Program-made: the position numbers and the translations under genes
Assembly (NCBI GenBank): GCA_013166775.1
Contig: JABLTJ010000008.1
Location: forward strand, 32,001-96,000
Length of the DNA stretch: 64,000 nt
Source: Promethearchaeati archaeon
GTDB lineage: Archaea; Asgardarchaeota; Heimdallarchaeia; Heimdallarchaeales; Heimdallarchaeaceae
Direction of reading: 5' to 3'
Notes under the pieces: model-generated
Database searches by the model: none
What the model saw: only the letters and a program-made list of their open reading frames with translations
What the model was told of the DNA's origin: nothing
Shown here: positions 1 to 64,000 of the stretch, one piece after another
Layout of the letters: the number at the start of each line of letters is the position of its first letter
How positions within the stretch are numbered: the first letter of the stretch is position 1

Positions 1-76
1 AATATTCAGGACCAGCAGACAAAGTATCTTTTCCTACAAGTTTTTCTATTAAAACTCCTACAATCTTCCCTTTCAT
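1..76 (-). CDS. 5' end of a hypothetical protein, truncated by the window edge (MKGKIVGVLIEKLVGKDTLSAGPEY...)
   Basis: ATG at 76 preceded by GTGA; frame stays open to the window edge. Confidence 0.5.
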   Translation of the reverse strand, partial: MKGKIVGVLIEKLVGKDTLSAGPEY

Positions 77-87
77 TTGTTTCACAA

Positions 88-312
88 TTATACGTTTACT
101 TTGTAATCCCTAGATTTTAAATTTTCCACCCAATCTTTCAGATTATCATAAAACAATAAGATTTTTTTTGTACCTTTTTGTTTATTCCCAATTTCTTCAG
201 ATTTCTAAGATTGCTAAGACTTTCCGGAAGTTCTTCCAATGGATTATTAAAAATCTGCAGCTCTACAAGATTAGTCTAGTTCCCTATATTTGCTGGTAAA
301 GTAACGCTTAGC
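88..312 (-). pseudogene. Leucine-rich repeat protein remnant (C-terminal fragment)
   Basis: Hand translation gives LPANIGN*TNLVELQIFNNPLEELPESLSNLRNLKKLGI, an LRR consensus with an in-frame TAG; after a frameshift in the A-run it continues ILLFYDNLKDWVENLKSRDYKVNV*; no start codon. Confidence 0.7.
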
Positions 313-329
313 TAGTATCGATAAATAAC

Positions 330-896
330 TTATTTTACAATATCTTTCAATATTTTATTGTTTTTCACTATTCCCCAAGCACAGAATTCGAGATTCTTCC
401 AACGTAAGAATTGTTGATTATCTGGTATATTTAGCAAATGAGCAAAGTAGAGTGATAAGTTAATACCATGACAAACAATAAGAATCTTCCTATTTGAAAA
501 CTCCAGATTCAAAGCTCTTACACCAACTAGAAATCTATCCAAAGTACTCTTTGCTGATTCCCAATTATCAGCACATTCTTCCTTATCCGTTAAAGCTCTC
601 TCAACCTTTTTATCGTACTCACTTTTTCTTGTTTGATAAGAAAATCCTCTGTTCAACTCATTAAAACTAGCATTAGACTTAATCTTTTTATCTAGTTTTT
701 TTGCGATGAAAGACGCTGTTTGTAAAGCTTTTTTCTCTGCTGATGAAATTATTATTTCTATATCATCAAATACTCCACTTTGTACTTTCTCTTTGATATT
801 CTTGATTCCTTCTTCTGATAGATCCCACTGATCAGCTGGTTTAGATAAATCTACATTTGTTAAAGCATGTCTTAAGAAAATGAATTCATTTGACAT
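330..896 (-). CDS. Histidine phosphatase (phosphoglycerate mutase-like) family protein
   Basis: FLRHA N-terminal motif, SS..KALQTA, NEL, IVCHG. Confidence 0.85.
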   Translation of the reverse strand: MSNEFIFLRHALTNVDLSKPADQWDLSEEGIKNIKEKVQSGVFDDIEIIISSAEKKALQTASFIAKKLDKKIKSNASFNELNRGFSYQTRKSEYDKKVERALTDKEECADNWESAKSTLDRFLVGVRALNLEFSNRKILIVCHGINLSLYFAHLLNIPDNQQFLRWKNLEFCAWGIVKNNKILKDIVK

Positions 897-900
897 AAAT

Positions 901-1476
901 TTAAATTACCTCTCCAGTTATATCTCTTATAACTTCATTGTCTTTGACTATTCCCCATGCGCATTGTTTTAGTGATTTATACCTTGGAAATAGATTTGAC
1001 AAAGGTTCCTTTAACTGTTGAGTGAAATAAAGAGTCATAACTATACCATGGCTAACAATCAGAATTTTCTTGTGGTTATACTCACTGTTTATTCTATCAA
1101 TTGCCATTTGGTATCTTTTGTAAGCTTTATTTGCAGGTTCCCAGTTTGCTATATCTTTTTCATAATTTGTCAAAACGGATTCTGCAATTTCCATATATTC
1201 AGCAGAAGTTTCTATCAGTTCAGCTCCTTTTTCAATCTCATTTAAGTCTGGATTTGTAATGATTTCCTTATCTAAACGATTTGCAAGGAAATAGGCTGTT
1301 TGAATACACATTTTCTGTGAAGAAGAGATTATCACATTTACATCATCAAATATTCCCGCAGTAAATACTTCTTCTATGTACTTTAATCCTTCATCCGATA
1401 AAATCCACTTTTCAGAATGAGCATCAGTGTCTTTTTTGATTTTTGCATGTCTTAGAAAAATAATTGTGTTTTGCAT
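901..1476 (-). CDS. Histidine phosphatase family protein, tandem paralog; likely start MQNTIIFLRHA at 1476
   Basis: FLRHA, SS..CIQTA, LNE, IVSHG; aligns end to end with 330..896 including the CAWGIVK C-terminus. Confidence 0.85.
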   Translation of the reverse strand: MQNTIIFLRHAKIKKDTDAHSEKWILSDEGLKYIEEVFTAGIFDDVNVIISSSQKMCIQTAYFLANRLDKEIITNPDLNEIEKGAELIETSAEYMEIAESVLTNYEKDIANWEPANKAYKRYQMAIDRINSEYNHKKILIVSHGIVMTLYFTQQLKEPLSNLFPRYKSLKQCAWGIVKDNEVIRDITGEVI

Positions 1477-1516
1477 GTAATCAAAAGAAAACAGAAAGGA
1501 AAAATAAAAATCTTTT

Positions 1517-1576
1517 CTAAAGACCAATTATTGGAATGTCCACTCTAGATGATAGAAAGTAGAAGCCCCATTTCAT
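1517..1576 (-). CDS. Candidate 19-aa small ORF MKWGFYFLSSRVDIPIIGL
   Basis: ATG preceded by AGTGGTCG, the same motif that precedes the ATG at 31765; AT-rich TATA-like stretch near 1615-1625; T-rich tract downstream. Confidence 0.25.
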   Translation of the reverse strand: MKWGFYFLSSRVDIPIIGL

Positions 1577-1680
1577 CGTTTCGACCACTTATTTTATCTC
1601 AATACCATGAATATATTTTAAAAACTGATTGAACATAATGAAATAAGAAGCAATCCAATACTGGAAATGGATGTGAAAAA

Positions 1681-2360
1681 TTGTTCAAAATACATACGAT
1701 AAAATTTGGTTTTGTAAAAGTGTACCTCCTAGAAACAGAGAGTGGATTGGTTTTAATTGATACTGGTTTACCAAAAAGCGAAAATAAACTCTGGAAGTAT
1801 ATGGAAAACAAAAACTCAAACCTAAGGATATTAAACTAATCATTATTACTCATGGTCACCAAGATCATGTTGGAAGCTTAAGAGCAATTAAAAACAGAAC
1901 CAAAGCACAAATTCTTATTCATGCACATGATGGTTTATTACTGAATGCTGGAATAAGTCCCAAAGTCTATCCTACTATTTGGATTTTAAAGAAATTCTAT
2001 AACCCAGATAAAGAATTAAAAATTACACCAGTAAAATCTGATATTATAATTACTGATGAATATTCATTAGAAGAATTTGGTATTAATGGGAAAGTTATAC
2101 ACACCCCTGGGCATACAAAGGGTTCAATTACTGTGATAGTTGATTCAAAATATGCTTTTGTTGGAGATCTAGCTATGAAAATTCCTCCCTTATCTTTTTC
2201 ATATGAACCTATTATAGCTGAAAACTTGAAACAAGTATATTCTAGTTGGCAGAAGATTATTGATTATGGAGTAGAAGAAATTTACCCATCTCATGGAAAA
2301 ATTTTCAATATTAAATTATTGAGCAAAATTCTAAATAAAAGAAAAGGAAAAGAGAAGTGA
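1681..2360 (+). pseudogene. MBL-fold metallo-hydrolase split by a 1-nt frameshift near 1805-1815 (pseudogene or sequencing error)
   Basis: Frame from TTG 1681 encodes VYLLE..GLVLIDTG; the -1 frame carries THGHQDH, HTPGHT, GD and PSHG and includes ORF 2133..2360. Confidence 0.85.
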
Positions 2361-2364
2361 GATA

Positions 2365-4026
2365 TTATTCGTAGAGTTGTACTAAACGATCGATTACAAT
2401 ATCACTTCTATATTCAGGTAAGAGCATTGGAGCATAGCGTTTTTCTTTCAACCCTAAAGAATCTAGTGTCAAGGTATTTTTTCTAACATGGTCTAAAGAT
2501 AATTTTCCTACTTTGACCTTATTTATCTCTTTAGCCGCTTCTATACCTGCACGACGACCAAAAACATTGATTTCGAGGAGTGAATTACCCATAAGACGAT
2601 TCTTACCGTGAACCCCTCCTGAAACTTCTCCTGCAATCATCAGTCCAGGAATAGAACTATGACACCTTTCATCATGTAAAACTCCACCATTTTGATAATG
2701 GAGTGTTGGATAAATTAGAATTGGATCCACAGTCATATCTATACCAAAGCGTTGGAACATACGGTCCATTGCCGCGAGATTTTTCTTTATGGTTCCTTTC
2801 CCTCTGATTTCCTCAATTAAAGGAGAATCTAACCATACTCCTCTCATACCTGTAGGAGATTCGATGTAATTATCTGTATTATTACAACATCTAATAATTG
2901 CAGAAGCTTCAACGTCTCTAGGTTCCAATGGATAACAAACTTGCTCTCCGTTTCTTCCTAATACTTGAGCTCCTAATCCTCTAACCTTTTCAGTAATTAG
3001 AAGTCCAACGATTTGCTCTGGATATGCTGCTCCAGTAGGATGGAATTGGGTTGATTCAAGATTCCTTAGTTTTGCGTTAGCTCTATAAGCCATTAGTACT
3101 CCATCCATTGTCGCACCATAATGATTTGTTGTTGGAAATCCTGCAACGTGAAGTCTTCCAAATCCTCCGGTTGCCATAATAGTAGTTTTCGCTCTTACAA
3201 CGAAATATTGTTTTGTTTCAAGATGATAAAGAATAGCACCTGCAACTCTACCTGTTTCATCAGTTAACAATTCTATTGCGGGAGTGAACTCTAGTACTGG
3301 GATGTTAAGATTTCTAAATTCATCTCTTACAACTCTAAAGATTTCTAAACCTGTATAATCCTTTGAACTATGCATTCTAAATCTGGATGTACCTCCACCA
3401 GAAAGTACCATGAAATTCCCGTTTTCATCTAAATCATACATTACACCAAGATCTTTGTGCCATTTTAGAATTGTTGGCGCGTCACTAACTAGAGCTTTTG
3501 CTAATTCTGGAATATTATCAAAATGACCACCACCAACAGCATCAAGATAATGAATCAAAGGAGAATCCTCAGGCCTATCTGCAATTTGAATTCCTCCTTG
3601 TGCCATTACTGTGTTAGCATCACCGTGTCTTAGTTTACTACTAACAAGAATGTCTTCAGCAGGTACTCCTGAGTAATTAGCCCATATTGCAGCAGCAGTG
3701 CCAGCACCTCCAGCACCTATAATTAGAACTCCCACATCATAATCGATTTTTGAAAGATCAATTTCATCAGGATTGATAATCGGGTAAGATTCAAGAATAT
3801 TTGCAATTTCTTCAGGAACTATATCACCCTTGTTTTCTCCATATAGAAGAGCCCTTTTTACATCTGTTTTGTAGTCTGGATGGTTTTCTTTGAGAACCTT
3901 GTCACGTTCTTCCATTGTCATGTGAGGAAATGCTTCATTAATACGCTTGCTTCTAGTTTTATTGACATTTTCAATCGATTTTCTCATTTCTTCTGTATAT
4001 CCACCTATTAGTTTCATTTTTTGCAC
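2365..4026 (-). CDS. frdA: Soluble fumarate reductase/succinate dehydrogenase flavoprotein (TfrA/FrdA-like)
   Basis: GAGGAG FAD motif, MAQGGI, QFHPT, TE..RG, PRD, HYQNGG, HGKNRLMGNSL. Confidence 0.85.
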   Translation of the reverse strand: MQKMKLIGGYTEEMRKSIENVNKTRSKRINEAFPHMTMEERDKVLKENHPDYKTDVKRALLYGENKGDIVPEEIANILESYPIINPDEIDLSKIDYDVGVLIIGAGGAGTAAAIWANYSGVPAEDILVSSKLRHGDANTVMAQGGIQIADRPEDSPLIHYLDAVGGGHFDNIPELAKALVSDAPTILKWHKDLGVMYDLDENGNFMVLSGGGTSRFRMHSSKDYTGLEIFRVVRDEFRNLNIPVLEFTPAIELLTDETGRVAGAILYHLETKQYFVVRAKTTIMATGGFGRLHVAGFPTTNHYGATMDGVLMAYRANAKLRNLESTQFHPTGAAYPEQIVGLLITEKVRGLGAQVLGRNGEQVCYPLEPRDVEASAIIRCCNNTDNYIESPTGMRGVWLDSPLIEEIRGKGTIKKNLAAMDRMFQRFGIDMTVDPILIYPTLHYQNGGVLHDERCHSSIPGLMIAGEVSGGVHGKNRLMGNSLLEINVFGRRAGIEAAKEINKVKVGKLSLDHVRKNTLTLDSLGLKEKRYAPMLLPEYRSDIVIDRLVQLYE

Positions 4027-4030
4027 CTCT

Positions 4031-4747
4031 TCAATTTGTCTCCTTATCTCTATTCTTGTATTTCTCTTCTAGTTCATCTTTTGATAAAGAGAATAATTCT
4101 TTGAATCCATCTTCATAAATTCCATCATCAATTTCCTTAATCCTCTCACCGAGATAAGAAGGTGTTTTCATTATGTATCTTCCATAGAGTCTTCTGACTA
4201 ACTGTGCTACATGGTACTGTGGTATCTCTGCAGGACATCGTATAACACACAGACCGCAGCTTACACAGTCGAAGCTTTCCTCAGCTGCTTTGTCAATTTG
4301 ACCTTGAAGACTGTGTTGAATATAATCCATTACTTTGATATCTTGCGGACATACTTTACTACAAGCATTGCAACTTAGACATCTAGCTACTTCCGGGAAG
4401 TAACGAAGAACTGCATTAGCAGATGCGACTAAATTATTGATATCATATACAGGTCTATCTGCTGGTACGAATGGTAATTGTGTTAGAAACATCCCCTCTT
4501 CAACCATGGTTTGACAAGCAAGTGCTGTGTAGATGTGGAAGTCACCTTCCTTTCTATAAACTGTGGAACATGCTCCACAGAAACCTGCTCTACATCCTGA
4601 ACCTCTTGTAAACTTATAGCCTACAAATTCCATAGCTTTCATTATAGTTAATGTTGCTGGAACCTCATAGACTTGCCCCATTATGTATATCTTAACTTTA
4701 TAATTTTCTTCTTTCTCGTTTTCTGTTATAGTTTTTATTTTAGACAT
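4031..4747 (-). CDS. Fumarate reductase Fe-S subunit (2Fe-2S plus 2x4Fe-4S), FrdB/TfrB N-terminal-like
   Basis: CRAGFCGAC...LAC 2Fe-2S motif; CLSCNACSKVCP and CVSCGLCVIRCP; adjacent to the flavoprotein. Confidence 0.8.
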   Translation of the reverse strand: MSKIKTITENEKEENYKVKIYIMGQVYEVPATLTIMKAMEFVGYKFTRGSGCRAGFCGACSTVYRKEGDFHIYTALACQTMVEEGMFLTQLPFVPADRPVYDINNLVASANAVLRYFPEVARCLSCNACSKVCPQDIKVMDYIQHSLQGQIDKAAEESFDCVSCGLCVIRCPAEIPQYHVAQLVRRLYGRYIMKTPSYLGERIKEIDDGIYEDGFKELFSLSKDELEEKYKNRDKETN

Positions 4748-4756
4748 TTTAATCCT

Positions 4757-5656
4757 CTACAACAATTTTAACTCCTCTAATAGAATTCTAGGATCAATTT
4801 CATGATCCTCAAAATGGTTAATCTCCAATGATTCACCAAAGGCTAATGCCATTAGTTGACTGAAATAAAACACAGGTAAAGAATCTTTTCTTCCTGTTTT
4901 TTCATCTATTACTTTTTGTTGCTGATCTATATTATAAGCACATAAAGGACATGCTACTGCAAGTGCATTAGCTCCTCGTACTCTTGCTGCTTCAACAATT
5001 TTCTCTACTTGACCTGCAACTATATCTTCCTGATCCACTATATGATATGATCCACAACAATACTTGAATAATGGAGAGAAAATAGCTTCTGCTCCAAGGC
5101 TTTCCATTAAGTCTTCAAGAACTGTTGGCATTTCTATATCATCAATTTTTGCTTTTTCTGGATGCAATAACATACATCCATAATATGGAGATACTTTTAA
5201 TCCTTCTAACGGTTTAACAACATTACTCCTTATTTGTTCAAAACCAATGCTATCTCTTAACACTTCAAGAAAGTGTTTTACTTCCATGTCAATTGAATAA
5301 GTTTCATTATCTTCTTCTAGTTGAAAGTTTATTGTTTCTAAATCATCAGGATTTTCCTTGACTTCTTCATTAACAATTTTCAAAGTACTATTACACATTG
5401 AACAAAGAGTAACGACATGGTTTGATGTGTCTTTTAGATCCTCCAAATGATTTTTAGAACGAGCTAATACTCTTACTGGAGCAATACGTTTCATCAAATT
5501 ATCTGTGGTCATTGTATGAACAGTCCCACAACAATTCCAGTTTGGGATTTCAACAAGTTCTGAATTTAGTTTTTTACTCACAGCAATAGCTGTTTCCTCA
5601 AATCCTTTCGCGTTAGTTTTCAAGTTACAGCCTGGAAAGTAGGAATATTGTACCAT
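4757..5656 (-). CDS. hdrB: Heterodisulfide reductase subunit B (two CCG domains)
   Basis: YFPGC, WNCCG, CSMC, YYGC, YCCG, ACPLC. Confidence 0.9.
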   Translation of the reverse strand: MVQYSYFPGCNLKTNAKGFEETAIAVSKKLNSELVEIPNWNCCGTVHTMTTDNLMKRIAPVRVLARSKNHLEDLKDTSNHVVTLCSMCNSTLKIVNEEVKENPDDLETINFQLEEDNETYSIDMEVKHFLEVLRDSIGFEQIRSNVVKPLEGLKVSPYYGCMLLHPEKAKIDDIEMPTVLEDLMESLGAEAIFSPLFKYCCGSYHIVDQEDIVAGQVEKIVEAARVRGANALAVACPLCAYNIDQQQKVIDEKTGRKDSLPVFYFSQLMALAFGESLEINHFEDHEIDPRILLEELKLL

Positions 5657-5662
5657 CTATAA

Positions 5663-6073
5663 TCACCCTGTTTTTTTGCGAAAACTTCCAACCAGTGCTA
5701 TGTTGGGAAGCTTATTTAATACATCCTTAGGAATATCAGCTATTTTCATTTTTTCAGGTTCTTCTCTCAAGATATATTCACGTACAGCCTCCATTAGAGC
5801 TGCCACATCTATTTCACGAGGACAACGTATTGTGCAAGTGAGACAACTTGCACATATCCAATGTGTATTTGCTTTGAGAACTTTTTCCTTTTGTCCCATC
5901 TGAATGAAATGAATAAGTTGGTTAACTGTTTTATCCATTTTATTACTGAATGCACATCCCGCAGAACATTTACCACATTGATAGCAGCTATAGATATTCT
6001 GACCTGAAATTTCCTGTATTTTCTCTATGAAGTCTTTTTCTTCTTGTCCGAATTTAATATATTCATAAGACAT
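5663..6073 (-). CDS. hdrC: Heterodisulfide reductase subunit C
   Basis: CYQCGKCSAGC and WICASCLTCTIRCP. Confidence 0.9.
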   Translation of the reverse strand: MSYEYIKFGQEEKDFIEKIQEISGQNIYSCYQCGKCSAGCAFSNKMDKTVNQLIHFIQMGQKEKVLKANTHWICASCLTCTIRCPREIDVAALMEAVREYILREEPEKMKIADIPKDVLNKLPNIALVGSFRKKTG

Positions 6074-6557
6074 TGGTTTTTATCTCCTCTTTTGTTTTTT
6101 GGAGAATAACATTATACACTTGCTTAACGATTTCATCAAACTTACTTTTTAGTTCTTTTGATAGCTCATCATTAAATTCCATTACATTTATTATTTCTAT
6201 ACCAAGAATAATAATATCTTCTGGTATGTCATCATGTACTTGTTTACAAAATTCTAAAGCTGTGAAGAAATCCATATTATGATAATCTGAAATATGCAAA
6301 GCACTTGCAAAATCATCCGGTTTAAGTTCTACAACAGTTCCTTTTTGATAATTTCTTGTTTGAATTGAATCAACAAGAATAATTTTGTCGTAACCTTTGA
6401 ACAACTCTACAAGTCCAATCCCCCCTACTGAAACATCTCCAATAACTTCAACACTACTTGGAAGAGAAAGTGTCTTTTGAATGAAGTCGACAACTTTGAT
6501 TCCTACCCCATCATCTCCAACTATAGGGTTTCCTAAACCAATCAAAGCTATTTTCAT
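6063..6557 (-). CDS. Hydrogenase maturation protease
   Basis: IGLGNPIVGDDGVG motif, ILVDS, HNM; lies in an operon with a NiFe large subunit. Confidence 0.9.
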   Translation of the reverse strand: MKIALIGLGNPIVGDDGVGIKVVDFIQKTLSLPSSVEVIGDVSVGGIGLVELFKGYDKIILVDSIQTRNYQKGTVVELKPDDFASALHISDYHNMDFFTALEFCKQVHDDIPEDIIILGIEIINVMEFNDELSKELKSKFDEIVKQVYNVILQKTKEEIKTNVL

Positions 6558-6610
6558 TCTGTTCTCCTCATTTTGTTCATTCCAGTTATTGAATCCGTTT
6601 ATTATAATCC

Positions 6611-8578
6611 TTATTCATCTGCTAAAGCCTTTATTAAGGATAAAATTTGGCTATCTGTATAACCAAGTTGATCTATGGCTCCGTTCAAACAGGTTGCAGC
6701 ACATGTTCCACAACCTTTGCAGACTGCTGCATTTACATCAGCTATTTCGAAAGTATACCCATACCTATCTATTGCTTTCAATTCGATTGCACCATAAGGA
6801 CATGAATCTACACACATGCCACATCCACGACAAAGTACATCATTTACTTTAGCGATAGTTGCTTCAACTTCTAGTTCTTTTTGAGCTAAGATATTAATAG
6901 ACCTAATAGCTGCTCTTCCAGCATGAGATACAACATCAGGAATATCCTTTGGACCAGAAACTGTACCTGCGATATAAACTCCAGATATTGAAGTTTCAAC
7001 AGGTTTAAGCTTAGGATGAGCTTCTTTAACAAATCCTGACATGTCTCTAGAAAGTTTAAGCAGATTGGAAATTTCTTTAGTACCCTCACTTGGTTGAATA
7101 CCAGTTGCCAAAACTACCATATCTGCATGCATTTCTATTGTTTCAGCTGTTAAAGTATTAACTCCCTTGATAAGTATTCGATCTCCATCTTGTAAAACTT
7201 CTGAAACTTTACCTCTGATGAAAATCACATTCTCTTCTTCAGCTGCTCTTTTGTAGAATTCCTCATAATCCTTCCCACCTGTTCTAATATCTATATAGAA
7301 ATTCACTGCTAAACCACTATGCACATGATGTTTGTATTGAAGAGCATGTTTAGTTGCGTACATACAACAGATCTTTGAACAATAAGAGAGATTTTTAGCA
7401 GGATCTCTAGATCCTGCACAGTGAATAAAAATAACTGTTTGAGGTATCCTTCCATCTGAAGGTCTTCTCACCAATCCAGCTGTAGGTCCATTTGCTGCTA
7501 AGATTCGTTCAAACTCTAAACCAGAAATGACATCTTGAATAGTGCCATAGCCATACTCTCCAATATTCTCTATTGGATATGTTTCATATCCTGTTGCAAC
7601 AACTATTGCCCCAAATTCATCTTCAATAATTTCCTCTCTCATGTCAAAATCAATAGCTTCTGGTCCACATACGTCTCTACATTTAGAGCAAATCAATGGT
7701 TCGATTCCTAGACAATTATCAGGATTGATAATGTATGATGCTGGAACTGCTTGAGGATTAGCAATATAGATAGCTTTTCTTGGAGAAAGATTTTCATTAT
7801 ATTCATCATGCACAATTACAGGACATACTGGAACACAATCATCACATAAAGTGCATTTATCTTCAATTACATATCTAGGATTTCTCTTTATTTTTACTTT
7901 GAAATTTCCAATGTAACCATCAACTTGTTTTACTTCACTATTTGCATAGAGTGTGATATTAGGATGACGTCCCACATCAACCATTTTGGGGCTCAAAATA
8001 CACTGGGAACAGTCCAAAGTTGGGAAGGTTTTGTCTAATTGAGCCATCTTTCCTCCAATTGTAGATTTCTTCTCAACAAGAGTAACTTGAAAACCAGAAT
8101 TTGCAATGTCTAGAGCTGCTTGTATTCCAGCTATTCCTCCTCCGATGACAAGAGCTTTTGATATAACTCCAACCTTTTTTCGATCTAGAGGTTCCATTAG
8201 CTCTGATCGCATAACAGCTCCTTTTACTAGAGATACTGCTTTATCTGTTCCTTTATCTTTGTCAGCATGAACCCAAGAACATTGCTCTCGAATGTTTACC
8301 ATTTCCAGACAATATGGGTTTAATCCTTTATCTTCTAGCACGGCACGAAATGTTGGTTCATGCATACTAGGAGAACAAGCTGCTACTACAACTTTATCTA
8401 AACCAAATTCTTCTATATCCTGTCTGATTAATTCTTGTCCTGGATCTGAGCATTTGTATTTGTAGACACGACTTACTGCTACATTTGGTAATAGTTTAAC
8501 ACTATCTGCTACTTCTTCTGTATCTACTGTGTCTGCAATGTTGCTTCCACATTCACATACATATACTCCAATTTTCAT
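6611..8578 (-). CDS. hdrA: Heterodisulfide reductase subunit A (copy 2)
   Basis: VYVCECGSNI, GGGIAG, DKTFPTLDC, CSKICCMY, C-terminal ferredoxin domain. Confidence 0.95.
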   Translation of the reverse strand: MKIGVYVCECGSNIADTVDTEEVADSVKLLPNVAVSRVYKYKCSDPGQELIRQDIEEFGLDKVVVAACSPSMHEPTFRAVLEDKGLNPYCLEMVNIREQCSWVHADKDKGTDKAVSLVKGAVMRSELMEPLDRKKVGVISKALVIGGGIAGIQAALDIANSGFQVTLVEKKSTIGGKMAQLDKTFPTLDCSQCILSPKMVDVGRHPNITLYANSEVKQVDGYIGNFKVKIKRNPRYVIEDKCTLCDDCVPVCPVIVHDEYNENLSPRKAIYIANPQAVPASYIINPDNCLGIEPLICSKCRDVCGPEAIDFDMREEIIEDEFGAIVVATGYETYPIENIGEYGYGTIQDVISGLEFERILAANGPTAGLVRRPSDGRIPQTVIFIHCAGSRDPAKNLSYCSKICCMYATKHALQYKHHVHSGLAVNFYIDIRTGGKDYEEFYKRAAEEENVIFIRGKVSEVLQDGDRILIKGVNTLTAETIEMHADMVVLATGIQPSEGTKEISNLLKLSRDMSGFVKEAHPKLKPVETSISGVYIAGTVSGPKDIPDVVSHAGRAAIRSINILAQKELEVEATIAKVNDVLCRGCGMCVDSCPYGAIELKAIDRYGYTFEIADVNAAVCKGCGTCAATCLNGAIDQLGYTDSQILSLIKALADE

Positions 8579-8592
8579 ACTTTTCTCCTCTT

Positions 8593-9429
8593 CTATATAT
8601 CTCCTTGAAGTTCCTTTAATTGATCATAAGAAAATACTGGGCCATCTTTGCAAACGTAAAGATTACCAATATTACATCTCCCACAAATGCCTATCCCACA
8701 TTTCATCCTCATTTCTAATGTGGTGTAAATTTGCTCCTCCTTGAATCCTAATTTCAGAAGATTCTGTATAACATAATGGATCATTATTGGAGGACCACAA
8801 GTTATTGCAATTGCATTTTCGGGTGCTGGATTAACTTCTAGAAGATTATCAGGAACAAAACCAACATATTTTTCCCAATGTTCTTCGTCAACATCAATTG
8901 AGAGATGCGCTTTAACATCATTTCTTTTTTCTAATTCAACAAATTCATCTTTATAACAAAGGTCTGCACTTGTTCGTGCTCCATAAATAATATCGATATT
9001 TCCATAATCTTCACGATTATCTAGTATGTAATTGATAACTGATCGTAATGGTGCTTGACCGATACCTCCCCCAATGAAAATTAGATTCCTTTTCTTCCAC
9101 CCTTCTACATCAAAGTTGTTACCATAGGGTCCTCTGACTCCGAGTGTATCCCCTTTCTCTAATTTGTGTAAAGCTGAGGTAACTTTACCGTGTTTCATTA
9201 CACTGACTTCAATGTAGTCCTTTTGTGTTGGTGAAGAGGAAATTGCGAACATACATTCTCCTGAACCAAAGAGACTAATCATTACACACTGTCCTGGGAT
9301 GAAACTGAAATTCTTCTTCTTATCATCTTGAAATGCTAGTCTGAAGGTTTTGATAGCTCTGTTCCCTTCAACTTCCTCTTTTACTCCTTCTATAATTGCT
9401 AAAGAAGGTAAATATGGATTCGCTTTCAT
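8593..9429 (-). CDS. flxA: FAD/NAD(P)-binding oxidoreductase (FlxA/sulfhydrogenase gamma-like)
   Basis: NPYLP start, RGPYGN, GGGIG, CGPPIM, MKCGIGICGRC...CKDGP. Confidence 0.8.
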   Translation of the reverse strand: MKANPYLPSLAIIEGVKEEVEGNRAIKTFRLAFQDDKKKNFSFIPGQCVMISLFGSGECMFAISSSPTQKDYIEVSVMKHGKVTSALHKLEKGDTLGVRGPYGNNFDVEGWKKRNLIFIGGGIGQAPLRSVINYILDNREDYGNIDIIYGARTSADLCYKDEFVELEKRNDVKAHLSIDVDEEHWEKYVGFVPDNLLEVNPAPENAIAITCGPPIMIHYVIQNLLKLGFKEEQIYTTLEMRMKCGIGICGRCNIGNLYVCKDGPVFSYDQLKELQGDI

Positions 9430-10451
9430 TCTTTTACCTCCCCTATCTTATTAATAATCTCAATAATATCTATATTTGCAGAACAATATTCTATGCATCG
9501 GCTACAGCCGGTACAACCAAATACTTCAGTGTTTTTTGGAAAATAGTTAAACTTGTGGTACACTCTATTTCGTACTCTATTCATTCTAGCAGGTCGAGGA
9601 TTATGCCCTGATGCATGATGTGTATATTCAGGATACATGCAGGAATCCCATACACGAATACGAGCTCCCTTGTTTAATGTACTCTCATCTTGCATATCAA
9701 AACAATGACATGTTGGGCAGAGATATGTACAGGTTCCACATCCAATACATTTTCTTGCAGATTCATACCAAATTGGATGATCAAACATTCCGTCTAATTT
9801 TTCCACGATTCCAGTAAGTTTCATAGTACGTTTTATTTTTCCTATAGCTTCTCTTTCTACTTTATCTCGAGATTTCTGATCCTCACCAGAAGCTGCATCA
9901 AAAAGAGTTTTGTGATCTTCTAAGAACTTCTTTCCAATTTCAGAGTTCCCTTCAATATAATACTTATAACCTAGATCTGTGAACAAAATATCAACGTATT
10001 CAATTGAAGCAGGACTATCATCAAATGAAGTGCAGAAACATGCAGGTCCTGGATTATTACAGCTCAATCCTATCAGCACACTATTTCTTCTTCTTGCTGA
10101 ATAATATGGATCTTCAAAATCTCCAATGAAAACAGGATCCAGAAGAGCAAAAGCTTTGGCATCGCAAGTTCTGATAGCATAGATTACAATTTTTTCATTT
10201 TCTTCTGGTATTTTTTCAACGTTCCCCTTTTTTCCTGGCGTGAAGTGGAATAATGTTTCAGTTTGCTTGAATATTATAGATTTTGGAGGTACTCTGGTAT
10301 TTACATAAGATGTGTCTATCTCTGATGCTTTTTCTACTTCCTTGAACAATGAAAACCCATTTTCTTTAACAGGAGCAAAGAGCTTATTCTTTGCTATAAT
10401 CTGAGTAAATAGCTCTGGAAGTTTTTCCTTAGAAATTATTGCATTTTCCAT
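9426..10451 (-). CDS. flxB: 4Fe-4S protein (FlxB/AsrA/sulfhydrogenase beta-like)
   Basis: RTCD, CFCTS, CIGCGTCTYLCPTCHCF, RVWDSC, CTGCSRC. Confidence 0.8.
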   Translation of the reverse strand: MENAIISKEKLPELFTQIIAKNKLFAPVKENGFSLFKEVEKASEIDTSYVNTRVPPKSIIFKQTETLFHFTPGKKGNVEKIPEENEKIVIYAIRTCDAKAFALLDPVFIGDFEDPYYSARRRNSVLIGLSCNNPGPACFCTSFDDSPASIEYVDILFTDLGYKYYIEGNSEIGKKFLEDHKTLFDAASGEDQKSRDKVEREAIGKIKRTMKLTGIVEKLDGMFDHPIWYESARKCIGCGTCTYLCPTCHCFDMQDESTLNKGARIRVWDSCMYPEYTHHASGHNPRPARMNRVRNRVYHKFNYFPKNTEVFGCTGCSRCIEYCSANIDIIEIINKIGEVKE

Positions 10452-10460
10452 TTTATTACC

Positions 10461-11444
10461 TCACATTATAAATTCTTCTGGATCGTCTGGATTGAAGGTT
10501 CCAAACAAGGTCTTTTCCTCAGGATCCAAACCTGCAGTGTAATCATAGAGTTCTCTAATTTCTTTTTCCAACACCTTATTTAGCTTCATCAAAGGAATTT
10601 CCGCAGGACAAGCTCTTTCACATTCACCACAACTCACACATCTACCAGCTAAATGAAAAGCTCGCATTATATTCCATGCAGTGTTTTCAGAAAGGTCGAC
10701 TGATCTTCTTATCCATTGTGGATCAAGGAAATCCGCCATACATGTTTTACAATAGCATAATGGACAAGCTTCTCTGCAAGCGTAACATCTTATGCAATTT
10801 TCGAAATGTTTCTTCCAATATTCCCATTTTTCAGACAAACTCTTTTCTTCGAATTCTCTTACTTCAATATATGTTGGTTCTGTTTCAACTTCAGTTTCTT
10901 CTCCAATCAAGATATCAAATATGACTGGATTTGGGTATTCACATTCCTTGCAAACATCAGCTAATAATTCTTTTTTTGGTATTTTTTGAACTGATTCTTC
11001 AATTGAAAAGACGTAGTGATTCTTCTCTTCTTTGACATCAGTATATTCGGTTTGATTTGGGAATTTGTCTTTTATCTTTTTAGTATTAACAACTCCTGTA
11101 CAAGGAATTCCTATTAATACAAGGTTCTCTCTCTTCAAGCCTTTCTCTTGAAGAATCTGCACTAATGCCCTTGAATCACATCCTTTTACAACAATACCAA
11201 TCTTACGATCATCTTCTTGTTCTTCTCTTTTCAGAGGAAGTTTTTCTTCTAAAATTGGATAGACTACAAGGTTTTTAGTGCAAAGAGGATTAAATATGAA
11301 TTTTCTAGCATCATCAGATGTATAAGCGAATGAAGGAGCTGTTTCGAAACCATAAGTACCTTCTTCATAACCCACTATATACCTCACGTCTTCTCGAGAT
11401 ACTGTTTCTTTTACAGCATTAATGAGTTCCTTCTGGTCTACCAT
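10461..11444 (-). CDS. flxC: 4Fe-4S protein (FlxC/FdhB-like)
   Basis: KGCDSR, CIRCYACREACPLCYC, RAFHLAGRCVSCGECERACP. Confidence 0.75.
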   Translation of the reverse strand: MVDQKELINAVKETVSREDVRYIVGYEEGTYGFETAPSFAYTSDDARKFIFNPLCTKNLVVYPILEEKLPLKREEQEDDRKIGIVVKGCDSRALVQILQEKGLKRENLVLIGIPCTGVVNTKKIKDKFPNQTEYTDVKEEKNHYVFSIEESVQKIPKKELLADVCKECEYPNPVIFDILIGEETEVETEPTYIEVREFEEKSLSEKWEYWKKHFENCIRCYACREACPLCYCKTCMADFLDPQWIRRSVDLSENTAWNIMRAFHLAGRCVSCGECERACPAEIPLMKLNKVLEKEIRELYDYTAGLDPEEKTLFGTFNPDDPEEFIM

Positions 11445-11863
11445 TCATTCTTCCTCCTAACCTGTTTCATTGGGCCTAATTTCCTAATATCTTCAGTAAC
11501 TTCTTCAATGACTTGTGCAAATTTTCTTCCTTCTGCTGCAGAAACCCATGTCATTCTGACTCTATCTGGTTCAATTCCTAAGAACTCAAGCAGTTTTTTC
11601 ATCATAGTAATTCTTCTTCTCGCTTGATAGTTTCCATGCTGATAATGACAATCCCCAGGATGACATCCTCCTATTAAAACTCCATCAGCTCCTTGTTGGA
11701 GAGCATTAACAACAAACATGGGGTTGACTCTGCCGGAACACATTACTCGAATAATTCTGATATTTGATGGATATTGAATTCTACTTGTTCCTGCCAAATC
11801 TGCGCCAGCATATGAACACCACGTGCATAGGAAGCCTATAATCTTAGGCTCGAAATCTTTCAT
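11438..11863 (-). CDS. mvhD: MvhD/FlxD 2Fe-2S adaptor subunit (copy 2)
   Basis: FLCTWCSYAGADLAG, MCSGRV, GCHPGDCHY. Confidence 0.9.
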   Translation of the reverse strand: MKDFEPKIIGFLCTWCSYAGADLAGTSRIQYPSNIRIIRVMCSGRVNPMFVVNALQQGADGVLIGGCHPGDCHYQHGNYQARRRITMMKKLLEFLGIEPDRVRMTWVSAAEGRKFAQVIEEVTEDIRKLGPMKQVRRKNEW

Positions 11864-11877
11864 TTCGTTCCCCTTTT

Positions 11878-13347
11878 TTATCTTTTAAGGACTTTGATTA
11901 ATTGTTTTTTATGATCATAAATCTCGACTTTTATCGGCATTTGTCCTGGCAAAGAGTGAGTTGCGCAAGCCAAACAGGGATCATAAGCCCTGAAAGCCAT
12001 CTCGATTTTATTCAGACCATCATCATTGTATTGTCCTTGTTTTACCATTTCCTGTGCTGCTTGTTTCACACTTAAGCAAATAGCTGCATTGTTATTTGTT
12101 GTCGCTACTATGATATTAGCTTTTCTCACTCTTGCATTATCATCGGTCTGATAATGGTGATATAGTGTTCCACGAGGTGCTTCAATTACTCCTACTCCCT
12201 CACCAGTAAATGCTCTTTTATCTACTTGGGTTCTACAATTTTCTGAGTACAATTCTGGTTCATCCGCTATTTCTATCATTCTTTCTCCACAATGGAGAAG
12301 CTCCACTAATCTTGCCCAATTGAATCCAAGTGTATGATGTGCTGGTTTACCTCCTAGTACTTGGAACATTTCTTCAAATGCTTCTTGTGCTAAGGGGGTA
12401 TTTATTTTATCTACAACGTTTAATCTTGCTAAAGAATTTACTCTGTACAATCCACTGTCAGGATTGGCTTCAAAACCTTTCCATCCTATTTTCTTGAGAT
12501 ATGGAAATTTTAAATAGGACCAAGGTTCAACATGTTCTGCTAAATGGTCTAGATAATCTTTTGCTTCATATTTAACAACTTCTTTTCCTTTACTATCAAT
12601 GATTCTAATGGTATCTGATGAATAAAAATCTAATTCATTATCTGGACCTACAACTGATTTGTAATAACTTTCCATCTTATAAGCATCAAGATTAATAAAT
12701 GACATCAAATCTTTGTTCTTGACTACAAGATCATTAAATACTTGCAATCCTAGCTTTCCAAATTCTACTGCTTCTTTACTCATCTGTAGGATTTGTTCAG
12801 CTTGCTCTTTGGTTAGGCTTTTACTTACTCCTCCAGGTATAACAGTTACTGGATGAGTGGCTTTCCCACCAATCATTGCTTGTATTTTCTGAGCATAACC
12901 TCGTATTTTGATCGCTTCTTTAGCAACATCAGGAAATGCTTGAAAGATGCCCAATATATTATGAGTACCTGGTTTAGTTTTTTCACCTAGAACAAAATCT
13001 GGTAGAGCAAATGCGTAAAAATGAAGTATGTGACTGTGAACATTATGTCCAAGAGCAAGCATCTCTCTTAGTAATTTTGCAGTTCTTGGAGGATCAACTC
13101 CATATATCTGATCTGCTGCTTTAGCTGGAGCTAAATGATGAGGGATTGGACATACACCACATATCCTAGGTGTAATCCGTAGTACTTCTTCTATAGGTCT
13201 TCCTAAAACAAATCTTTCAAAACCTCGAAGCTCTACAACTTGATAATAAGCATCTTTTACATTCCCTTCATCATTAAGTACTATAGATATTTTTGCTAGT
13301 CCTTCTAATCTAGTTACAGGGTCAATTGTTACTACTTTGCTACTCAT
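11878..13347 (-). CDS. mvhA: Group 3c [NiFe]-hydrogenase large subunit
   Basis: TRLEG, L1 RICGVC, L2 RAYDPCLACATH followed by a cleavable tail. Confidence 0.92.
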   Translation of the reverse strand: MSSKVVTIDPVTRLEGLAKISIVLNDEGNVKDAYYQVVELRGFERFVLGRPIEEVLRITPRICGVCPIPHHLAPAKAADQIYGVDPPRTAKLLREMLALGHNVHSHILHFYAFALPDFVLGEKTKPGTHNILGIFQAFPDVAKEAIKIRGYAQKIQAMIGGKATHPVTVIPGGVSKSLTKEQAEQILQMSKEAVEFGKLGLQVFNDLVVKNKDLMSFINLDAYKMESYYKSVVGPDNELDFYSSDTIRIIDSKGKEVVKYEAKDYLDHLAEHVEPWSYLKFPYLKKIGWKGFEANPDSGLYRVNSLARLNVVDKINTPLAQEAFEEMFQVLGGKPAHHTLGFNWARLVELLHCGERMIEIADEPELYSENCRTQVDKRAFTGEGVGVIEAPRGTLYHHYQTDDNARVRKANIIVATTNNNAAICLSVKQAAQEMVKQGQYNDDGLNKIEMAFRAYDPCLACATHSLPGQMPIKVEIYDHKKQLIKVLKR

Positions 13348-14348
13348 ATTAACTCCTCCTCTGAATGAAGTTTATAAATTAATGATTTACCATACGTAAA
13401 TCGATAAAAAGTTCCCAAAGGATCTGGGATTTTGTCTACAATTTTATCCAATTCTTCCTCCGTCATTTCTTCCTCTATTTCAACTTCAAGGAGAGATGTT
13501 AATGCTGAAATCATTTTCAGTCCATGATCTTTAACCTTATCTGTTGGCCCCAGACATCCTCTACAACCAACATTCATTTTGGTACACAGACCATCACATC
13601 CAGCTCTTGTTGCAGGCCCTAAACAGAGAATGCCTTGAGGTAGCAGACATAAATCTGGATCCATCTCATCAACCTCTTGAGGTGAAATGAACTCTTTAAA
13701 TGAAATCTTTTCAGGTTTGGTTCTACCACATTCTTCACACAAAGTTTTGGTTCCTGCAATTACTGAACCCTTTGGAGGAAGTTTTCCTGTATTAGCATAT
13801 AGCTTCAGTACTTCAACTACTTGCTCAATCAGTGGTACCATTGGAGGACATCCGGGAACAAAATAATCAACATCGATTACTTCTTCTAAAGCATCAGCAT
13901 TTTCTAATATACCTGGTAATGTTAGTTCAACATCATTTATTTTTACAGATGTAAGTGGTACAGTATTTTCTGGATTATCCATTGAAGGTACATCTTTGTA
14001 CACAAGATCAAACATGTCCTGCTCAAATGGCATATTTGCTAAACTTGGAATACCACCAAAATTAGCACACGCACCAAACGCAACAACAACTTTGGATTTC
14101 TGGCGCAAAATTTTTGCGATTTTTGCATCTTCTGTTGTTCTTATTGCCCCATGATAAATTCCAACATCTACTTCTTTATCTTTCAATTTCTTCAAATCAT
14201 CTAACTTGAAATCCATTGCTGTTGGCCAGAATTTGAATTCAACAAGATCAAAAACCTCTAGTATCTTTTCATTTAAATCAAGGATTGCTACATCGCAACC
14301 TGCACAAGTTGCTCCAAGAGCTATCGCTAGGTTAATCTTCTTCATCAT
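13344..14348 (-). CDS. mvhG: Group 3c [NiFe]-hydrogenase small subunit
   Basis: CAGC, GACA..GG, PGCPP, CEEC, CLGPATRAGC...CRGC. Confidence 0.9.
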   Translation of the reverse strand: MMKKINLAIALGATCAGCDVAILDLNEKILEVFDLVEFKFWPTAMDFKLDDLKKLKDKEVDVGIYHGAIRTTEDAKIAKILRQKSKVVVAFGACANFGGIPSLANMPFEQDMFDLVYKDVPSMDNPENTVPLTSVKINDVELTLPGILENADALEEVIDVDYFVPGCPPMVPLIEQVVEVLKLYANTGKLPPKGSVIAGTKTLCEECGRTKPEKISFKEFISPQEVDEMDPDLCLLPQGILCLGPATRAGCDGLCTKMNVGCRGCLGPTDKVKDHGLKMISALTSLLEVEIEEEMTEEELDKIVDKIPDPLGTFYRFTYGKSLIYKLHSEEELI

Positions 14349-14794
14349 GAATCTCCTCCTTTACCATTCTTACCATAAGGAGGAAGTTTCTTTAAATCCT
14401 CAACCATTTCTGTTGTAATCTTAGCAAATTTAGCTCCTTCTGTAGCTGATATCCATGTAATCCTAAATCTCTTTGGATTTACTCCAACTTGCTTGAGAAG
14501 TCTTGAAAGTAAAGCCATCCGTCTGAATGTTTTGTAATTCCCTGTTTTATAATGACAATCTCCAAAATGACACCCTGTTATGAGTACTCCATCTGCACCT
14601 TCTAGAAAAGCTTCCACAACATGCTGAGGATCTATTCTACTAGAACAATTAACCATAATAGGTAGAACATTTGTAGGATAATGTAATCTGGAAGTACCTG
14701 CTAAATCTGCACCTTTTCCAGAACACCATCTACATAAGAATAACACAACATTAGGATTTGAATTTAGTTCAGTAATTTGTGTAGTTTTGCTCAT
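14345..14794 (-). CDS. mvhD: MvhD 2Fe-2S adaptor subunit (copy 1)
   Basis: FLCRWCS..ADLAG, NCSSRI, GCHFGDCHY. Confidence 0.9.
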   Translation of the reverse strand: MSKTTQITELNSNPNVVLFLCRWCSGKGADLAGTSRLHYPTNVLPIMVNCSSRIDPQHVVEAFLEGADGVLITGCHFGDCHYKTGNYKTFRRMALLSRLLKQVGVNPKRFRITWISATEGAKFAKITTEMVEDLKKLPPYGKNGKGGDS

Positions 14795-14798
14795 TTCA

Positions 14799-16751
14799 TC
14801 ACACCCTCAAAAGTGCCTTTATGCTAGCACTTATACTCTCGTAAGTAGAATTTCTTAATTCAATGCTTCCTGAAGGACAAGCTGCAGCACAACTCCCGCA
14901 TCCTTCACATAATGCTTCATTTACAAGCACTTTGTTCTGATTTTCATCATAGTAGATAGCTCCATATGGGCAAACATGAATGCAAGTATGACAAATTCCA
15001 CAAGTAAGATCATCTATTTCTGCTATGACTGGATCTCTCTCCAAGAAATCAGAAGATAATATAGTTTCAGCTTTAGCAGCTGCTCCTGAAGCTTGAGCAA
15101 CAGCTTCAGGAATATCTTTGGGGCCTGATGCTGTACCTGCTACAAAAACACCTGAGATAACTGTTTCAACCGGCTTTAGTTTTGGATGAGCTTCTTTTAC
15201 GAAACCTTTACTATCACATGAAAGTTTCAGGATATTGGAAATTTCTTGTGTTCCTTCGCTTGGTAGTAATCCTGTTGCTAGAACTACCATATCTGCATGT
15301 AATTCAATTGATTCAGAAGTAAGTGTATTCACTCCCCTAATCAGTACTTTCTCTCCATCTTGTAATAATTCTGATACCTTTCCCCTAATGTAAATTACAT
15401 TTTCTTCTTCAGCAGCTCTTTTGTAGAACTCCTCATAATCCTTACCTGCAGTTCTGACATCAATATAGAAATTTATAGCAACTCCATCATGGACCAGATG
15501 TTTATACTGCATAGCATGTTTTGTTGCGTACATGCAACAAATTTTCGAACAATATGGAAGGTGTTTTGCTGGATCTCGAGAACCTGCACAATGAATAAAA
15601 ACAACTATCTTTGGAATATTCCCATCAGAAGGTCTTCGAATCACACCTTGTGTAGGTCCATTTGCAGAAAGTAATCTCTCAAATTCCAAACCTGAGACAA
15701 CGTTATGAATGTTGCCATACCCATATTCTCCTATTCTTTCATATGGATAAACCGAATAACCTGTTGCAACAACAATCGCTCCAAATTCCTCCTCAATAAA
15801 TTCTGCTTTCATATCAAAATCTATAGCCTTGGGATCACAGACTTCTTTACATTTTGCGCAAATTAGTGGATCGATTCCAAGACATGTACTAGGATCTATA
15901 ATATATGAAGCTGGGACAGCTTGAGGAAATGCTATATAGATTGCCTTTCGTGGAGACAATCCTGCATTATATTCATCATGAACTATAACTGGACAAACAT
16001 GAACACAATCGTCACATATTGTACACTTTTCTTCAATTACGTAACGAGGTTTCTTCTTAATTTTTACCTTGAAGCTTCCAACATAACCATCAACATTTTC
16101 TACTTCGCTGTTAGTTAGTAATTGAATATTTGGATGACGACCTACAGCAACCATTTTTGGCGTTAATATACATTGAGAGCAATCCAAGGTTGGGAATGTT
16201 TCTGCAAGTTGAGCCATTTTTCCTCCGATTGTTGAATCCTTCTCTACTAGTGTAACCTGATATCCTGCATCTGCAATATCTAATGCCGCTTGTATTCCTG
16301 CTATCCCTCCACCAATAACTAGTGCTTTTCTTGTAACAGGAACATTATAGGGTTCCAATGCTTGATTTCTTTTTACCTTTTCAATTGTTGATTCAATTAT
16401 CTTAATTGTTTTTTCTGTAGCTTTTTCTTTGTTTTCATGAACCCAAGAACACTGTTCTCTTATATTAGCCATTTCTGTAAGATATTGATTCAATCCCGCT
16501 TCTTTAGTAACAATTCTGAAAGTGTCCTCATGCATATCTTTACTACAAGCTGCTACAACTACTCGATCTAAATCATGTTTCTTGATTGCTTCCTTGATAA
16601 TAGTTTGACCTGGTTCTGAGCACATATACATACTATCTTCTACATGTACCACATCCTCATAGTCTTTGATGCTCTCTAAGACTTTCTTAATATCAACAGT
16701 GTGAGCAATATTTCTCCCACAGTGACAAACAAATACACCAACTTTACTCAT
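14799..16751 (-). CDS. hdrA: Heterodisulfide reductase subunit A (copy 1); likely start MSKVGVFVCHCG at 16751
   Basis: VCHCGRNI, GGGIAG, AETFPTLDC, CSKICCMY, C-terminal ferredoxin domain. Confidence 0.95.
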   Translation of the reverse strand: MSKVGVFVCHCGRNIAHTVDIKKVLESIKDYEDVVHVEDSMYMCSEPGQTIIKEAIKKHDLDRVVVAACSKDMHEDTFRIVTKEAGLNQYLTEMANIREQCSWVHENKEKATEKTIKIIESTIEKVKRNQALEPYNVPVTRKALVIGGGIAGIQAALDIADAGYQVTLVEKDSTIGGKMAQLAETFPTLDCSQCILTPKMVAVGRHPNIQLLTNSEVENVDGYVGSFKVKIKKKPRYVIEEKCTICDDCVHVCPVIVHDEYNAGLSPRKAIYIAFPQAVPASYIIDPSTCLGIDPLICAKCKEVCDPKAIDFDMKAEFIEEEFGAIVVATGYSVYPYERIGEYGYGNIHNVVSGLEFERLLSANGPTQGVIRRPSDGNIPKIVVFIHCAGSRDPAKHLPYCSKICCMYATKHAMQYKHLVHDGVAINFYIDVRTAGKDYEEFYKRAAEEENVIYIRGKVSELLQDGEKVLIRGVNTLTSESIELHADMVVLATGLLPSEGTQEISNILKLSCDSKGFVKEAHPKLKPVETVISGVFVAGTASGPKDIPEAVAQASGAAAKAETILSSDFLERDPVIAEIDDLTCGICHTCIHVCPYGAIYYDENQNKVLVNEALCEGCGSCAAACPSGSIELRNSTYESISASIKALLRV

Positions 16752-16755
16752 AGTT

Positions 16756-17313
16756 TTATCCTTCTTGCTTGTATTCTTTTCCTTTCTTAAATGCAATAAG
16801 ATTTTTCTCAATGTATCGAGCTTTAATCTTTTGTTTCATAACCGTAACAAGAGCTTCTTCGGATACTATGTCTTTTGCATTAGCACATACATATCCTAAC
16901 ATTGCTATATTAGCAAAGATTTTACTACCAAGAGTTTCTGCAATTTTTGTTGCAGGGATTTTAAAAATCTGTTTAGCTTTATTGGCATTATCATCCAAGT
17001 GTACTAGATTCTCTTCAACAAATAAAATTCCACCTTTCTTAAGTTTAGGAATATATTTGTTATATGCTTCTTCGGATAATACTACAAAATAATCTAGTTC
17101 TGTAGCTTTAGGAAAATCAATCTCTTCAGTATCTATTACGACATCTGCGCTACTAGCACCTCCTCTGCTTTCAGGACCATAGCTTTGTGTCATTACTGAG
17201 TTCTTTCCTTTTTCATACAAAGCAACAGCTTCACCTACTAATCTTCCCATAAGACCTATACCTTGACCCCCAAATCCTGCGAAACGTACTTCTACTCTAG
17301 CCATAATAATCAC
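16756..17313 (-). CDS. korC: 2-oxoacid:ferredoxin oxidoreductase gamma subunit
   Basis: FAGFGGQG, QSYGPESRGGAS, NIAMLG. Confidence 0.85.
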   Translation of the reverse strand: MIIMARVEVRFAGFGGQGIGLMGRLVGEAVALYEKGKNSVMTQSYGPESRGGASSADVVIDTEEIDFPKATELDYFVVLSEEAYNKYIPKLKKGGILFVEENLVHLDDNANKAKQIFKIPATKIAETLGSKIFANIAMLGYVCANAKDIVSEEALVTVMKQKIKARYIEKNLIAFKKGKEYKQEG

Positions 17314-18179
17314 TCCTTACTAACTGAAGCTCTTCCCCTCTTTTGGAGATCTAAAAGATGATCTGTTAATGTCGGTCTACCTTCAATATCTACAAATTTT
17401 CCAACAATCAGTGGTCCATCTTTTTCTATACCAACCTCTCGTGTGTCAGCTCCGTGTTGTAGTTCTGTGTGATCCTTATAGAATTCAAGTATCATCTTTC
17501 CTTCTGCTAATTGATTCCGACGTCCATAGGTTGTGGGGCAACTACCAAGAACCTCAACAAATGAGAATCCTTTCTTAGAAAGAGCTTCTACGAGAGAATC
17601 TTTCATCCTTCTTACATCCAATGCAGTCCACCTTGCAACATATACTGCTCCACAAGAGGTTGCTAAATCAGGTAAGTTAAATGGCTCTTCAACTGCACCA
17701 TAAGGGGCGGTGGTTTGAAATTGACCTATGTAAGAAGTGGGCCCAACTTGACCTCCAGTCATACCATAGTTAAAATTGTTTACACAAATAACAGTTATAT
17801 CTGCATTTCTTCTTGCAGCATGAATGAAATGATTCCCACCTATTGCAAAGAGATCTCCATCTCCTGAAATAACAATTACCTTTCGTTCAGGATCTGTTAT
17901 ACCTAATCCGATTGCAAATGGAATAGCTCTTCCATGTGTTGTATGAAAACTATCAAAGTTTAGATATCCTGATATTCTGCCTGTGCATCCAATTCCAGAT
18001 ACTACTGCAACTTTTTTTGGATCTAATCCTGCTGCAAGTATTGCATCTACTATAACAGTTGTTATCGAACCCAAACTACAACCTGGGCAGAAAATATGTG
18101 GAATCCTTCCTTTTCTCAAATAACCATCCAAAGGGTGTTCATGAGATTCAATTAACTCAATTTTTTCTTCTACCATCAT
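17310..18179 (-). CDS. korB: 2-oxoacid:ferredoxin oxidoreductase beta subunit (TPP-binding)
   Basis: FCPGC, SGIGC, TTHGRA, GDGD...NNFNYGMTGGQ, CPT. Confidence 0.9.
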   Translation of the reverse strand: MMVEEKIELIESHEHPLDGYLRKGRIPHIFCPGCSLGSITTVIVDAILAAGLDPKKVAVVSGIGCTGRISGYLNFDSFHTTHGRAIPFAIGLGITDPERKVIVISGDGDLFAIGGNHFIHAARRNADITVICVNNFNYGMTGGQVGPTSYIGQFQTTAPYGAVEEPFNLPDLATSCGAVYVARWTALDVRRMKDSLVEALSKKGFSFVEVLGSCPTTYGRRNQLAEGKMILEFYKDHTELQHGADTREVGIEKDGPLIVGKFVDIEGRPTLTDHLLDLQKRGRASVSKE

Positions 18180-19339
18180 TTACCCTTCTCTATTTCTTTT
18201 AAAATCTCTTCAGGAGTATGTATTGCTCCCCCTAGTTTGAAAATTCCTTTAACTTCAGTTTTACCATGAGACGATCTTTCGATTTCTCTAGTTATTTGTC
18301 CATAGTTTATTTCAGGAACAATAATTTTCTTCACTTGATCTGCTAGTAAATCTATTCTCTCATCAGGAAATGGCCAAACAGTTATTAACCTTAACAGACC
18401 TACTTTAATGCCTTTTTTCCTTGCTCTATTAACAGATCCCTTTGCAGCTCTTGCACTTGTTCCAAAGGAAATTAAAGCAATATCTGCATCATCCAATTTA
18501 TATTCTTCAGTTTTGATAATTTTCTTTTTGTTCTTTCGAATTTTGTCATTGATTCTTCTTACATTTTTTTCTTGTGCTTCAGCGGATATTTCAGGATAAC
18601 CTCTCTCATCATGAGTCAAACCTGTCATCATAACTCGATAACCATCACCTGCTATTGCCATCAGTGGTACAAGATCTTTCCCTGCTTTATATGGTAAATA
18701 TTCTTCTGGTGGTACTGTAGGCTTTTTTCTGTTCACAATTTTTATTTTCTCTTTAGCCGGAATTACAAGTTTTTCACTCATATGACCGATTGTTTCATCC
18801 ATAAGAAATGTAACAGGCAACCGATATTGTTCTGAAAAATTAAAAGCTGATATAACTAGATCGAAACTCTCTTGGACAGTACTTGGAGATATTACAATTG
18901 GTTCATAATCTCCATGTGAACCCCATTTTGTTTGCATGACATCTTGTTGTCCAACTAAAGTTGGTAATCCTGTTGAGGGACCACCTCTCTGCACATTCAC
19001 TATTACACAAGGTGTTTCAGTCATCATTCCTAAACCTATATTTTCTACCATTAAAGAATAGCCTGGTCCTGATGTAGCAGTCATACTTTTAGATCCTCCC
19101 CAAGATGCACCAAGAATACTTGCTATTGAGGCAATTTCATCTTCAAACTGGACAAAATGACCATTAATTTGAGGTAATCTTCTTGCCATATGTTCAGCAA
19201 TTTCAGAACTTGGAGTGATTGGATATCCTCCGAAGAACTTACATCCAGCAGCAAGTGAACCTTCTGCTACAGCAATGTTGCCAGTTACGAAATGTTTACC
19301 TGTCATAACTTCAAGCAATTCAGCTTCTTCTTTACTCAT
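18176..19339 (-). CDS. korA: 2-oxoacid (2-oxoglutarate-type):ferredoxin oxidoreductase alpha subunit; ATG at 19339
   Basis: [31 protein letters not shown]. Confidence 0.9.
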
Positions 19340-19655
19340 CTTCTTCACTTCCTTCTTCCTCTTCAGGAGCTACAACAAAAATCGCAAATTCTGGGCAAAT
19401 CAATTCACAAAAGTGACATTCAGCACAATCATCGAATGTTTTACCATCAATAAGTTTGGGTGGATGATATCCTTTTTCATTAATTTCACCTGATTTCTCA
19501 AGAATCTCTTCAGGGCAGTGAATAATACACCACTCACACTCTTTGCATCTTTCCTTAATTAAGAAAACCTGGGGGGCTTTACTTTTATATTTACTAATGT
19601 CAATAAAAGCAGGCCATTCCGGTTTTTTCCTTCGTCTATCTAGTGACGATTTCAT
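19332..19655 (-). CDS. korD: 2-oxoacid:ferredoxin oxidoreductase delta (ferredoxin) subunit
   Basis: [35 protein letters not shown]. Confidence 0.85.
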
Positions 19656-19692
19656 TAAAAATTACCATTATCTGATGTTGAGCGCGGACAAG

Positions 19693-19726
19693 TGTTTACT
19701 TATATAAAGTTTTATCTTTGTAAACA
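19693..19726 (-). promoter_or_regulatory. Probable TATA box (TTTATATA, 19708-19701) of the kor-hdr operon, flanked by inverted repeat TGTTTAC-N20-GTAAACA
   Basis: About 45 nt upstream of the korD ATG; purine-rich BRE-like bases upstream; 7-bp arms at 19693-19699 and 19720-19726. Confidence 0.5.
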
Positions 19727-19889
19727 ATTATAATATTAAGTGTTTTCTAAAAATAAAGGAAATCGAATTTTACTTAGATTTCATCTATTTTTTGTAGACA
19801 ATTGCTAAATTTGAACGATTTTTTATGATTTTTTTTCTGAACCTTTTTCCCCTGAAGAAAAATTAAAAAGAAAGAACGAAATATAATAG

Positions 19890-20540
19890 TTGTTAAGTAT
19901 GTTAACCAGAGATTTAAGTGTGACAGTTCTTGGGAATACTGGTGTTGGAAAATCAACTCTTATTCGCCGTTTAAAGGGAGAAAAAATAGAGGATATCAGC
20001 CCTACTACTAGCATTGAGGTTCATCAAAAATCAATACGATTAAAAAGTCAATCTTACAAATCTGCATTTAGTATAGAAAAATACCGAAATTATAGAGTTA
20101 GAGCTATTGATTGTCCTGGTGATATGAGTCTATGGCCTTACTGGAAAAAAGCTCTAGCTGATTACAATACAAATGGAATAATTTTTATGATTGATCCAAC
20201 ACAAGACGCAAAAGTACAAATCGACGCTTTAACTCAAGTATCAAACTATTTTCTTATGACTTTGGATGACGATGTAGTGAGAGCCGAAAGAAAAGCACGA
20301 AAAGTCAAAGCAATATTCTTTCTAGTTGTCAATAAAGTGGATCTCTTGGAACATAGTAAAGGAAAAGCAGATCAAATTCTTCGCGAACACTATCAAAATG
20401 CTTGGAATCATCTTAAAGAAAGATATCCAAATAGTGGGCACTATTGGGAAGCTATCTCTGCTATTGATGAATCGGAAAAAATGGATGAATCGATTGATGG
20501 TGTTTTTGAAACCATAAAAAGAGAGATTTATGGAGATTAA
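19890..20540 (+). CDS. Small Ras-superfamily (Arf-like) GTPase; ATG probably at 19899
   Basis: G1 GNTGVGKS, G2 PT, G3 DCPG, G4 NKVD, G5 SA. Confidence 0.85.
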   Translation: MLSMLTRDLSVTVLGNTGVGKSTLIRRLKGEKIEDISPTTSIEVHQKSIRLKSQSYKSAFSIEKYRNYRVRAIDCPGDMSLWPYWKKALADYNTNGIIFMIDPTQDAKVQIDALTQVSNYFLMTLDDDVVRAERKARKVKAIFFLVVNKVDLLEHSKGKADQILREHYQNAWNHLKERYPNSGHYWEAISAIDESEKMDESIDGVFETIKREIYGD

Positions 20541-20606
20541 TTTTTCAATTTTTCATTCAATAGAAAAACTTAATTTATTTTTATCTCAACCACTGCTAGT
20601 GGTTTT

Positions 20607-21524
20607 ATGAGTAACAATCCAGAAGAACCTGAAGAAGAGCTTCAAGAAGAACCTGAAGAAGAGCTTCAAGAAGAACCTGAAGAAGAGCTTCAAGAAGAAC
20701 CTGAAGAAGAATCTCAAGAAGAGCCTCAAGAAGAGCTTCAAGAAGAGCCTCAAGAAGAATCTCAAGAAGAGCCTCAAGAAGAATCTCAAGAAGAATCTCA
20801 AGAAGAATCTCAAGAAGAATCTCAAGAAGAATCTCAAGAAGAATCTCAAGAAGAATCTGAGGTAGAAACAAAGAAAGAAAAGAAAAAATATGTTCACAAC
20901 TGCACAAAGTGTGGTTCTTGTTGTGAAAAATGGCAAGAAATTCCCATCTACATAGAAGATATGCAAAGATGGCTTATCGATGGTAGCATTCAATATATAT
21001 TACCATTTCTTCAAGTTAGAATTTCTCCTCCAGCTTATGTCCGTCTAGTTCTGCAAAAACCTTCAGTTGAAGGAGAAGATCCAAATCCCTCCGGATGCCC
21101 TCTCTATGACTTTGAGAACAAGATATGTAACTTGTACTCTTCTATGCCTTTACACTGTGCCTCATATCCCCTAGCTTTTAATGGAGAAAATTTCTATCTT
21201 GTTGATTCGGAATCTCCTGGGTTGGGAAACGAAACAATGACAGCTGAATCTCTAGAATCAGCTAGAAATGTAGCTAAAGAACACTTTTCAGCTCTCTCAT
21301 CATCGAGTGCTCTCTTACCTGTGCTTTACAATATTATCTTGATGAACATAATGCAACAGAGTCAAGAAGCTATGAAAGCTCTATCAGATGAAGATAAAGA
21401 ACAGTTAGAAAAACTTCTTTCGAAATCAAATGAGGATACTGAAGAAATTACTGAAGAAATTACTGAAGAAATTACTGAAGAAATTACTGAAGACGATGCT
21501 GCTCCAAGTTCAGATGAAGAATAG
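20607..21524 (+). CDS. YkgJ-like CxxCxxCC cysteine-cluster protein with acidic low-complexity termini
   Basis: CTKCGSCC, CPLY, CNLYSSMPLHCASYP. Confidence 0.8.
   Translation: MSNNPEEPEEELQEEPEEELQEEPEEELQEEPEEESQEEPQEELQEEPQEESQEEPQEESQEESQEESQEESQEESQEESQEESEVETKKEKKKYVHNCTKCGSCCEKWQEIPIYIEDMQRWLIDGSIQYILPFLQVRISPPAYVRLVLQKPSVEGEDPNPSGCPLYDFENKICNLYSSMPLHCASYPLAFNGENFYLVDSESPGLGNETMTAESLESARNVAKEHFSALSSSSALLPVLYNIILMNIMQQSQEAMKALSDEDKEQLEKLLSKSNEDTEEITEEITEEITEEITEDDAAPSSDEE
20619..20858 (+). repeat. Coding tandem repeat of about 20 x 12 nt (consensus GAAGAATCTCAA; EE[S/P/L][Q/E])
   Basis: Directly visible; 24-nt higher-order units at the 5' end, pure 12-mers at the 3' end. Confidence 0.95.
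21438..21491 (+). repeat. Coding tandem repeat, 4.5 x ACTGAAGAAATT (TEEI)
   Basis: Directly visible. Confidence 0.95.
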
Positions 21525-21531
21525 TCTAATT

Positions 21532-22212
21532 TTATTCCTCATCATCTTGACAGTACATCGCGCCTGATTCCATTAGATGACCATCTTTAGCTTTAGTATC
21601 TAAGTATTTTTTATTGTATACATTCGGTGTGATTGCAACAGGGATTCTATCTGTAACATTAACTCCACTTTCACAAAGTCCTGCAACTTTAGTTGGGTTG
21701 TTGGTTATCAATTTTAGAGATTTAACTTTCAAAGATTTTAGAATATCTACTGCAACCAAATAAGACCTCTCATCAGCTTTGAAGCCCAGCAATTCATTTG
21801 CTTCATTTGTATCATACCCCATCTCTTGCAGAGAATAAGCTTTTAGCTTGTTAAACAACCCTATTCCTCTACCTTCTTGTCTTAGATAAATTAAAATTCC
21901 ATCATCTTCTTTTGATAGAATATTTAATGCATATTCCAATTGTTCTCTGCAGTCACATCTCAAAGATGTAAAAACATCACCTGTTAGGCACTCAGAATGA
22001 ATTCTAACTGGTATGTTTTCTTTATTAAATGGGCTCCCTCGATAAATAACGGTATGTTCTTTCATATCCCTTAGGCTAAGAACACCAATAATTTTAAATT
22101 CACCAAATCGTGTTGGTAATTCGGCAAGGGATCCAAAATGTATTAATTCTGTATCCTCTAAACCCAATTCGATGATTTTAGTCCGTACCTTTTTCTCAAC
22201 GTCTTCTGTCAA
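21532..22212 (-). CDS. ribA: GTP cyclohydrolase II
   Basis: RIHSECLTGD, RCDC, QEGRGIG, DERSY, TNNP. Confidence 0.95.
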   Translation of the reverse strand: MTEDVEKKVRTKIIELGLEDTELIHFGSLAELPTRFGEFKIIGVLSLRDMKEHTVIYRGSPFNKENIPVRIHSECLTGDVFTSLRCDCREQLEYALNILSKEDDGILIYLRQEGRGIGLFNKLKAYSLQEMGYDTNEANELLGFKADERSYLVAVDILKSLKVKSLKLITNNPTKVAGLCESGVNVTDRIPVAITPNVYNKKYLDTKAKDGHLMESGAMYCQDDEE

Positions 22213-22268
22213 AGCAGTTCCTCTCTCAACTGAATAATGTTTTTAGCTTTTTTAATCTTAAGTTCTAA

Positions 22269-22571
22269 CTAATAAGTTATTTTGAAGTTGGGTAGATCTT
22301 CCTTTGAATCTTCCCACTTTACATCTGTATTGTAAACTTTAGCAGAAGGAGGTCCTACTCTTGCAAAAGAAATCAGTTTAGTCAAATCCTCTTCCTCACC
22401 TTCCGCAACAATTTCTACTGAACCATCTCTCACATTTCTGACTGTCCCTTTTAAACCAAGTTTTTGAGCGAAATCACGAGTATTAGCTCTGAAAAAAACA
22501 CCTTGAACCATTCCATATACTTGAATTGTCACTCGTTTTTTATTATTTGTCATTTCCATCACTTCTTCCAA
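22269..22571 (-). CDS. acyP: Acylphosphatase (start may be 22559 or 22553)
   Basis: GMVQGVFFR, GTVRN..DGSVE, GPPSAKV. Confidence 0.95.
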   Translation of the reverse strand: MEEVMEMTNNKKRVTIQVYGMVQGVFFRANTRDFAQKLGLKGTVRNVRDGSVEIVAEGEEEDLTKLISFARVGPPSAKVYNTDVKWEDSKEDLPNFKITY

Positions 22572-23340
22572 CTTTCTGAATAATCTTATCTACAAATTCT
22601 GGTAAAGTTTTTTCACACGGACCATAAATAGAATAATCACTTAAATCAGATATAGGTGTTTTTTCTATATTGAATTCTATAATAACGGATTCGTTACGTT
22701 TTGCTAGATAAGGTAAAGAAGCAACGGGATGCACTATTCCTGAAGTTCCGATAATTAACAAGATTTGTGCTTGCAAAGTCCAATCGAGAGCTATGCTCCA
22801 ATTATTGCTTTCTAAAGTCTCCCCAAACCAAACAACATCAGGTCTAAGCAAATTTTCCTTGCATTCAGAACATAAAGGTGGTTCCATATCTTTTTGAGCT
22901 AATTCTAGCTTATCCCATCTTTCAATGTGTGAACAAGAGGTGCATCTGGCATATCTTATTCTCCCGTGAATTTCTACATAGTTTTTAATACCTGCAATTT
23001 CATGTAGACCGTCAACATTCTGAGTGATGACTCCAGTAGCAAGATTAGCTTTCTCTAGTTTTTTTAGAGCAATATGGGCAGGATTTGGTTTAGCATTCAG
23101 TAAAATTCTCATTCTAGCTCTATACCATTCCCAGACTAGTTTAGGATCTCTAGCAAAAGCATAGGGTGTTGCTAAATCTTCTGCTCTATATTGATTCCAT
23201 AATCCATCTTCACCACGAAAGGTTGGCATACCAGAAGCTTTGGAAATACCAGCTCCTATTACTGAAACTATACTATGATCTACTAATTCGAGTTTTTCAA
23301 CAACGGAATCAATATTCATATCCTCAATAATATCTCCCAT
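22543..23340 (-). CDS. cobB: NAD-dependent protein deacylase (class III sirtuin)
   Basis: GAGIS..SG.PTFRG, WY..R, TQNVDGLH, HG, Zn cysteines, RPDVVWFGE, GTS. Confidence 0.95.
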   Translation of the reverse strand: MGDIIEDMNIDSVVEKLELVDHSIVSVIGAGISKASGMPTFRGEDGLWNQYRAEDLATPYAFARDPKLVWEWYRARMRILLNAKPNPAHIALKKLEKANLATGVITQNVDGLHEIAGIKNYVEIHGRIRYARCTSCSHIERWDKLELAQKDMEPPLCSECKENLLRPDVVWFGETLESNNWSIALDWTLQAQILLIIGTSGIVHPVASLPYLAKRNESVIIEFNIEKTPISDLSDYSIYGPCEKTLPEFVDKIIQKVGRSDGNDK

Positions 23341-23397
23341 AAATAAAAATGTATAGTGAAAAGATAAAATGAGATTACTATCGTATCTTTGATGATT

Positions 23398-24501
23398 TTA
23401 GATATTAAATTTACGTTTCTTTCCTGTAATCTCTTGATATAGTTTGTCGATACTATTAGCATACTCAGGATACCTAGTATATGCAATTTGGAATGCCATA
23501 TCTAATTCGGATTCTTCTAGATTAGCAAATTGCTGTTTTGGATTTGTTGTTAAAGCATAATACTGTGAGATTATACTTGTGCCTGAATATCTGATGATTT
23601 TTACAACTTCTTCCTCTAATTTTCTGACTACTGCATCTATTATATCTTTGTGAGCATATCCTCCGCCTTCTGCGTCAGCTTGTATTCTTTGTATAATCTT
23701 CTTAGAGAAATCACTCTCTTCTCCTCCTTTTGCTGAACCAACCGTCAAATCACAAATAACATTTGCAGGATAATTTGATAGAAGTTCCGGAGTTGCGAAT
23801 AAAACATCGAACTGATCAGGTGAAACATATTCAGGTGGGAATAGTGATACTAGTAATTCTCTTCTAGGTTGAAATGATTGGAGAGAAGATAGAAATGGTT
23901 TAACCATCTCTTTTGAGCACATTACTATTACTGGTTTTCCATTTAGTAATGCATGAACTACTCTATCCTGTCCTTTGATGATTAGTCTCATAAAGAAATA
24001 AGGGGACGCGGCAGATCTTACTATTTCTATTGTCTGAACACCAGCTGCAAGATCCTGTTTACTTTCTAATATAGAATTGAGATTTGTTGCCCAATTGAAT
24101 ACTCTAGTCTTTAGTGATTCATCCATTTGATAGCCTGGCTCATACAAAAGAAGACCTGATATTTGTTTTGCTGTGTTTGAACTGTGATAATTGAAAACTG
24201 GCACTTTTGTGTATAATTGTGATTGTAATTCTTCTGGGATAATAAAGGTAAGACAAGCCATTGTTATGGGAGATCTCTTGCTTTTGCAAGGAACACCAAA
24301 GAAGAAAGAGTAAGAAACTCCACCTATGTCATGAAGTGGCATAACTGCACTCGCTTCTCTTAAAATATCAGTAGCTGCAGCTCCCATAAGCATACGAATA
24401 GATATCTTCTGAGATTCTTCTTCAGATAGATTATCAAAGTATATTGCTTTTGTTCCAACTGTATCATCAAATACGCTAAAACAAACTTTGTTTACCATCA
24501 A
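23398..24501 (-). CDS. Putative DENN-like protein (uDENN/longin N-terminus plus cDENN-like core)
   Basis: N-terminal CFSVFDDTVGTK resembles the uDENN FD..xGP strand; VVHALLNGKPVIVMC resembles the first cDENN helix-strand. Confidence 0.5.
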   Translation of the reverse strand: MMVNKVCFSVFDDTVGTKAIYFDNLSEEESQKISIRMLMGAAATDILREASAVMPLHDIGGVSYSFFFGVPCKSKRSPITMACLTFIIPEELQSQLYTKVPVFNYHSSNTAKQISGLLLYEPGYQMDESLKTRVFNWATNLNSILESKQDLAAGVQTIEIVRSAASPYFFMRLIIKGQDRVVHALLNGKPVIVMCSKEMVKPFLSSLQSFQPRRELLVSLFPPEYVSPDQFDVLFATPELLSNYPANVICDLTVGSAKGGEESDFSKKIIQRIQADAEGGGYAHKDIIDAVVRKLEEEVVKIIRYSGTSIISQYYALTTNPKQQFANLEESELDMAFQIAYTRYPEYANSIDKLYQEITGKKRKFNI

Positions 24502-24661
24502 TCTTTATTGGCGTTAAGTTTCTATTAAATGTATTGTTGAGGGAAATCAAGAATTGAGTAGTTGGCGTTTAAGAACCTTAAAATCTTGAATGTAGAACAA
24601 GAAGAAACATATTGTTTTTAAAGGCTATTTACATAGATAAAATACCTATCCGGTGATATGA

Positions 24662-24991
24662 GTGGTAGAAAATGGAGAAATTCAAAAAGAACTAACTGAA
24701 CGGTTAGGTAGAACAAAACGACTAATTCTCATAGAGCTTTCGAAGGGAGCTGCCGGATATAAGAAACTTTCAAAGAAGCTGAAAATCGGTTTAGACACAA
24801 TACGTTCTCATGTTAAAACAGGTAAGCATTCAAAATCACTAACGCAACTCGGTCTGATAAAACAAGAGGAAAGGGGATGGTCTGTAACTGATTTAGGTTT
24901 TGATGTATTGGAATTATTGAAGAGAGATCCAGAATTTGCTCCCTTCTTTGTCGTTGACCCAACTTTAAAAGAAAAAGAACTTGATTCCTAA
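24662..24991 (+). CDS. Winged helix-turn-helix protein (putative regulator)
   Basis: LILIEL..G.YKKLSKKLKIGLDTIRSHV...LGLI..GWSVTDLG wHTH pattern. Confidence 0.75.
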   Translation: MVENGEIQKELTERLGRTKRLILIELSKGAAGYKKLSKKLKIGLDTIRSHVKTGKHSKSLTQLGLIKQEERGWSVTDLGFDVLELLKRDPEFAPFFVVDPTLKEKELDS

Positions 24992-25037
24992 GAATCGATT
25001 TTTCTTCTTTTTTTTCTCTTTTTAAAGAAAGGGAACC

Positions 25038-26666
25038 TCAATAACACTCTAAAGCTTTTTCCAAAAACTTGATTGTCTTTTCTTTACTAAGTGCATCTAT
25101 CAAGGTTCCTGCTCTTGGACCAAATTTCTTGCTAAGAACGGATACATATAATGCTCTAAAGAAGTTTGCAGTTTTGATTTCTTTTTCTTTAGCTATCTTA
25201 TACAAGTATTGAGTAATATCATCACCATGAAGATTATCTGGAAGTTCTTTGATAGCAGCAAGTAGGTTTTCATAAATTCCTTGTTCTAACTGATTAACCA
25301 TATCACAATCTGTCTTTTCTGAGATGCTGAATTTAAAATTGTCATTTGCATAGTTATCTAGCCAATATTTTGTTCGAGTAAAATTTTGTTCAAATGTTAC
25401 TTCAAGTTGTTTGGAGTCTTCTATTGAGGATCGTTCAACCATTTTCTGAAATGTTTTGTCTCTGTCGAACATGAAGACTTGCATCAGTGTAGCTAGATGT
25501 CCTATTTCTATAGGTAGTTGATTTGAAACAGAGTCTTTATCGATTAGTGCAAGTTCAAAAGCTTTCCAAGTTTTTTCCTTTGACTTCTGATGATCTACGC
25601 CTTCACCATAGATATACACTTCTCTTGCTTTAGAAAATTCTGAAGCAATTTTCGGGAGATCATTTTTGACATCAAAATCAAAATCTGTTCTCAGATTATG
25701 CCTATAAATTAAATATAGGAAAATCTCTGGATCAAGCATCTTATGGAACTCAGAGACAGGTACTCCGCTTCCTACACTTCCACTTGCTTTTTTTCCACCA
25801 ACTGTAAGAAAACCATGTTGAATCAATAATGGGAGCTTTGTTTTTCCAAAGATTTTTTCATGAAATGCAAGGGATGTATCAATTGATCCTCCTGCGGCAC
25901 CGTGGTCTTTACCTGAAGATTCAACTGAAACACCAAAGAAATCTTGTCTAGCTGCCCAGTCCAATCTCCATTTGAGCTTCCAAGTAGTGTCACCTAACAT
26001 TATCTTTCCTTGAAAACCACACCCATTTTTCTCCTTTTGACAGAGAATTTCCATTCTGATTTTACTGTTTTCTATTTCTGCACTCAATGTTTTTGGAGCA
26101 TCTATATTCTTACATTTTGGACATTGAATCATGAAGAAATCTTCCATTCTAGATCCTGTGATTCGCTCTGTTATCTCATAAACTTCCTCCTTTTTTTCTA
26201 TGAAGAGTTTTGCATATTTGTCATAATCTCCCTTTTTGTAGTATTCTGATATAATTGTTGGTTCAGGATTGACATCGAAATTATGCATGATATTAAGAGC
26301 ATCGTCGATAAAGTGCCCCGCGTAAGAATCATGGCATCCTAGCGGATCTGGTACTTCATTAATAGGATATCCTAAATATGGTTCTAATTCTTTTTCGAAT
26401 TTCTTAAAGAATGAAGGGATTCTATCAAATGGATCTTGATCATCAATATTAATTATAAATCTGGGATTTGTGCCTAGATTATCTAATTCTCTTGCAATGG
26501 CTCTGCATGTTACACCCTCTCTGAAATTTCCAAGATGATAATATCCACTAGGAGACCACCCTGTACAAACAGTTTGTTTTTGACCAAAAAGCTCTATTGC
26601 TTTTTCACTAATTACTGTTGCCCAGTGTTTAAAGGTCATATCTTCTGCTTCTTCTTGCTCTGACAT
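25038..26666 (-). CDS. lysS: Lysine--tRNA ligase, class I; likely start MSEQEE at 26666
   Basis: HWA, SPSGYYHLGN, PDP.GCH.SY, KLKWRLDWAAR, GKDH, KASGS, GPR. Confidence 0.92.
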   Translation of the reverse strand: MSEQEEAEDMTFKHWATVISEKAIELFGQKQTVCTGWSPSGYYHLGNFREGVTCRAIARELDNLGTNPRFIINIDDQDPFDRIPSFFKKFEKELEPYLGYPINEVPDPLGCHDSYAGHFIDDALNIMHNFDVNPEPTIISEYYKKGDYDKYAKLFIEKKEEVYEITERITGSRMEDFFMIQCPKCKNIDAPKTLSAEIENSKIRMEILCQKEKNGCGFQGKIMLGDTTWKLKWRLDWAARQDFFGVSVESSGKDHGAAGGSIDTSLAFHEKIFGKTKLPLLIQHGFLTVGGKKASGSVGSGVPVSEFHKMLDPEIFLYLIYRHNLRTDFDFDVKNDLPKIASEFSKAREVYIYGEGVDHQKSKEKTWKAFELALIDKDSVSNQLPIEIGHLATLMQVFMFDRDKTFQKMVERSSIEDSKQLEVTFEQNFTRTKYWLDNYANDNFKFSISEKTDCDMVNQLEQGIYENLLAAIKELPDNLHGDDITQYLYKIAKEKEIKTANFFRALYVSVLSKKFGPRAGTLIDALSKEKTIKFLEKALECY

Positions 26667-26728
26667 AATTGAAAGACATTTGATCAAAGTAACTTAAAAA
26701 TTGTGGTTTCCGAGCTAAAAATATGGAA

Positions 26729-28081
26729 TCAAATTTTCCGATATAGTTTTTCCATCTCATCTCGCCATTCAAGAAAATTATTAGGAGATTTTGGATAATT
26801 TTTACAGAGTATATTAGTTTTTTTGCTAATATCAATAGCTTTTTTCATTAGTAGTAATAAGTTGTATCTTGGAAAACATCGCAAAGCTATTCCTAGATAT
26901 GAGAAAATGGAGCGTTTTTTCAGTATACCTTCTGAGGTTAGATCTTCTTGCTTTACAACTTTTCTTTTGAGTAAAAATTCCAATTTCTTAGGACCTAGTT
27001 TATTAAGGGCTATTGTTAATATTCTCCTTCTAACATGTTTTGAGCCAAAATCTGAGAAAATGAGTTCATTATATTTCCAGAGATCCTTTGTTTCAAATCT
27101 TTTATTTACTATTGCTTCTTTTGCAATTTCACCCGCAAAACAACCTGCAATCAGAGCAGGACCATGTCCTTCTGCTGTTAAAGGATCTGGGTGATATGCA
27201 GCATCACCTGCAATAATTAGACCAGGAGCGACTGAATTCCATAGAGGAGGTCTAATTGGTACACATCCACCTCTACCATCTATTGTATCATACGTACCTT
27301 TTGGATAATATTTCTCCATAGCTTTGAAATATACTGATTTTACTCCTTTATCTAAGTTCTTTTCTTCTTTGATAAAACCCGTTCCACAATTTACTTTTCT
27401 ATCACCATCGGCAAAAAACCAAATGTAACCTGGTTCTGGTATATCCTCTTCATATTGAAGAACAATCTTTCCTTTCAAATCATGTTCCTTGTCCAGCTTA
27501 ATGATCTCTCTGTAACAAGATGCATAATCAGCTTTTGTTAATTCTTTATCTAATAAAGGCTCAAAATCCTTCGGAAGATTAGTTCTAATTGCTGCAAGAA
27601 CACCACTGCAATCAATAACCATTGAAGAAAGTAATTCTTTTTCCTCATTTTTACTGCTTCTTACAATGACTCCACTAACTTTGTTTTTTTGGATTATTGG
27701 TTTGAGTGCTTTGGTTTCAGAAAACAACTTAACTCCACTCTGGAGTGCATCTTTCAATAACCTCTGTCCATATAAATGACGATTAATCATATATCCTACA
27801 GCAGGAAGAGTTATGTGATCAATTGGAAGCAATGTCCTTAGAGCTAGAACTTCTATATTTGCATTAATTTCATTTTCTAGTGGAGGTTCAACATTTACTT
27901 TTTCAGAGAATCGATGTGAGGTTTTTTTTGATATTGCTTCACCACAGACTTTTTCACCAATATCTTCCCTTTTCTTTTTGTCAATCAGAAGTACATTCAA
28001 ACCTTCTCTCCTGCAACTAAGAGCTGAGCTAACACCTGCAGGTCCCGCACCTATAACAATCACATCGAAAGTCTCTGTCAT
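26729..28081 (-). CDS. Geranylgeranyl reductase family FAD-dependent oxidoreductase; likely start MTETFDV at 28081
   Basis: GAGPAG, KVCGEAI, PGYIWFF, GDAA..DPLTAEG. Confidence 0.85.
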   Translation of the reverse strand: MTETFDVIVIGAGPAGVSSALSCRREGLNVLLIDKKKREDIGEKVCGEAISKKTSHRFSEKVNVEPPLENEINANIEVLALRTLLPIDHITLPAVGYMINRHLYGQRLLKDALQSGVKLFSETKALKPIIQKNKVSGVIVRSSKNEEKELLSSMVIDCSGVLAAIRTNLPKDFEPLLDKELTKADYASCYREIIKLDKEHDLKGKIVLQYEEDIPEPGYIWFFADGDRKVNCGTGFIKEEKNLDKGVKSVYFKAMEKYYPKGTYDTIDGRGGCVPIRPPLWNSVAPGLIIAGDAAYHPDPLTAEGHGPALIAGCFAGEIAKEAIVNKRFETKDLWKYNELIFSDFGSKHVRRRILTIALNKLGPKKLEFLLKRKVVKQEDLTSEGILKKRSIFSYLGIALRCFPRYNLLLLMKKAIDISKKTNILCKNYPKSPNNFLEWRDEMEKLYRKI

Positions 28082-28141
28082 CAAGTTATTAGGATATAAC
28101 TCCAATATAAATTTAATGAGATACAACAATGAGAAATCTCA

Positions 28142-29719
28142 TCAGAATAGGAGATCAAAGTTGTATGCTAATAATTCTCTTTCAACATTAGTCTCTTTTT
28201 CAAGAATTTCTACTTCAGTCTTTTCTCCTAATTGCACAGAAAATATCTCAAACAATGGTTGAGTATCTCCAGACACTGTTAATATCACAGTAATATCTTG
28301 ATTTCTTTCTGGAGGATTTGTAACCCATGTTAGAGATTTTTGATTCTCATCTCTTATCTCTTCCATAATTTGAGCTTCAGCTGGTTCGGTGTTTACTAAT
28401 ACATGATTTGCTGGGATTCTATCTGAAAAGGAAACCATATCCTCTAGATGTTCCAGAGCTCTGATAACATAAACAATCTTATATCCAGATCCTCTCGTTG
28501 AAGGTTGAAGAATTTTCAAGCATTTCATAATATCTCTATTTTCTTTATCTTTTACTAGTTTTTTACCTCGATATAGATATGGGAAGTAATCCAAGTGATA
28601 AGATTTCTCGATTAATTCTTTTGGTTTTACAGAAGTATGTTTCCACCTTACAGTAATTCCTTTCATTTTTGCTCTCTCAATGATGCCTTGCGGAGCAATT
28701 GCTTCAGGGATAGTACGTAGAATATTGAATTCAGGTGGAATAGTATCCGCAATATATAGCTCTTTAATTTGATCTTCATGAGAATTTACATATTTGGTGT
28801 ATGCTCTATATTCCAAATCTGATGGATTAATATTTTCGAAAGTTTTTAGTACAGTAATGTCATTCTCTGTAAATTCTAATATTATTCTGTTTATTCTTCG
28901 CTTAACATAATAAGTAATATTAACTCTCTCTTTGGGACCTAGTTCAGAAAGTTTCCATCTCATGAGTAAAGAGTCTTCACCCTTAGATTGCTCTTTCTTA
29001 GCTTCTTTGTTATCACACTCTACCATTAACACATTGTAGCTGTATGGTATTTGATCAACAACATCAATATCTTTTATGGGTTCATCATATCTGTTTATAA
29101 TAGTTGAAATTATTGAGTAGCTTCCAATAGTATCTCCAACATTGATGTTTTTCTCTATCTCCACGCTCTTCTTCTCATCCCCCAGATTGAATTGATGAAC
29201 TCCTTTAATTCTATTTGGAACTACTACTTGATGTCCATCCAAAACCCTTTGAACTAGTTCATTTATCACCAATTCGTCTTCAGGTAACTGCTGAAGCTTA
29301 ATTAATCTGCCAATTATTACAGTATTTTCATCAATTCCCAGAAGATCAGATAGATGATCAGTTGGTATTTTCAAAGTTTCAAGTATTATTTCCTCTAATT
29401 GCTGTGTAATCATTTCTTCTGATCTAATTAATCGTAATAATAAAGAATAATCACTTCTGATTCCCATATTCTCAAAATACTCTTCAATCCATCTTGCAAC
29501 TCTTGTTTCATGAGGAGCTAGAATTGTTGCCCAAAAATCATATACTGTTCTAACTAGTTCATGAAGATTGATGCATTCTTTTTCATTTATTAAATCCCTT
29601 GTATCATAAAATGATACCAAACCACTCATTGCTGTACTAAAAAGATTAGTATCTGGTTCTATTTCAATGAAATACCTTGATGATCCCCATACTGGTTTTC
29701 TTTCAGCCATTTTACTCAA
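28142..29719 (-). CDS. Hypothetical protein: helical N-terminus plus three tandem DUF11/Ig-like beta-sandwich repeats
   Basis: Three repeats carry D.IP (DQIP, DTIP, DRIP) and a conserved Trp (MRWK, VRWK, LTWV); no signal peptide or TM helix. Confidence 0.6.
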   Translation of the reverse strand: MSKMAERKPVWGSSRYFIEIEPDTNLFSTAMSGLVSFYDTRDLINEKECINLHELVRTVYDFWATILAPHETRVARWIEEYFENMGIRSDYSLLLRLIRSEEMITQQLEEIILETLKIPTDHLSDLLGIDENTVIIGRLIKLQQLPEDELVINELVQRVLDGHQVVVPNRIKGVHQFNLGDEKKSVEIEKNINVGDTIGSYSIISTIINRYDEPIKDIDVVDQIPYSYNVLMVECDNKEAKKEQSKGEDSLLMRWKLSELGPKERVNITYYVKRRINRIILEFTENDITVLKTFENINPSDLEYRAYTKYVNSHEDQIKELYIADTIPPEFNILRTIPEAIAPQGIIERAKMKGITVRWKHTSVKPKELIEKSYHLDYFPYLYRGKKLVKDKENRDIMKCLKILQPSTRGSGYKIVYVIRALEHLEDMVSFSDRIPANHVLVNTEPAEAQIMEEIRDENQKSLTWVTNPPERNQDITVILTVSGDTQPLFEIFSVQLGEKTEVEILEKETNVERELLAYNFDLLF

Positions 29720-30317
29720 TCCTCACTATCTCTTTAACGGAAATCACTTCGTATTCTTCGAGGGTCTCAGTAGTCATTCTAAGTTCTTCAGTATTCTCCA
29801 ATTTATGATTGAAAATAGTTATTGAGTATGATCCTTCTGGTAAATCGTTAAGAATAAAATTCCTTACTTGAGTATTGTTTTCAAAGAGCACGTTTGGAGA
29901 AGTTACTGTAGTAGTGAAATCCCCGAAAATATCCTTTTTACCAATTTCAACTATCTCTTTGTCTGTTCTAGTTTCAGTTCTTCTTTCATAGATAGTTCTA
30001 ACAGTATCTAGATGAAAGCTATGAAGATCCTTCTTGATGGATTTTTCATAAGTTTCTTTTGCCTTGCTTAAATCTACTAAAAGTAGATATCTGCTTATCA
30101 ATTTGCTATAAGCATATGCAAGATAATCTTCTTCCTCGAATTTTTCCATTGTATCCTCAAAAAAGTGCCACAAAATAACTGATTCTAGCAATTGATCCTT
30201 TTTTTCAAGTTCAATAGTTCTGGTTTCAAGAAACTTCACGAAATCCTCAACGGATTGTTTAGCTAAGATATCTTTGGCTTCACGGATAGTAACTTGGACT
30301 GTATCCTCAGTGCTCAC
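29712..30317 (-). CDS. Hypothetical protein (helical N-terminal half)
   Basis: 201-aa ORF overlapping the next gene by 8 nt. Confidence 0.7.
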   Translation of the reverse strand: MSTEDTVQVTIREAKDILAKQSVEDFVKFLETRTIELEKKDQLLESVILWHFFEDTMEKFEEEDYLAYAYSKLISRYLLLVDLSKAKETYEKSIKKDLHSFHLDTVRTIYERRTETRTDKEIVEIGKKDIFGDFTTTVTSPNVLFENNTQVRNFILNDLPEGSYSITIFNHKLENTEELRMTTETLEEYEVISVKEIVRIE

Positions 30318-30527
30318 TTTAAATCACATTCCACAACTTTACTTACAATTAATTATGTTTGAAACTTATTATTATAATGTTTTGTTCGTTTTCGCATTTA
30401 ATGTTTTTCTGTGTTTCAATAAGAAACTGAAGATGATTATAGTTGTTGGATTTTCATTCAAATAAAGAGTTTTAAGAAAATGACAAAGGAGATAAAGTTA
30501 AAAAAACCCTAATTTTGATATGTTAAT

Positions 30528-31544
30528 ATGATTGAAAAAGATAGAGCAGAATTTTGTGCTTTCCATTATACAAATGAAACAGACGGGAAGTGCACCTTAT
30601 GTGGTCTTACACTGTGTAATTTAGATCAGCAATATAATATTGCAGCTGAAAGAATCTGCCAGCTTTGTTATAATATTTCCAGAGCCAGAAAACTAATAAA
30701 ATATTTCCAATTCGGTCTTTGGGGTATTGCAATAGCGATTTTTATTATAATTTGGCAAGTTACTGATGAATTAAATCTCTTTGCTCTAATCCCACTACTT
30801 CTAGTACTAGTGTTCCCCTATCTTATGAGACCATTAATCATGAAACTTTACTTTAGAGAATTATCGCCCAAAGAATCTGTGTTACCTATCATACGATATT
30901 TTGAAGCATCAGGGAATCAAGATCATTACAAGATATTCATGAAAATCCTGAGTAAGCTTCCAGAAGAAGAAAAGAGTGAAATTAAAACCAAGTTATTTGA
31001 TTACTTAGTACCAGCTTTAGCATTCAATTATGCAAAGCTTCCAGAAGAATGGGATACTGAATTGGTTGAAAAACTAAAAATGTCAAAGGATGAATTTGTG
31101 GGGATTCTTCTTAGTGAATACAGAAAAACTCTGATACAAACTGCTGTTCATAATCCACAAGAAAATTTTTCAAAATTCCTCATCTATCTAAGTGAAAAGG
31201 CTCAAGATAAAGATTTACTCAAAGAATATATCAATGAAATAACATCTAAAGATGTAATCTCTTCAACAGATGAAGAGCTAAATACTATTTACAACAAACT
31301 TCTTGAGGAATTATACCTGTATGAAGAAAAATTCAATGAAATCTGTGACGAACTCAAACTTACAAAACAGAAAGATCTGATTGCTCAATTACTAGAACGT
31401 TATGAACCTCCTCCTGTTCCAAAGAATCAGATTGAAGCAGTTTTAACTATTGACCAGCTAAAGGAAAAGCGAAGAAAGGAAAACGAGCAACCACAAGTTG
31501 TTATCTCTAATCCAAACGATGAACAACAGATTGTGATAGAATAA
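30528..31544 (+). CDS. Membrane protein with N-terminal B-box-like zinc finger, two TM helices and a helical C-domain
   Basis: C-x2-H-x8-C-x2-C-x4-C-x2-D...C-x2-C, followed by two hydrophobic segments. Confidence 0.65.
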   Translation: MIEKDRAEFCAFHYTNETDGKCTLCGLTLCNLDQQYNIAAERICQLCYNISRARKLIKYFQFGLWGIAIAIFIIIWQVTDELNLFALIPLLLVLVFPYLMRPLIMKLYFRELSPKESVLPIIRYFEASGNQDHYKIFMKILSKLPEEEKSEIKTKLFDYLVPALAFNYAKLPEEWDTELVEKLKMSKDEFVGILLSEYRKTLIQTAVHNPQENFSKFLIYLSEKAQDKDLLKEYINEITSKDVISSTDEELNTIYNKLLEELYLYEEKFNEICDELKLTKQKDLIAQLLERYEPPPVPKNQIEAVLTIDQLKEKRRKENEQPQVVISNPNDEQQIVIE

Positions 31545-31618
31545 GAATAATATTCTTCCCCTATTTTTAATTTTTGTCAGCAATAAGAACTAATAAAACA
31601 CACATTTGTTTTATAAGC

Positions 31619-31759
31619 TGAGAATAGTGGACATGAAGAATAATAACAACCACTGAGTTTGTGATTTACCTAGCTCACTCTGATTACACTATTCTCATTT
31701 TCATCGAAACTCTTAATAGCAATTTTTTTTCTCAATTAGATGAAAGGTTCAGTGGTCGC
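31619..31759. ncRNA. Candidate structured RNA or leader with interlocking helices upstream of the GT2 operon
   Basis: TGAGAATAGTG 31619-29 pairs with CACTATTCTCA 31687-97; ACCACTGA 31649-56 with TCAGTGGT 31749-56; TTTCATC 31699-705 with GATGAAA 31739-45. Confidence 0.35.
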
Positions 31760-31764
31760 TTTTA

Positions 31765-33402
31765 ATGGATGAAAAGAACTCCCAAAAACAGCATAAGTCT
31801 AGATTTTGGAGAATAACAGGCACATCACTTTATTTCTTCACACTAGTTGTCTTAGTTGTTGGTTTAATTTACCTCATATGGTCTTCGAGATTAATCATAA
31901 TGGAGAGAAGACTTTTTCCAAATGATTTTTCAATTGGTGCAGTCATACTGAACTTCTTATCACTACTTGTTGAGGTTATAGGAATTCTCTACACTGTTAT
32001 GCTCTTCAAACATATAGGAACAACAAGTTACCACTCTCCCATTGATGTTAACCAAAAGAGTATTACTATCGAAGAATATCCTCAAGTAAGTGTATTAATT
32101 CCTATTCATGAAGCCATCCCTAGTATTTTGGAATTAACTCTAAAATCAGTAATAAATTCCAATTATCCAAGAGAAAAAATAGAGATTATATTAGGCGATG
32201 ATACGAACGAAAATTATGACAAACTTCCTCAAATCAGAGAATTAGCATCAAGATATGATTCTTCTTACATACATGATATCTCCAACTTGAATTTTAAGGC
32301 GGGAATGCTAAACATTATGTTAAAAGAGATTAAATCAGAATTCATAGTTTTCCTTGATTATGATCATAAAATGTCCAAGAACTTTCTAAAACAATCTATT
32401 AGTATTTTAGTTGAAGATGATAAATTAGCATTTGCTCAATCTAAAGTGAATTTTTACAATATTCAATCAAAACTCCAAATATGGGAATCAGTAATGTATG
32501 CGCAGTTTTTCGAAATTTTCCAGCGTTCAAAGAATCAAAGACAAACAGTACTCTTTAATGGTTCAACTGCCTGTTTTCGTAAAAAAATCTTGGACGAAAT
32601 TGGAGGAGTACCTATCAACACGTTTACTGAAGACATAGATCTTTCGATACAAATATTGTCTAAAGGCTATTCATCTAGATTAATAGATGATTATGGAAGT
32701 TTAGGATTAATTCCCGCTAACTTTTCTTTATTGCTATCCCAAATATTACGCTGGGCAAAAGGTAGTATGCATACGCTGAAGAAAAGATGGAGAAAAATAC
32801 TTTTTTCCAAATTATCATTTTATGATAAAGTGGATCTTTTCTTTAGTACCTCTCTCTTCTTCATAGCGTCCTCTATGTATTTGACGATTTTATTCTACGT
32901 AATTATGTTTTTCACAGGGAACAAAGCGGTAAGATTACCTATACAGGATTTTCTCCCTTTAATCATAATGCCTATATCCTTCGTTATTGCCTATCAGATT
33001 TCTGGTTTAATTGCAATAATTTTTGCAAGAAAAAATGGCTTAACCCACATGAAAATTTATGATTTAGTATTATTCTCAATTATTGCTTTAGCCCTAAATC
33101 CATTTACAGTATATGCCGTTTTAAAGACTGTTTTTAGAGTTAGACCACCAGAAAAAGGAAGAGATACTTGGAATGAAAAAATTCCAATTATTCCATTTTC
33201 ATTACTCTTTACATTATTGGGAGTTGGAATACTGATTATTGCATTCTTTGATTTCTTTGGAGGAACTAAAACACTATGGTTAGTCCTGTTTTTACTAGGG
33301 TCATCGTTAATAGCAACTTTTCCTGTCTCCCTTTATTACCACCTTACAACTCGCCATAACAAACCTTATTTTTACCAACATTTATCACAAGATATTGAGT
33401 AG
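31765..33402 (+). CDS. Processive GT2 glycosyltransferase, cellulose-synthase-like (copy 1)
   Basis: GDD, FKAG, DYD, FNGS, TED, QILRW; N- and C-terminal TM helices; no PilZ domain. Confidence 0.88.
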   Translation: MDEKNSQKQHKSRFWRITGTSLYFFTLVVLVVGLIYLIWSSRLIIMERRLFPNDFSIGAVILNFLSLLVEVIGILYTVMLFKHIGTTSYHSPIDVNQKSITIEEYPQVSVLIPIHEAIPSILELTLKSVINSNYPREKIEIILGDDTNENYDKLPQIRELASRYDSSYIHDISNLNFKAGMLNIMLKEIKSEFIVFLDYDHKMSKNFLKQSISILVEDDKLAFAQSKVNFYNIQSKLQIWESVMYAQFFEIFQRSKNQRQTVLFNGSTACFRKKILDEIGGVPINTFTEDIDLSIQILSKGYSSRLIDDYGSLGLIPANFSLLLSQILRWAKGSMHTLKKRWRKILFSKLSFYDKVDLFFSTSLFFIASSMYLTILFYVIMFFTGNKAVRLPIQDFLPLIIMPISFVIAYQISGLIAIIFARKNGLTHMKIYDLVLFSIIALALNPFTVYAVLKTVFRVRPPEKGRDTWNEKIPIIPFSLLFTLLGVGILIIAFFDFFGGTKTLWLVLFLLGSSLIATFPVSLYYHLTTRHNKPYFYQHLSQDIE

Positions 33403-33408
33403 ATCTGT

Positions 33409-35058
33409 ATGAAATGGAAAAAAGTACTTTGGTATAGTTTAACCATTTTGTTACTTGGTTTTCTAACATACTACATTATTTTCAGTACTGTTCACATAAT
33501 TAGAGAATTTTCCAGAACAGATGCTATCTGGAAACAGGTTATTACTCTTATTTGTAATTTTATCATTCTCTTAGCAGAACTTTTTTCCGCCTTTTATTCA
33601 GTCTTTATTTATTATTTTATTGGTTCTTCTTCCAATTATAAAATAATAAAAGATGAAAAGAATTCTTTTCTTACTCAAGACCCTCTTCCAAAAGTTGTTG
33701 TTGCAATCCCATTGTATAAAGAACCTTTAGCAGTTGTATCAGAAACTATCAAGGGAGCATTACAGATTGATTACCCAAAGGATAGGTTTGAGGTAATAAT
33801 TTTGGATGATAGTCCTCCTGACCATTCAACAGATATTGAATTCTTCTGCAAAGAAAATGGTGTGGGTTTTGTACAAAGAAAATCAAGAAAAGGTTTCAAA
33901 GCAGGTGCAATCAACAATCTTCTGAAACAGATTGAATGCGACTTTTTCAGTGTTCTTGATTCTGATCACATTCCTACTCCTAATTTCATAAAAACATGCT
34001 TATCTGGCTTTGTTTCTGATGATATAGTGCTAGTACAGGGAAAACCAATGTTTGTCAACCAAGATGATTATTTGATGAGAAGCAGTGCATATATTCATAC
34101 TCAATTCTTCCATATCTACCAAAAAAGTAGGGGAACTAGAGGTGGGGTGATTTTTGCAGGAACAACTGGTATGTTTCGTGCTGATTTATTAAAGCAATTT
34201 GGAGGTTTTCTTGAAGACACTTTGGCTGAAGACACAGATACATCTTTTGCTCTAATGTCAGAAGGATACAAGACAAACTACATTCATGAAATTTGTTCTA
34301 AGGGTTTAGTACCTTGGAATCCGATCAGTATGATTAATCAAGTTTGGAGGTGGACTAACGGAATTACCTCGATTTTTCGAAAGAGACTCCTTAGAATTCT
34401 TAGAGGAAAAAATTCATTCATTAATAAATTAGACATTATGAGCACAATTTCCACCCCCATAATAGGTGTATCAATATGGTTTGTTAACCTATTGCTCTAT
34501 ATAATGTATAAGACAGGAATAGAATTTCTTAGACCCGATTTAGCTCAAACTATACCTCTCTTATTGCTTGCTCCTATTCTAATTTCATTTGCAAGTTTGA
34601 TTATGGCATTAGTGTCCTGGCGAAGAGAAGAAAAAGAAGATCGGATGATACGACTTCGAGGTTTCTTTGGAATGATATGGACAATATTAGCATTTTATTT
34701 ACTAATGCTTACAGCTCAATCATTCCTTGTTTGGGCAGTTTTGAGTGCTTTATTTGGAGTTAAGAAGGATTTTGATAGAACAGTGAAAGAAAAGACCATT
34801 ACCATGGGGAAGATGAGTCAGAAACTTAAATATACTATTTGGTCTTTAGGATTGTTAGGATTGTCAATATTATACTACATTGCAAGCTGGGAAACATTCA
34901 AAGCTGGAAATGCTCTCTTTGGATGGTTTATTATAGCTGCAATTTCAATAACTATACCAATAATTATAACCATTACACAGTTTAGAAAATTAGAAATAAT
35001 GAAAATATTTGCAGCGACAAAAACTGCTGCTGATGTTGAAAAAGAATACGGGGAATAG
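33409..35058 (+). CDS. Processive GT2 glycosyltransferase, cellulose-synthase-like (copy 2)
   Basis: LDD, GFKAG..N, DSD, FAGT, AED, QVWRW; TM helices. Confidence 0.88.
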   Translation: MKWKKVLWYSLTILLLGFLTYYIIFSTVHIIREFSRTDAIWKQVITLICNFIILLAELFSAFYSVFIYYFIGSSSNYKIIKDEKNSFLTQDPLPKVVVAIPLYKEPLAVVSETIKGALQIDYPKDRFEVIILDDSPPDHSTDIEFFCKENGVGFVQRKSRKGFKAGAINNLLKQIECDFFSVLDSDHIPTPNFIKTCLSGFVSDDIVLVQGKPMFVNQDDYLMRSSAYIHTQFFHIYQKSRGTRGGVIFAGTTGMFRADLLKQFGGFLEDTLAEDTDTSFALMSEGYKTNYIHEICSKGLVPWNPISMINQVWRWTNGITSIFRKRLLRILRGKNSFINKLDIMSTISTPIIGVSIWFVNLLLYIMYKTGIEFLRPDLAQTIPLLLLAPILISFASLIMALVSWRREEKEDRMIRLRGFFGMIWTILAFYLLMLTAQSFLVWAVLSALFGVKKDFDRTVKEKTITMGKMSQKLKYTIWSLGLLGLSILYYIASWETFKAGNALFGWFIIAAISITIPIIITITQFRKLEIMKIFAATKTAADVEKEYGE

Positions 35059-35061
35059 AAA

Positions 35062-37836
35062 ATGGAAATAATTGATACAAGAATCATTCTTCCGATAATT
35101 TCAATTCTAGCTGTTGGTTTCTTGGAGGTCGATATAATCAAAAAATGGTTATTGAAAATCAAAACCTCGAATACATTCCTCGAATATCTTCTCGAATCAT
35201 TAGTTATGGGAACGCTTTCATTAGTCATTCCAATGCTAGCTCTTGGGATTTTAGCTGATCGCATTAATAGTAGTAAGTTACTAGAACGATTTGTTTACGT
35301 CTATTTTGCAATAGGATTATCCTATATGGTTTTCAAAATATATATTTGGATAAGGAGAAAATTACCAAAATTTGTTCTAAGTGAAAAAGAGAAAATCCCA
35401 AGAACAGTTGAAACTTTATTGATAATCATAGCATTATTAATGTTATTCTTCTATACTTTGCAAGGGTTAGTTTATCCTTTACGAGGTTGGGATTTTTTGC
35501 ATTTCTACCTACCAAATTCATTTAGACTATATTTAACTGGACAATTAGGAGAGATTAATGAATTAAACTTCTATCCCCAGTTTAAGCCACCCCTAAATGT
35601 TTTATTATATGCATACGTTTTCTTTGTTACTCAATCAGAAATGTTACATTTGATTCCAATTATGTATCTTGCAGGTACAGTTTACCTTTGTTATAAGATT
35701 GCAAGATTTGAAGGAATATCAAAACGTAACTCACTTATCGCTTCTATTGCATTCTTGGCGACACCATTTGTTTTTTTCCTAGTGTATGAATTTCAGTACT
35801 ATCAAGAAACGTATGTGATGTTTTTTACGACTGCTGCTTTTTACTTCTTCAGAAGGTTTTTCAAAGAAAGCAAAACGAAGAATAAATTCTACTTTGCAAT
35901 TTTAGTCTCACTATCTCTTTCTGGATGCATTCTTAGTAAAGTTAGTGGTTTCATTATTCCTATTGTTTTATTTGTAGCAATGCCATCTGACAAAATAGGA
36001 AAAGTATTTCGAATTCTAATTGTTGCTGGCATCTCTTTTCAGTTAGTACGCAAATCTATTTTCGAGATATATCTAGGCACTAGCATACTAATTTCGTTGC
36101 TTGCCATTTATTGTATATTTTTAGTAATTAAAAGTAAAACTTTATCTTTCTCTTACAAACGATGGAGTTTTATTCTAGGCATATATCTCCTCCCTCTTAC
36201 CATTGGAATCTTATGGGGGGTATACATACTCACAATTCCAGGAGTTCAAGATTACTTATTTGATCTCTATGTAAATCTACAATACAATCAAGTAAGATTT
36301 CAATGGCCTGGTATTGCTATACCTGAAGCTTCAACTTATCTAGAAAATGCCCATACTGCAACATTCGTTTCATCATCATTTTCTATACTGTTTGCGTCAA
36401 TGTTTGCGGGGACATGGGCTTTATTTAAGATTGTAGGTTTCATTAAATCTCATGGAAAATACAATGAACTTCTTTTATGGTTAGTTTTCTTCTTTGTTAT
36501 TTGGCAAGGTTTTTTCGCTAAAGGTTCAATAAGATATATGTCTCCAATAATTGTTCCCTTATCCATAGTTTTTGTTATAGGATTAACTTCAGTTGTTGAA
36601 TTCTTTAATAAAAGGGATGGTAAAGACAGAGATGGCTTTTTAGCTATTATTTTTATTATCGCAAGTGCTTATCTTTCTCTTTATCCGATAATGCCTTTTG
36701 AAATAGTAAAAGAGAATTTTCATCTTCGATGGTATTATGCTCATTATAAGATAGGTTCACTTATCGGATATGTTCTACTATTTAGTTTGTTTACTATCTT
36801 TCTGATATGGCAAGAAAAAAGGTTGAAAATAAGCTTTTCAATGATATATTCGAAGAAGTTTAATTTTAGGAAAATACTTTCTGGTTTTCTTATATTCATA
36901 CTCTTCTTTGTTCCTTTTGGTGCTCAGGCTGCTCTTCTTATTTATGTAAACTTTGATCTCAATGCATTTCAGAGTGAGTATTGCCACTATACTAGAACAG
37001 AATACATGGAATTAATTGATGCCATTAATAGATTAGGATTTACTGATGATCAAGTAGTTTTTTCGCTCAATACACCAGGTTTAGAATATTATGCATCACA
37101 ACCTGTGATTGATATGTTCATGCTGAGTATAATTAAAGAAGCCGGACTCGGTAATACGACGTTTCCATTGAGCATAAGAAATGTCACGAAAATGTTGGGA
37201 TTCTTTGAAACTTATAACGTCGCAATATTTGTTACTCTAAATACGACACATGATTGGTATCCAGCTTTCCTAGTTCAATACTACTGGCAATATTTCATAT
37301 ACCGTTTCTTATACAACAATCTCTATTTCAATTTAAGATTCTCAAATTCGGAATTTATGATGTTTACTATAAACTCATATGATCCATATATTGGACCAGT
37401 TGATATTCAAATCGTAGGAGGAACTGATAAAGAAAGTCTCCTGGCTCCGAATCCTAACCCTGTTCATGTAAATGCTAATACTTCCACAATTGATGCTTTA
37501 TTCGATTTAACTTCAGTACCAAGTACAAAACCTGTGAACGTTAGTATCGAAACTGGATACTCAACTTCCTCTAATAGCACTCCTAGAACTCAAACCAGTT
37601 TTTACAGTAATGCAAAACCAACTGAAGAAGATTTTACTATAATTCATCTATTTAGTTTACCAGCAGAGACTGTTATGTTAATGTACATTGATATCTCTAT
37701 AATCTATGAAGATTATGAAGGAGTTGTTGAAGAAGTGAATTATCTCCTAGCTCCAATGTTTGGGAGTTCGGTGAATATTACACGACAAGCTAATTCTTGG
37801 AATTATACCGGATATTATGGTTTCACCTTTCATTAA
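35062..37836 (+). CDS. Polytopic GT-C fold (PMT/ArnT-like) glycosyltransferase with extracellular C-terminal domain
   Basis: GWDFLHFYLP..KPPL first-loop motif, K.SG, RY..P; many TM helices; Asn-rich C-domain. Confidence 0.65.
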   Translation: MEIIDTRIILPIISILAVGFLEVDIIKKWLLKIKTSNTFLEYLLESLVMGTLSLVIPMLALGILADRINSSKLLERFVYVYFAIGLSYMVFKIYIWIRRKLPKFVLSEKEKIPRTVETLLIIIALLMLFFYTLQGLVYPLRGWDFLHFYLPNSFRLYLTGQLGEINELNFYPQFKPPLNVLLYAYVFFVTQSEMLHLIPIMYLAGTVYLCYKIARFEGISKRNSLIASIAFLATPFVFFLVYEFQYYQETYVMFFTTAAFYFFRRFFKESKTKNKFYFAILVSLSLSGCILSKVSGFIIPIVLFVAMPSDKIGKVFRILIVAGISFQLVRKSIFEIYLGTSILISLLAIYCIFLVIKSKTLSFSYKRWSFILGIYLLPLTIGILWGVYILTIPGVQDYLFDLYVNLQYNQVRFQWPGIAIPEASTYLENAHTATFVSSSFSILFASMFAGTWALFKIVGFIKSHGKYNELLLWLVFFFVIWQGFFAKGSIRYMSPIIVPLSIVFVIGLTSVVEFFNKRDGKDRDGFLAIIFIIASAYLSLYPIMPFEIVKENFHLRWYYAHYKIGSLIGYVLLFSLFTIFLIWQEKRLKISFSMIYSKKFNFRKILSGFLIFILFFVPFGAQAALLIYVNFDLNAFQSEYCHYTRTEYMELIDAINRLGFTDDQVVFSLNTPGLEYYASQPVIDMFMLSIIKEAGLGNTTFPLSIRNVTKMLGFFETYNVAIFVTLNTTHDWYPAFLVQYYWQYFIYRFLYNNLYFNLRFSNSEFMMFTINSYDPYIGPVDIQIVGGTDKESLLAPNPNPVHVNANTSTIDALFDLTSVPSTKPVNVSIETGYSTSSNSTPRTQTSFYSNAKPTEEDFTIIHLFSLPAETVMLMYIDISIIYEDYEGVVEEVNYLLAPMFGSSVNITRQANSWNYTGYYGFTFH

Positions 37837-37845
37837 AAACGATAC

Positions 37846-40800
37846 TTATCTTCTTGTATAAGTAATCTTCTTGATTTTCTTTGTTTTTCTTGCAATTAGA
37901 ATTGAGGATATTAGAGCAGTTAATAGAATCAAAGCCATGTTTAGCAAAAACAGACCACCACCACCTGAAGGTGAAAAAGTGTGACCAAAGAACACAGTTT
38001 GATTTACGTTAGCTAAAAGTTTTATAACCGCTGTTCCAATTCCATAACCAATTAACGATGCTATTAATGAAACAAAACCTATTCGAGAGAATATAGCCAT
38101 TATAGTATTAAGATTTGTCCCCCCTATCATCCTTACAATAGTAGTCTCACGTCTACTCTCTTTAAACACATTTTGTAGAATTGAATACATATTTACTATA
38201 ACTACCAGAAGGATCAGGATGACCTCTGCGTATGCTAGTGTGTAAGTAAATAATAATGATCCTTTAAGATAATAGTCCATATATTCCAATGACGCTGAAA
38301 TAATAAAAGCAAAACCTGCAATCGGTTTAAATGGTATCTTTAACCATTGTTCCTCAGTAACTGTTGGAAGTATAATTGTAATTGTCTCCTTTCCTGGTTC
38401 AAATGATCTCCTTAATTCGAGAATCTCCCCTGATTTTAGGGTAACAGTAACATTAACTAAGCTATAAGAAATCCAGAGTGACACACCTGAATAAAGACCA
38501 GTTGTAGTGTGAATCTCTCCATCTATTGTTGTATTGAAAATTAATGGAATGTTGTACACCAAAGATCCATTATCATATCTGAAATCAAAAAATACCTCTC
38601 TTTTCGGTGATATAATTTTTAAGTATACTTCTTGATTGTTGGAATAGATTTGAAATGGTATAGAATATATTTTGCTTTGTATTTTGTAATAGCAAATGTA
38701 ATCACCATTAAAGAACTGAGTGAAATATTGACCATTACTGTCTGTTACCAGTGTTCTTATTCTATTACCTGAAGTATCTCTGATTACTAAAGATACATGA
38801 TTCATTGGATAATTTGCATAAATATCTTGAACATTTATTGTTGCATTTAACCTACCAACTGAAATCTCTCTCGTTAATCCTTCAGAGGTTTTTAGTTCAT
38901 ACATATATTGTTTACTTTTGTAGTTGAAACTTACATTATATTTACCAGTGAAGATATCAAAAGAAATCACTCCTTCTTCGTTTGTAATCCCTTGCCAGAC
39001 AGTATCATTATAATAACTCTTTATTGAAATAGTAAGATCTTGAAGTGGAACAAATAAATCCCCGATTATCTCTTGGAGAGTTAGGTTAACATTAGCATAA
39101 GTTAACCCAGTTATAAATGAGTAACTAACCATCCGCTGATTGTAGTAAGAATCTGTAAGGGTGAATTTTAAGGTATGCTTTCCGTCTACACTATACTCCA
39201 AATAATAGAGTCTATCATAGACATAAACAGTATCTTCATTATCTAATTGAAAAAGAATTTCTGTTGCATCACTATCAAGATCAAGAAGAACTATAGATTC
39301 ACCTTCTCCTTTTTGAGGGGAATTTATTTTGATTTGTGGTAAAGTTGTATCAATTATCAACCATTGTTCATGTATATTTTCAATCATTCCAATTTGATAT
39401 GAAATTGCAAAGAAATTACCATCAGTTAGGTGTAAAGATGTTTCGCCGTCTATTGTTTCATTATAATCATAATATGGGAAGTATATACTAATATCTCCTG
39501 AATAACTTGAATTAACCGTAGTTGAGTATAGATATGATGAATTGAAACCATCAATTATTGTAAAACTCCATTTCCTTGCTCTGCTTTCAAATATATTTAC
39601 TGCATATTTGATAGTGAGATTGTAATCACCTGGAAATAGATAAATCCTCTTTGGTTGTTCCAAGAGCCCCTGCACAGTAATAGAACCTTCAATTAGATAT
39701 TCGATAGTAAAAACTGGTGTATTTGAGAAAACCTCAATATCAATAAATCCCTGGCTTATTATTCCATCAAGTTCATACAATAGATAAAAATCAATTGGCG
39801 TGCTACCCGTGAAATTCTCTGTGGTGAATTCATAATAGTATTTTACAATATTCCCAGCAAGATCACATGCTGTAATGTTTAAGCTATGAACACCATTTTC
39901 TACTGGTACTTTTATTTTATTTTTATAATCAAAAGAGTAAGGTAAACTGTCCCATGAATACTTTAACCAAGATAAAGTTTCATTACTATCATAGAATATA
40001 TTTTCTCCTGCCTCTAAGATCGTTTGATTCACATATGAAAGTGTAATATTGGGTGCAGAATTATCTATAGTCAAATCATATGATCTATTGTGCCATTGGG
40101 ATAGAACGTAAACTGAAAGGTATAAGGTATGATTACCTTCGTTTAAACTAGCTGTTGGTATGGTAAAACCAGGAGGAATTGAGGTATCTAATTGAGTGTC
40201 CCAACGGTATTGTGCAATTGTCGCTGCAAATTCATACCAAACATGCAGTTCTTCTCCTCCCATAATTTGATAATGAATTGGTAATCCAATAAGTCCAATC
40301 TTCTGCGGACTGTTTTCTATAATAAAGAAAAATATCCATTCTTTACTTTCAGTTCCAGTTGCTGCTTTTACTATCAATTTATGAATACCAATCTCTGATG
40401 GACTTTTGATTTCATAACCTGTAAGTATATTCCATGCTTCATTATTCCATTTGTAAATTGCAGTTTGACAAACACAAAGTGATGTATTTAGAAATAGTGT
40501 TGTTGAAGGTGGTAAATGAGTACCATTAACAGCATTTGAAAATATTAGATTTTCAGGAAGACTATGAGATACTGAAAAGAATACTGTCGTTTCTCCATAA
40601 TTCTTACTCCTATCTTCGCTTCCTGGATAATCTTTATTGAATACAATAACTGTGATGGAATGGACTCCCTCATCAAAAGGGACTAAGATTCCTGGAGGAG
40701 CAATCTCTCCTTCTTCAGCTATATAATATTCTCTCAGATCTCCAAAGTTTCCATCTGCATAGTAGTAAATAGAATATCCTCTCGTTGCAGAGATAGAAAC

Positions 40801-42159
40801 ATTCACTTCATTACCTATGGAAATGCTGTAGTTTTTTGGATTTCTTACATTTATTGATGGATGACGACTAATTAGTTCTACTTCTATATTATTTGTCTCA
40901 CTCGTTGTAAACGCTATTGATTTCCCGTAGACCTCATATTCAAATTCAGCGAAATAACTTCCATTACTTACAGAGATAAATGCTTCACCGTTCTCATCAG
41001 AATAAGTACGATATGTTTTCGCACCTGTTACTTTTTCATGTTTATCTTGACTAAAAACATCTATTTCCACTCCTTCTATTGGCTCATCTTCATCAGTAAT
41101 TACTCTAAAATTAAGGTTTCTTTGAATATATGGAACAAGAACTGTAATTATCCTGTCAATTCCTAAAATTAATTCCATAGGTTCAGAAAGTAATCCTTCC
41201 ACATCCGCTTGTATTTCGTACTCACCAAATGGAAGAGTAACAGAAATCGAATTGGAATTGAAAATGATTTCTTCTTTGATTACATTACCTTTTCCACTCC
41301 TGATGTATACGGTTGCATTTAAATTCACTATATTATTAGGTGTAGCAATATTCACAGTGAGTTGATATTCACTAGTTACAATTTCCCTGACTCTTTCTTT
41401 TGATACCTGATTTAGATCAATTTTAACACGTATGTGAGTTATATAGTTTGAAGATTCGAATGCAAAGAATTGTCCTATCCAGAGCGGGGCAATAATCTCA
41501 TCATCTAGAAGTGTATTTGTTACAAAGATCGATTTGATTTTGAATTCCATCACTGCATTTGATCTTGTGGAGTACACTACAAATAAATCACCTACTTCCA
41601 AATTATTCCTACTAGCGAATTTGGTCCCTATACTGATTTCATAGGTATCATTGCGGTCTAGAGGTGCTCCATCAATATAGTTAACATCCGTAAATTCCCA
41701 GAATTTGTTTATATCTACACCGCGAAAGTAAACTGCTTTATCTTTGTACACTGCAGCTGTCATGACTTCTGGACTTACATCCATAACACCTGGAACTGTT
41801 CTAACTGTTTCAGCTAATTCTAAAGGCAATATACTTGTATAAGGAGTAGAAGCTAGAGGATTAGATATTACAAGAATGTTCTCACTTTCTCCAAGATAAG
41901 ATGAAGTCGCATCTATTATACTATCCATGAGAATAGCTCCACCTGTTATTATAGTAGAGCTTATGAGAAAACCTAGAAATGCAATGAAGATTCTTTTCTT
42001 TGGAAGAATGTTGTATAAGAAGATCTGGTGTAAGAACTGTTGAAAAGTGTCGATAAGATAGTGAAAAGCATGGAAAATTCCGCGGAAAACGGGACGAATA
42101 AGGGAGTAAAAAATATAGCGGAAAAAGACCTTGATAGGTATAAGTAAATCAGTCATCAT
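37846..42159 (-). CDS. Giant MacB/FtsX-family ABC permease with a large Ig-like repeat insertion
   Basis: N-terminal TM plus MacB-like core (VSPE, RGVD, ISIG); repeated Y.WD/G.H.L and DLAGN motifs; C-terminal ESRRETTIVRMIGG plus TM helices. Confidence 0.8.
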   Translation of the reverse strand: MMTDLLIPIKVFFRYIFYSLIRPVFRGIFHAFHYLIDTFQQFLHQIFLYNILPKKRIFIAFLGFLISSTIITGGAILMDSIIDATSSYLGESENILVISNPLASTPYTSILPLELAETVRTVPGVMDVSPEVMTAAVYKDKAVYFRGVDINKFWEFTDVNYIDGAPLDRNDTYEISIGTKFASRNNLEVGDLFVVYSTRSNAVMEFKIKSIFVTNTLLDDEIIAPLWIGQFFAFESSNYITHIRVKIDLNQVSKERVREIVTSEYQLTVNIATPNNIVNLNATVYIRSGKGNVIKEEIIFNSNSISVTLPFGEYEIQADVEGLLSEPMELILGIDRIITVLVPYIQRNLNFRVITDEDEPIEGVEIDVFSQDKHEKVTGAKTYRTYSDENGEAFISVSNGSYFAEFEYEVYGKSIAFTTSETNNIEVELISRHPSINVRNPKNYSISIGNEVNVSISATRGYSIYYYADGNFGDLREYYIAEEGEIAPPGILVPFDEGVHSITVIVFNKDYPGSEDRSKNYGETTVFFSVSHSLPENLIFSNAVNGTHLPPSTTLFLNTSLCVCQTAIYKWNNEAWNILTGYEIKSPSEIGIHKLIVKAATGTESKEWIFFFIIENSPQKIGLIGLPIHYQIMGGEELHVWYEFAATIAQYRWDTQLDTSIPPGFTIPTASLNEGNHTLYLSVYVLSQWHNRSYDLTIDNSAPNITLSYVNQTILEAGENIFYDSNETLSWLKYSWDSLPYSFDYKNKIKVPVENGVHSLNITACDLAGNIVKYYYEFTTENFTGSTPIDFYLLYELDGIISQGFIDIEVFSNTPVFTIEYLIEGSITVQGLLEQPKRIYLFPGDYNLTIKYAVNIFESRARKWSFTIIDGFNSSYLYSTTVNSSYSGDISIYFPYYDYNETIDGETSLHLTDGNFFAISYQIGMIENIHEQWLIIDTTLPQIKINSPQKGEGESIVLLDLDSDATEILFQLDNEDTVYVYDRLYYLEYSVDGKHTLKFTLTDSYYNQRMVSYSFITGLTYANVNLTLQEIIGDLFVPLQDLTISIKSYYNDTVWQGITNEEGVISFDIFTGKYNVSFNYKSKQYMYELKTSEGLTREISVGRLNATINVQDIYANYPMNHVSLVIRDTSGNRIRTLVTDSNGQYFTQFFNGDYICYYKIQSKIYSIPFQIYSNNQEVYLKIISPKREVFFDFRYDNGSLVYNIPLIFNTTIDGEIHTTTGLYSGVSLWISYSLVNVTVTLKSGEILELRRSFEPGKETITIILPTVTEEQWLKIPFKPIAGFAFIISASLEYMDYYLKGSLLFTYTLAYAEVILILLVVIVNMYSILQNVFKESRRETTIVRMIGGTNLNTIMAIFSRIGFVSLIASLIGYGIGTAVIKLLANVNQTVFFGHTFSPSGGGGLFLLNMALILLTALISSILIARKTKKIKKITYTRR

Positions 42160-43331
42160 AGATCCTCCCTTATAACCTTGATTTTTGCAGCTTCAATTGA
42201 AGGATAAATTCCTGATACTATGGATAAAGAAACCGAGAGAAGGAAAATTATTCCTATGAGACTCCCATTAATGTTTAACGCTATAAATGGCAGCCCAGTT
42301 ATAGCTGATACAACAGCTACAATTCCGCTTACACTTAGGTAACCTACTATAATCGCAAGAATACCTGCAATCACTCCAATAAATAAGGATTGTATCATAA
42401 AGAGGAGAATAATGTGAAATTTAGTTGAGCCTATAGACCTTAAGACAAATATCTCTTCTTCACTTTCTTTAACCAAAGTATAAATGCTGTAAGTTATCGA
42501 AACCAGCATTAAAACAAAGAATAGTATCTCTAAGAGTGTAAGTGTTCTAATAACCTCATCTGTAGCGTAAATTATGAAATTTTGAGTTTGTTTTTCTTCA
42601 GTTAGCTCTAAATTTTTAAATTCAGCTTGAATTTCACTTATGATTGTTCCTACCTCTCTGGTATCCATAATATATAATTCAATAAAAGATACAAAATTCA
42701 AGGCTGTATTAAACTCAAAATTGTCTATAGAAGCTAGTATTTCAATATCGAATTCTTGGCCTGATTCAATAATATTCGTAATAGTGAAACTATCATTCAC
42801 TACTGTATCAGCAATTTCGTTTAGCTGAATTACATCGCTTTTGACCTCTATTTCTGCTCCTACTCCTGCTGATAGCATACTCTTTAATTGTTGTCCCATA
42901 ATTATTTCATCTTTATCAGGTGTAATTAGGGTATACGAGTAACTATGTCTCTGATACAGTTCGAACGTTGTGAAATTCAATAGTCTTAAATGTGTATTAA
43001 TTTTCTTTTCCGTTTCTCCTACGACTGAAACCTCAAAATACAATTGGGGAAGAATAATATCAACATTTGGAGTTTTTTCTGAATATTCCTCTAAAAAGCT
43101 TAAAACTTCCAAATCGATTCTACTCTCTGAAAGACTTTGACCTCCTTCTGTTATCAGAAGAAAGTTGGATGGTTGAACAATAGAAGCCATACCACTTATA
43201 TTGGCTGCATAACCCCCAACTAGAAGTACAGTAGCGATATATATCACTAATGCTAAGGTAAGTGTAATTATTGCTTGAAATGTCCTCTTCCTATTATGAA
43301 AAAAGAACCGTACAACAAATCTTAACATCAC
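42156..43331 (-). CDS. MacB/FtsX-family ABC permease
   Basis: ESEEEIFVLRSIGST, SGIYPS; 4-TM architecture; ATGA overlap with the downstream gene. Confidence 0.85.
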   Translation of the reverse strand: MMLRFVVRFFFHNRKRTFQAIITLTLALVIYIATVLLVGGYAANISGMASIVQPSNFLLITEGGQSLSESRIDLEVLSFLEEYSEKTPNVDIILPQLYFEVSVVGETEKKINTHLRLLNFTTFELYQRHSYSYTLITPDKDEIIMGQQLKSMLSAGVGAEIEVKSDVIQLNEIADTVVNDSFTITNIIESGQEFDIEILASIDNFEFNTALNFVSFIELYIMDTREVGTIISEIQAEFKNLELTEEKQTQNFIIYATDEVIRTLTLLEILFFVLMLVSITYSIYTLVKESEEEIFVLRSIGSTKFHIILLFMIQSLFIGVIAGILAIIVGYLSVSGIVAVVSAITGLPFIALNINGSLIGIIFLLSVSLSIVSGIYPSIEAAKIKVIREDL

Positions 43332-43421
43332 TAATCACATTGCTCTTCCTACTATCTAAAAACTGTCGATATAAAAGTTTCTAAAAGAGAAAAAGATTGG
43401 TTATCCTCCCAGGTATAATGA

Positions 43422-44744
43422 TCACATCGGAGCTACTAATACAAAGTAAATTAATCTTTGAATTATTAGTGTCAAATAGATTGCTACACCAACAGCAAAA
43501 AGTGATGGGACTCTTGTTTTTGATGGAGTTACTCTGTTTACTCCCAGACCTAAGTATAACAGAAAACCATAGAAGAATATATTCACAGGAATACCTGTAA
43601 TCAGCTGATAGAGAGCAGTTATTTGTTCTGTTCTCCAAATCTCTCTATCTCTCGGATGAAATCCTACTGCTTCAAGATACTTAACTCCTGCAAAAATATA
43701 ACATATTATTAGGATGAACATAGCAATGGATGCTATGTAAACAGCATTTCTGTATATTTTTCTCCACTTTCTTTCTCCCAATAAAAGTGAATAAATTAGT
43801 GGAAAAACAAACACCCAAGTAGCCCAAGTTAGTAGTCCAATTATCATCTGATCTAATATATCACTAGAAAGGGGATCTGCGAAATTAAAAGGTTGGTCCA
43901 ATTCTGGAAATAGCCCTCCTGGAAAGAGTGGAAACACTGTTAATTCAGTGAAATATCCTCCAGAAAATATCATAAAGCTTGTATAAATCAGAAACGAAAC
44001 AAGAATTGTAAACAAGAAGTAATTTGGAAGCAATTCCGAATAGCTTGCTCTTGTTGGTCTAGCTATATAATCTCTTGAGAATCTAAAAATATCTTTAACA
44101 TGTGTAAACTTGAACAACAAAAACACTGCTATAGCTGGAATCGCTACTACTGCTATCAGTAATAAAAGGTATAACACAAAGCCGACTGGGTCACCAATTT
44201 TAATCAGCAAATTATCCCAAACAAAAGTCTTAATGCCGAATTCTGGCATTCCTAGGATTGGAGGAGAACCAAAAATTAATAATGTATACCAGCATAAAGC
44301 TAATGTTACAAAAACTGTTGAAAGATAATCCCAAATCCTAAATTTCCGTTTTTGTGTATCAAGATACCAGAGTTTCTTGTAGATGATTTCAGTAGCATCA
44401 ACTTCAAAATCTGTTAAAACTAGCCCATCGATTCGGAGCTCACCATACTTTTCAAAGAATCTTTTGGAAATCATACCAAGAAGTTCGTATGTATCCTTAA
44501 CATCCATTCTCTTATCTACAGTGAGAACGAAGAGTAAATCACCTTCTTCCTCTTGGAAAATAATTCTAGAGGTAATAAGCTCGAACTCGGAAATTTTTTC
44601 TCTTTGAGTTTCAGAAGCCATGGAGTAAATCGCACTCATCAACCCTCCAGTCAGTGCAACATCAACAGCTTCTTCAGTTTTTTCAAATTCTTGACTATAA
44701 AATATCTGACCATAAGTTGTAAGAATCAGAAGATTTTTTATCAC
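43422..44744 (-). CDS. Longin-like domain fused to a 7-TM membrane domain
   Basis: N-terminal LLIL..YGQIFYS...LTGGLMSAIYSMA...LLFVL...RFFEKYG longin pattern, followed by seven hydrophobic segments. Confidence 0.65.
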   Translation of the reverse strand: MIKNLLILTTYGQIFYSQEFEKTEEAVDVALTGGLMSAIYSMASETQREKISEFELITSRIIFQEEEGDLLFVLTVDKRMDVKDTYELLGMISKRFFEKYGELRIDGLVLTDFEVDATEIIYKKLWYLDTQKRKFRIWDYLSTVFVTLALCWYTLLIFGSPPILGMPEFGIKTFVWDNLLIKIGDPVGFVLYLLLLIAVVAIPAIAVFLLFKFTHVKDIFRFSRDYIARPTRASYSELLPNYFLFTILVSFLIYTSFMIFSGGYFTELTVFPLFPGGLFPELDQPFNFADPLSSDILDQMIIGLLTWATWVFVFPLIYSLLLGERKWRKIYRNAVYIASIAMFILIICYIFAGVKYLEAVGFHPRDREIWRTEQITALYQLITGIPVNIFFYGFLLYLGLGVNRVTPSKTRVPSLFAVGVAIYLTLIIQRLIYFVLVAPM

Positions 44745-44857
44745 AGTTTATTCCCCTTTCTTATATCTCTCTATATGAAAACTCTAGGCTAAAAATCTTG
44801 TGGCGAAAAAAACAACATGTGTGAGTTGTTTATTAGAAGAGGAGAAAGTGGAGGAAA

Positions 44858-46111
44858 TTATGTTCCTTCAAAATATGCATCTTTATATTTTTCTTGTTCT
44901 GATGAAAGTTTATCTATTTTATACCCCATCAATTTTAGTTTCAAACCAGCAATCCTTTCATCTTGTTCTCTTGGAATATCATAAACGATATTTTCTAATT
45001 TTTTCCCCGATTCAGCAAGATAGATTAAGCTCAGTAACTGATTTGCGAAAGACATATCCATCACCTCTGAAGGGTGTCCTTCAGCTGCAGATAAATTAAC
45101 GAGTCTTCCTTTTGCAAGCAGATAGATTTTTCGACCGTCCTCCAGAGTATATTCTTCATTATTTTCTCTTAATTCTCTTTTTGATTTTGATAGATTTTCA
45201 AGTTCCCCAATATTAATTTCAACATCATAGTGACCTGTATTGCAAATTATAGCTCCATCCTTCATCTTTTCAAAATGCTTACCTACAAGAATATCTTTCA
45301 TACCAGTTGCTGTAATGAAAAGATCACCCTTGCTGGAAGCTTCATCCATTTTCATGACTCTAAATCCATCCATAGCAGCTTTCAAAGCTTGAATTGGGTC
45401 TACTTCTGTTATGATTACATCAGCTCCCAAACCTGAAGCATTTTTAGCTAATCCCCTTCCACAATGTCCATAGCCTGCAATTACAACTATTTTTCCTGCA
45501 ATAATAATATTAGTTGATCTTAATACACCATCTAAAGTTGATTGACCTGTACCATAGTAATTGTCGAAATCACTTTTTGTCTCAGCATCGTTAACCGCAA
45601 CAATTGGGTAAAGTAATTTTTTTGCTCTATCCATAGCTCTCAATCGATGGACGCCCGTTGTGGTTTCCTCTGTTCCCCCAATGATACCTTCTGCTAACTC
45701 TTGAAAATCTGAATGCACTCTAAAAATAAGATCTGCTCCATCATCTAACGTTAATGTGGGTTTGAATTCTAGAACTTTATCTATTGCCCAGTAAAAATCT
45801 TCAGTTGTCATTCCATACCAAGCAAAGATTGGAATATCCTCAGCTGCAAGAGCAGCTGCTATATCATCTTTTGTTGATAAAGGATTGCAACCACTCCATG
45901 CTACTTCAGCTCCAGCTTTAGTCAATGTTTCTACAAGAACTGCGGTTTCTTTTGTAACATGAAGACAACCAGCAATCTTCATTCCTTTGAGCGGTTTTGT
46001 TTCGCTAAATTTCTTACGTAATTCCATTAAAACAGGCATTCTTGATTCTGCCCAATCAATTTTCTTTCTTCCTTGTTCAGCTAAATTTATGTCCTTTATC
46101 TTATAGACCAT
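44858..46111 (-). CDS. ahcY: Adenosylhomocysteinase
   Basis: GCLHVTKET, CNPLST, DDGAD, EETTTG, GYGHCG, GRLVNL..AEGHP. Confidence 0.97.
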   Translation of the reverse strand: MVYKIKDINLAEQGRKKIDWAESRMPVLMELRKKFSETKPLKGMKIAGCLHVTKETAVLVETLTKAGAEVAWSGCNPLSTKDDIAAALAAEDIPIFAWYGMTTEDFYWAIDKVLEFKPTLTLDDGADLIFRVHSDFQELAEGIIGGTEETTTGVHRLRAMDRAKKLLYPIVAVNDAETKSDFDNYYGTGQSTLDGVLRSTNIIIAGKIVVIAGYGHCGRGLAKNASGLGADVIITEVDPIQALKAAMDGFRVMKMDEASSKGDLFITATGMKDILVGKHFEKMKDGAIICNTGHYDVEINIGELENLSKSKRELRENNEEYTLEDGRKIYLLAKGRLVNLSAAEGHPSEVMDMSFANQLLSLIYLAESGKKLENIVYDIPREQDERIAGLKLKLMGYKIDKLSSEQEKYKDAYFEGT

Positions 46112-46208
46112 GATTTAAACAAATATTAGTTTCTTAAAAATATGTCGAGAACAGTGATGTGTACTAGTAAACATAACATTAATTTAATACTGTTTTCAGC
46201 TGAACGTA

Positions 46209-46919
46209 ATGATAGAGAAAACTTCACCACTTATTATAGCGCATAGAGGTTCATCAGAAGAAGCTTATGAGAATTCAATGGAAGCTTTCAATCTTGCAGT
46301 TTCACAGAAAGCTGATATGATAGAATTAGATTCTCATTTAACTAGTGATGGTATTTTCATAATACACCATGATAAAAATATTGTATTTGAAAATAAAAAA
46401 TATCTAATAAAAGAAACTCCATTCAAAGTTATAGAAAAGATACAATTGCCAAATGGTGAGAGTATTCCAATTTTGGAAGACGTTTTAAATGATTTATTAC
46501 CAAACATTCAATTTAACATTGAGATCAAGTGCAAGATAAACAAGCAAGAACTAGATATTTTACTCAAGAGAGTTGGACAAGATAATACCAGAATTGTCGT
46601 CAGTTCTTTTAGAAGAGATGTTATGCATGAATTGAAATCTTCAAACATGGAATACAGATTAGCTTTTCTTTATATGATTCCAAGTACTGTAAGTAGGAGA
46701 ATGTCTGATAAAAGTTATATTCACTCCTTGAATGCTTATCACAAATTCCTTTCCTCCAGAATTATTGAACTATATCACAAAAAGAACAAAGAAGTAAACG
46801 CTTGGACAGTCAATAGGGAAGATGACATTAAGAAGTTTGTAAGATTGGGAGTAAACGGTATAATTACAGATCATCCACCTAGAGCTATGAAAATAATTAA
46901 ATCAATTAATCAAGTCTAA
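46209..46919 (+). CDS. Glycerophosphodiester phosphodiesterase
   Basis: IAHRG, ENS, ELD, HHD, NIEIK, SSF, WTVN, ITD. Confidence 0.92.
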   Translation: MIEKTSPLIIAHRGSSEEAYENSMEAFNLAVSQKADMIELDSHLTSDGIFIIHHDKNIVFENKKYLIKETPFKVIEKIQLPNGESIPILEDVLNDLLPNIQFNIEIKCKINKQELDILLKRVGQDNTRIVVSSFRRDVMHELKSSNMEYRLAFLYMIPSTVSRRMSDKSYIHSLNAYHKFLSSRIIELYHKKNKEVNAWTVNREDDIKKFVRLGVNGIITDHPPRAMKIIKSINQV

Positions 46920-47632
46920 TCTTCAATTCTCTTGATTAAAGAGAACGTATATTCTTGCCAATCTGTGATAGAATTTATCCTTTCGAAAGTTTTTTTCATA
47001 TCAACATCTTCTACATAAAATATCATACTAACGATTTCAGGAGTGAAGCCATTCTCTATGACACCTCGGTAATCTTTAGGCTCTTCAATAATCTCTAGTT
47101 GATATGTGTCATTCTTTGAAACCATCAGCTCAATGAGCTCAGGTTTGATTCCCTTTTCAATTGTATTGTAAATTTGTATGAACTCTGTTTTCTTAGCTAG
47201 TTCTTTGCTGACCCTAAGCATTGAGGAGGAGTACCCCCCCTCATCAATGAAACTTGGGATTAACCAAAACGATTGACTTGGAAGAGTTATTTCTATATTG
47301 GAAACCTTGTTCTTATCTTTGATACTCTCTATATCCTGTATCAGTTGATTAGCGGTAGTAATATTTTGGTGAGTTTTCATAATTACTATCTCATCAACAA
47401 TTAGAGAATCGATTGTTTTCTCTGATTCTTCATCTTGTTCTTTTTCTAGAAACCAGATAAGATATCCTATTTTTTCACTGTCTTGCTTAATCAAGTTAAT
47501 TTTTGCTTTCTTTGTAAGAAAAGTAGAATCAATCAAATCTTGTGGTGAAATGTCCTTCCCATAAATCTCTTTGAGTACGTTCTTTAAATCAGTAGAAGCT
47601 TCTGGATTGGAAAGCTCTTCTAATGTCATCAA
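46916..47632 (-). CDS. Hypothetical protein, possibly a degenerate GNAT fold
   Basis: KIGYL..VDEIVI...QLI pattern, but the acetyl-CoA G-x-G motif is absent. Confidence 0.55.
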   Translation of the reverse strand: MMTLEELSNPEASTDLKNVLKEIYGKDISPQDLIDSTFLTKKAKINLIKQDSEKIGYLIWFLEKEQDEESEKTIDSLIVDEIVIMKTHQNITTANQLIQDIESIKDKNKVSNIEITLPSQSFWLIPSFIDEGGYSSSMLRVSKELAKKTEFIQIYNTIEKGIKPELIELMVSKNDTYQLEIIEEPKDYRGVIENGFTPEIVSMIFYVEDVDMKKTFERINSITDWQEYTFSLIKRIED

Positions 47633-47744
47633 AAACTTGTAACGCTTTTAATAAATAAAGGTGACCATTCAATCTAATTCAATTCTTTAAGTGAACTGAA
47701 TTTTGAGATAATCAAAAGAAAGGAAAAAAAGGGTTTTACTCCGC

Positions 47745-48152
47745 TTATGATGGAGTAAATACTGCTGTACCTATTGCTGTACTTTCACCAGAAGAGAAGT
47801 TTATTGTTAATGTATATTCTATTCCAATTGTAAAAGATCCAGTAAAAACTATCTGTTTTGTAGCACCGTTTGATATCGAAAACGGTTCTGTTGAATCTAA
47901 TACAAGATACGATACTATTGGAGATGCAGATACATCCGTATACAGTATATCGTTACCTTCAGCTTGGATTGTAATAGTGACTGTATAGTTTAAACCATCA
48001 CCTGCTAAAACAACGTTGGATTCTTGAACAATTGCTTTTGGTGCTGGATTTAGCATAGGTATAACAACTAAAAATACAATTGCTGCTGCAGCTGTTACCA
48101 GAGCAATAAGTAGAATTGTTGCGATTACTGGAGATACACCACGTTTTTTCAT
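47745..48152 (-). CDS. Archaeal type IV pilin (class III signal peptide)
   Basis: MKKRG/VSPVIATILLIALVTAAAAIV prepilin cleavage motif. Confidence 0.88.
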   Translation of the reverse strand: MKKRGVSPVIATILLIALVTAAAAIVFLVVIPMLNPAPKAIVQESNVVLAGDGLNYTVTITIQAEGNDILYTDVSASPIVSYLVLDSTEPFSISNGATKQIVFTGSFTIGIEYTLTINFSSGESTAIGTAVFTPS

Positions 48153-48203
48153 AAATTTATACTCCTTTAGATTTTAAAGTAGTCAATTCTTTTTATGTTT
48201 CTT

Positions 48204-48221
48204 GTTACTTAAAAAAGTAAC
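48204..48221. promoter_or_regulatory. Palindrome GTTACTT-AAAA-AAGTAAC overlapping the probable pilin TATA region
   Basis: Perfect 7-bp arms about 50 nt upstream of the pilin ATG in a divergent intergenic region. Confidence 0.35.
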
Positions 48222-48294
48222 GATAGTATTAAGCGAGCATTTGGACAAAGTCTCTAATTCACGGTCTTTTGCTAATTAACAATGGTTTATATTA

Positions 48295-49017
48295 GTGTAT
48301 GTGTTAAGATTATTGAAGAAAATGGACACTACTGCTAATATAATTTTTAGATCAATTAGCGCGATATATGAAAGCGCAATTAGTGGTAGTGCTCTTTATC
48401 CAACTTTATATTTTGAAGATAATGAGAGAGACAATACATACTATGGTTTTAGATTAAATGAGGTTATTCCTACTAGATTAATAATACGAACATATGAAGA
48501 AGGAAAAAGTTGTTTTGTTGATATGCTGTGGTTTGTGGATGATTCCAAGATCGAAGGTAAAGGTTGTGTAACATTTTACCCAAAAAGTAATGAGATCGCT
48601 GTGAAAGGAGATTCGAAGGATTTTATTTCTAAACTTCAATCTGATGCAACAATTGAAGCATGTTACAAAGATCTTATTGAACCATCTGGATTTCTGAATA
48701 AAGTAATTGTGGGTACTAAGAACTCTTGTCCTTCAAAACTCCAAAACGAAACTAAATTGAATCTTAGTAATTTACCAACAAATCTATTTGCTTTTTCCAG
48801 ATCTACTTTGAATCTAAAGAAAATCAAAGATGAATCTTATCAAGATGTTGCTATTAATGGTTTTCTTGCTGTAATCGATTTATTACACAGATCATTGGAA
48901 ATACTCAGCTCTCATGCTCAGACAAAACTAGATAGCAAAACATTCTGCATACGATGTGGTGAAAAACTCCCAACAGATTCATATTTCTGCCCAATTTGTG
49001 GAACAAAACAGGGATGA
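48295..49017 (+). CDS. Hypothetical protein with C-terminal zinc ribbon; likely ATG at 48322
   Basis: FCIRCG..LP...FCPICGTK. Confidence 0.75.
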   Translation: MYVLRLLKKMDTTANIIFRSISAIYESAISGSALYPTLYFEDNERDNTYYGFRLNEVIPTRLIIRTYEEGKSCFVDMLWFVDDSKIEGKGCVTFYPKSNEIAVKGDSKDFISKLQSDATIEACYKDLIEPSGFLNKVIVGTKNSCPSKLQNETKLNLSNLPTNLFAFSRSTLNLKKIKDESYQDVAINGFLAVIDLLHRSLEILSSHAQTKLDSKTFCIRCGEKLPTDSYFCPICGTKQG

Positions 49018-49034
49018 GTTTTCCGCAATATCTT

Positions 49035-49370
49035 TTAAGTGTGATATAATATCTCTGCTTTTTCAATTAGTTCTAAAGTATCAGTTTGATTAGCTAGATC
49101 CCTTGCATTAGGTGAAAAATTATTTGCTACTACAAAACCTCCACTAAGATTTGATCTTTGTATTATACGTTCTATGTGAATTATTTTATCAGTACCCACA
49201 GACCTTTTCCAATCTAAAATCCACACCCCTACGAGAAGTTCTTTGATTATTATTATAAATTCGATTGAATGTTTAGGAGGTCCCTGAATCAAGGATAAAT
49301 TATGAGTAATATTTCCAAAATTCTTCAAGTATTCTAGAGCTAATTCGATTAGAGGTTTATCTCGGTCCAT
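49035..49370 (-). CDS. Mrr-type restriction-endonuclease-fold protein, probably inactive
   Basis: DWKRSVG...GFVVANNFS..A..LA matches the Mrr-cat C-terminal half; D...(E/Q)xK not conserved. Confidence 0.55.
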   Translation of the reverse strand: MDRDKPLIELALEYLKNFGNITHNLSLIQGPPKHSIEFIIIIKELLVGVWILDWKRSVGTDKIIHIERIIQRSNLSGGFVVANNFSPNARDLANQTDTLELIEKAEILYHT

Positions 49371-49477
49371 AAGTCACACGCAGACAAAGTTAACAACTAT
49401 TAAAATATTTGTATGAATTATTTCGAATTTTGTCGGGATTTTTATTGAATTTACATGACTTTTAGTTCTCTTAAATT

Positions 49478-49804
49478 CTATTCCTCAACTTCAATCTCTA
49501 TACTTTTAGTATTGCAATGAACCGTCCACTTTCCACCTGATAAAAATGTAAGTAAAAATTCTTTCTTAAAATCCTTTATTACTTGAATAGCAATAGTATT
49601 TGGTTCCTTCTTTGCAAATAATCGAATTTTAACTATTTTTCTATCTTCATCAAAATCCAGAGTTTCAGGTAATAATTTCCATGAAGGATCACCTAGATAT
49701 CCTTTAACAATTAGAGTTGTTTGAACTCCTCTTTTTATTTCTTCTTGAAAAATCAATTCTGTAATACTAGCTGCTTTCTGAAATTTTTTCATCAAAAGAA
49801 TCAA
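49478..49804 (-). CDS. Hypothetical small beta-sandwich protein
   Basis: 108-aa ORF rich in predicted beta strands. Confidence 0.6.
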   Translation of the reverse strand: MILLMKKFQKAASITELIFQEEIKRGVQTTLIVKGYLGDPSWKLLPETLDFDEDRKIVKIRLFAKKEPNTIAIQVIKDFKKEFLLTFLSGGKWTVHCNTKSIEIEVEE

Positions 49805-49902
49805 GAAAACTCTGAATATAAATTTAGTTATCGATTTTTGTAAAACAACACGCTATCTAATAAAAGGAAATGTTTTATAGTATCTGATATACAAAAAGAA
49901 TA

Positions 49903-51087
49903 ATGTCTTCATCTTTGTCTAAATTTCTGAAGAAAATTGATATCAAAGAAACTGCAATTATGATTGTTATTGCAATCGCTTTATTCTTTCTTGTTAAGAT
50001 GATGTTTGGTGGTGTTTTAGGAGTATCATTGGTAGTCATAGAAAATGGACCATGTCCAAATTCTTCAATGTGTCCTACATATGATCAAGGAGATATGTTT
50101 CTCATATTCAAAAATAAACCAGAAAACATTCAACTTGGAGATGTAATTGTTTATGAATCTGCAACAGTATATAGCAGAGGAACTTTAATCATTCACAGAG
50201 TTGTTAATATTACAGTTATAACTGATACTGAGGGTGATCACTATTATTTTCTAGTAAGTGGAGATAATCCATCTTCAAATAACTATATAGATTATTATGA
50301 CTCAACAACTCACTTTATACCCTATGAAGCTGTTTTAGGGAAAACAAAACTTATCATTCCCAAACTTGGGTACGTAAAACTCTGGTTATCCATTCCAGAT
50401 TTTATCTGGCTACGTTATGTTTTAATTGCAGTACTTCTAGGCCTAGCAGTATATTTGATATTCGCACCTGATGATAAAGATAAGAAGAAGAAAGATGAAG
50501 AACAAGAGAAAACAGATGCTGAAGTAACAAAAGAAGAATCCAAAGAAGAAGATTCAAAATTTAGTTTTAAAGACATACTTAATACTTTCTGGATTAAAAC
50601 AAAGAAATTTTTTGTCGAACTTGTTACTGTTCGCAAGAAAAGAATTAAGTTAATTATTACTGCTTCAGTAATCATCTTCCTAATAATTTTCATACCGGTG
50701 CTTGACACTTTGATTAAATCACCTGGTGTCGAAACAGGAATCGATAATGTTGTTCTCTTATCAGCTACAAGCTTTATTGGAGAAGATATTGTATTTCTCC
50801 CATTCAACATCTATTTCAAACACGATGGTTCATGGAACACAGTTCTAAAGAGTTTTGAAGTGATTGGAATACAAAATGGTTCTATTTTGGCAACAATGAA
50901 ATGGGGATCGTACACTCAAATTGAAGGTGATAATATCATAGGAGGCTCTTTAATTTTCGATTCAAATCAGTTTAATGCCAATGAATCACTTACAATTAGC
51001 ATTTCTTATATTATACATTACAGATTTGGTTCAGATGTACCTCAAGTATTTGAGGATATTTTTGACCCGCCCTATTTGCAAATTTAA
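49903..51087 (+). CDS. sec11: Signal peptidase I (Sec11/S26B type) with a C-terminal TM helix and extracellular extension
   Basis: SMCPT (Ser), GDVIVY, IIHRV (His), GDN..D, IPKLG. Confidence 0.88.
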   Translation: MSSSLSKFLKKIDIKETAIMIVIAIALFFLVKMMFGGVLGVSLVVIENGPCPNSSMCPTYDQGDMFLIFKNKPENIQLGDVIVYESATVYSRGTLIIHRVVNITVITDTEGDHYYFLVSGDNPSSNNYIDYYDSTTHFIPYEAVLGKTKLIIPKLGYVKLWLSIPDFIWLRYVLIAVLLGLAVYLIFAPDDKDKKKKDEEQEKTDAEVTKEESKEEDSKFSFKDILNTFWIKTKKFFVELVTVRKKRIKLIITASVIIFLIIFIPVLDTLIKSPGVETGIDNVVLLSATSFIGEDIVFLPFNIYFKHDGSWNTVLKSFEVIGIQNGSILATMKWGSYTQIEGDNIIGGSLIFDSNQFNANESLTISISYIIHYRFGSDVPQVFEDIFDPPYLQI

Positions 51088-51124
51088 AAAGAAAGCTCCC
51101 TCTACTCTATATTACTATAAAACA

Positions 51125-51991
51125 TCATATATTCTCTTTTATCTTTAATGGAATTTCATTAGGGGTTTTTACAGTGGTTATACCTGCTTCACTAAGTATT
51201 CTCATCTTTTCTTGAGCTGTGCCTGATTTACCATGAACAATAGCGCCAGCGTGACCCATTTGTTTTCCAGGAGGTGCTGTCTGACCGGCAATAAATCCAT
51301 AAACTGGTTTAGAAATTTCAGTTTTAACTAAATCTGCTGCTTCTTGTTCTCCTGTTCCACCAATCTCCCCAACTAGAACGATGTGCTCTGTCTGTGGATC
51401 TTCTTCAAACCATTTCAAGCATTCATTAAATCCTATCCCTTTTATTGGATCACCACCTAATCCTACACAGGTTGATTGACCAAAATCATTGATTGTTAGA
51501 TTCTGAATAATTTCATAGGTTAATGTTCCACTTCTACTTACTATTCCAACATTACCTTGTTTGCATATTTCTCCTGGAATTATACCTATCTTACTCTCTC
51601 CTGGAGTGATTATACCAGGGCAATTGGGACCAATCATTATTACATTTTCTTCCTGTACTCTTTGTTTGATTTTAGCGGTATCCTTGATTGGCACTCCTTC
51701 AGTAATAACGGTAAGCAATTCAATCCCTGCATCAATTGCTTCTAAAGCAGCAGAATAGGTGAATCTTGCAGGAATGAAAATAACAGAAGCTGTTGCTTGT
51801 GTCTCTTTGACTGCTTCTTTCATGCTATCATAAACAGGAACTCCCAAATGCTCTTGTCCCCCTTTTCCTGGAGTTACTCCTGCTACAACTTTTGTTCCAT
51901 ATTCTATCATAGACCGTGCATGAAAAGTTCCTTGTTTTCCTGTGATGCCTTGAACAATAACTCTTGTGTTTTTATCTAATATAATTGCCAT
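51125..51991 (-). CDS. sucD: Succinyl-CoA synthetase alpha subunit
   Basis: QGITG, GVTPGKGG, GPNCPG, SRSGTLTYE, MGHAGA. Confidence 0.96.
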   Translation of the reverse strand: MAIILDKNTRVIVQGITGKQGTFHARSMIEYGTKVVAGVTPGKGGQEHLGVPVYDSMKEAVKETQATASVIFIPARFTYSAALEAIDAGIELLTVITEGVPIKDTAKIKQRVQEENVIMIGPNCPGIITPGESKIGIIPGEICKQGNVGIVSRSGTLTYEIIQNLTINDFGQSTCVGLGGDPIKGIGFNECLKWFEEDPQTEHIVLVGEIGGTGEQEAADLVKTEISKPVYGFIAGQTAPPGKQMGHAGAIVHGKSGTAQEKMRILSEAGITTVKTPNEIPLKIKENI

Positions 51992-51992
51992 T

Positions 51993-53135
51993 TTAGTTTC
52001 CTCCTTTTACAAGTTCAACAATTCTTTTTGCTGCAGGTTCCATTTTTCCATAAGCGTTAATACCATTTTCTTCCAGTATCTGAATGCCCAGATCATCATT
52101 AGTACCAACAAGTCGTATCACCATTGGAACTTTAATTTCATATTTTTTTGATGCATTGATAATCCCATTTGCAACGTCATCACATCGAGTTATTCCCGCA
52201 AAGAAGTTTACAAAAATTCCTTTGATATTCTGCCTTGAAAGAATTTCCAGAGATTTCTCAATTTTAGTTTCATCAGCACCACCACCAACATCTAGAAAAT
52301 TAGAAGGTGAGCTTCCATAAAATTCCAGCAAGTCACAAGTTGCCATTGCAAGTCCAGCACCACCAGATATTATTCCAATCTCTCCGTCAAGTTGTACATA
52401 ACTTATACCTGATTGATCAGCTTCAAATTCTAAATCGGTATGTCTGTCTCTTTGAGATTTAAGATTTGCAATATCAAGTTGTCGATAATCAGCGTTTCCA
52501 TCGATAACAACTTTTGAATCAGCAGCAATTATCTGCTTATCAGGAGTTAAAATCAAGGGATTAATTTCTATAAGTGTAAGGTCTCTTTTTTGTGCCATTT
52601 TAAACATGTTAGTCATAATATTGGTGAACGAGGTTAGAGTTCGAGCTTCAAATCCAAGTTTTTTTCCAAGGTCTATGAACATGTAAGGCTGTGGTTCACT
52701 AAAAACAGAAAAATAATCTTTGTAAATTTCATCAGGATATTTTTCTGCTACCTCTTCAATGTCAACTCCACCTCGTGAACTAGCTAAAACCAGATATTTG
52801 CTAGATGCATTATCAAGCATTATAGACAAATAATACTCGTTTTCAATTTCCATTGGTTCTTCAAGCATGACTAAATCGACAGGTTTTCCTCTATGATCTC
52901 TACCAAGTATACTTTGAATATAGTCTTCTGCTTCAGATGTTTTAACTTTTTTTATCAACCCAGCTTTTCCTCTTCCTCCTGAAAGAGCTTGAGCTTTAGC
53001 CATCATGATGTCATTACCTAATTCTTCAGCAAAAGTCTTGATACTGGAAACTCCATCGTAAGCTTTGAATTTCGGAACAGGAATTCTGTTCTCTTTGAAT
53101 AATTGTTTTCCCTCAATTTCATAAAGCATTGGCAT
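51993..53135 (-). CDS. sucC: Succinyl-CoA synthetase beta subunit
   Basis: KAQ..GGRGKAG, GGVDIEE, EINPL, GAGLAMAT, NFLDVGGG, RLVGTN. Confidence 0.96.
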   Translation of the reverse strand: MPMLYEIEGKQLFKENRIPVPKFKAYDGVSSIKTFAEELGNDIMMAKAQALSGGRGKAGLIKKVKTSEAEDYIQSILGRDHRGKPVDLVMLEEPMEIENEYYLSIMLDNASSKYLVLASSRGGVDIEEVAEKYPDEIYKDYFSVFSEPQPYMFIDLGKKLGFEARTLTSFTNIMTNMFKMAQKRDLTLIEINPLILTPDKQIIAADSKVVIDGNADYRQLDIANLKSQRDRHTDLEFEADQSGISYVQLDGEIGIISGGAGLAMATCDLLEFYGSSPSNFLDVGGGADETKIEKSLEILSRQNIKGIFVNFFAGITRCDDVANGIINASKKYEIKVPMVIRLVGTNDDLGIQILEENGINAYGKMEPAAKRIVELVKGGN

Positions 53136-53254
53136 ATTGTAACCAACTGGCTTTGAAGTCTTTTTAAGGTCTTTGAAGTAAGCTCATAATATGTTCAAGG
53201 AAAATATGTTCAATACTCTCTATATCGATTGTAAAATAGAAAGAGATTGTTAAG

Positions 53255-53566
53255 TTATTTTACGAATTCAACTCTTTTAGTTCGTGGATATGATAATACC
53301 CATTTCTTACTACATTCTGGGCAAGTAAGTCTTAAATCCACCTTTTTAGAGGTTTTAGAAGCCATCTTTGTTTGAGTGACTGGTCTCTTACTAAATCTGC
53401 CTTTATTACCATACCCTCGTCTCTTACGCTTCTCTCTTCTAGACATTGCGGAAAATCCTCCTTTTCTTCTAGCACTTTTTTCTTGCTTTACTTTCATACT
53501 TTGGTGTTTTCCACAATTTGGGCAGTATTTATTCATTATTTCTGGTATTTTAACCATTTTCGTCAC
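53255..53566 (-). CDS. rpl44e: 50S ribosomal protein L44e (eL42); ATG probably at 53557
   Basis: YCPNC.KH, RRGYG, K.SKK.DLRL.C.EC. Confidence 0.9.
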   Translation of the reverse strand: MTKMVKIPEIMNKYCPNCGKHQSMKVKQEKSARRKGGFSAMSRREKRKRRGYGNKGRFSKRPVTQTKMASKTSKKVDLRLTCPECSKKWVLSYPRTKRVEFVK

Positions 53567-53629
53567 TCACCATAGTGCTTGGACTAGTATTTTTATTTGT
53601 TTCCTTTTGTGAGTATGATGAAGGAAATA

Positions 53630-53947
53630 TCAAACTTCTCTAAGAGCTTGAATATCTCTTAGTTTTTGCAAAGGTATAACCTGAAAGGTTCTGTTAGGCA
53701 TTTCTCGTCTTATACTCAACGGAAGAATTTTAGCTCTTAATTCCATCTCTGCAATTACAAGAGGTGATTTTGCTTCAAGATTTTCCATTTGTAGAAGAAC
53801 GGGAGCTCCCATACTTAGTTGGAGTGCACGAGCACCGACAATTCTTGCTCTTTCAAAGCGAGTAATACGATCAGGACCAACCTTCACTGATTTCGATACA
53901 ATTTCTAACTCCTTCTCTGTTGCGTCCTCATCTGTAATAAGTGCCAT
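53630..53947 (-). CDS. rpoK: RNA polymerase subunit K (Rpo6)
   Basis: [21 protein letters not shown]. Confidence 0.95.
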
Positions 53948-54290
53948 AATCGTTCACCAAAACCTATCAACTGAGATTACAAATTCAGACGCTTGTCTCA
54001 TCTTAAAAATATTTAGTTAGATGGGAAATTAGAGGGATACTTAATAAAAACTTTATTGTAATGCTTTGCTGATAAAAATATGTGCAATTGGAAATATTTT
54101 AATACCGACACAAAAGCAGAAAACTGATGGAATTTGAAGTGATTGGGCTCTAGAACTGTGAAAGTTCATTTGCATATCTGGAAAAACTTTAATAAGAAAT
54201 TAACACCGAATTAAACAGACAGAGCGAGAAGAAAAACAACACTTATAAAACCACTACGAAAAGTAAAATAATAAAACGGAATGTCAGTAC

Positions 54291-54857
54291 ATGAGCATGT
54301 TTGGTTCGTTTTCCTCATGGTTGAGAGCAAAACTAAAGAAAGAGCAAAAGGCTAAAATATTGATATTAGGGCTGGATGCAGCAGGTAAAACAACCTTAAC
54401 TCGATTTATGAGATTTGGTAGATTTGCAGAAAACCTCACACCGACCATCGGGCAAAACATTGAGTCGTTTGAATTTGAAGGATGGACTATAACAGCTATA
54501 GATGTTGCAGGACAATCACATTTTCGTTTCCTATGGGAAGCACATTATCCAGGATGTAGTGCTGTTATTTTTGTTATTGATGCAGCTGATATTGAGCGTC
54601 TTCCTGAAGCAAGAGACGTACTCAAGACTCATGTTTTTAACAACCCTTACATGGAAAATGTGCCTACATTAATCATGGCAAACAAGCAAGATCTCCCTGG
54701 AGCAGTAGAGGCCCCATTATTAATACAAATGTTAGGGTTGCATCTTGATTTGAAAGATAGAACATTCGCTGTTTTTGATACTAGTATTCTACATGGGAAG
54801 GGAATTAAAGAAGCATTTACTTGGCTTGTAAATGAACTAGATACACATCTAGAATAA
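54291..54857 (+). CDS. Arf-family small GTPase with N-terminal amphipathic helix
   Basis: ILILGLDAAGKTT, PTIG.N.E, DVAGQ..FR.LW..Y, ANKQD, G..EAF.WL. Confidence 0.92.
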   Translation: MSMFGSFSSWLRAKLKKEQKAKILILGLDAAGKTTLTRFMRFGRFAENLTPTIGQNIESFEFEGWTITAIDVAGQSHFRFLWEAHYPGCSAVIFVIDAADIERLPEARDVLKTHVFNNPYMENVPTLIMANKQDLPGAVEAPLLIQMLGLHLDLKDRTFAVFDTSILHGKGIKEAFTWLVNELDTHLE

Positions 54858-54878
54858 TTCTTTCAAAATAATTCTGAT

Positions 54879-56165
54879 TTACTTTGTTTTCTGTTTAAAT
54901 TTAAATTTAGCAAGAAAACCACCAATATTGCCAGTTTCAATAGGATCCAAAAAAATTGATGAATTTCTTAAATCCAACGAGATTCCTTTTGTATCTATAA
55001 CTGGAACTTCCCTAGATTTGAATATTTTCTTTGATTGAAGGATTCTTATTTCCTCTGGAAAGCTCTGACTCTCATAATATGCTTTCTCCAATATTTTCTT
55101 GAATATTCCTTCATTCTCTAAATAATCCATAGAATGAGTAGTATAAGTTACTGATGCATTCTCATGCAGGCATCTATAAAGGTAGGTAATTATGTTCGCC
55201 TGTGCTTTCGTCATCTCTCTCAATCTTCCTGCACTAAGATTTGAAGAAAAAACAGGTTTAACAGCAGTTCTTGAATTCTGTAATCCAAGATATACAGAGC
55301 TATATTTCATTTCATGAATCTCTCTCAAAAAGGAAAGAAAGGGAACATGTAATAATCTAATTGCTCTTGTTTTGATTCTTTCAATTTGCCTTGATATAGC
55401 TTTAACTTGTAACTCATTTTGAGCTATAACCGTTATAGGTGTTTTATGATTTGTTAGCTCTGCAATATAACATGCAACTTCACCTCTATCGCTTGAAGCT
55501 ACAAGGATATTATCTAATTTATCTAAATATAATGATTTTACTCCAAGTGCTTGAACTGGGGTTAATATATTAAAGAAACCTCTTCTGTAAAAACTAAGTT
55601 CTGTTAAGGGAGGTGCATATCCATGAGAATCTGTTACTTTTACAACAGTCATTTGGTGAAGTGAATGAATCTCCTTACTGTTTACCTCTGCTGTTCCTGC
55701 TGCAATTATGCTCCCTGTGTGGTCTAGTATCTTTACTTTGTCACCAGAGACAAACTTGTCATTCTTTACTATTGAAGCTGTATGGACATCTTTTCCTAAA
55801 GAAATATTCGAAGAAGATTCGATATCAACTATAACAGAAGGAATTTCAGAATCCTTAATTGAGAAATCTCTCTTCTCTACTTTGACCTCGAGAAAATCAT
55901 CAAACAAGTGATGTTTTTGTACATTATACTCCATATCCTCGAAAATTATACGAAGAGAATCAAAATCAATTCTACTTGTATTCACTTGAACCCAAATAGT
56001 GTCATATGGGTTTCTTAGATTCTCTATAATCTGCAGAGTTTTGTCCAATCCAAATGATGTAATCCAATGATTCAGCAAGCTATCTGCATAATCATATTTT
56101 TTTACAAGTTCTCTAGATAATTCTATTGAATCATCTGGTTCTTCTGGAGATGACATATAATGCAA
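54879..56165 (-). CDS. RsmB/NOP2-family (PUA-containing, NSUN6-like) protein lacking the catalytic motifs
   Basis: VNT N-domain, PUA-like region, G.F...Q, ENE motif; SAM motif and both catalytic Cys replaced. Confidence 0.65.
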   Translation of the reverse strand: MHYMSSPEEPDDSIELSRELVKKYDYADSLLNHWITSFGLDKTLQIIENLRNPYDTIWVQVNTSRIDFDSLRIIFEDMEYNVQKHHLFDDFLEVKVEKRDFSIKDSEIPSVIVDIESSSNISLGKDVHTASIVKNDKFVSGDKVKILDHTGSIIAAGTAEVNSKEIHSLHQMTVVKVTDSHGYAPPLTELSFYRRGFFNILTPVQALGVKSLYLDKLDNILVASSDRGEVACYIAELTNHKTPITVIAQNELQVKAISRQIERIKTRAIRLLHVPFLSFLREIHEMKYSSVYLGLQNSRTAVKPVFSSNLSAGRLREMTKAQANIITYLYRCLHENASVTYTTHSMDYLENEGIFKKILEKAYYESQSFPEEIRILQSKKIFKSREVPVIDTKGISLDLRNSSIFLDPIETGNIGGFLAKFKFKQKTK

Positions 56166-56274
56166 TATGCTTTCAGTTTTCTAGCTTTAAGAATATTTTT
56201 GAAACAGTGTAAGTTAAAGCCTCATCAAAAAATTGAAAAACAAGCTCAATTCTGAACCCTATAGAGGATAATTA

Positions 56275-56772
56275 ATGGAACAGAAATCCTTTATTAGACA
56301 AGCGGATTTAGGAGACATAAATGCAATAATAAAGATAAATAGGCAATGTCTCCCCGAGAACTATTCCTTTGATTTCTTCTATAGAATTATAACTGATTTT
56401 GGTTTTGCATGTGTGGTTGCAGAACAAGATGGTAAAGTAATTGGTTATCTCCTCTCCAGATTAGAACGTCCTTTTTCTTCCTTTCTTGGCATGAATCCAG
56501 CAAAAGGCCATGTAATCTCAATCGCAGTATTACCTAAATATCGACGGCAAGGATTGGGTTTTGAGATTATGAAATATGGTATGAAGAAATTAATTGAACA
56601 GAAGGTTTCATCAGTTTATCTTGAAGTAAGAGTTTCCAATATTGCTGCAGTTGAAATGTACAAAAAATTAGGTTTTTACATAAAAAGGGAACATAAGGAA
56701 TATTATAGAGATGGAGAGTCTGCGCTCGTAATGGAATGGGGTAAAAGAAAAGAAAATGAAGACAATTTATAA
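56275..56772 (+). CDS. ard1: N-terminal acetyltransferase (Ard1/RimI type)
   Basis: CLPENY, GHVISIAV...RRQGLG, LEVRVSN, YYRDGE. Confidence 0.9.
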   Translation: MEQKSFIRQADLGDINAIIKINRQCLPENYSFDFFYRIITDFGFACVVAEQDGKVIGYLLSRLERPFSSFLGMNPAKGHVISIAVLPKYRRQGLGFEIMKYGMKKLIEQKVSSVYLEVRVSNIAAVEMYKKLGFYIKREHKEYYRDGESALVMEWGKRKENEDNL

Positions 56773-56807
56773 TAATAATTCATCTCAATGACACTCAAAT
56801 ATATATA

Positions 56808-59800
56808 GTGAAAAACTTACCTAAAAGTAACATAATGACTCTGCATTATCTTGACCAGCCTTCTACAACAGGAGATATATTCTCCTTTCTTGCTGAGGAA
56901 ATAAAAGATTGGTTTACATCTAGCTTTCCTAGTGGATTTACTCTACCTCAGTTGTATGCTATTCCATCCATACACAATAGAAGAAATACTCTGGTTTTTA
57001 GTTCGACAGGATCAGGTAAAACTTTTGCAGCATTCTTAGCTGCGATAAACGAACTATTTGTGGAATCTAAGAAAGGTACTTTGAAAGATCAAATTTATGT
57101 TCTTTATATCTCTCCCCTCAAAGCATTGGGTAATGACATAAGAAAAAATTTAGAAGAACCCTTACAAGGAATTCAAGATTTAGCTGCAGCAAATAATATA
57201 GTTATCCCCAAGATAAGAGCAGAGGTGAGGACAGGAGATACAACTCAAGCTGAAAGAACTCGAATGCTGAAAACACCCCCACATATATTGATTACAACAC
57301 CTGAGAGCTTAGGTTTAATTCTCACATCACCAAAATTTTCTCAACATCTAAAGAGTGTAAGGTGGATAGTACTAGATGAAATTCATGAAGTAAGCTCCAA
57401 CAAAAGAGGAGTATTCTTGTCTCTTTGTTTGGAATACCTTCAAGCAGAAATTACTAATCAAAAAGTTACAAAAATAGGATTGTCAGCAACTCAAGCACCA
57501 ATTGAAGAGATTGCTAGATTTTTAGTGGGTTTAGATGATGATGGAAAAGAGAATGAGTGTTACATAGCTAATTTACCTCCACAAAGAAAGCTGGATTTGG
57601 AGGTTAAAAGTCCAGTTAAAGATCTTCTGCACACACCTTATGTTATGGCCCAAGAAGGAATTTACACTATACTTTCAGACCTAATTCTTGATCACGAAAC
57701 TTCTATTATTTTTACTAATACAAGAAAAGGAGCTGAAAGTGTTGCTTTTAAACTAAAAGAGTTTCTTGGTGATGAATACTCATCTTTAATAGCTGTTCAT
57801 CATTCGAGTTTATCTAGAGAGATAAGACTTGATGTTGAAGATAGATTAAAAAACAATGAATTATTGGCAGCTGTAACCTCAACATCTCTAGAATTGGGTA
57901 TAGACATAGGAAGTGTAGAGCTAGTAGCACAGATAGGCTCTCCAAGAACTGTAGCAAAGTATATGCAGAGAGTTGGACGAAGTGGGCACTCTCTTGATAG
58001 ATTTGCAAAAGGAAGGTTAATTGTTACAGACAGGGATGATGCAATAGAATGTGCTGTAATAAATAAAAGCACTTATAGTCGTGACATAGATAAAGTTCAA
58101 ATCCCGAGAAACTGTTTGGATGTCCTTGCACAATTTGTTGTTGCTATGTCAATAAACAAAAGGTGGCAAGTGGATGAAGCTTATCGATTAATAAAGAGAT
58201 CTTATAATTTTCAATCACTTAAATTTACAGATTTTATTAATGTCCTTGAATATCTGGGAGGTCACAATCTTGAAATGGAGGAAAGGAAGGTATACAGAAA
58301 GATATGGTATGATCACCAGGAAAAGGCATTTGGAAAGAAAAGAAATACACGCATGATATTTTATACAAATGTAGGAACAATCCCAGATAGTTCAGATTTC
58401 AGAGTTGAATTGGAAACATATCGAACAAGACTAGGAATGCTTTCTGAGAAATTTGTAGAAAGGTTAACTCCAGGAGATATATTTGTTCTTGGAAGTCATA
58501 CATACCAGTTCAGAAGAACTGTTGGATCTAGAGTTGTGGTCTCAGAAGCGTTTGGAAGAAGACCAACTATACCAAACTGGATAGGAGAAGACCTACCTAG
58601 ATCATTTGAGTTATCACAACAGATTGGTAGATTCATTGAAGTAGTTGCTCAAAAAATCCAAAAAGAAGATGATGTTGAAGTCAAAGATTGGGTAATAAGG
58701 TCTTTTCAAGTTGATGAAATAGTAGCTCAGACAATAGTCGACTATGTCAGAGAACAATTACTCTTCTTGAATACTGTTCCAAGTGATAAAAGATTGTTAA
58801 TTGAATCTTTCATCGATCCACAAGGAAGATTGAATCTTATCTTTCATTGTTATTATGGAAGAAGAGTAAACGATGCGTTATCTAGATCTTTCGCATATGC
58901 AATAGGAAAAAAGATTGACGCGGATGTAGGTTCCGCAGTAAACGACAATGGTTTTCTATTAATGCTCCCCTTGAATAAAATGATTGATACAGCAATCATT
59001 CCAGATTTGGTATCTTCAGAAAATCTTGAAACAATACTCAAACAAGCTATAATTAACACCGAACTCTTTCAAACAAGATTCAGACATGTTGCAAATAGAG
59101 CATTAATGATTCTTAGAAGGAATGTAGATCGAAATGTTCCTGTTTCCAGACAATCTATGTACGCAAAAAGAATCTTCACAGTAATTAAAGATCAAGAAAA
59201 TTTCTGTATAATTAAAGAGACATATAGAGAAATATTAAGAGACTATATGGATCTAGAAAATTCAATAAATGTTCTCAACAAATTAGAGAAAGGGCTTTTC
59301 AAATATGAAATCACACCTCTTTCTGACATTTCTAGCCCCTTCTCTCATGGTATAGTGTTGTTGGGAGTAGCAGATATCGTGCAAATTTCAGATCGTAGTG
59401 CTTTACTTAGAGAATTACATCAACAAGTTCTTGCTAAAGTATTTGGAAAAGAAGGAACTAAAGAAATTCTCTTCAGCAAAGAATTAGTTACTAGAATCTT
59501 TGATAATAGAAGCTACAAAAATGACGAATTACCCATTTCTACACTAAAACAATTAAGAAGTGCAATTAAAGCACTAGCTCCAATCAGAACAATTGAAAGT
59601 GTTGATCCCAGTATCTATCATTCATCTATTTCAGATTCCAAACAGATAAAAAAATGGGTTCTTTCTCTCCATAATAGTAAGGAGCTTTTAGAGATTCACA
59701 TTGCTAAAGGAGAAAGAAGAACCATACTCGTTAATGATTTTCAGATTTTCTGGAATGTGTATGGTAAATCTATTGAGCTAACAGATATAGATAAGAAAAT

Positions 59801-62558
59801 CCTGAAACTACTGAAGACCAAACATCCACTAGATTCTGAGGATATTGTAGAAGAAATAGATGAATCCAAGGATGTTTTAGAAAAGAGATTAAATGTTCTA
59901 GAAAGCGCAATGCTTGTTGTAAGAACTGATTTCGAACTCTTTGGAGGAAGAGAAAAATGGAAGTATTGTTTAATCGATGAGATTATCCCAGAGGATTTGA
60001 GAAAACAAGCAAAACGATTAGATCCGGAGGAATGCTTGAAGAAACTCCTGTTAAGATATCTTAAGGTTCATGGCCCATCCACAGCAAAAGAAATAGTAGA
60101 ATATCTAAGAGTAGAGGAAGAGAAAATAGTAAGAGCTTTAACTGAGTTAGAACAGAAGAGTGAAATACTCAAAGGTCAGATAATTGAAGCTTCAGTTGAA
60201 CCTCAATATATAAGATTAGCAGACAGGGAGCTGTTAAGAAACTTAAGCAATAGAAAACCTGATTCTCTGATATTGACTCCAGAAGAATTAAACTTCATTC
60301 ATTACTATTTTACTGTTGAGACATATCTTGTTCAAGAAACTAAAGGACAAGAAAGTATTATTGAAATCTTGGATACTCTGGGATCAATTGAGGAATTGAG
60401 TTCATTAGCAGTGAGAATTCAAGATTATGATATCGGTTGGGTAAGAGATTATATTGAGAAGAATGAGATTATAAGGGGAAGATTCAGTCACGGAAGAATC
60501 GCTTATGTTACAACATCAATGTTTCCCTATTACTACACTGCATATCGAGAACACTTTAAACTAACTCAAGTTGAGGATAAAATACTTTCAGCAATAAGGA
60601 AATATGGACCTCTGACGAAAAGAGAAATTATTGAATTCACAGAATTGGATGATGATGTTGCACAAGAAAGTATCATGATACTTGACAAAACTCTTCAACT
60701 GGTGAGGAAATCACTTACAACAGACTCATTCCTACCTAAACAATTTATACCCAATGTCTATGATATCTCTTCAAGATATCTACCTTCAGGAAATCTTCCA
60801 AGTTATGAAGAAAGCCAAAAATATATCCTACTCAAATTTATTGAGTCGTTGGGGCCAGTTTCTCTTATAGAACTTACTCACATTCTAGGATTTAGATACA
60901 GCGATATCGAGAAAATAATTAAGGACCTTCTTCAGAAGAAGAAGATTATTGAAAAGAAATTAACTGAAAGAGAAACAAATTACTATATGACAAAGAACCG
61001 ATTCGACGATATTTCCAAAATTAAAGAATCTCTGATTTATACTGCATTAAGAGAAGATGAAAAAATATTAATTCTACCAAGAAACGATCCCTTCACGAAG
61101 TTAGGACTTAGGCTTCATTTAAGAGATGTGTATGGAGAGGGACTTATAGATCCGCTGTTGTTAGATGGAGGAGTTGTAGGATCAATAGAATATAAGCTCT
61201 ATAAAGGTCAATATCTACAAATCTATGATTTAAAGATAAATGATGAAATTTTTTTCAATCCAATAATTTTGCAGAAGATTGCTGCAGAACTGGTCAAATA
61301 TACAAGAAGAATTCATAGGGTTTTAAGTTTACAAATAGAGGATATTAATGGAAAGTCTGTTTTATCAAAATCAAACAAGTTTGTTACATCAACTCTAGTT
61401 AAGACAGGATTTAAGCTAATAAAAGACACTCTAGTTGGAGGGGATACGATTACTAGAGTTTTCAATAAGAAAACAGTTGATAATTATATCCTAGATAATC
61501 TGTGGTTAAAGAGACAAGTTCCAGCTTTGAATGCTGACTCATTGCTATCTTTGATAAACAAATTTGGCTTCATCAGATTCAATGAGATTATAGCAAGATT
61601 CCCAGAAAGCATGACAACAGTGATTGTTTTTCTCATAAATCAACTACTTGAAGATAAAAGTATCATCTGTCAAAATAATACACTTTACTCTCTTTCTTTT
61701 GCTCGTTATAGAAAATGTGGTCTGATCAAAAGAATGAAATTAAAATCAGAGTTTGATAAACTCTATAATCACATTCAAAAGGGACCCGTTAGTCTTTCCG
61801 AGCTAAATAGTAGATGGAAGGATTCTGATATAAGTATCAAATCTACTATATCAGCTCTTGAAGCTAATATGCTTATTGGAGTAAAATCAATAGATAATCA
61901 GTTCAAACCTTTGGAATATTGGGACATTAAGAACTTCATATCTAAAATTGATGCTGATCTAGCAGATATTAAGAAAAGATACATCAAACATTTAATGAAC
62001 TGCTTTGGACTAGCATCAGAACAACAGATATCGGAAAGAGGTTCAATCCCTGGTGTTCTTACTAAGGTTAGAGTCAAAGAAATCTTGTCTTTACTTATTG
62101 ATGATGAAGAGGTTTTAGGTGGTCGGTTCGTAGAGAATGATCTTAATTTCTATTATATTACAAAAGAAAATTATGATGAACTTGAAATGAGGGAAAAGAG
62201 AGAACAAGACGTCGAGTACACAACAAAAGAAGAGATGCAGAGATATTATCTTATTCACCCAAATGACATAGCAAGTATTGTGTTTAATGGTAATTTACCT
62301 GAAAGATTCGATGTCTCATCTGACACTTATTTAATAGTCCTGAATATGAAGCTCGCAGCTCAATGTAAACTAGAATCTTCTGATGAAAAGCAGACTAAGA
62401 TAAAGAATCTAAACATAGCTCCGTGGCTTCAATCCGAAAGTTCCTTCAACTACATAATAAACGCTCTAGAGGATATTTCGTTGTTCCATGTGGGTGAAAC
62501 TGAATCAATAATCATTGAGAGAATCAATGGACTTTCTACAAATAGGTTGGTGATCTAA
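56808..62558 (+). CDS. lhr: Lhr-family SF2 helicase with very long C-terminal winged-helix/HTH_42-like extension; ATG probably at 56835
   Basis: TGSGKT, SPLKAL, TTPESL, DEIH, LSAT, SLELGID, QRVGRSGH, GTIPD. Confidence 0.92.
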   Translation: MKNLPKSNIMTLHYLDQPSTTGDIFSFLAEEIKDWFTSSFPSGFTLPQLYAIPSIHNRRNTLVFSSTGSGKTFAAFLAAINELFVESKKGTLKDQIYVLYISPLKALGNDIRKNLEEPLQGIQDLAAANNIVIPKIRAEVRTGDTTQAERTRMLKTPPHILITTPESLGLILTSPKFSQHLKSVRWIVLDEIHEVSSNKRGVFLSLCLEYLQAEITNQKVTKIGLSATQAPIEEIARFLVGLDDDGKENECYIANLPPQRKLDLEVKSPVKDLLHTPYVMAQEGIYTILSDLILDHETSIIFTNTRKGAESVAFKLKEFLGDEYSSLIAVHHSSLSREIRLDVEDRLKNNELLAAVTSTSLELGIDIGSVELVAQIGSPRTVAKYMQRVGRSGHSLDRFAKGRLIVTDRDDAIECAVINKSTYSRDIDKVQIPRNCLDVLAQFVVAMSINKRWQVDEAYRLIKRSYNFQSLKFTDFINVLEYLGGHNLEMEERKVYRKIWYDHQEKAFGKKRNTRMIFYTNVGTIPDSSDFRVELETYRTRLGMLSEKFVERLTPGDIFVLGSHTYQFRRTVGSRVVVSEAFGRRPTIPNWIGEDLPRSFELSQQIGRFIEVVAQKIQKEDDVEVKDWVIRSFQVDEIVAQTIVDYVREQLLFLNTVPSDKRLLIESFIDPQGRLNLIFHCYYGRRVNDALSRSFAYAIGKKIDADVGSAVNDNGFLLMLPLNKMIDTAIIPDLVSSENLETILKQAIINTELFQTRFRHVANRALMILRRNVDRNVPVSRQSMYAKRIFTVIKDQENFCIIKETYREILRDYMDLENSINVLNKLEKGLFKYEITPLSDISSPFSHGIVLLGVADIVQISDRSALLRELHQQVLAKVFGKEGTKEILFSKELVTRIFDNRSYKNDELPISTLKQLRSAIKALAPIRTIESVDPSIYHSSISDSKQIKKWVLSLHNSKELLEIHIAKGERRTILVNDFQIFWNVYGKSIELTDIDKKILKLLKTKHPLDSEDIVEEIDESKDVLEKRLNVLESAMLVVRTDFELFGGREKWKYCLIDEIIPEDLRKQAKRLDPEECLKKLLLRYLKVHGPSTAKEIVEYLRVEEEKIVRALTELEQKSEILKGQIIEASVEPQYIRLADRELLRNLSNRKPDSLILTPEELNFIHYYFTVETYLVQETKGQESIIEILDTLGSIEELSSLAVRIQDYDIGWVRDYIEKNEIIRGRFSHGRIAYVTTSMFPYYYTAYREHFKLTQVEDKILSAIRKYGPLTKREIIEFTELDDDVAQESIMILDKTLQLVRKSLTTDSFLPKQFIPNVYDISSRYLPSGNLPSYEESQKYILLKFIESLGPVSLIELTHILGFRYSDIEKIIKDLLQKKKIIEKKLTERETNYYMTKNRFDDISKIKESLIYTALREDEKILILPRNDPFTKLGLRLHLRDVYGEGLIDPLLLDGGVVGSIEYKLYKGQYLQIYDLKINDEIFFNPIILQKIAAELVKYTRRIHRVLSLQIEDINGKSVLSKSNKFVTSTLVKTGFKLIKDTLVGGDTITRVFNKKTVDNYILDNLWLKRQVPALNADSLLSLINKFGFIRFNEIIARFPESMTTVIVFLINQLLEDKSIICQNNTLYSLSFARYRKCGLIKRMKLKSEFDKLYNHIQKGPVSLSELNSRWKDSDISIKSTISALEANMLIGVKSIDNQFKPLEYWDIKNFISKIDADLADIKKRYIKHLMNCFGLASEQQISERGSIPGVLTKVRVKEILSLLIDDEEVLGGRFVENDLNFYYITKENYDELEMREKREQDVEYTTKEEMQRYYLIHPNDIASIVFNGNLPERFDVSSDTYLIVLNMKLAAQCKLESSDEKQTKIKNLNIAPWLQSESSFNYIINALEDISLFHVGETESIIIERINGLSTNRLVI

Positions 62559-62582
62559 ATTTCAGTGGATCATAAATTAACA

Positions 62583-64000
62583 ATGACCCTTGAAATGCTA
62601 GCTATTTACCTTGCTGAGAAACAAGGGTTAACAACTGAATATAAAGGCATTAACTATGGACATTCCGTTTCAATAGTTAAGAACACTGTATTGTTTCAAG
62701 ATCCTGAATCACTCTTTGCTAGGATGAGAACCTTCTCCCCTACACTGATTCATTCTTTGATTAGAAACAAACATCTGATCCAAGCTCCTTTCAAAGAGAA
62801 TAAATTAGCATATATTGGAAAAGAATTCTTACCTATTTTTTATTATTCGAATGTTAAGGATGAGATAGAGTATAAACGCTCTGAAACGCGTTCTGTTCTG
62901 GAATTCCTGAATGAAAAAGGTTCATCTACACGACAAAAAATAATGGAACAGTTTAAGCTGACAAAAGAACAAGTAATGGAAGTCTTAACAGAACTTCGAA
63001 ACAATTTCCAAATCTTCATGTTCTATGACGGAACTAGATGGACTATTTATAGTTCTGATATCTTGTTAGATTCAAATCCAATAAGCAAAGCTTCTGCCGT
63101 TACTGAACTAGTTTATCAAACAATCAAAAGTTATGGACCAATCACTGTTCCACAAATTATGCATATGTTGGAAATGTCAGGGGGACGTATTAGTACCAGC
63201 ATTATAGAGTTGTACGAGAATAAGAAAATAATAAGAGGTTATTTTGTGGAAAACTCTAGTTATGAAGCTTTTATTGCAGCAGATGAACTACAATATATGA
63301 CCGAATATATAGAAAAATACACTCCTGAAGAGAAAAAGGAATTAATGATTATACCTTCATCTGATTTTGTAGCGAGATACTGGTCATCAGCTGATTTTAC
63401 AGTTTTGGAGGAAACTGAAAAGGAATTGGTTCTAATTTCAGGAAAACCCGTATGCACATTTGACTACAAAGTCATTGGAGATAACTTGCATGTAATTAAC
63501 CTTCGTAAAACATCTGAATATAGCAATTATGAGGATGAGATTAGGATTAAGATTCAAGAATTTGCTGAAAATAAAGGAAAGATGCTAGTTTTTCCTAAAC
63601 TTGAATCAGAAGAAATTGAAACACAATCCAAAGAATTCGCAAGAGTATTGTCTCAAAGAGGATATTCTGCTCGAACTTCTGGTCTTGTCTATCATCTCTC
63701 AAAATTTGCTAAAAAAGAAGTTAGCAAGCGTTTAGTTACTTATGATGATGTTTTTCCCCTTCTCTTACACTTCCAGTTCATGAGTACTCAAAAACAATCA
63801 TCATCAAAAAATGGATTAAGAAACAGCATCACTTCATTAGCTATCCCCTTATCTCTTCCTTCGATTAAGCTTAGAGTAAGTTTAGGAAAAGAGCATCTAA
63901 CGAATGAAATGGTCATTGAAAAACAACTTGCATTAGGGAAATTTGGTGGTTTTACAAGAGGATATGTATCTTCTGAATACTATCTTGTCTACTCCAAATT
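62583..64000 (+). CDS. HTH_42/AlkZ-like repeat protein, paralogous to the Lhr C-terminal modules; truncated by the window end (alternative GTG start at 62565)
   Basis: Hand translation is open to 64000: MTLEMLAIYLAEKQGL...FQDPESLFARM...KLAYI...SYGPIT...KIIRGYFVE...; absent from the ORF track because no stop codon falls within the window. Confidence 0.8.
   Translation, partial: MTLEMLAIYLAEKQGLTTEYKGINYGHSVSIVKNTVLFQDPESLFARMRTFSPTLIHSLIRNKHLIQAPFKENKLAYIGKEFLPIFYYSNVKDEIEYKRSETRSVLEFLNEKGSSTRQKIMEQFKLTKEQVMEVLTELRNNFQIFMFYDGTRWTIYSSDILLDSNPISKASAVTELVYQTIKSYGPITVPQIMHMLEMSGGRISTSIIELYENKKIIRGYFVENSSYEAFIAADELQYMTEYIEKYTPEEKKELMIIPSSDFVARYWSSADFTVLEETEKELVLISGKPVCTFDYKVIGDNLHVINLRKTSEYSNYEDEIRIKIQEFAENKGKMLVFPKLESEEIETQSKEFARVLSQRGYSARTSGLVYHLSKFAKKEVSKRLVTYDDVFPLLLHFQFMSTQKQSSSKNGLRNSITSLAIPLSLPSIKLRVSLGKEHLTNEMVIEKQLALGKFGGFTRGYVSSEYYLVYSK

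Follow-up and report, generated by a model that had tools for sequence, protein, structure and literature searches.

Organization of the locus

Eighteen genes lie on the minus strand of the 64,000-nucleotide window (the whole stretch of DNA that was analysed), from position 19655 down to 2365, in the order korDABC, hdrA1, mvhDGA, flxDCBA, hdrA2, hydrogenase protease, hdrCB, and frdBA (Table 1). Every gene family named in a first-pass annotation of this DNA is present and co-oriented; the 15 genes given there are a miscount, the accompanying list itself summing to 18. Junctions described there as mostly below 15 nt are indeed overlaps of 4–17 nt or gaps of 4–14 nt, the single larger gap (53 nt) preceding the protease gene. 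These tightly packed, co-oriented genes, running from one TATA box to a T-rich tract with a convergent gene located past it, make up one putative operon. The start of hdrA1 was moved from the listed TTG at 16811 to the ATG at 16751 (MSKVGVFVCHCG), 4 nt past korC, because the alignment of relatives places it there and the TTG is too far upstream. The genes sucC (51993–53135) and sucD (51125–51991), previously placed at 51–53 kb and confirmed there by their domains, lie 31 kb from the operon. Prolyl oligopeptidase genes are also found near the operon.

Table 1. Features of the operon and of the sucC-sucD unit in the window.
Feature	Position	Strand	Evidence
Archaeal TATA box TTTATATA, candidate operon promoter	19701..19708	-	read from sequence, ~49 nt upstream of korD ATG
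korD, delta subunit, 2x[4Fe-4S], 107 aa	19332..19655	-	two CxxCxxCxxxC motifs
korA, 2-oxoacid:ferredoxin oxidoreductase alpha subunit	18176..19348	-	POR_N + PFOR_II
korB, TPP-binding beta subunit	17310..18179	-	TPP_enzyme_C
korC, gamma subunit	16756..17313	-	POR domain; NF006323 182 bits
hdrA1, Mvh-linked HdrA paralogue	14799..16751	-	methanogen HdrA 8rvu, 4e-204, full length
mvhD, [2Fe-2S] adaptor	14345..14794	-	FlpD 2.8e-49; 5 Cys
mvhG, [NiFe]-hydrogenase small subunit	13344..14348	-	Oxidored_q6; VhuG 5e-52
mvhA, [NiFe]-hydrogenase large subunit	11878..13347	-	VhuA 5e-124
flxD, second MvhD-like adaptor	11438..11863	-	FlpD 1.8e-59; 5 Cys
flxC, FeS protein	10461..11444	-	weak FrhB_FdhB_C domain
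flxB, sulfhydrogenase-beta-like FeS protein	9426..10451	-	Fer4_22; ShyB 1e-66
flxA, FAD/NAD(P)-binding protein with [2Fe-2S]	8593..9429	-	NAD_binding_1, FAD_binding_6, DHODB_Fe-S_bind
hdrA2, Flx-linked HdrA paralogue	6611..8578	-	HdrA2 model 4e-244
[NiFe]-hydrogenase maturation endopeptidase	6063..6557	-	HycI; TIGR00072 98 bits, over 47 cut-off
hdrC-like, 2x[4Fe-4S], short (136 aa)	5663..6073	-	two CxxCxxCxxxC motifs
hdrB-like, two CCG domains	4757..5656	-	CCG x2
frdB, [2Fe-2S] + two full 4-Cys [4Fe-4S] motifs	4031..4747	-	motif inspection
frdA, fumarate reductase-type flavoprotein	2365..4026	-	domain/model matches, alignment, fold match
T-rich tract, candidate archaeal terminator	2331..2364	-	read from sequence, 3' of frdA stop
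sucC-sucD, succinyl-CoA synthetase, separate transcription unit	51125..53135	-	ATP-grasp_2 + Ligase_CoA; CoA_binding + Ligase_CoA

Kor, HdrA, and the input modules

KorA exceeds the cut-off of NF006412 (572 against 411 bits), and its PDB matches include 1yd7 (6e-125), the 2-oxoglutarate synthase 8ys5 (2e-82), and the OGOR 6n2n (5e-69), whereas POR reaches just 3e-14. The best NCBIfam matches of KorB (2-oxoglutarate Fd oxidoreductase beta, 235 bits) and KorD (OGOR_delta, 46.8 bits against a 125-bit cut-off) are both below threshold. As the NCBIfam equivalog cut-offs for Hdr, Tfr, and OGOR are all missed by the operon proteins, the substrates of the enzymes remain putative.

HdrA1 and HdrA2 are 66% identical; HdrA1 groups with Mvh-linked homologues in a clade of its own, to which the HdrA2 clade is sister within one Heimdall clade (support 100/100). 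MvhG has 12 Cys, sufficient for three clusters, and MvhA keeps both the L1 and L2 CxxC motifs (RICGVCPIPHH and DPCLACATH) and a C-terminal tail of 25 aa that the protease would cleave. The flxC gene is present in 22/30 same-family genomes and in 0/30 searched genomes of other families. Across the operon, as read from the translated genes, every metal-binding and catalytic motif is preserved.

The HdrCB–FrdBA core

The HdrC-like protein matches the QmoC N-terminus (4e-19) and HdrC (2e-17), and the HdrB-like protein matches HdrB (146 bits) and SdhE (131 bits), all below their cut-offs. Among 29 homologues, 10/10 Cys of HdrB and 12/12 Cys of FrdB are invariant. In a profile search, the frdB, hdrC, and hdrB products match successive parts of the TfrB model; methanogen TfrB is a natural FrdB–CCG fusion. 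Complex modelling, proposed in the first-pass annotation as a check, gave HdrB and FrdB a co-fold score of 0.54 (best of three controls, 0.00), with at least 97% of contacts shared between runs and a partner pLDDT of at least 77. The mark used is reached by 58/80 solved complexes and by 2/110 mismatched pairs, and passing scores of 0.60 or less comprise just 7 of the 80 solved complexes and both of those mismatches; the co-fold lends weak support to a predicted HdrB–FrdB contact.

The predicted FrdA model (pLDDT 83.9) has E. coli QFR FrdA as its top fold match (1kf6_A, E 1.9e-28). Aligned against the canonical SdhA of the same genome, FrdA carries Asn138, invariant among homologues, at the position of the His that binds FAD covalently. 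In E. coli, FrdA His44 mutants that lose the covalent link no longer oxidize succinate but still reduce fumarate, and the invariant Asn therefore argues for fumarate reduction. The protein could conceivably act on another dicarboxylate or an enoate (aspartate-oxidase-like or urocanate-reductase-like), its linkage to Kor then reflecting a different pathway: it stays under the thresholds of all models for Frd, Sdh, Tfr, and NadB, has a conserved, family-specific 95-aa N-terminal extension with invariant residues, and, by domain search, lacks Succ_DH_flav_C, the C-terminal domain that all characterized Frd/Sdh/TfrA enzymes have. We regard this as very improbable, given that the catalytic residues for fumarate binding and proton transfer (H329 in FHPT, T345/E346/R349, R370 in EPRD, H443, and R477) align with the canonical SdhA and are invariant in 31 homologues, that the partner is of SdhB type with a 2Fe-2S motif, that linkage to kor recurs in several phyla, and that Syntrophobacter fumaroxidans FrdABEF, presumably of the same family, rises with fumarate (PMC5947623).

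Conservation across lineages

The synteny survey suggested at first pass bears out a conserved core. Among related frdA loci with enough flank, frdB accompanies 65/66 and hdrC-hdrB lies directly upstream of frdA in 55/66, an arrangement that is therefore not due to chance; hdrC-hdrB-frdB-frdA is one evolutionary unit, kept in archaea and bacteria. Where the flank reaches at least 8 kb (44 loci), hdrA is present in 28, kor in 14, mvhA in 11, and flxBA in 9; among these loci are ones from Bathyarchaeia, Sumerlaeota, and Cloacimonadota, in which kor genes are interleaved. Many Desulfobacterota have the four-gene core alone, without hdrA, and HdrBC–FrdAB can thus operate with other partners. Clusters of relatives are Flx-only, Mvh-only, without flx, or without both input modules, and among the relatives surveyed Mvh and Flx are fused in one cluster only in the Heimdall genome studied here.

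Genomic context and proposed mechanism

The remaining reverse tricarboxylic acid (rTCA) cycle enzymes sought on the strength of the first-pass annotation occur in the genome (88.7% complete): an aclBA-aconitase-IDH operon (ATP-citrate lyase, aconitase, IDH) elsewhere, to which Citrate_synt matches are confined, and a fumarase 15–18 kb upstream on the same contig. A separate sdhA with the RSHS His, sdhB, and fumC are also encoded. Searches of this 88.7% complete genome for an anaplerotic carboxylase (PEPcase_2 and PYC_OADA) were negative, and the gene set therefore falls short of demonstrating a complete autotrophic cycle.

We put at about 60% the probability that the operon products carry out flavin-based electron bifurcation in the cytoplasm, with fumarate rather than a heterodisulfide as the high-potential acceptor. 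H2 or NAD(P)H probably drives the two hard reductive rTCA steps, fumarate to succinate and succinyl-CoA to 2-oxoglutarate. Electrons would enter from H2 through MvhAG and MvhD to HdrA1, or from NAD(P)H through FlxABC and FlxD to HdrA2, and each pair would be split at the HdrA flavin. The downhill electron would pass via HdrC, HdrB, and FrdB to the non-covalent FAD of FrdA, reducing fumarate; the uphill electron would go to ferredoxin, or straight to KorD, and drive the carboxylation of succinyl-CoA by Kor, with SucCD joining the Frd and Kor reactions. Operon, SucCD, ATP-citrate lyase, aconitase, IDH, and fumarase would then make up the reductive half of the reverse TCA cycle. We infer that the proteins form a physical complex in which HdrB is wired directly to FrdB, no free thiol intervening; which donor Flx accepts, which substrate Kor uses, and which way flux runs are likewise putative assignments.

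Fumarate as sink and Kor as low-potential consumer had been proposed at first pass, and this part is supported by each test applied, namely the motifs, the Asn for His, the cross-phylum linkage, and the presence of ATP-citrate lyase, aconitase, IDH, SucCD, and fumarase; the separate thiol carrier and thiol:fumarate reductase proposed alongside are not supported. In such a two-enzyme loop, HdrABC with Mvh or Flx would reduce a soluble or protein disulfide, and a separate, TfrAB-like HdrB–FrdAB would reoxidize the thiols with fumarate. Both CCG motifs, the thiol/disulfide site of HdrB and TfrB, are kept in HdrB, a second complete cluster on contig C107 (hdrCB-hdrA-mvhDGA) might provide the disulfide reductase, and a DsrC-type carrier is listed as an alternative in Rubin-Blum 2019 (PMC6315080). 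The loop is nonetheless rather unlikely: the operon has two HdrA but one HdrBC pair, which is evolutionarily tied to FrdBA; HdrC, the wire from HdrA to HdrB, belongs to the Frd core, whereas a plain Tfr needs no HdrC; the operon holds no carrier gene; and neither ComA nor DsrC was found in the 88.7% complete genome.

The system might also run oxidatively, by confurcation, Kor oxidizing 2-oxoglutarate (e.g. from glutamate) to give reduced ferredoxin that, with electrons from succinate, would yield H2 or NADH; anaerobic succinate oxidation in syntrophy would then be possible. Each 2-oxoglutarate would supply a reduced ferredoxin pair and a succinate, a 1:1 ratio that suits confurcation, prolyl oligopeptidase genes are nearby, and Asgard archaea are commonly interpreted as syntrophs that degrade amino acids and evolve H2 through Mvh–Hdr (PMC7015854). 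We consider this direction unlikely in view of the invariant Asn, the separate His-bearing SdhAB, and ATP-citrate lyase as the sole citrate enzyme found. Moreover, the mean of about -500 mV and +30 mV is about -235 mV (our calculation from textbook potentials); from there, transfer to NADH (-320 mV) would be uphill, as would transfer to H2 at pressures above about 1 Pa.

Comparison with known systems

HdrA homology with methanogen MvhAGD–HdrABC (PDB 5odc, 8rvu, 7bkb) extends along the full length of the protein (E 6e-198 to 4e-204), and the two systems share the MvhD adaptor, group-3c-type MvhAG, HdrC with 2x[4Fe-4S], and HdrB with two CCG motifs; the methanogen acceptor, however, is CoM-S-S-CoB, whereas the Heimdall HdrBC is divergent (below equivalog cut-offs), with an HdrC some 50 aa shorter, and is joined genetically to FrdBA. 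Methanothermobacter TfrAB (Heim 1998, cited in PMC8542988 and PMC6315080) is a soluble fumarate reductase joining SdhB-like FeS and CCG (HdrB-like) modules and serving a reductive branch to 2-oxoglutarate; TfrB is there one fused polypeptide without HdrC, whereas FrdB, HdrB, and HdrC are separate here, and FrdA matches the TfrA model only at positions 7–418 of 546 (283 bits against a 718-bit cut-off). Desulfovibrio vulgaris FlxABCD–HdrABC (Ramos 2015, cited in PMC5947623 and PMC6315080) likewise has four Flx-type genes (encoding one FAD/NAD-binding, two FeS, and one MvhD-like protein) adjoining hdrA, but the Heimdall order is D-C-B-A, and the acceptor proposed there is DsrC, which was not found in the 88.7% complete Heimdall genome.

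Syntrophobacter fumaroxidans FrdABEF (Sfum_4092-4095) is a four-subunit, fumarate-induced cytoplasmic fumarate reductase with no membrane anchor (PMC5947623); unlike the Heimdall core it stands alone, hdrA, kor, mvh, and flx not being nearby, and the Syntrophobacteraceae loci surveyed have only hdrC-hdrB-frdB-frdA. The five-subunit NADH-dependent fumarate reductase of Hydrogenobacter thermophilus, likened here by description, is a soluble rTCA enzyme reported to be irreversible (Miura 2008, summarised in PMC13147460); its genes are scattered, and it is not known to bifurcate electrons or to be coupled to Kor.

The fumarate-sink/OGOR bifurcation model itself has been published for bacterial clusters (Rubin-Blum 2019, PMC6315080; Williams 2021, PMC8542988; Mitchell 2024, PMC11636981), with co-expression data (Mitchell 2024, PMC11636981). 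The cluster of Ca. Celaenobacter (Cloacimonadota), interpreted as an H2-driven rTCA cycle, is an H2-input version with group 3c Mvh, Hdr, thiol:fumarate reductase, and OGOR together (Williams 2021, PMC8542988), and a Cloacimonadota locus in our survey (L057) reads korDABC-hdrCB-hdrA-mvhD-frdBA-mvhGA-protease; the Celaenobacter cluster differs in having no Flx module, a single HdrA, and fumarase and SucCD inside. In Endoriftia, the Escarpia symbiont, and Thioflavicoccus mobilis, likened by gene content and proposed mechanism, the kor, tfr/frd, flx, and hdr genes are intermingled within a single cluster as in the Heimdall operon (PMC6315080), NADH being proposed to be bifurcated at HdrA to fumarate reductase and OGOR, directly or via ferredoxin/DsrC; these genomes also have ATP-citrate lyase, aconitase, and IDH. 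Those clusters are bacterial, NADH-only, and embedded with aclAB, pntAB, and rnf, whereas the Heimdall operon comes from an archaeon and includes, in addition, an Mvh hydrogenase accompanied by a dedicated HdrA paralogue and a protease; ATP-citrate lyase is encoded there at another locus. Our literature search found no description of such a cluster in Asgard, in keeping with the first-pass annotation, and the two-input fusion and its Asgard host appear undescribed. Since the same idea has been published for bacteria, what is new in the Heimdall operon is the two-input version and the lineage that carries it.

Operon architecture

All 18 genes from korD to frdA are co-oriented (Table); the first-pass annotation had counted 15, although its own list sums to 18. 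Pfam and NCBIfam identities agree with its grouping of the named genes in a single co-oriented cluster, and its description of mostly short junctions stands: they are overlaps of 4–17 nt or gaps of 4–14 nt, apart from a single 53-nt gap ahead of the protease gene, which contains a GAGGAG ribosome-binding site. Likewise, sucC and sucD lie where they had been placed. Alignment with relatives puts the hdrA1 start at ATG 16751, 4 bases past korC, the annotated TTG start being too long. A candidate selenocysteine in HdrA was rejected on the same grounds: the in-frame stops in the HSPs of five relatives are stop codons of the upstream gene, the query having carried the over-long TTG start.

The TATA box sits in a 234-nt spacer between korD and a divergent gene of the Arf/small-GTPase family (Pfam Arf, 1.1e-09). 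Both this box and the T-rich tract are by-eye readings; the sigma-70 promoter/terminator scanner does not model archaeal signals.

Table. Coordinates of the operon and of related features in the host genome. Unprefixed positions are those of the window; C76 is the contig carrying the window, C1, C102 and C107 are other contigs of the host genome, and L-numbers are loci from surveys of relatives and the host genome.
Feature	Location	Strand	Remarks
Operon, in transcription order	2365-19655	-	korD-korA-korB-korC-hdrA1-mvhD-mvhG-mvhA-flxD-flxC-flxB-flxA-hdrA2-protease-hdrC-hdrB-frdB-frdA (Pfam, NCBIfam)
Archaeal TATA box TTTATATA	19701-19708	-	~49 nt upstream of korD; textbook form
T-rich tract	3' of frdA stop	-	convergent gene beyond tract
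Arf/small-GTPase-family gene	19890-20540	+	divergent from operon promoter region
sucC and sucD	51125-53135		
IDH-aconitase-aconitase-aclB-aclA operon	C1:110-118.5 kb (L088:7079-15492)		candidate rTCA genes
Class I fumarase genes	C76:12.9-18 kb (L089:985-5989)		15-18 kb upstream of operon, same contig
sdhA-sdhB-fumC operon	C102:90.5-94.4 kb (L091:2540-6450)		canonical
Second Hdr-Mvh cluster	C107:46.9-56.3 kb (L090:2903-12340)		HdrA split around NuoE/NuoF-like genes

The hdrCB-frdBA core

A scan with FrdA yielded 80 loci, onto which all 18 operon proteins were mapped. Directly upstream of frdA lies frdB in 65 of the 66 loci with enough upstream DNA and hdrC-hdrB in 55; the four genes therefore form one evolutionary unit. 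Its hosts are archaeal (Heimdallarchaeia, Njordarchaeales, Culexarchaeia, Methanomethylicia, Bathyarchaeia, Korarchaeia-like and other Thermoproteota) and bacterial (Desulfobacterota, Cloacimonadota, Sumerlaeota, Caldisericota, and others), and many Desulfobacterota carry the unit alone. Where flanks reach 8 kb or more (44 loci), hdrA is present in 28, an MvhD-like gene in 27, kor in 14, mvhA in 11, and flxBA in 9. Linkage to hdrA, kor and either mvh or flx is found in Heimdallarchaeia, Njordarchaeales, several lineages of TACK archaea and several phyla of bacteria; hdrCB-frdBA is therefore a widespread predicted enzyme type. Two TACK loci (L033 and L036) have hdrCB-frdBA-hdrA inserted between korDAB and korC, and the order in Sumerlaeota and Cloacimonadota is korDABC-hdrCB-hdrA-mvhD-frdBA-mvhGA; such tight interleaving argues for a functional, possibly physical, Kor-Hdr-Frd link.

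The cofactor-binding residues of the core are complete. The CxxCxxCxxxC motif is present twice in HdrC, as in KorD; both CCG motifs of HdrB (C10..C42C43..C85xxC88 and C161..C200C201..C236xxC239) are complete; and FrdB combines an SdhB-type 2Fe-2S motif with two full four-Cys motifs and should thus hold two [4Fe-4S] clusters and no [3Fe-4S] cluster. Every Cys of HdrB (10 residues) and of FrdB (12 residues) is conserved without exception across 29 archaeal and bacterial homologues.

Of the Frd, Sdh, TfrA and NadB models, the 553-aa FrdA aligns just with the FAD and capping domains and scores under the cut-off in every case; it has no Succ_DH_flav_C domain. Its AlphaFold model (pLDDT 83.9) best matches the FrdA of E. 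coli quinol:fumarate reductase (E 1.9e-28). The substrate and proton-transfer residues (H329 [FHPT], T345/E346/R349, R370 [EPRD], H443, and R477) are invariant in 31 homologues and line up with those of the canonical SdhA of the host genome. Several residues of a 95-residue N-terminal extension are also invariant in these homologues, which makes the extension a real family feature. At the position of the covalent-FAD histidine, the family has an invariant Asn138. In E. coli FrdA His44 mutants, non-covalently bound flavin permits fumarate reduction and not succinate oxidation; Asn138 is accordingly sequence-level evidence for the reductive direction.

Kor, hydrogenase, Flx, and HdrA modules

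Kor has all four subunits (alpha to delta), among them the TPP and 2x[4Fe-4S] domains. Its scores are below the equivalog cut-offs specific to 2-oxoglutarate:ferredoxin oxidoreductases (OGORs) (alpha 414 vs 579, beta 235 vs 364, delta 46.8 vs 125 bits), and the alpha subunit passes only the generic 2-oxoacid model (572 vs 411 bits). KorA is nevertheless far nearer to solved OGORs (8ys5, 2e-82; 6n2n, 5e-69) than to POR (9bt4, 3e-14), and nearer to them than to oxalate enzymes as well, and we infer that the substrate would be 2-oxoglutarate. The host genome has five further OFOR loci.

MvhA retains both CxxC nickel-iron motifs, RICGVCPIPHH (N-terminal) and DPCLACATH (C-terminal), and a C-terminal tail of 25 residues of the type removed by a maturation protease; the operon protease scores above the cut-off of TIGR00072 ([NiFe]-hydrogenase maturation protease). 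The 12 Cys of MvhG suffice for three clusters, and the five Cys of a [2Fe-2S] adaptor are present in both MvhD and FlxD. MvhA is a candidate group 3c large subunit by its best NCBIfam match, VhuA, at 414 bits against a cut-off of 800; the adjoining of MvhD and HdrA genes, a group 3c feature, is kept in the order hdrA1-mvhD-mvhG-mvhA.

Next to hdrA2, all four genes of the Flx block are present: one for an FAD/NAD-binding protein that has a 2Fe-2S site, two for FeS proteins, and one for an MvhD-like protein. Within the family, 22 of 30 genomes keep this block. FlxC is present in 22/30 genomes there and in 0/30 examined from elsewhere in the class. Because FlxC weakly matches FrhB_FdhB_C (25.9 bits), the predicted electron donor is uncertain among NADH, NADPH, and F420H2.

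HdrA1 and HdrA2 are 66% identical and have 28 Cys each in matching patterns; HdrA1 aligns end to end with solved methanogen HdrA (8rvu, 4e-204; 5odc, 6e-198). A maximum-likelihood tree places the Mvh-linked HdrA1 beside the Flx-linked HdrA2, as two sister clades in a single Heimdall clade (support 100/100); they are therefore paralogues from a duplication inside the lineage, each following its own input module.

Operon forms in the family

Nearest to the operon are loci of MAGs that carry the label Heimdallarchaeota, and the host genome shares one GTDB genus with a genome matched to Heimdallarchaeota AB_125. Four forms were found in the family. The commonest (12 genomes, including AB_125) is korDABC-flxDCBA-hdrA2-hdrCB-frdBA; the others are korABC-hdrA1-mvhDGA-protease-hdrCB-frdBA (L016 and L010), korC-hdrA1-mvhDGA-hdrA2-protease-hdrCB-frdBA, without flx (L004 and L006), and korABC-hdrA2-protease-hdrCB-frdBA (L038). 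L004 and L006 keep hdrA2 and the hydrogenase protease without flxDCBA, and L038 keeps them without either input module; these three loci suggest recent module loss or reshuffling. The 18-gene fusion of the window was absent from all ~60 relatives and 80 FrdA loci examined.

A separate type of locus, mvhGA-flxDCBA-(split HdrA)-protease-mvhD, lacks kor and frd and occurs in eight genomes of the family (L094, L098, L100, L103, L107, L108, L109, and L111); its HdrA is in two pieces ~4 kb apart, and next to it lies a divergent group-3b-like hydBGDA cluster. The pairing of Mvh with Flx thus exists without Kor or Frd as well.

Proposed electron flow

The operon is best read as a fumarate-dependent Hdr bifurcation system. 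To our knowledge, such a system has been proposed from gene clusters and never purified. Electrons from H2 would enter through MvhAG and MvhD to HdrA1, and those from NAD(P)H through FlxABC and FlxD to HdrA2; at the HdrA flavin the pair would be split, the high-potential electron passing via HdrC, HdrB, FrdB and FrdA to fumarate and the low-potential one via ferredoxin or KorD to Kor. The relevant potentials are ~+30 mV for fumarate/succinate, ~-500 mV for 2-oxoglutarate synthase, -414 mV for H2, and -320 mV for NADH. From these textbook values, the overall reaction is downhill with H2 or NADH, and its reverse would require H2 near 1 Pa. The fumarate/succinate value is also given in PMC5947623. 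The first-pass interpretation, with fumarate as high-potential sink and Kor as user of ferredoxin, was largely right.

That interpretation had also included a thiol loop, that is, a free-thiol route between Hdr and Frd, and this step is unsupported. The operon holds a single HdrBC for two HdrA, and HdrC belongs to the Frd core. Searches of the host genome (88.7% complete) gave no match for DsrC (PF04358) or for the CoM biosynthesis marker ComA (PF02679). Methanogen TfrB is a natural fusion, successive segments of whose model (NF004898) are matched by FrdB at 39.8, HdrC at 26.5 and HdrB at 27.2 bits, where the cut-off is 385. Finally, a co-fold of HdrB and FrdB weakly supports direct contact, with contact agreement of at least 97% and partner pLDDT of at least 77: it scored 0.54 (best of three controls, 0.00). 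Of 80 solved complexes, 58 attained the mark, as did 2 of 110 mismatches, and passing scores at or below 0.60 comprise only 7 of those 80 complexes plus both passing mismatches. These four observations—the single HdrBC, the place of HdrC, the fusion, and the co-fold—favour direct wiring over a free thiol, and we infer HdrB-to-FrdB wiring in a physical complex.

It seems unlikely that the entire operon encodes one megacomplex, in which an HdrA1/HdrA2 heterodimer would take H2 via Mvh as well as NAD(P)H via Flx and be hard-wired to FrdAB via HdrC-HdrB and to Kor via KorD, with no free thiol or ferredoxin. If it did, one machine, in a close archaeal relative of eukaryotes, would run 2 donor + fumarate + succinyl-CoA + CO2 -> succinate + 2-oxoglutarate.

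Candidate reductive TCA genes in the host genome

The host assembly is 3.85 Mb and 88.7% complete, and absences are read against that completeness. Of the remaining rTCA enzymes that had been proposed for a search, ATP-citrate lyase (ACL), aconitase, and IDH were found, in an operon on C1 that encodes IDH, an aconitase-type enzyme split into pieces of 426 and 168 aa, a fused aconitase of 617 aa, and the ACL subunits, one AclB-like (435 aa) and one AclA-like (717 aa); it holds the sole Citrate_synt match of the genome. The fumarase genes upstream of the operon comprise one beta gene and two paralogous alpha genes (292 aa each), adjoined by a prolyl oligopeptidase gene. The genome further encodes an Ldh_2-type dehydrogenase and a malic enzyme. 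With these and related genes, each step of the rTCA cycle thus has a candidate gene. A search for anaplerotic carboxylases and MDH gave no match to Ldh_1_C, PEPcase_2, or PYC_OADA in the genome; as neither PEP carboxylase nor pyruvate carboxylase was found, the candidate gene set does not demonstrate autotrophy.

The separate sdhA-sdhB-fumC operon encodes a canonical SdhA (588 aa) with the RSHS covalent-FAD histidine and Succ_DH_flav_C, which suggests a division of labour, SdhAB oxidising succinate and the Hdr-linked enzyme reducing fumarate. No membrane-anchor genes are evident beside sdhAB; the class II fumarase is in two ORFs (151 + 312 aa; frameshift or natural split), and the contig ends ~2.3 kb away, with three unannotated plus-strand ORFs between.

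The second Hdr-Mvh cluster has the order hdrC, hdrB, HdrA N-terminal part + NuoE-like [2Fe-2S] (427 aa), NuoF-like (638 aa), NuoG-N-like/ferredoxin (591 aa), mvhD, mvhG, mvhA. A group-3b-like hydrogenase is encoded on another contig (C75).

Relation to known systems

The fumarate-linked Hdr system is published as a concept and is still hypothetical. In tubeworm symbionts and Thioflavicoccus mobilis, korABCD and tfrAB are interspersed with flxABCD-hdrABC (Rubin-Blum et al. 2019, PMC6315080), the cluster being co-expressed in an operon-like manner, tfrAB excepted (Mitchell et al. 2024, PMC11636981); an Mvh version is known in Cloacimonadota (Williams et al. 2021, PMC8542988); and a 2026 survey restates the idea (PMC13147460). 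As a concept, then, the idea in the first-pass annotation was already in print for bacteria; its remark that it knew of no characterised case of the two-input arrangement in an Asgard archaeon agrees with our search, which found no description of the operon from that group in full texts open without subscription. The system bears on how rTCA organisms pay for two hard reductions, fumarate reduction and 2-oxoglutarate synthesis; ferredoxin supply in these organisms has been called explicitly unresolved (PMC10052474). In Heimdallarchaeia, it is further relevant to whether organisms related to the ancestor of eukaryotes consumed H2 and could run a reductive TCA cycle, a question that matters for hydrogen-based models of eukaryogenesis.

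The operon differs from methanogen TfrAB in that FrdA scores 283 bits against the 718 of the TfrA equivalog NF004900 (model positions 7-418/546) and in that TfrB is one polypeptide with SdhB-like and CCG parts, whereas the operon has a split module. Authors working on Culexarchaeia labelled their own homologue TfrA (PMC9723716). The stand-alone hdrCB-frdBA core is probably represented by S. fumaroxidans FrdABEF (Sfum_4092-4095), an anchor-less, fumarate-induced four-subunit reductase (PMC5947623). With methanogen HdrABC, the operon shares an HdrA of full length that has FAD and multiple FeS sites, and an HdrB with two CCG motifs; its proteins score below the NCBIfam equivalog cut-offs (HdrA1 824 and HdrA2 812 vs 1100 bits; HdrB 146 vs 345; HdrC 63 vs 160).

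Closest by gene content are the clusters of Rubin-Blum et al. and Williams et al., in which kor, frd/tfr, hdrABC, and Flx or Mvh genes are likewise interspersed and co-oriented, in genomes that also encode ACL, aconitase, and IDH. One locus from Cloacimonadota, L057, shares 53–58% identity with the operon in FrdA, HdrA, and KorA. New here are the presence and diversity of the Kor-Hdr-Frd system in Heimdallarchaeia, the lineage-specific HdrA duplication, and the fusion of Mvh and Flx input modules in one operon, which may offer a natural case of two HdrA paralogues with one common acceptor arm.

Follow-up and report, generated by a model that had tools for sequence, protein, structure and literature searches.

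A Sec11-type signal peptidase fused to a membrane-anchored Ig-like beta-sandwich in Heimdallarchaeia

RESULTS

One open reading frame joins a signal peptidase to a second membrane-anchored domain

The window, that is, the whole stretch of 64,000 nucleotides analyzed here, comes from a contig (JABLTJ010000008.1) of a Heimdallarchaeaceae archaeon and has a GC content of approximately 33%. A gene on its forward strand encodes a protein of 394 amino acids, for which more than 50 full-length homologues with 45 to 88% identity were recovered. The C-terminal module of this protein is encoded in more than 90 Asgard genomes, and the open reading frame is therefore not a chance one. The gene and the layout of its product are as follows.

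49903..51087, + strand: whole gene, Sec11-type signal peptidase with a fused transmembrane (TM)-anchored beta-sandwich; 394 aa plus stop
49903..49953, + strand: Lys-rich N-terminal tail, residues 1-17; placed in the cytoplasm from sequence by the positive-inside rule
49954..50016, + strand: TM1, N-in signal anchor of the peptidase, residues ~18-38; AlphaFold2 helix 14-35; aligns with TM1 of SEC11A/C
50020..50391, + strand: external Sec11 catalytic domain, residues 40-163
50053-50055 and 50071-50073, + strand: Cys51/Cys57 pair bracketing Ser55 (CPNSSMCP)
50065-50067, + strand: Ser55, catalytic residue of the Sec11 domain
50194-50196, + strand: His98, catalytic residue of the Sec11 domain
50263-50265, + strand: Asp121, catalytic residue of the Sec11 domain
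50395..50463, + strand: TM2, running from outside to cytoplasm, residues ~165-187; AlphaFold2 helix 165-187
50464..50637, + strand: cytoplasmic linker, residues 188-245; a disordered stretch rich in K, E and D, an amphipathic helix (222-242) and the basic cluster VRKKRIK
50638..50715, + strand: TM3, type II (N-in) anchor of the C-terminal domain, residues ~246-271; AlphaFold2 helix 244-271; helix 2-29 of the module-only model
50731..51084, + strand: external eight-strand Ig-like beta-sandwich, residues 277-394, ~118 aa

The full-length AlphaFold2 model, built from an alignment of 46 sequences, had a pLDDT of 80.1 and a pTM of 0.71. Residues 193 to 222 of the linker, which varies in length and sequence across the family, were disordered (pLDDT below 50), and eight strands were predicted between residues 279 and 387. 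When the C-terminal module was modelled by itself, the pLDDT was 87.8, and helix 2-29 was again followed by eight strands. Clusters of Lys and Arg lie ahead of both TM1 and TM3, the latter being preceded by the basic cluster of the linker. This distribution of charges fits a topology with the N terminus inside, the catalytic domain outside, the linker inside and the sandwich outside. The open reading frame and the model thus bear out the domain order that had been proposed in an earlier sequence-only reading of this locus, namely, a Sec11 domain, a TM helix, a charged linker, a further TM helix near 50640 and a beta-rich external domain.

The genes around the peptidase are of mixed character. 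Upstream lie genes for an archaeal type IV pilin-like protein (Pilin_N; 47745-48152, - strand), a protein with a zinc ribbon at its C-terminal end (48295-49017, + strand) and a small Mrr-type restriction endonuclease domain protein (49035-49370, - strand). Downstream, the genes for succinyl-CoA synthetase alpha and beta (51125-53135, - strand; CoA_binding/Ligase_CoA and ATP-grasp_2) are convergent with the peptidase gene and lie 37 nt from its stop codon, with no obvious functional link. An Arf-family small GTPase (PF00025, E 1e-43), a typical eukaryote-like protein of Asgard archaea, is encoded approximately 3 kb downstream (54291-54857, + strand). At two Hodarchaeales loci, a gene of 251 to 256 aa directly follows the fusion gene, its start overlapping the peptidase stop at one (L030) and lying approximately 10 nt past it at the other (L028). 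By eye, its GTAGSGKT and NLDPA motifs make the product look like a GPN-loop GTPase.

The N-terminal half is a Sec11-type signal peptidase

The protein matched the TIGR02228 model with 56.9 bits, above the cut-off of 51.85, and a six-frame search of the genome with the same model gave 59.8 bits. No second Sec11 gene, as a TIGR02228 match, was found in this genome, which is 88.7% complete. Human SEC11A and SEC11C were matched by phmmer (E 1.7e-8 and 4.7e-7, respectively) over residues 52 to 183, with TM2 aligned to the C-terminal hydrophobic segment of SEC11A (residues 150 to 175). These two human proteins were the best matches in structure as well as in sequence, the structural match spanning residues 7 to 166. 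The Ser, His and Asp boxes (S-M-x-P, H-R and G-D-N) align with those of SEC11A, and Ser55, His98, Asp121 and Asp130 are the same in all of 46 homologues. Judged by its sequence, the protein serves this member of the Heimdallarchaeaceae as its housekeeping signal peptidase of type I (Sec11/ER-type). With an N-in anchor, a catalytic domain outside and the Ser-His-Asp residues kept, it should cleave Sec signal peptides.

A Cys pair flanking the catalytic Ser had been singled out as unusual in the sequence-only reading, and it is indeed present. Cys51 and Cys57 covary perfectly, occurring together in 32 of the 46 homologues and never singly; where the pair is missing, the first position is a gap or Asp and the second is Trp or Tyr. 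This pattern suggests that a disulfide may form beside the active site, on the external side, in part of the Heimdallarchaeaceae only. The external catalytic domain also carries an N-x-T sequon (Asn102-Ile-Thr, 50206-50214) that is at least 90% conserved in the 46 homologues, and the sandwich has two sequons of its own, NGS at residues 325 to 327 and NES at 360 to 362. Sequons in both external domains suggest a glycosylated enzyme.

The architecture varies among homologues. In five Heimdallarchaeaceae proteins (P0016, P0018, P0020, P0021 and P0028), and likewise in genomes G013, G019 and G020, a RING finger (PF13639, RING-H2) lies in the linker between TM2 and TM3, and the five proteins, at 488 to 489 aa, are approximately 95 residues longer. 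The insertion of a RING finger into the linker of some homologues supports a cytoplasmic location for this segment. A different variant is found in another Asgard family (L034; genome G001, family f8), where Sec11 carries an N-terminal fusion of approximately 200 residues, predicted to form five TM helices, and lacks a C-terminal module.

The module accompanies Sec11 throughout Heimdallarchaeia

A profile of the module was searched against 1.84 billion representative proteins, and a broader module profile was searched against 399 Asgard genomes. The first search returned 29 matches, most of them Sec11 fusions of 349 to 524 aa and the rest short pieces; no eukaryotic protein was among them. In the second, the module was matched in 93 of the 399 genomes. 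Within Heimdallarchaeia, it was present in 76 of the 82 other genomes of the class, distributed over the families as 26/30 (f1), 1/1 (f2), 3/3 (f3), 12/12 (f4), 22/22 (f5, Hodarchaeales), 1/2 (f6) and 11/12 (f7). It was also present in five Asgard families outside the class (f22, f24, f25, f32 and f33). The largest Asgard family, f20, yielded two weak partial matches in 134 genomes, which we read as spurious, and the module was not found in the inspected families f8 to f19, f21, f23 and f26 to f30 of this tally.

Barring contig-edge partials and three weak, likely spurious cases, the module matches sit in open frames of approximately 310 to 570 aa, and a Sec11 domain lay in the same frame at every module locus inspected. 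Most other Asgard Sec11 frames measure 190 to 280 aa. Modules from Hodarchaeales and from Heimdallarchaeaceae were aligned to one another by hhalign with an E value of 3.3e-5 over 126 columns. In Sec11 of Heimdallarchaeia, Hodarchaeales among them, the module is both obligate and ancient.

Short matches were examined as possible split forms, and no verified stand-alone module gene emerged from either the 399 Asgard genomes or the 1.84 billion proteins. Two candidates (P0069 and P0071) were rejected as contig-edge fragments that are open at the 5' end, and a third (P0065) was rejected because it begins inside TM2. The fourth (P0067) comes from a Kariarchaeaceae-like contig of a marine sediment metagenome (L012) and was rejected on account of an in-frame TAG and a frameshift, with an intact paralogue adjoining. 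This contig carries the fusion gene in tandem, at 3-840 and 933-1766. In the first copy, a TGG-to-TAG change creates a stop after TM2 and a frameshift precedes TM3; this copy is either in decay or a natural split form. The second copy shows no damage over the length that the contig covers.

The module has the topology of Spc3 and no detectable sequence likeness to it

In the eukaryotic signal peptidase complex, the luminal sandwich of Spc3 embraces SEC11 and is needed for activity, and SPC22/23 has been proposed to stabilize and position the SEC11 active site at the membrane (bioRxiv 10.1101/2020.11.11.378711). The sequence-only reading had assigned the C-terminal half of the present protein the topology of Spc3/SPCS3, and the AlphaFold2 model and the charge distribution agree with it, giving a type II anchor and an external sandwich attached to Sec11.

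At the level of sequence, the comparison came out differently. A search of the C-terminal module against the SPC22 family, proposed as a check on that reading, gave no support: none of 46 module sequences matched the Pfam SPC22 model at E<=10, nor did any of the six frames of the genome. Spc3 alignments built from real proteins of yeasts, two basidiomycetes and a shrimp were compared with module profiles by hhalign, and the probabilities were 0.24%, 0.20% and 0.85%, and 0.19% for a profile of Hodarchaeales only, with 11 to 17 columns aligned; in global mode, hhalign returned no alignment. A search of the 83 genomes of the class with the Spc3 profile gave four noise matches, in tiny frames on contigs without the fusion, and the module profile found no match among PDB sequences at E<=10 (hmmsearch).

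The sequence-only reading had also pointed by eye to a segment resembling a pattern of Spc3. In 12 diverse Spc3 sequences, the NWNTKQ motif (F-N-W-N-T-K-Q) and the W-D motif are invariant, whereas among 39 diverse modules W311 was found in 18 and N312 in 12, so that the motif resemblance does not hold for the family. The 'SWN' motif is, on the alignment, confined to part of the module family and is not a family feature. The only Trp that is invariant in these modules is W334 (39/39), and G342 is kept in 38/39. The strand LTISISY, to which the same reading had drawn attention, lies in the sole segment aligned by hhalign with the three profiles that include the Heimdallarchaeaceae module. This segment pairs the penultimate strands of the two proteins ('LTISISY' with 'ATLKLEWN'), but the score is at chance level.

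In Foldseek searches, solved SPCS3 (7p2p_B) ranked 12 to 21 with an E value of 2e-3, a TM score of 0.36 to 0.40 and an rmsd of 9, which is a weak and non-specific match, although the alignment covered the whole module (TM helix and sandwich, 172 columns) and the whole SPCS3 chain. TMEM106B, Af_0446, ApaG and GH2 domains ranked above it. SPCS3 was missing from the best 50 entries of the VIA structure tables, an absence to which we attach no weight, since such lists are filled by generic Ig-like domains. With the full-length model as query, no solved chain, such as a bacterial signal peptidase with domain II, covered both domains. As modelled, the fold of the module is that of a generic Ig-like sandwich. 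Searches of the genome for the other two accessory subunits, with the Pfam models SPC25 and SPC12, gave sub-threshold matches only, as they did in control genomes.

DISCUSSION

Eukaryotes are believed to have arisen from within Heimdallarchaeia, a class of archaea. Our analysis places in this class a Sec11 enzyme that carries a second membrane-anchored domain in the same chain. The sequence-only reading had likened this domain to Spc3. The fusion and the topology stand, and the fusion is conserved across the class; the sequence likeness failed in the Pfam, hhalign and profile searches.

We favor, with some reserve, the view that the signal peptidase is active and that it carries its Spc3-like helper within the same molecule. 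The catalytic domain sits outside the cell on its N-in anchor, and the chain re-enters the membrane through TM2, passes through a disordered cytoplasmic linker and exits again via TM3. The Ig-like beta-sandwich that closes the chain faces outward, as the active site does. There, the sandwich may pack on the catalytic domain while TM3 joins TM1 and TM2, and by analogy with the part proposed for Spc3/SPCS3 toward SEC11, this packing and the TM bundle might together stabilize the active site and hold it in position at the membrane surface. The pTM of 0.71, obtained for a chain of 394 aa despite approximately 70 disordered residues, points indirectly to a predicted fixed arrangement of the two external domains, since such a value would be difficult to attain were their relative placement uncertain. 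Complex prediction with residues 1 to 192 and the module as separate chains gave ipSAE values of 0.15 and 0.27, against a mark of 0.32, a result that weighs on neither side as regards binding. In most other archaea, most Asgard lineages among them, Sec11 measures approximately 190 to 280 aa and has no module, so that archaeal Sec11 does not in general need such a helper.

A deeper version of the likeness to Spc3 would be common descent, the hypothetical Rosetta-stone fusion of the sequence-only reading, in which TM3 and the sandwich are the precursor of Spc3/SPCS3, fission of the gene gave SEC11 and SPC22/23, and the sequence signal has since been erased. We hold this to be unlikely. Several observations are in its favor: the topology and the partner are identical; the module occurs throughout Heimdallarchaeia, in 22/22 Hodarchaeales genomes, and is all but missing in the largest Asgard family (the two weak partials in 134 genomes, read as spurious); Foldseek aligns the whole module with the whole of SPCS3 (7p2p_B) over 172 columns at E 2e-3; and the only segment that hhalign aligns pairs the penultimate strands, 'LTISISY' with 'ATLKLEWN'. 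From a reading of the two alignments, the strand of W334 may also be comparable to the strand of Spc3 that bears the Trp of FWDK. However, hhalign probabilities stayed at 0.19 to 0.85%, the Hodarchaeales profile included, the Pfam SPC22 model had no match, the module profile found no eukaryotic match among 1.84 billion proteins, and the Spc3 profile found nothing relevant in the 83 genomes of the class. The NWNTKQ hallmark has no conserved counterpart in the modules, many unrelated Ig-like sandwiches fit the fold better, and the presence of the module in some Asgard families outside the class means that it is not confined to the branch nearest to eukaryotes. Common ancestry of the module and Spc3 was not shown by any of the tests run (Pfam, hhalign and the Spc3 profile). 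The corollary, that the core of the eukaryotic signal peptidase descends from this single chain, the gene having split at the cytoplasmic linker to yield the SEC11-SPC22/23 heterodimer in the archaeon that gave rise to eukaryotes, is likewise doubtful.

It is equally improbable, in our view, that the module is an accessory surface domain, an Ig-like or LEA-2/TMEM106B-like sandwich that is unrelated to catalysis and does not clamp the catalytic domain. Such a domain would bind something else, for instance lipid, S-layer, glycan or substrate proteins, or would tether the peptidase to another machine. The best fold matches favor this explanation, as does the absence of the module from most archaeal Sec11 enzymes, which work without it, and the long, variable and sometimes RING-bearing linker suggests that the two halves could move independently. 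Against it, the module matched neither LEA_2 nor TMEM106 nor any further family in Pfam, and it was never seen apart from Sec11 in the 399 Asgard genomes and 1.84 billion proteins, a restriction seldom seen in general-purpose binding domains. The pTM of 0.71 for the whole chain argues for a fixed arrangement of the halves.

The reason for the dependence of Sec11 on Spc3 is still poorly understood. The literature that was searched contained no description of this fusion. New here are its distribution across the class, including Hodarchaeales, and beyond it, the profile-profile tests against real Spc3 and the finding that 'SWN' is not a family feature. For the question of how the SEC11-SPC22/23 core arose, the fusion supplies a concrete candidate that can be tested. 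Liaci et al. stated that the accessory subunits of the signal peptidase complex arose with eukaryotes (bioRxiv 10.1101/2020.11.11.378711); if the module is homologous to Spc3, SPC22/23 would be Asgard derived and not a eukaryotic invention. If the likeness is convergent, the module would be an independent natural experiment on the function of a helper domain. As a system encoded by one gene, the archaeal protein also lends itself to structural and biochemical studies of ER-type signal peptidases.

Comparison with known systems

The N-terminal 190 residues of the protein are those of a Sec11 enzyme (MEROPS S26B; TIGR02228; SEC11A/C in PDB 7P2P and 7P2Q), with which they have in common an N-in TM anchor, an external Ser-His(-Asp) catalytic domain and a C-terminal hydrophobic segment. 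The protein differs from the usual Sec11 in being twice as long, and the hydrophobic segment that ends other Sec11 proteins is here a full TM helix, followed by the linker, a third TM helix and the external beta-sandwich. A further difference, found in a subset of the Heimdallarchaeaceae, is the covarying Cys pair around the nucleophile. The RING-bearing variants belong to the same family and share the layout of three TM helices and two external domains, both halves being approximately 56% identical to those of the present protein, but their linker contains a RING finger, whereas the linker here is charged only.

The sandwiches of the TMEM106B luminal domain and of LEA-2-type proteins (8B7D, 3BUT Af_0446 and 1XO8) show no detectable sequence or Pfam relationship to the module, and those proteins are not joined to a peptidase, as the module is. 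Between Spc3 (SPCS3, SPC22/23; PF04573; 7P2P chain B) and the module, there is no detectable similarity of sequence or profile, and the invariant Spc3 motif NWNTKQ is without conserved counterpart in the wider module family. In the eukaryotic complex, Spc3 is accompanied by SPC12 and SPC25, for which no counterparts were found in this genome. The module shares topology, fold class and partner with Spc3, and common ancestry is not demonstrable. Both consist of a single N-in TM helix followed by a beta-sandwich of approximately 120 to 150 aa, both place this sandwich on the active-site side of Sec11, and both are physically tied to Sec11, Spc3 as a separate subunit and the module by covalent fusion.
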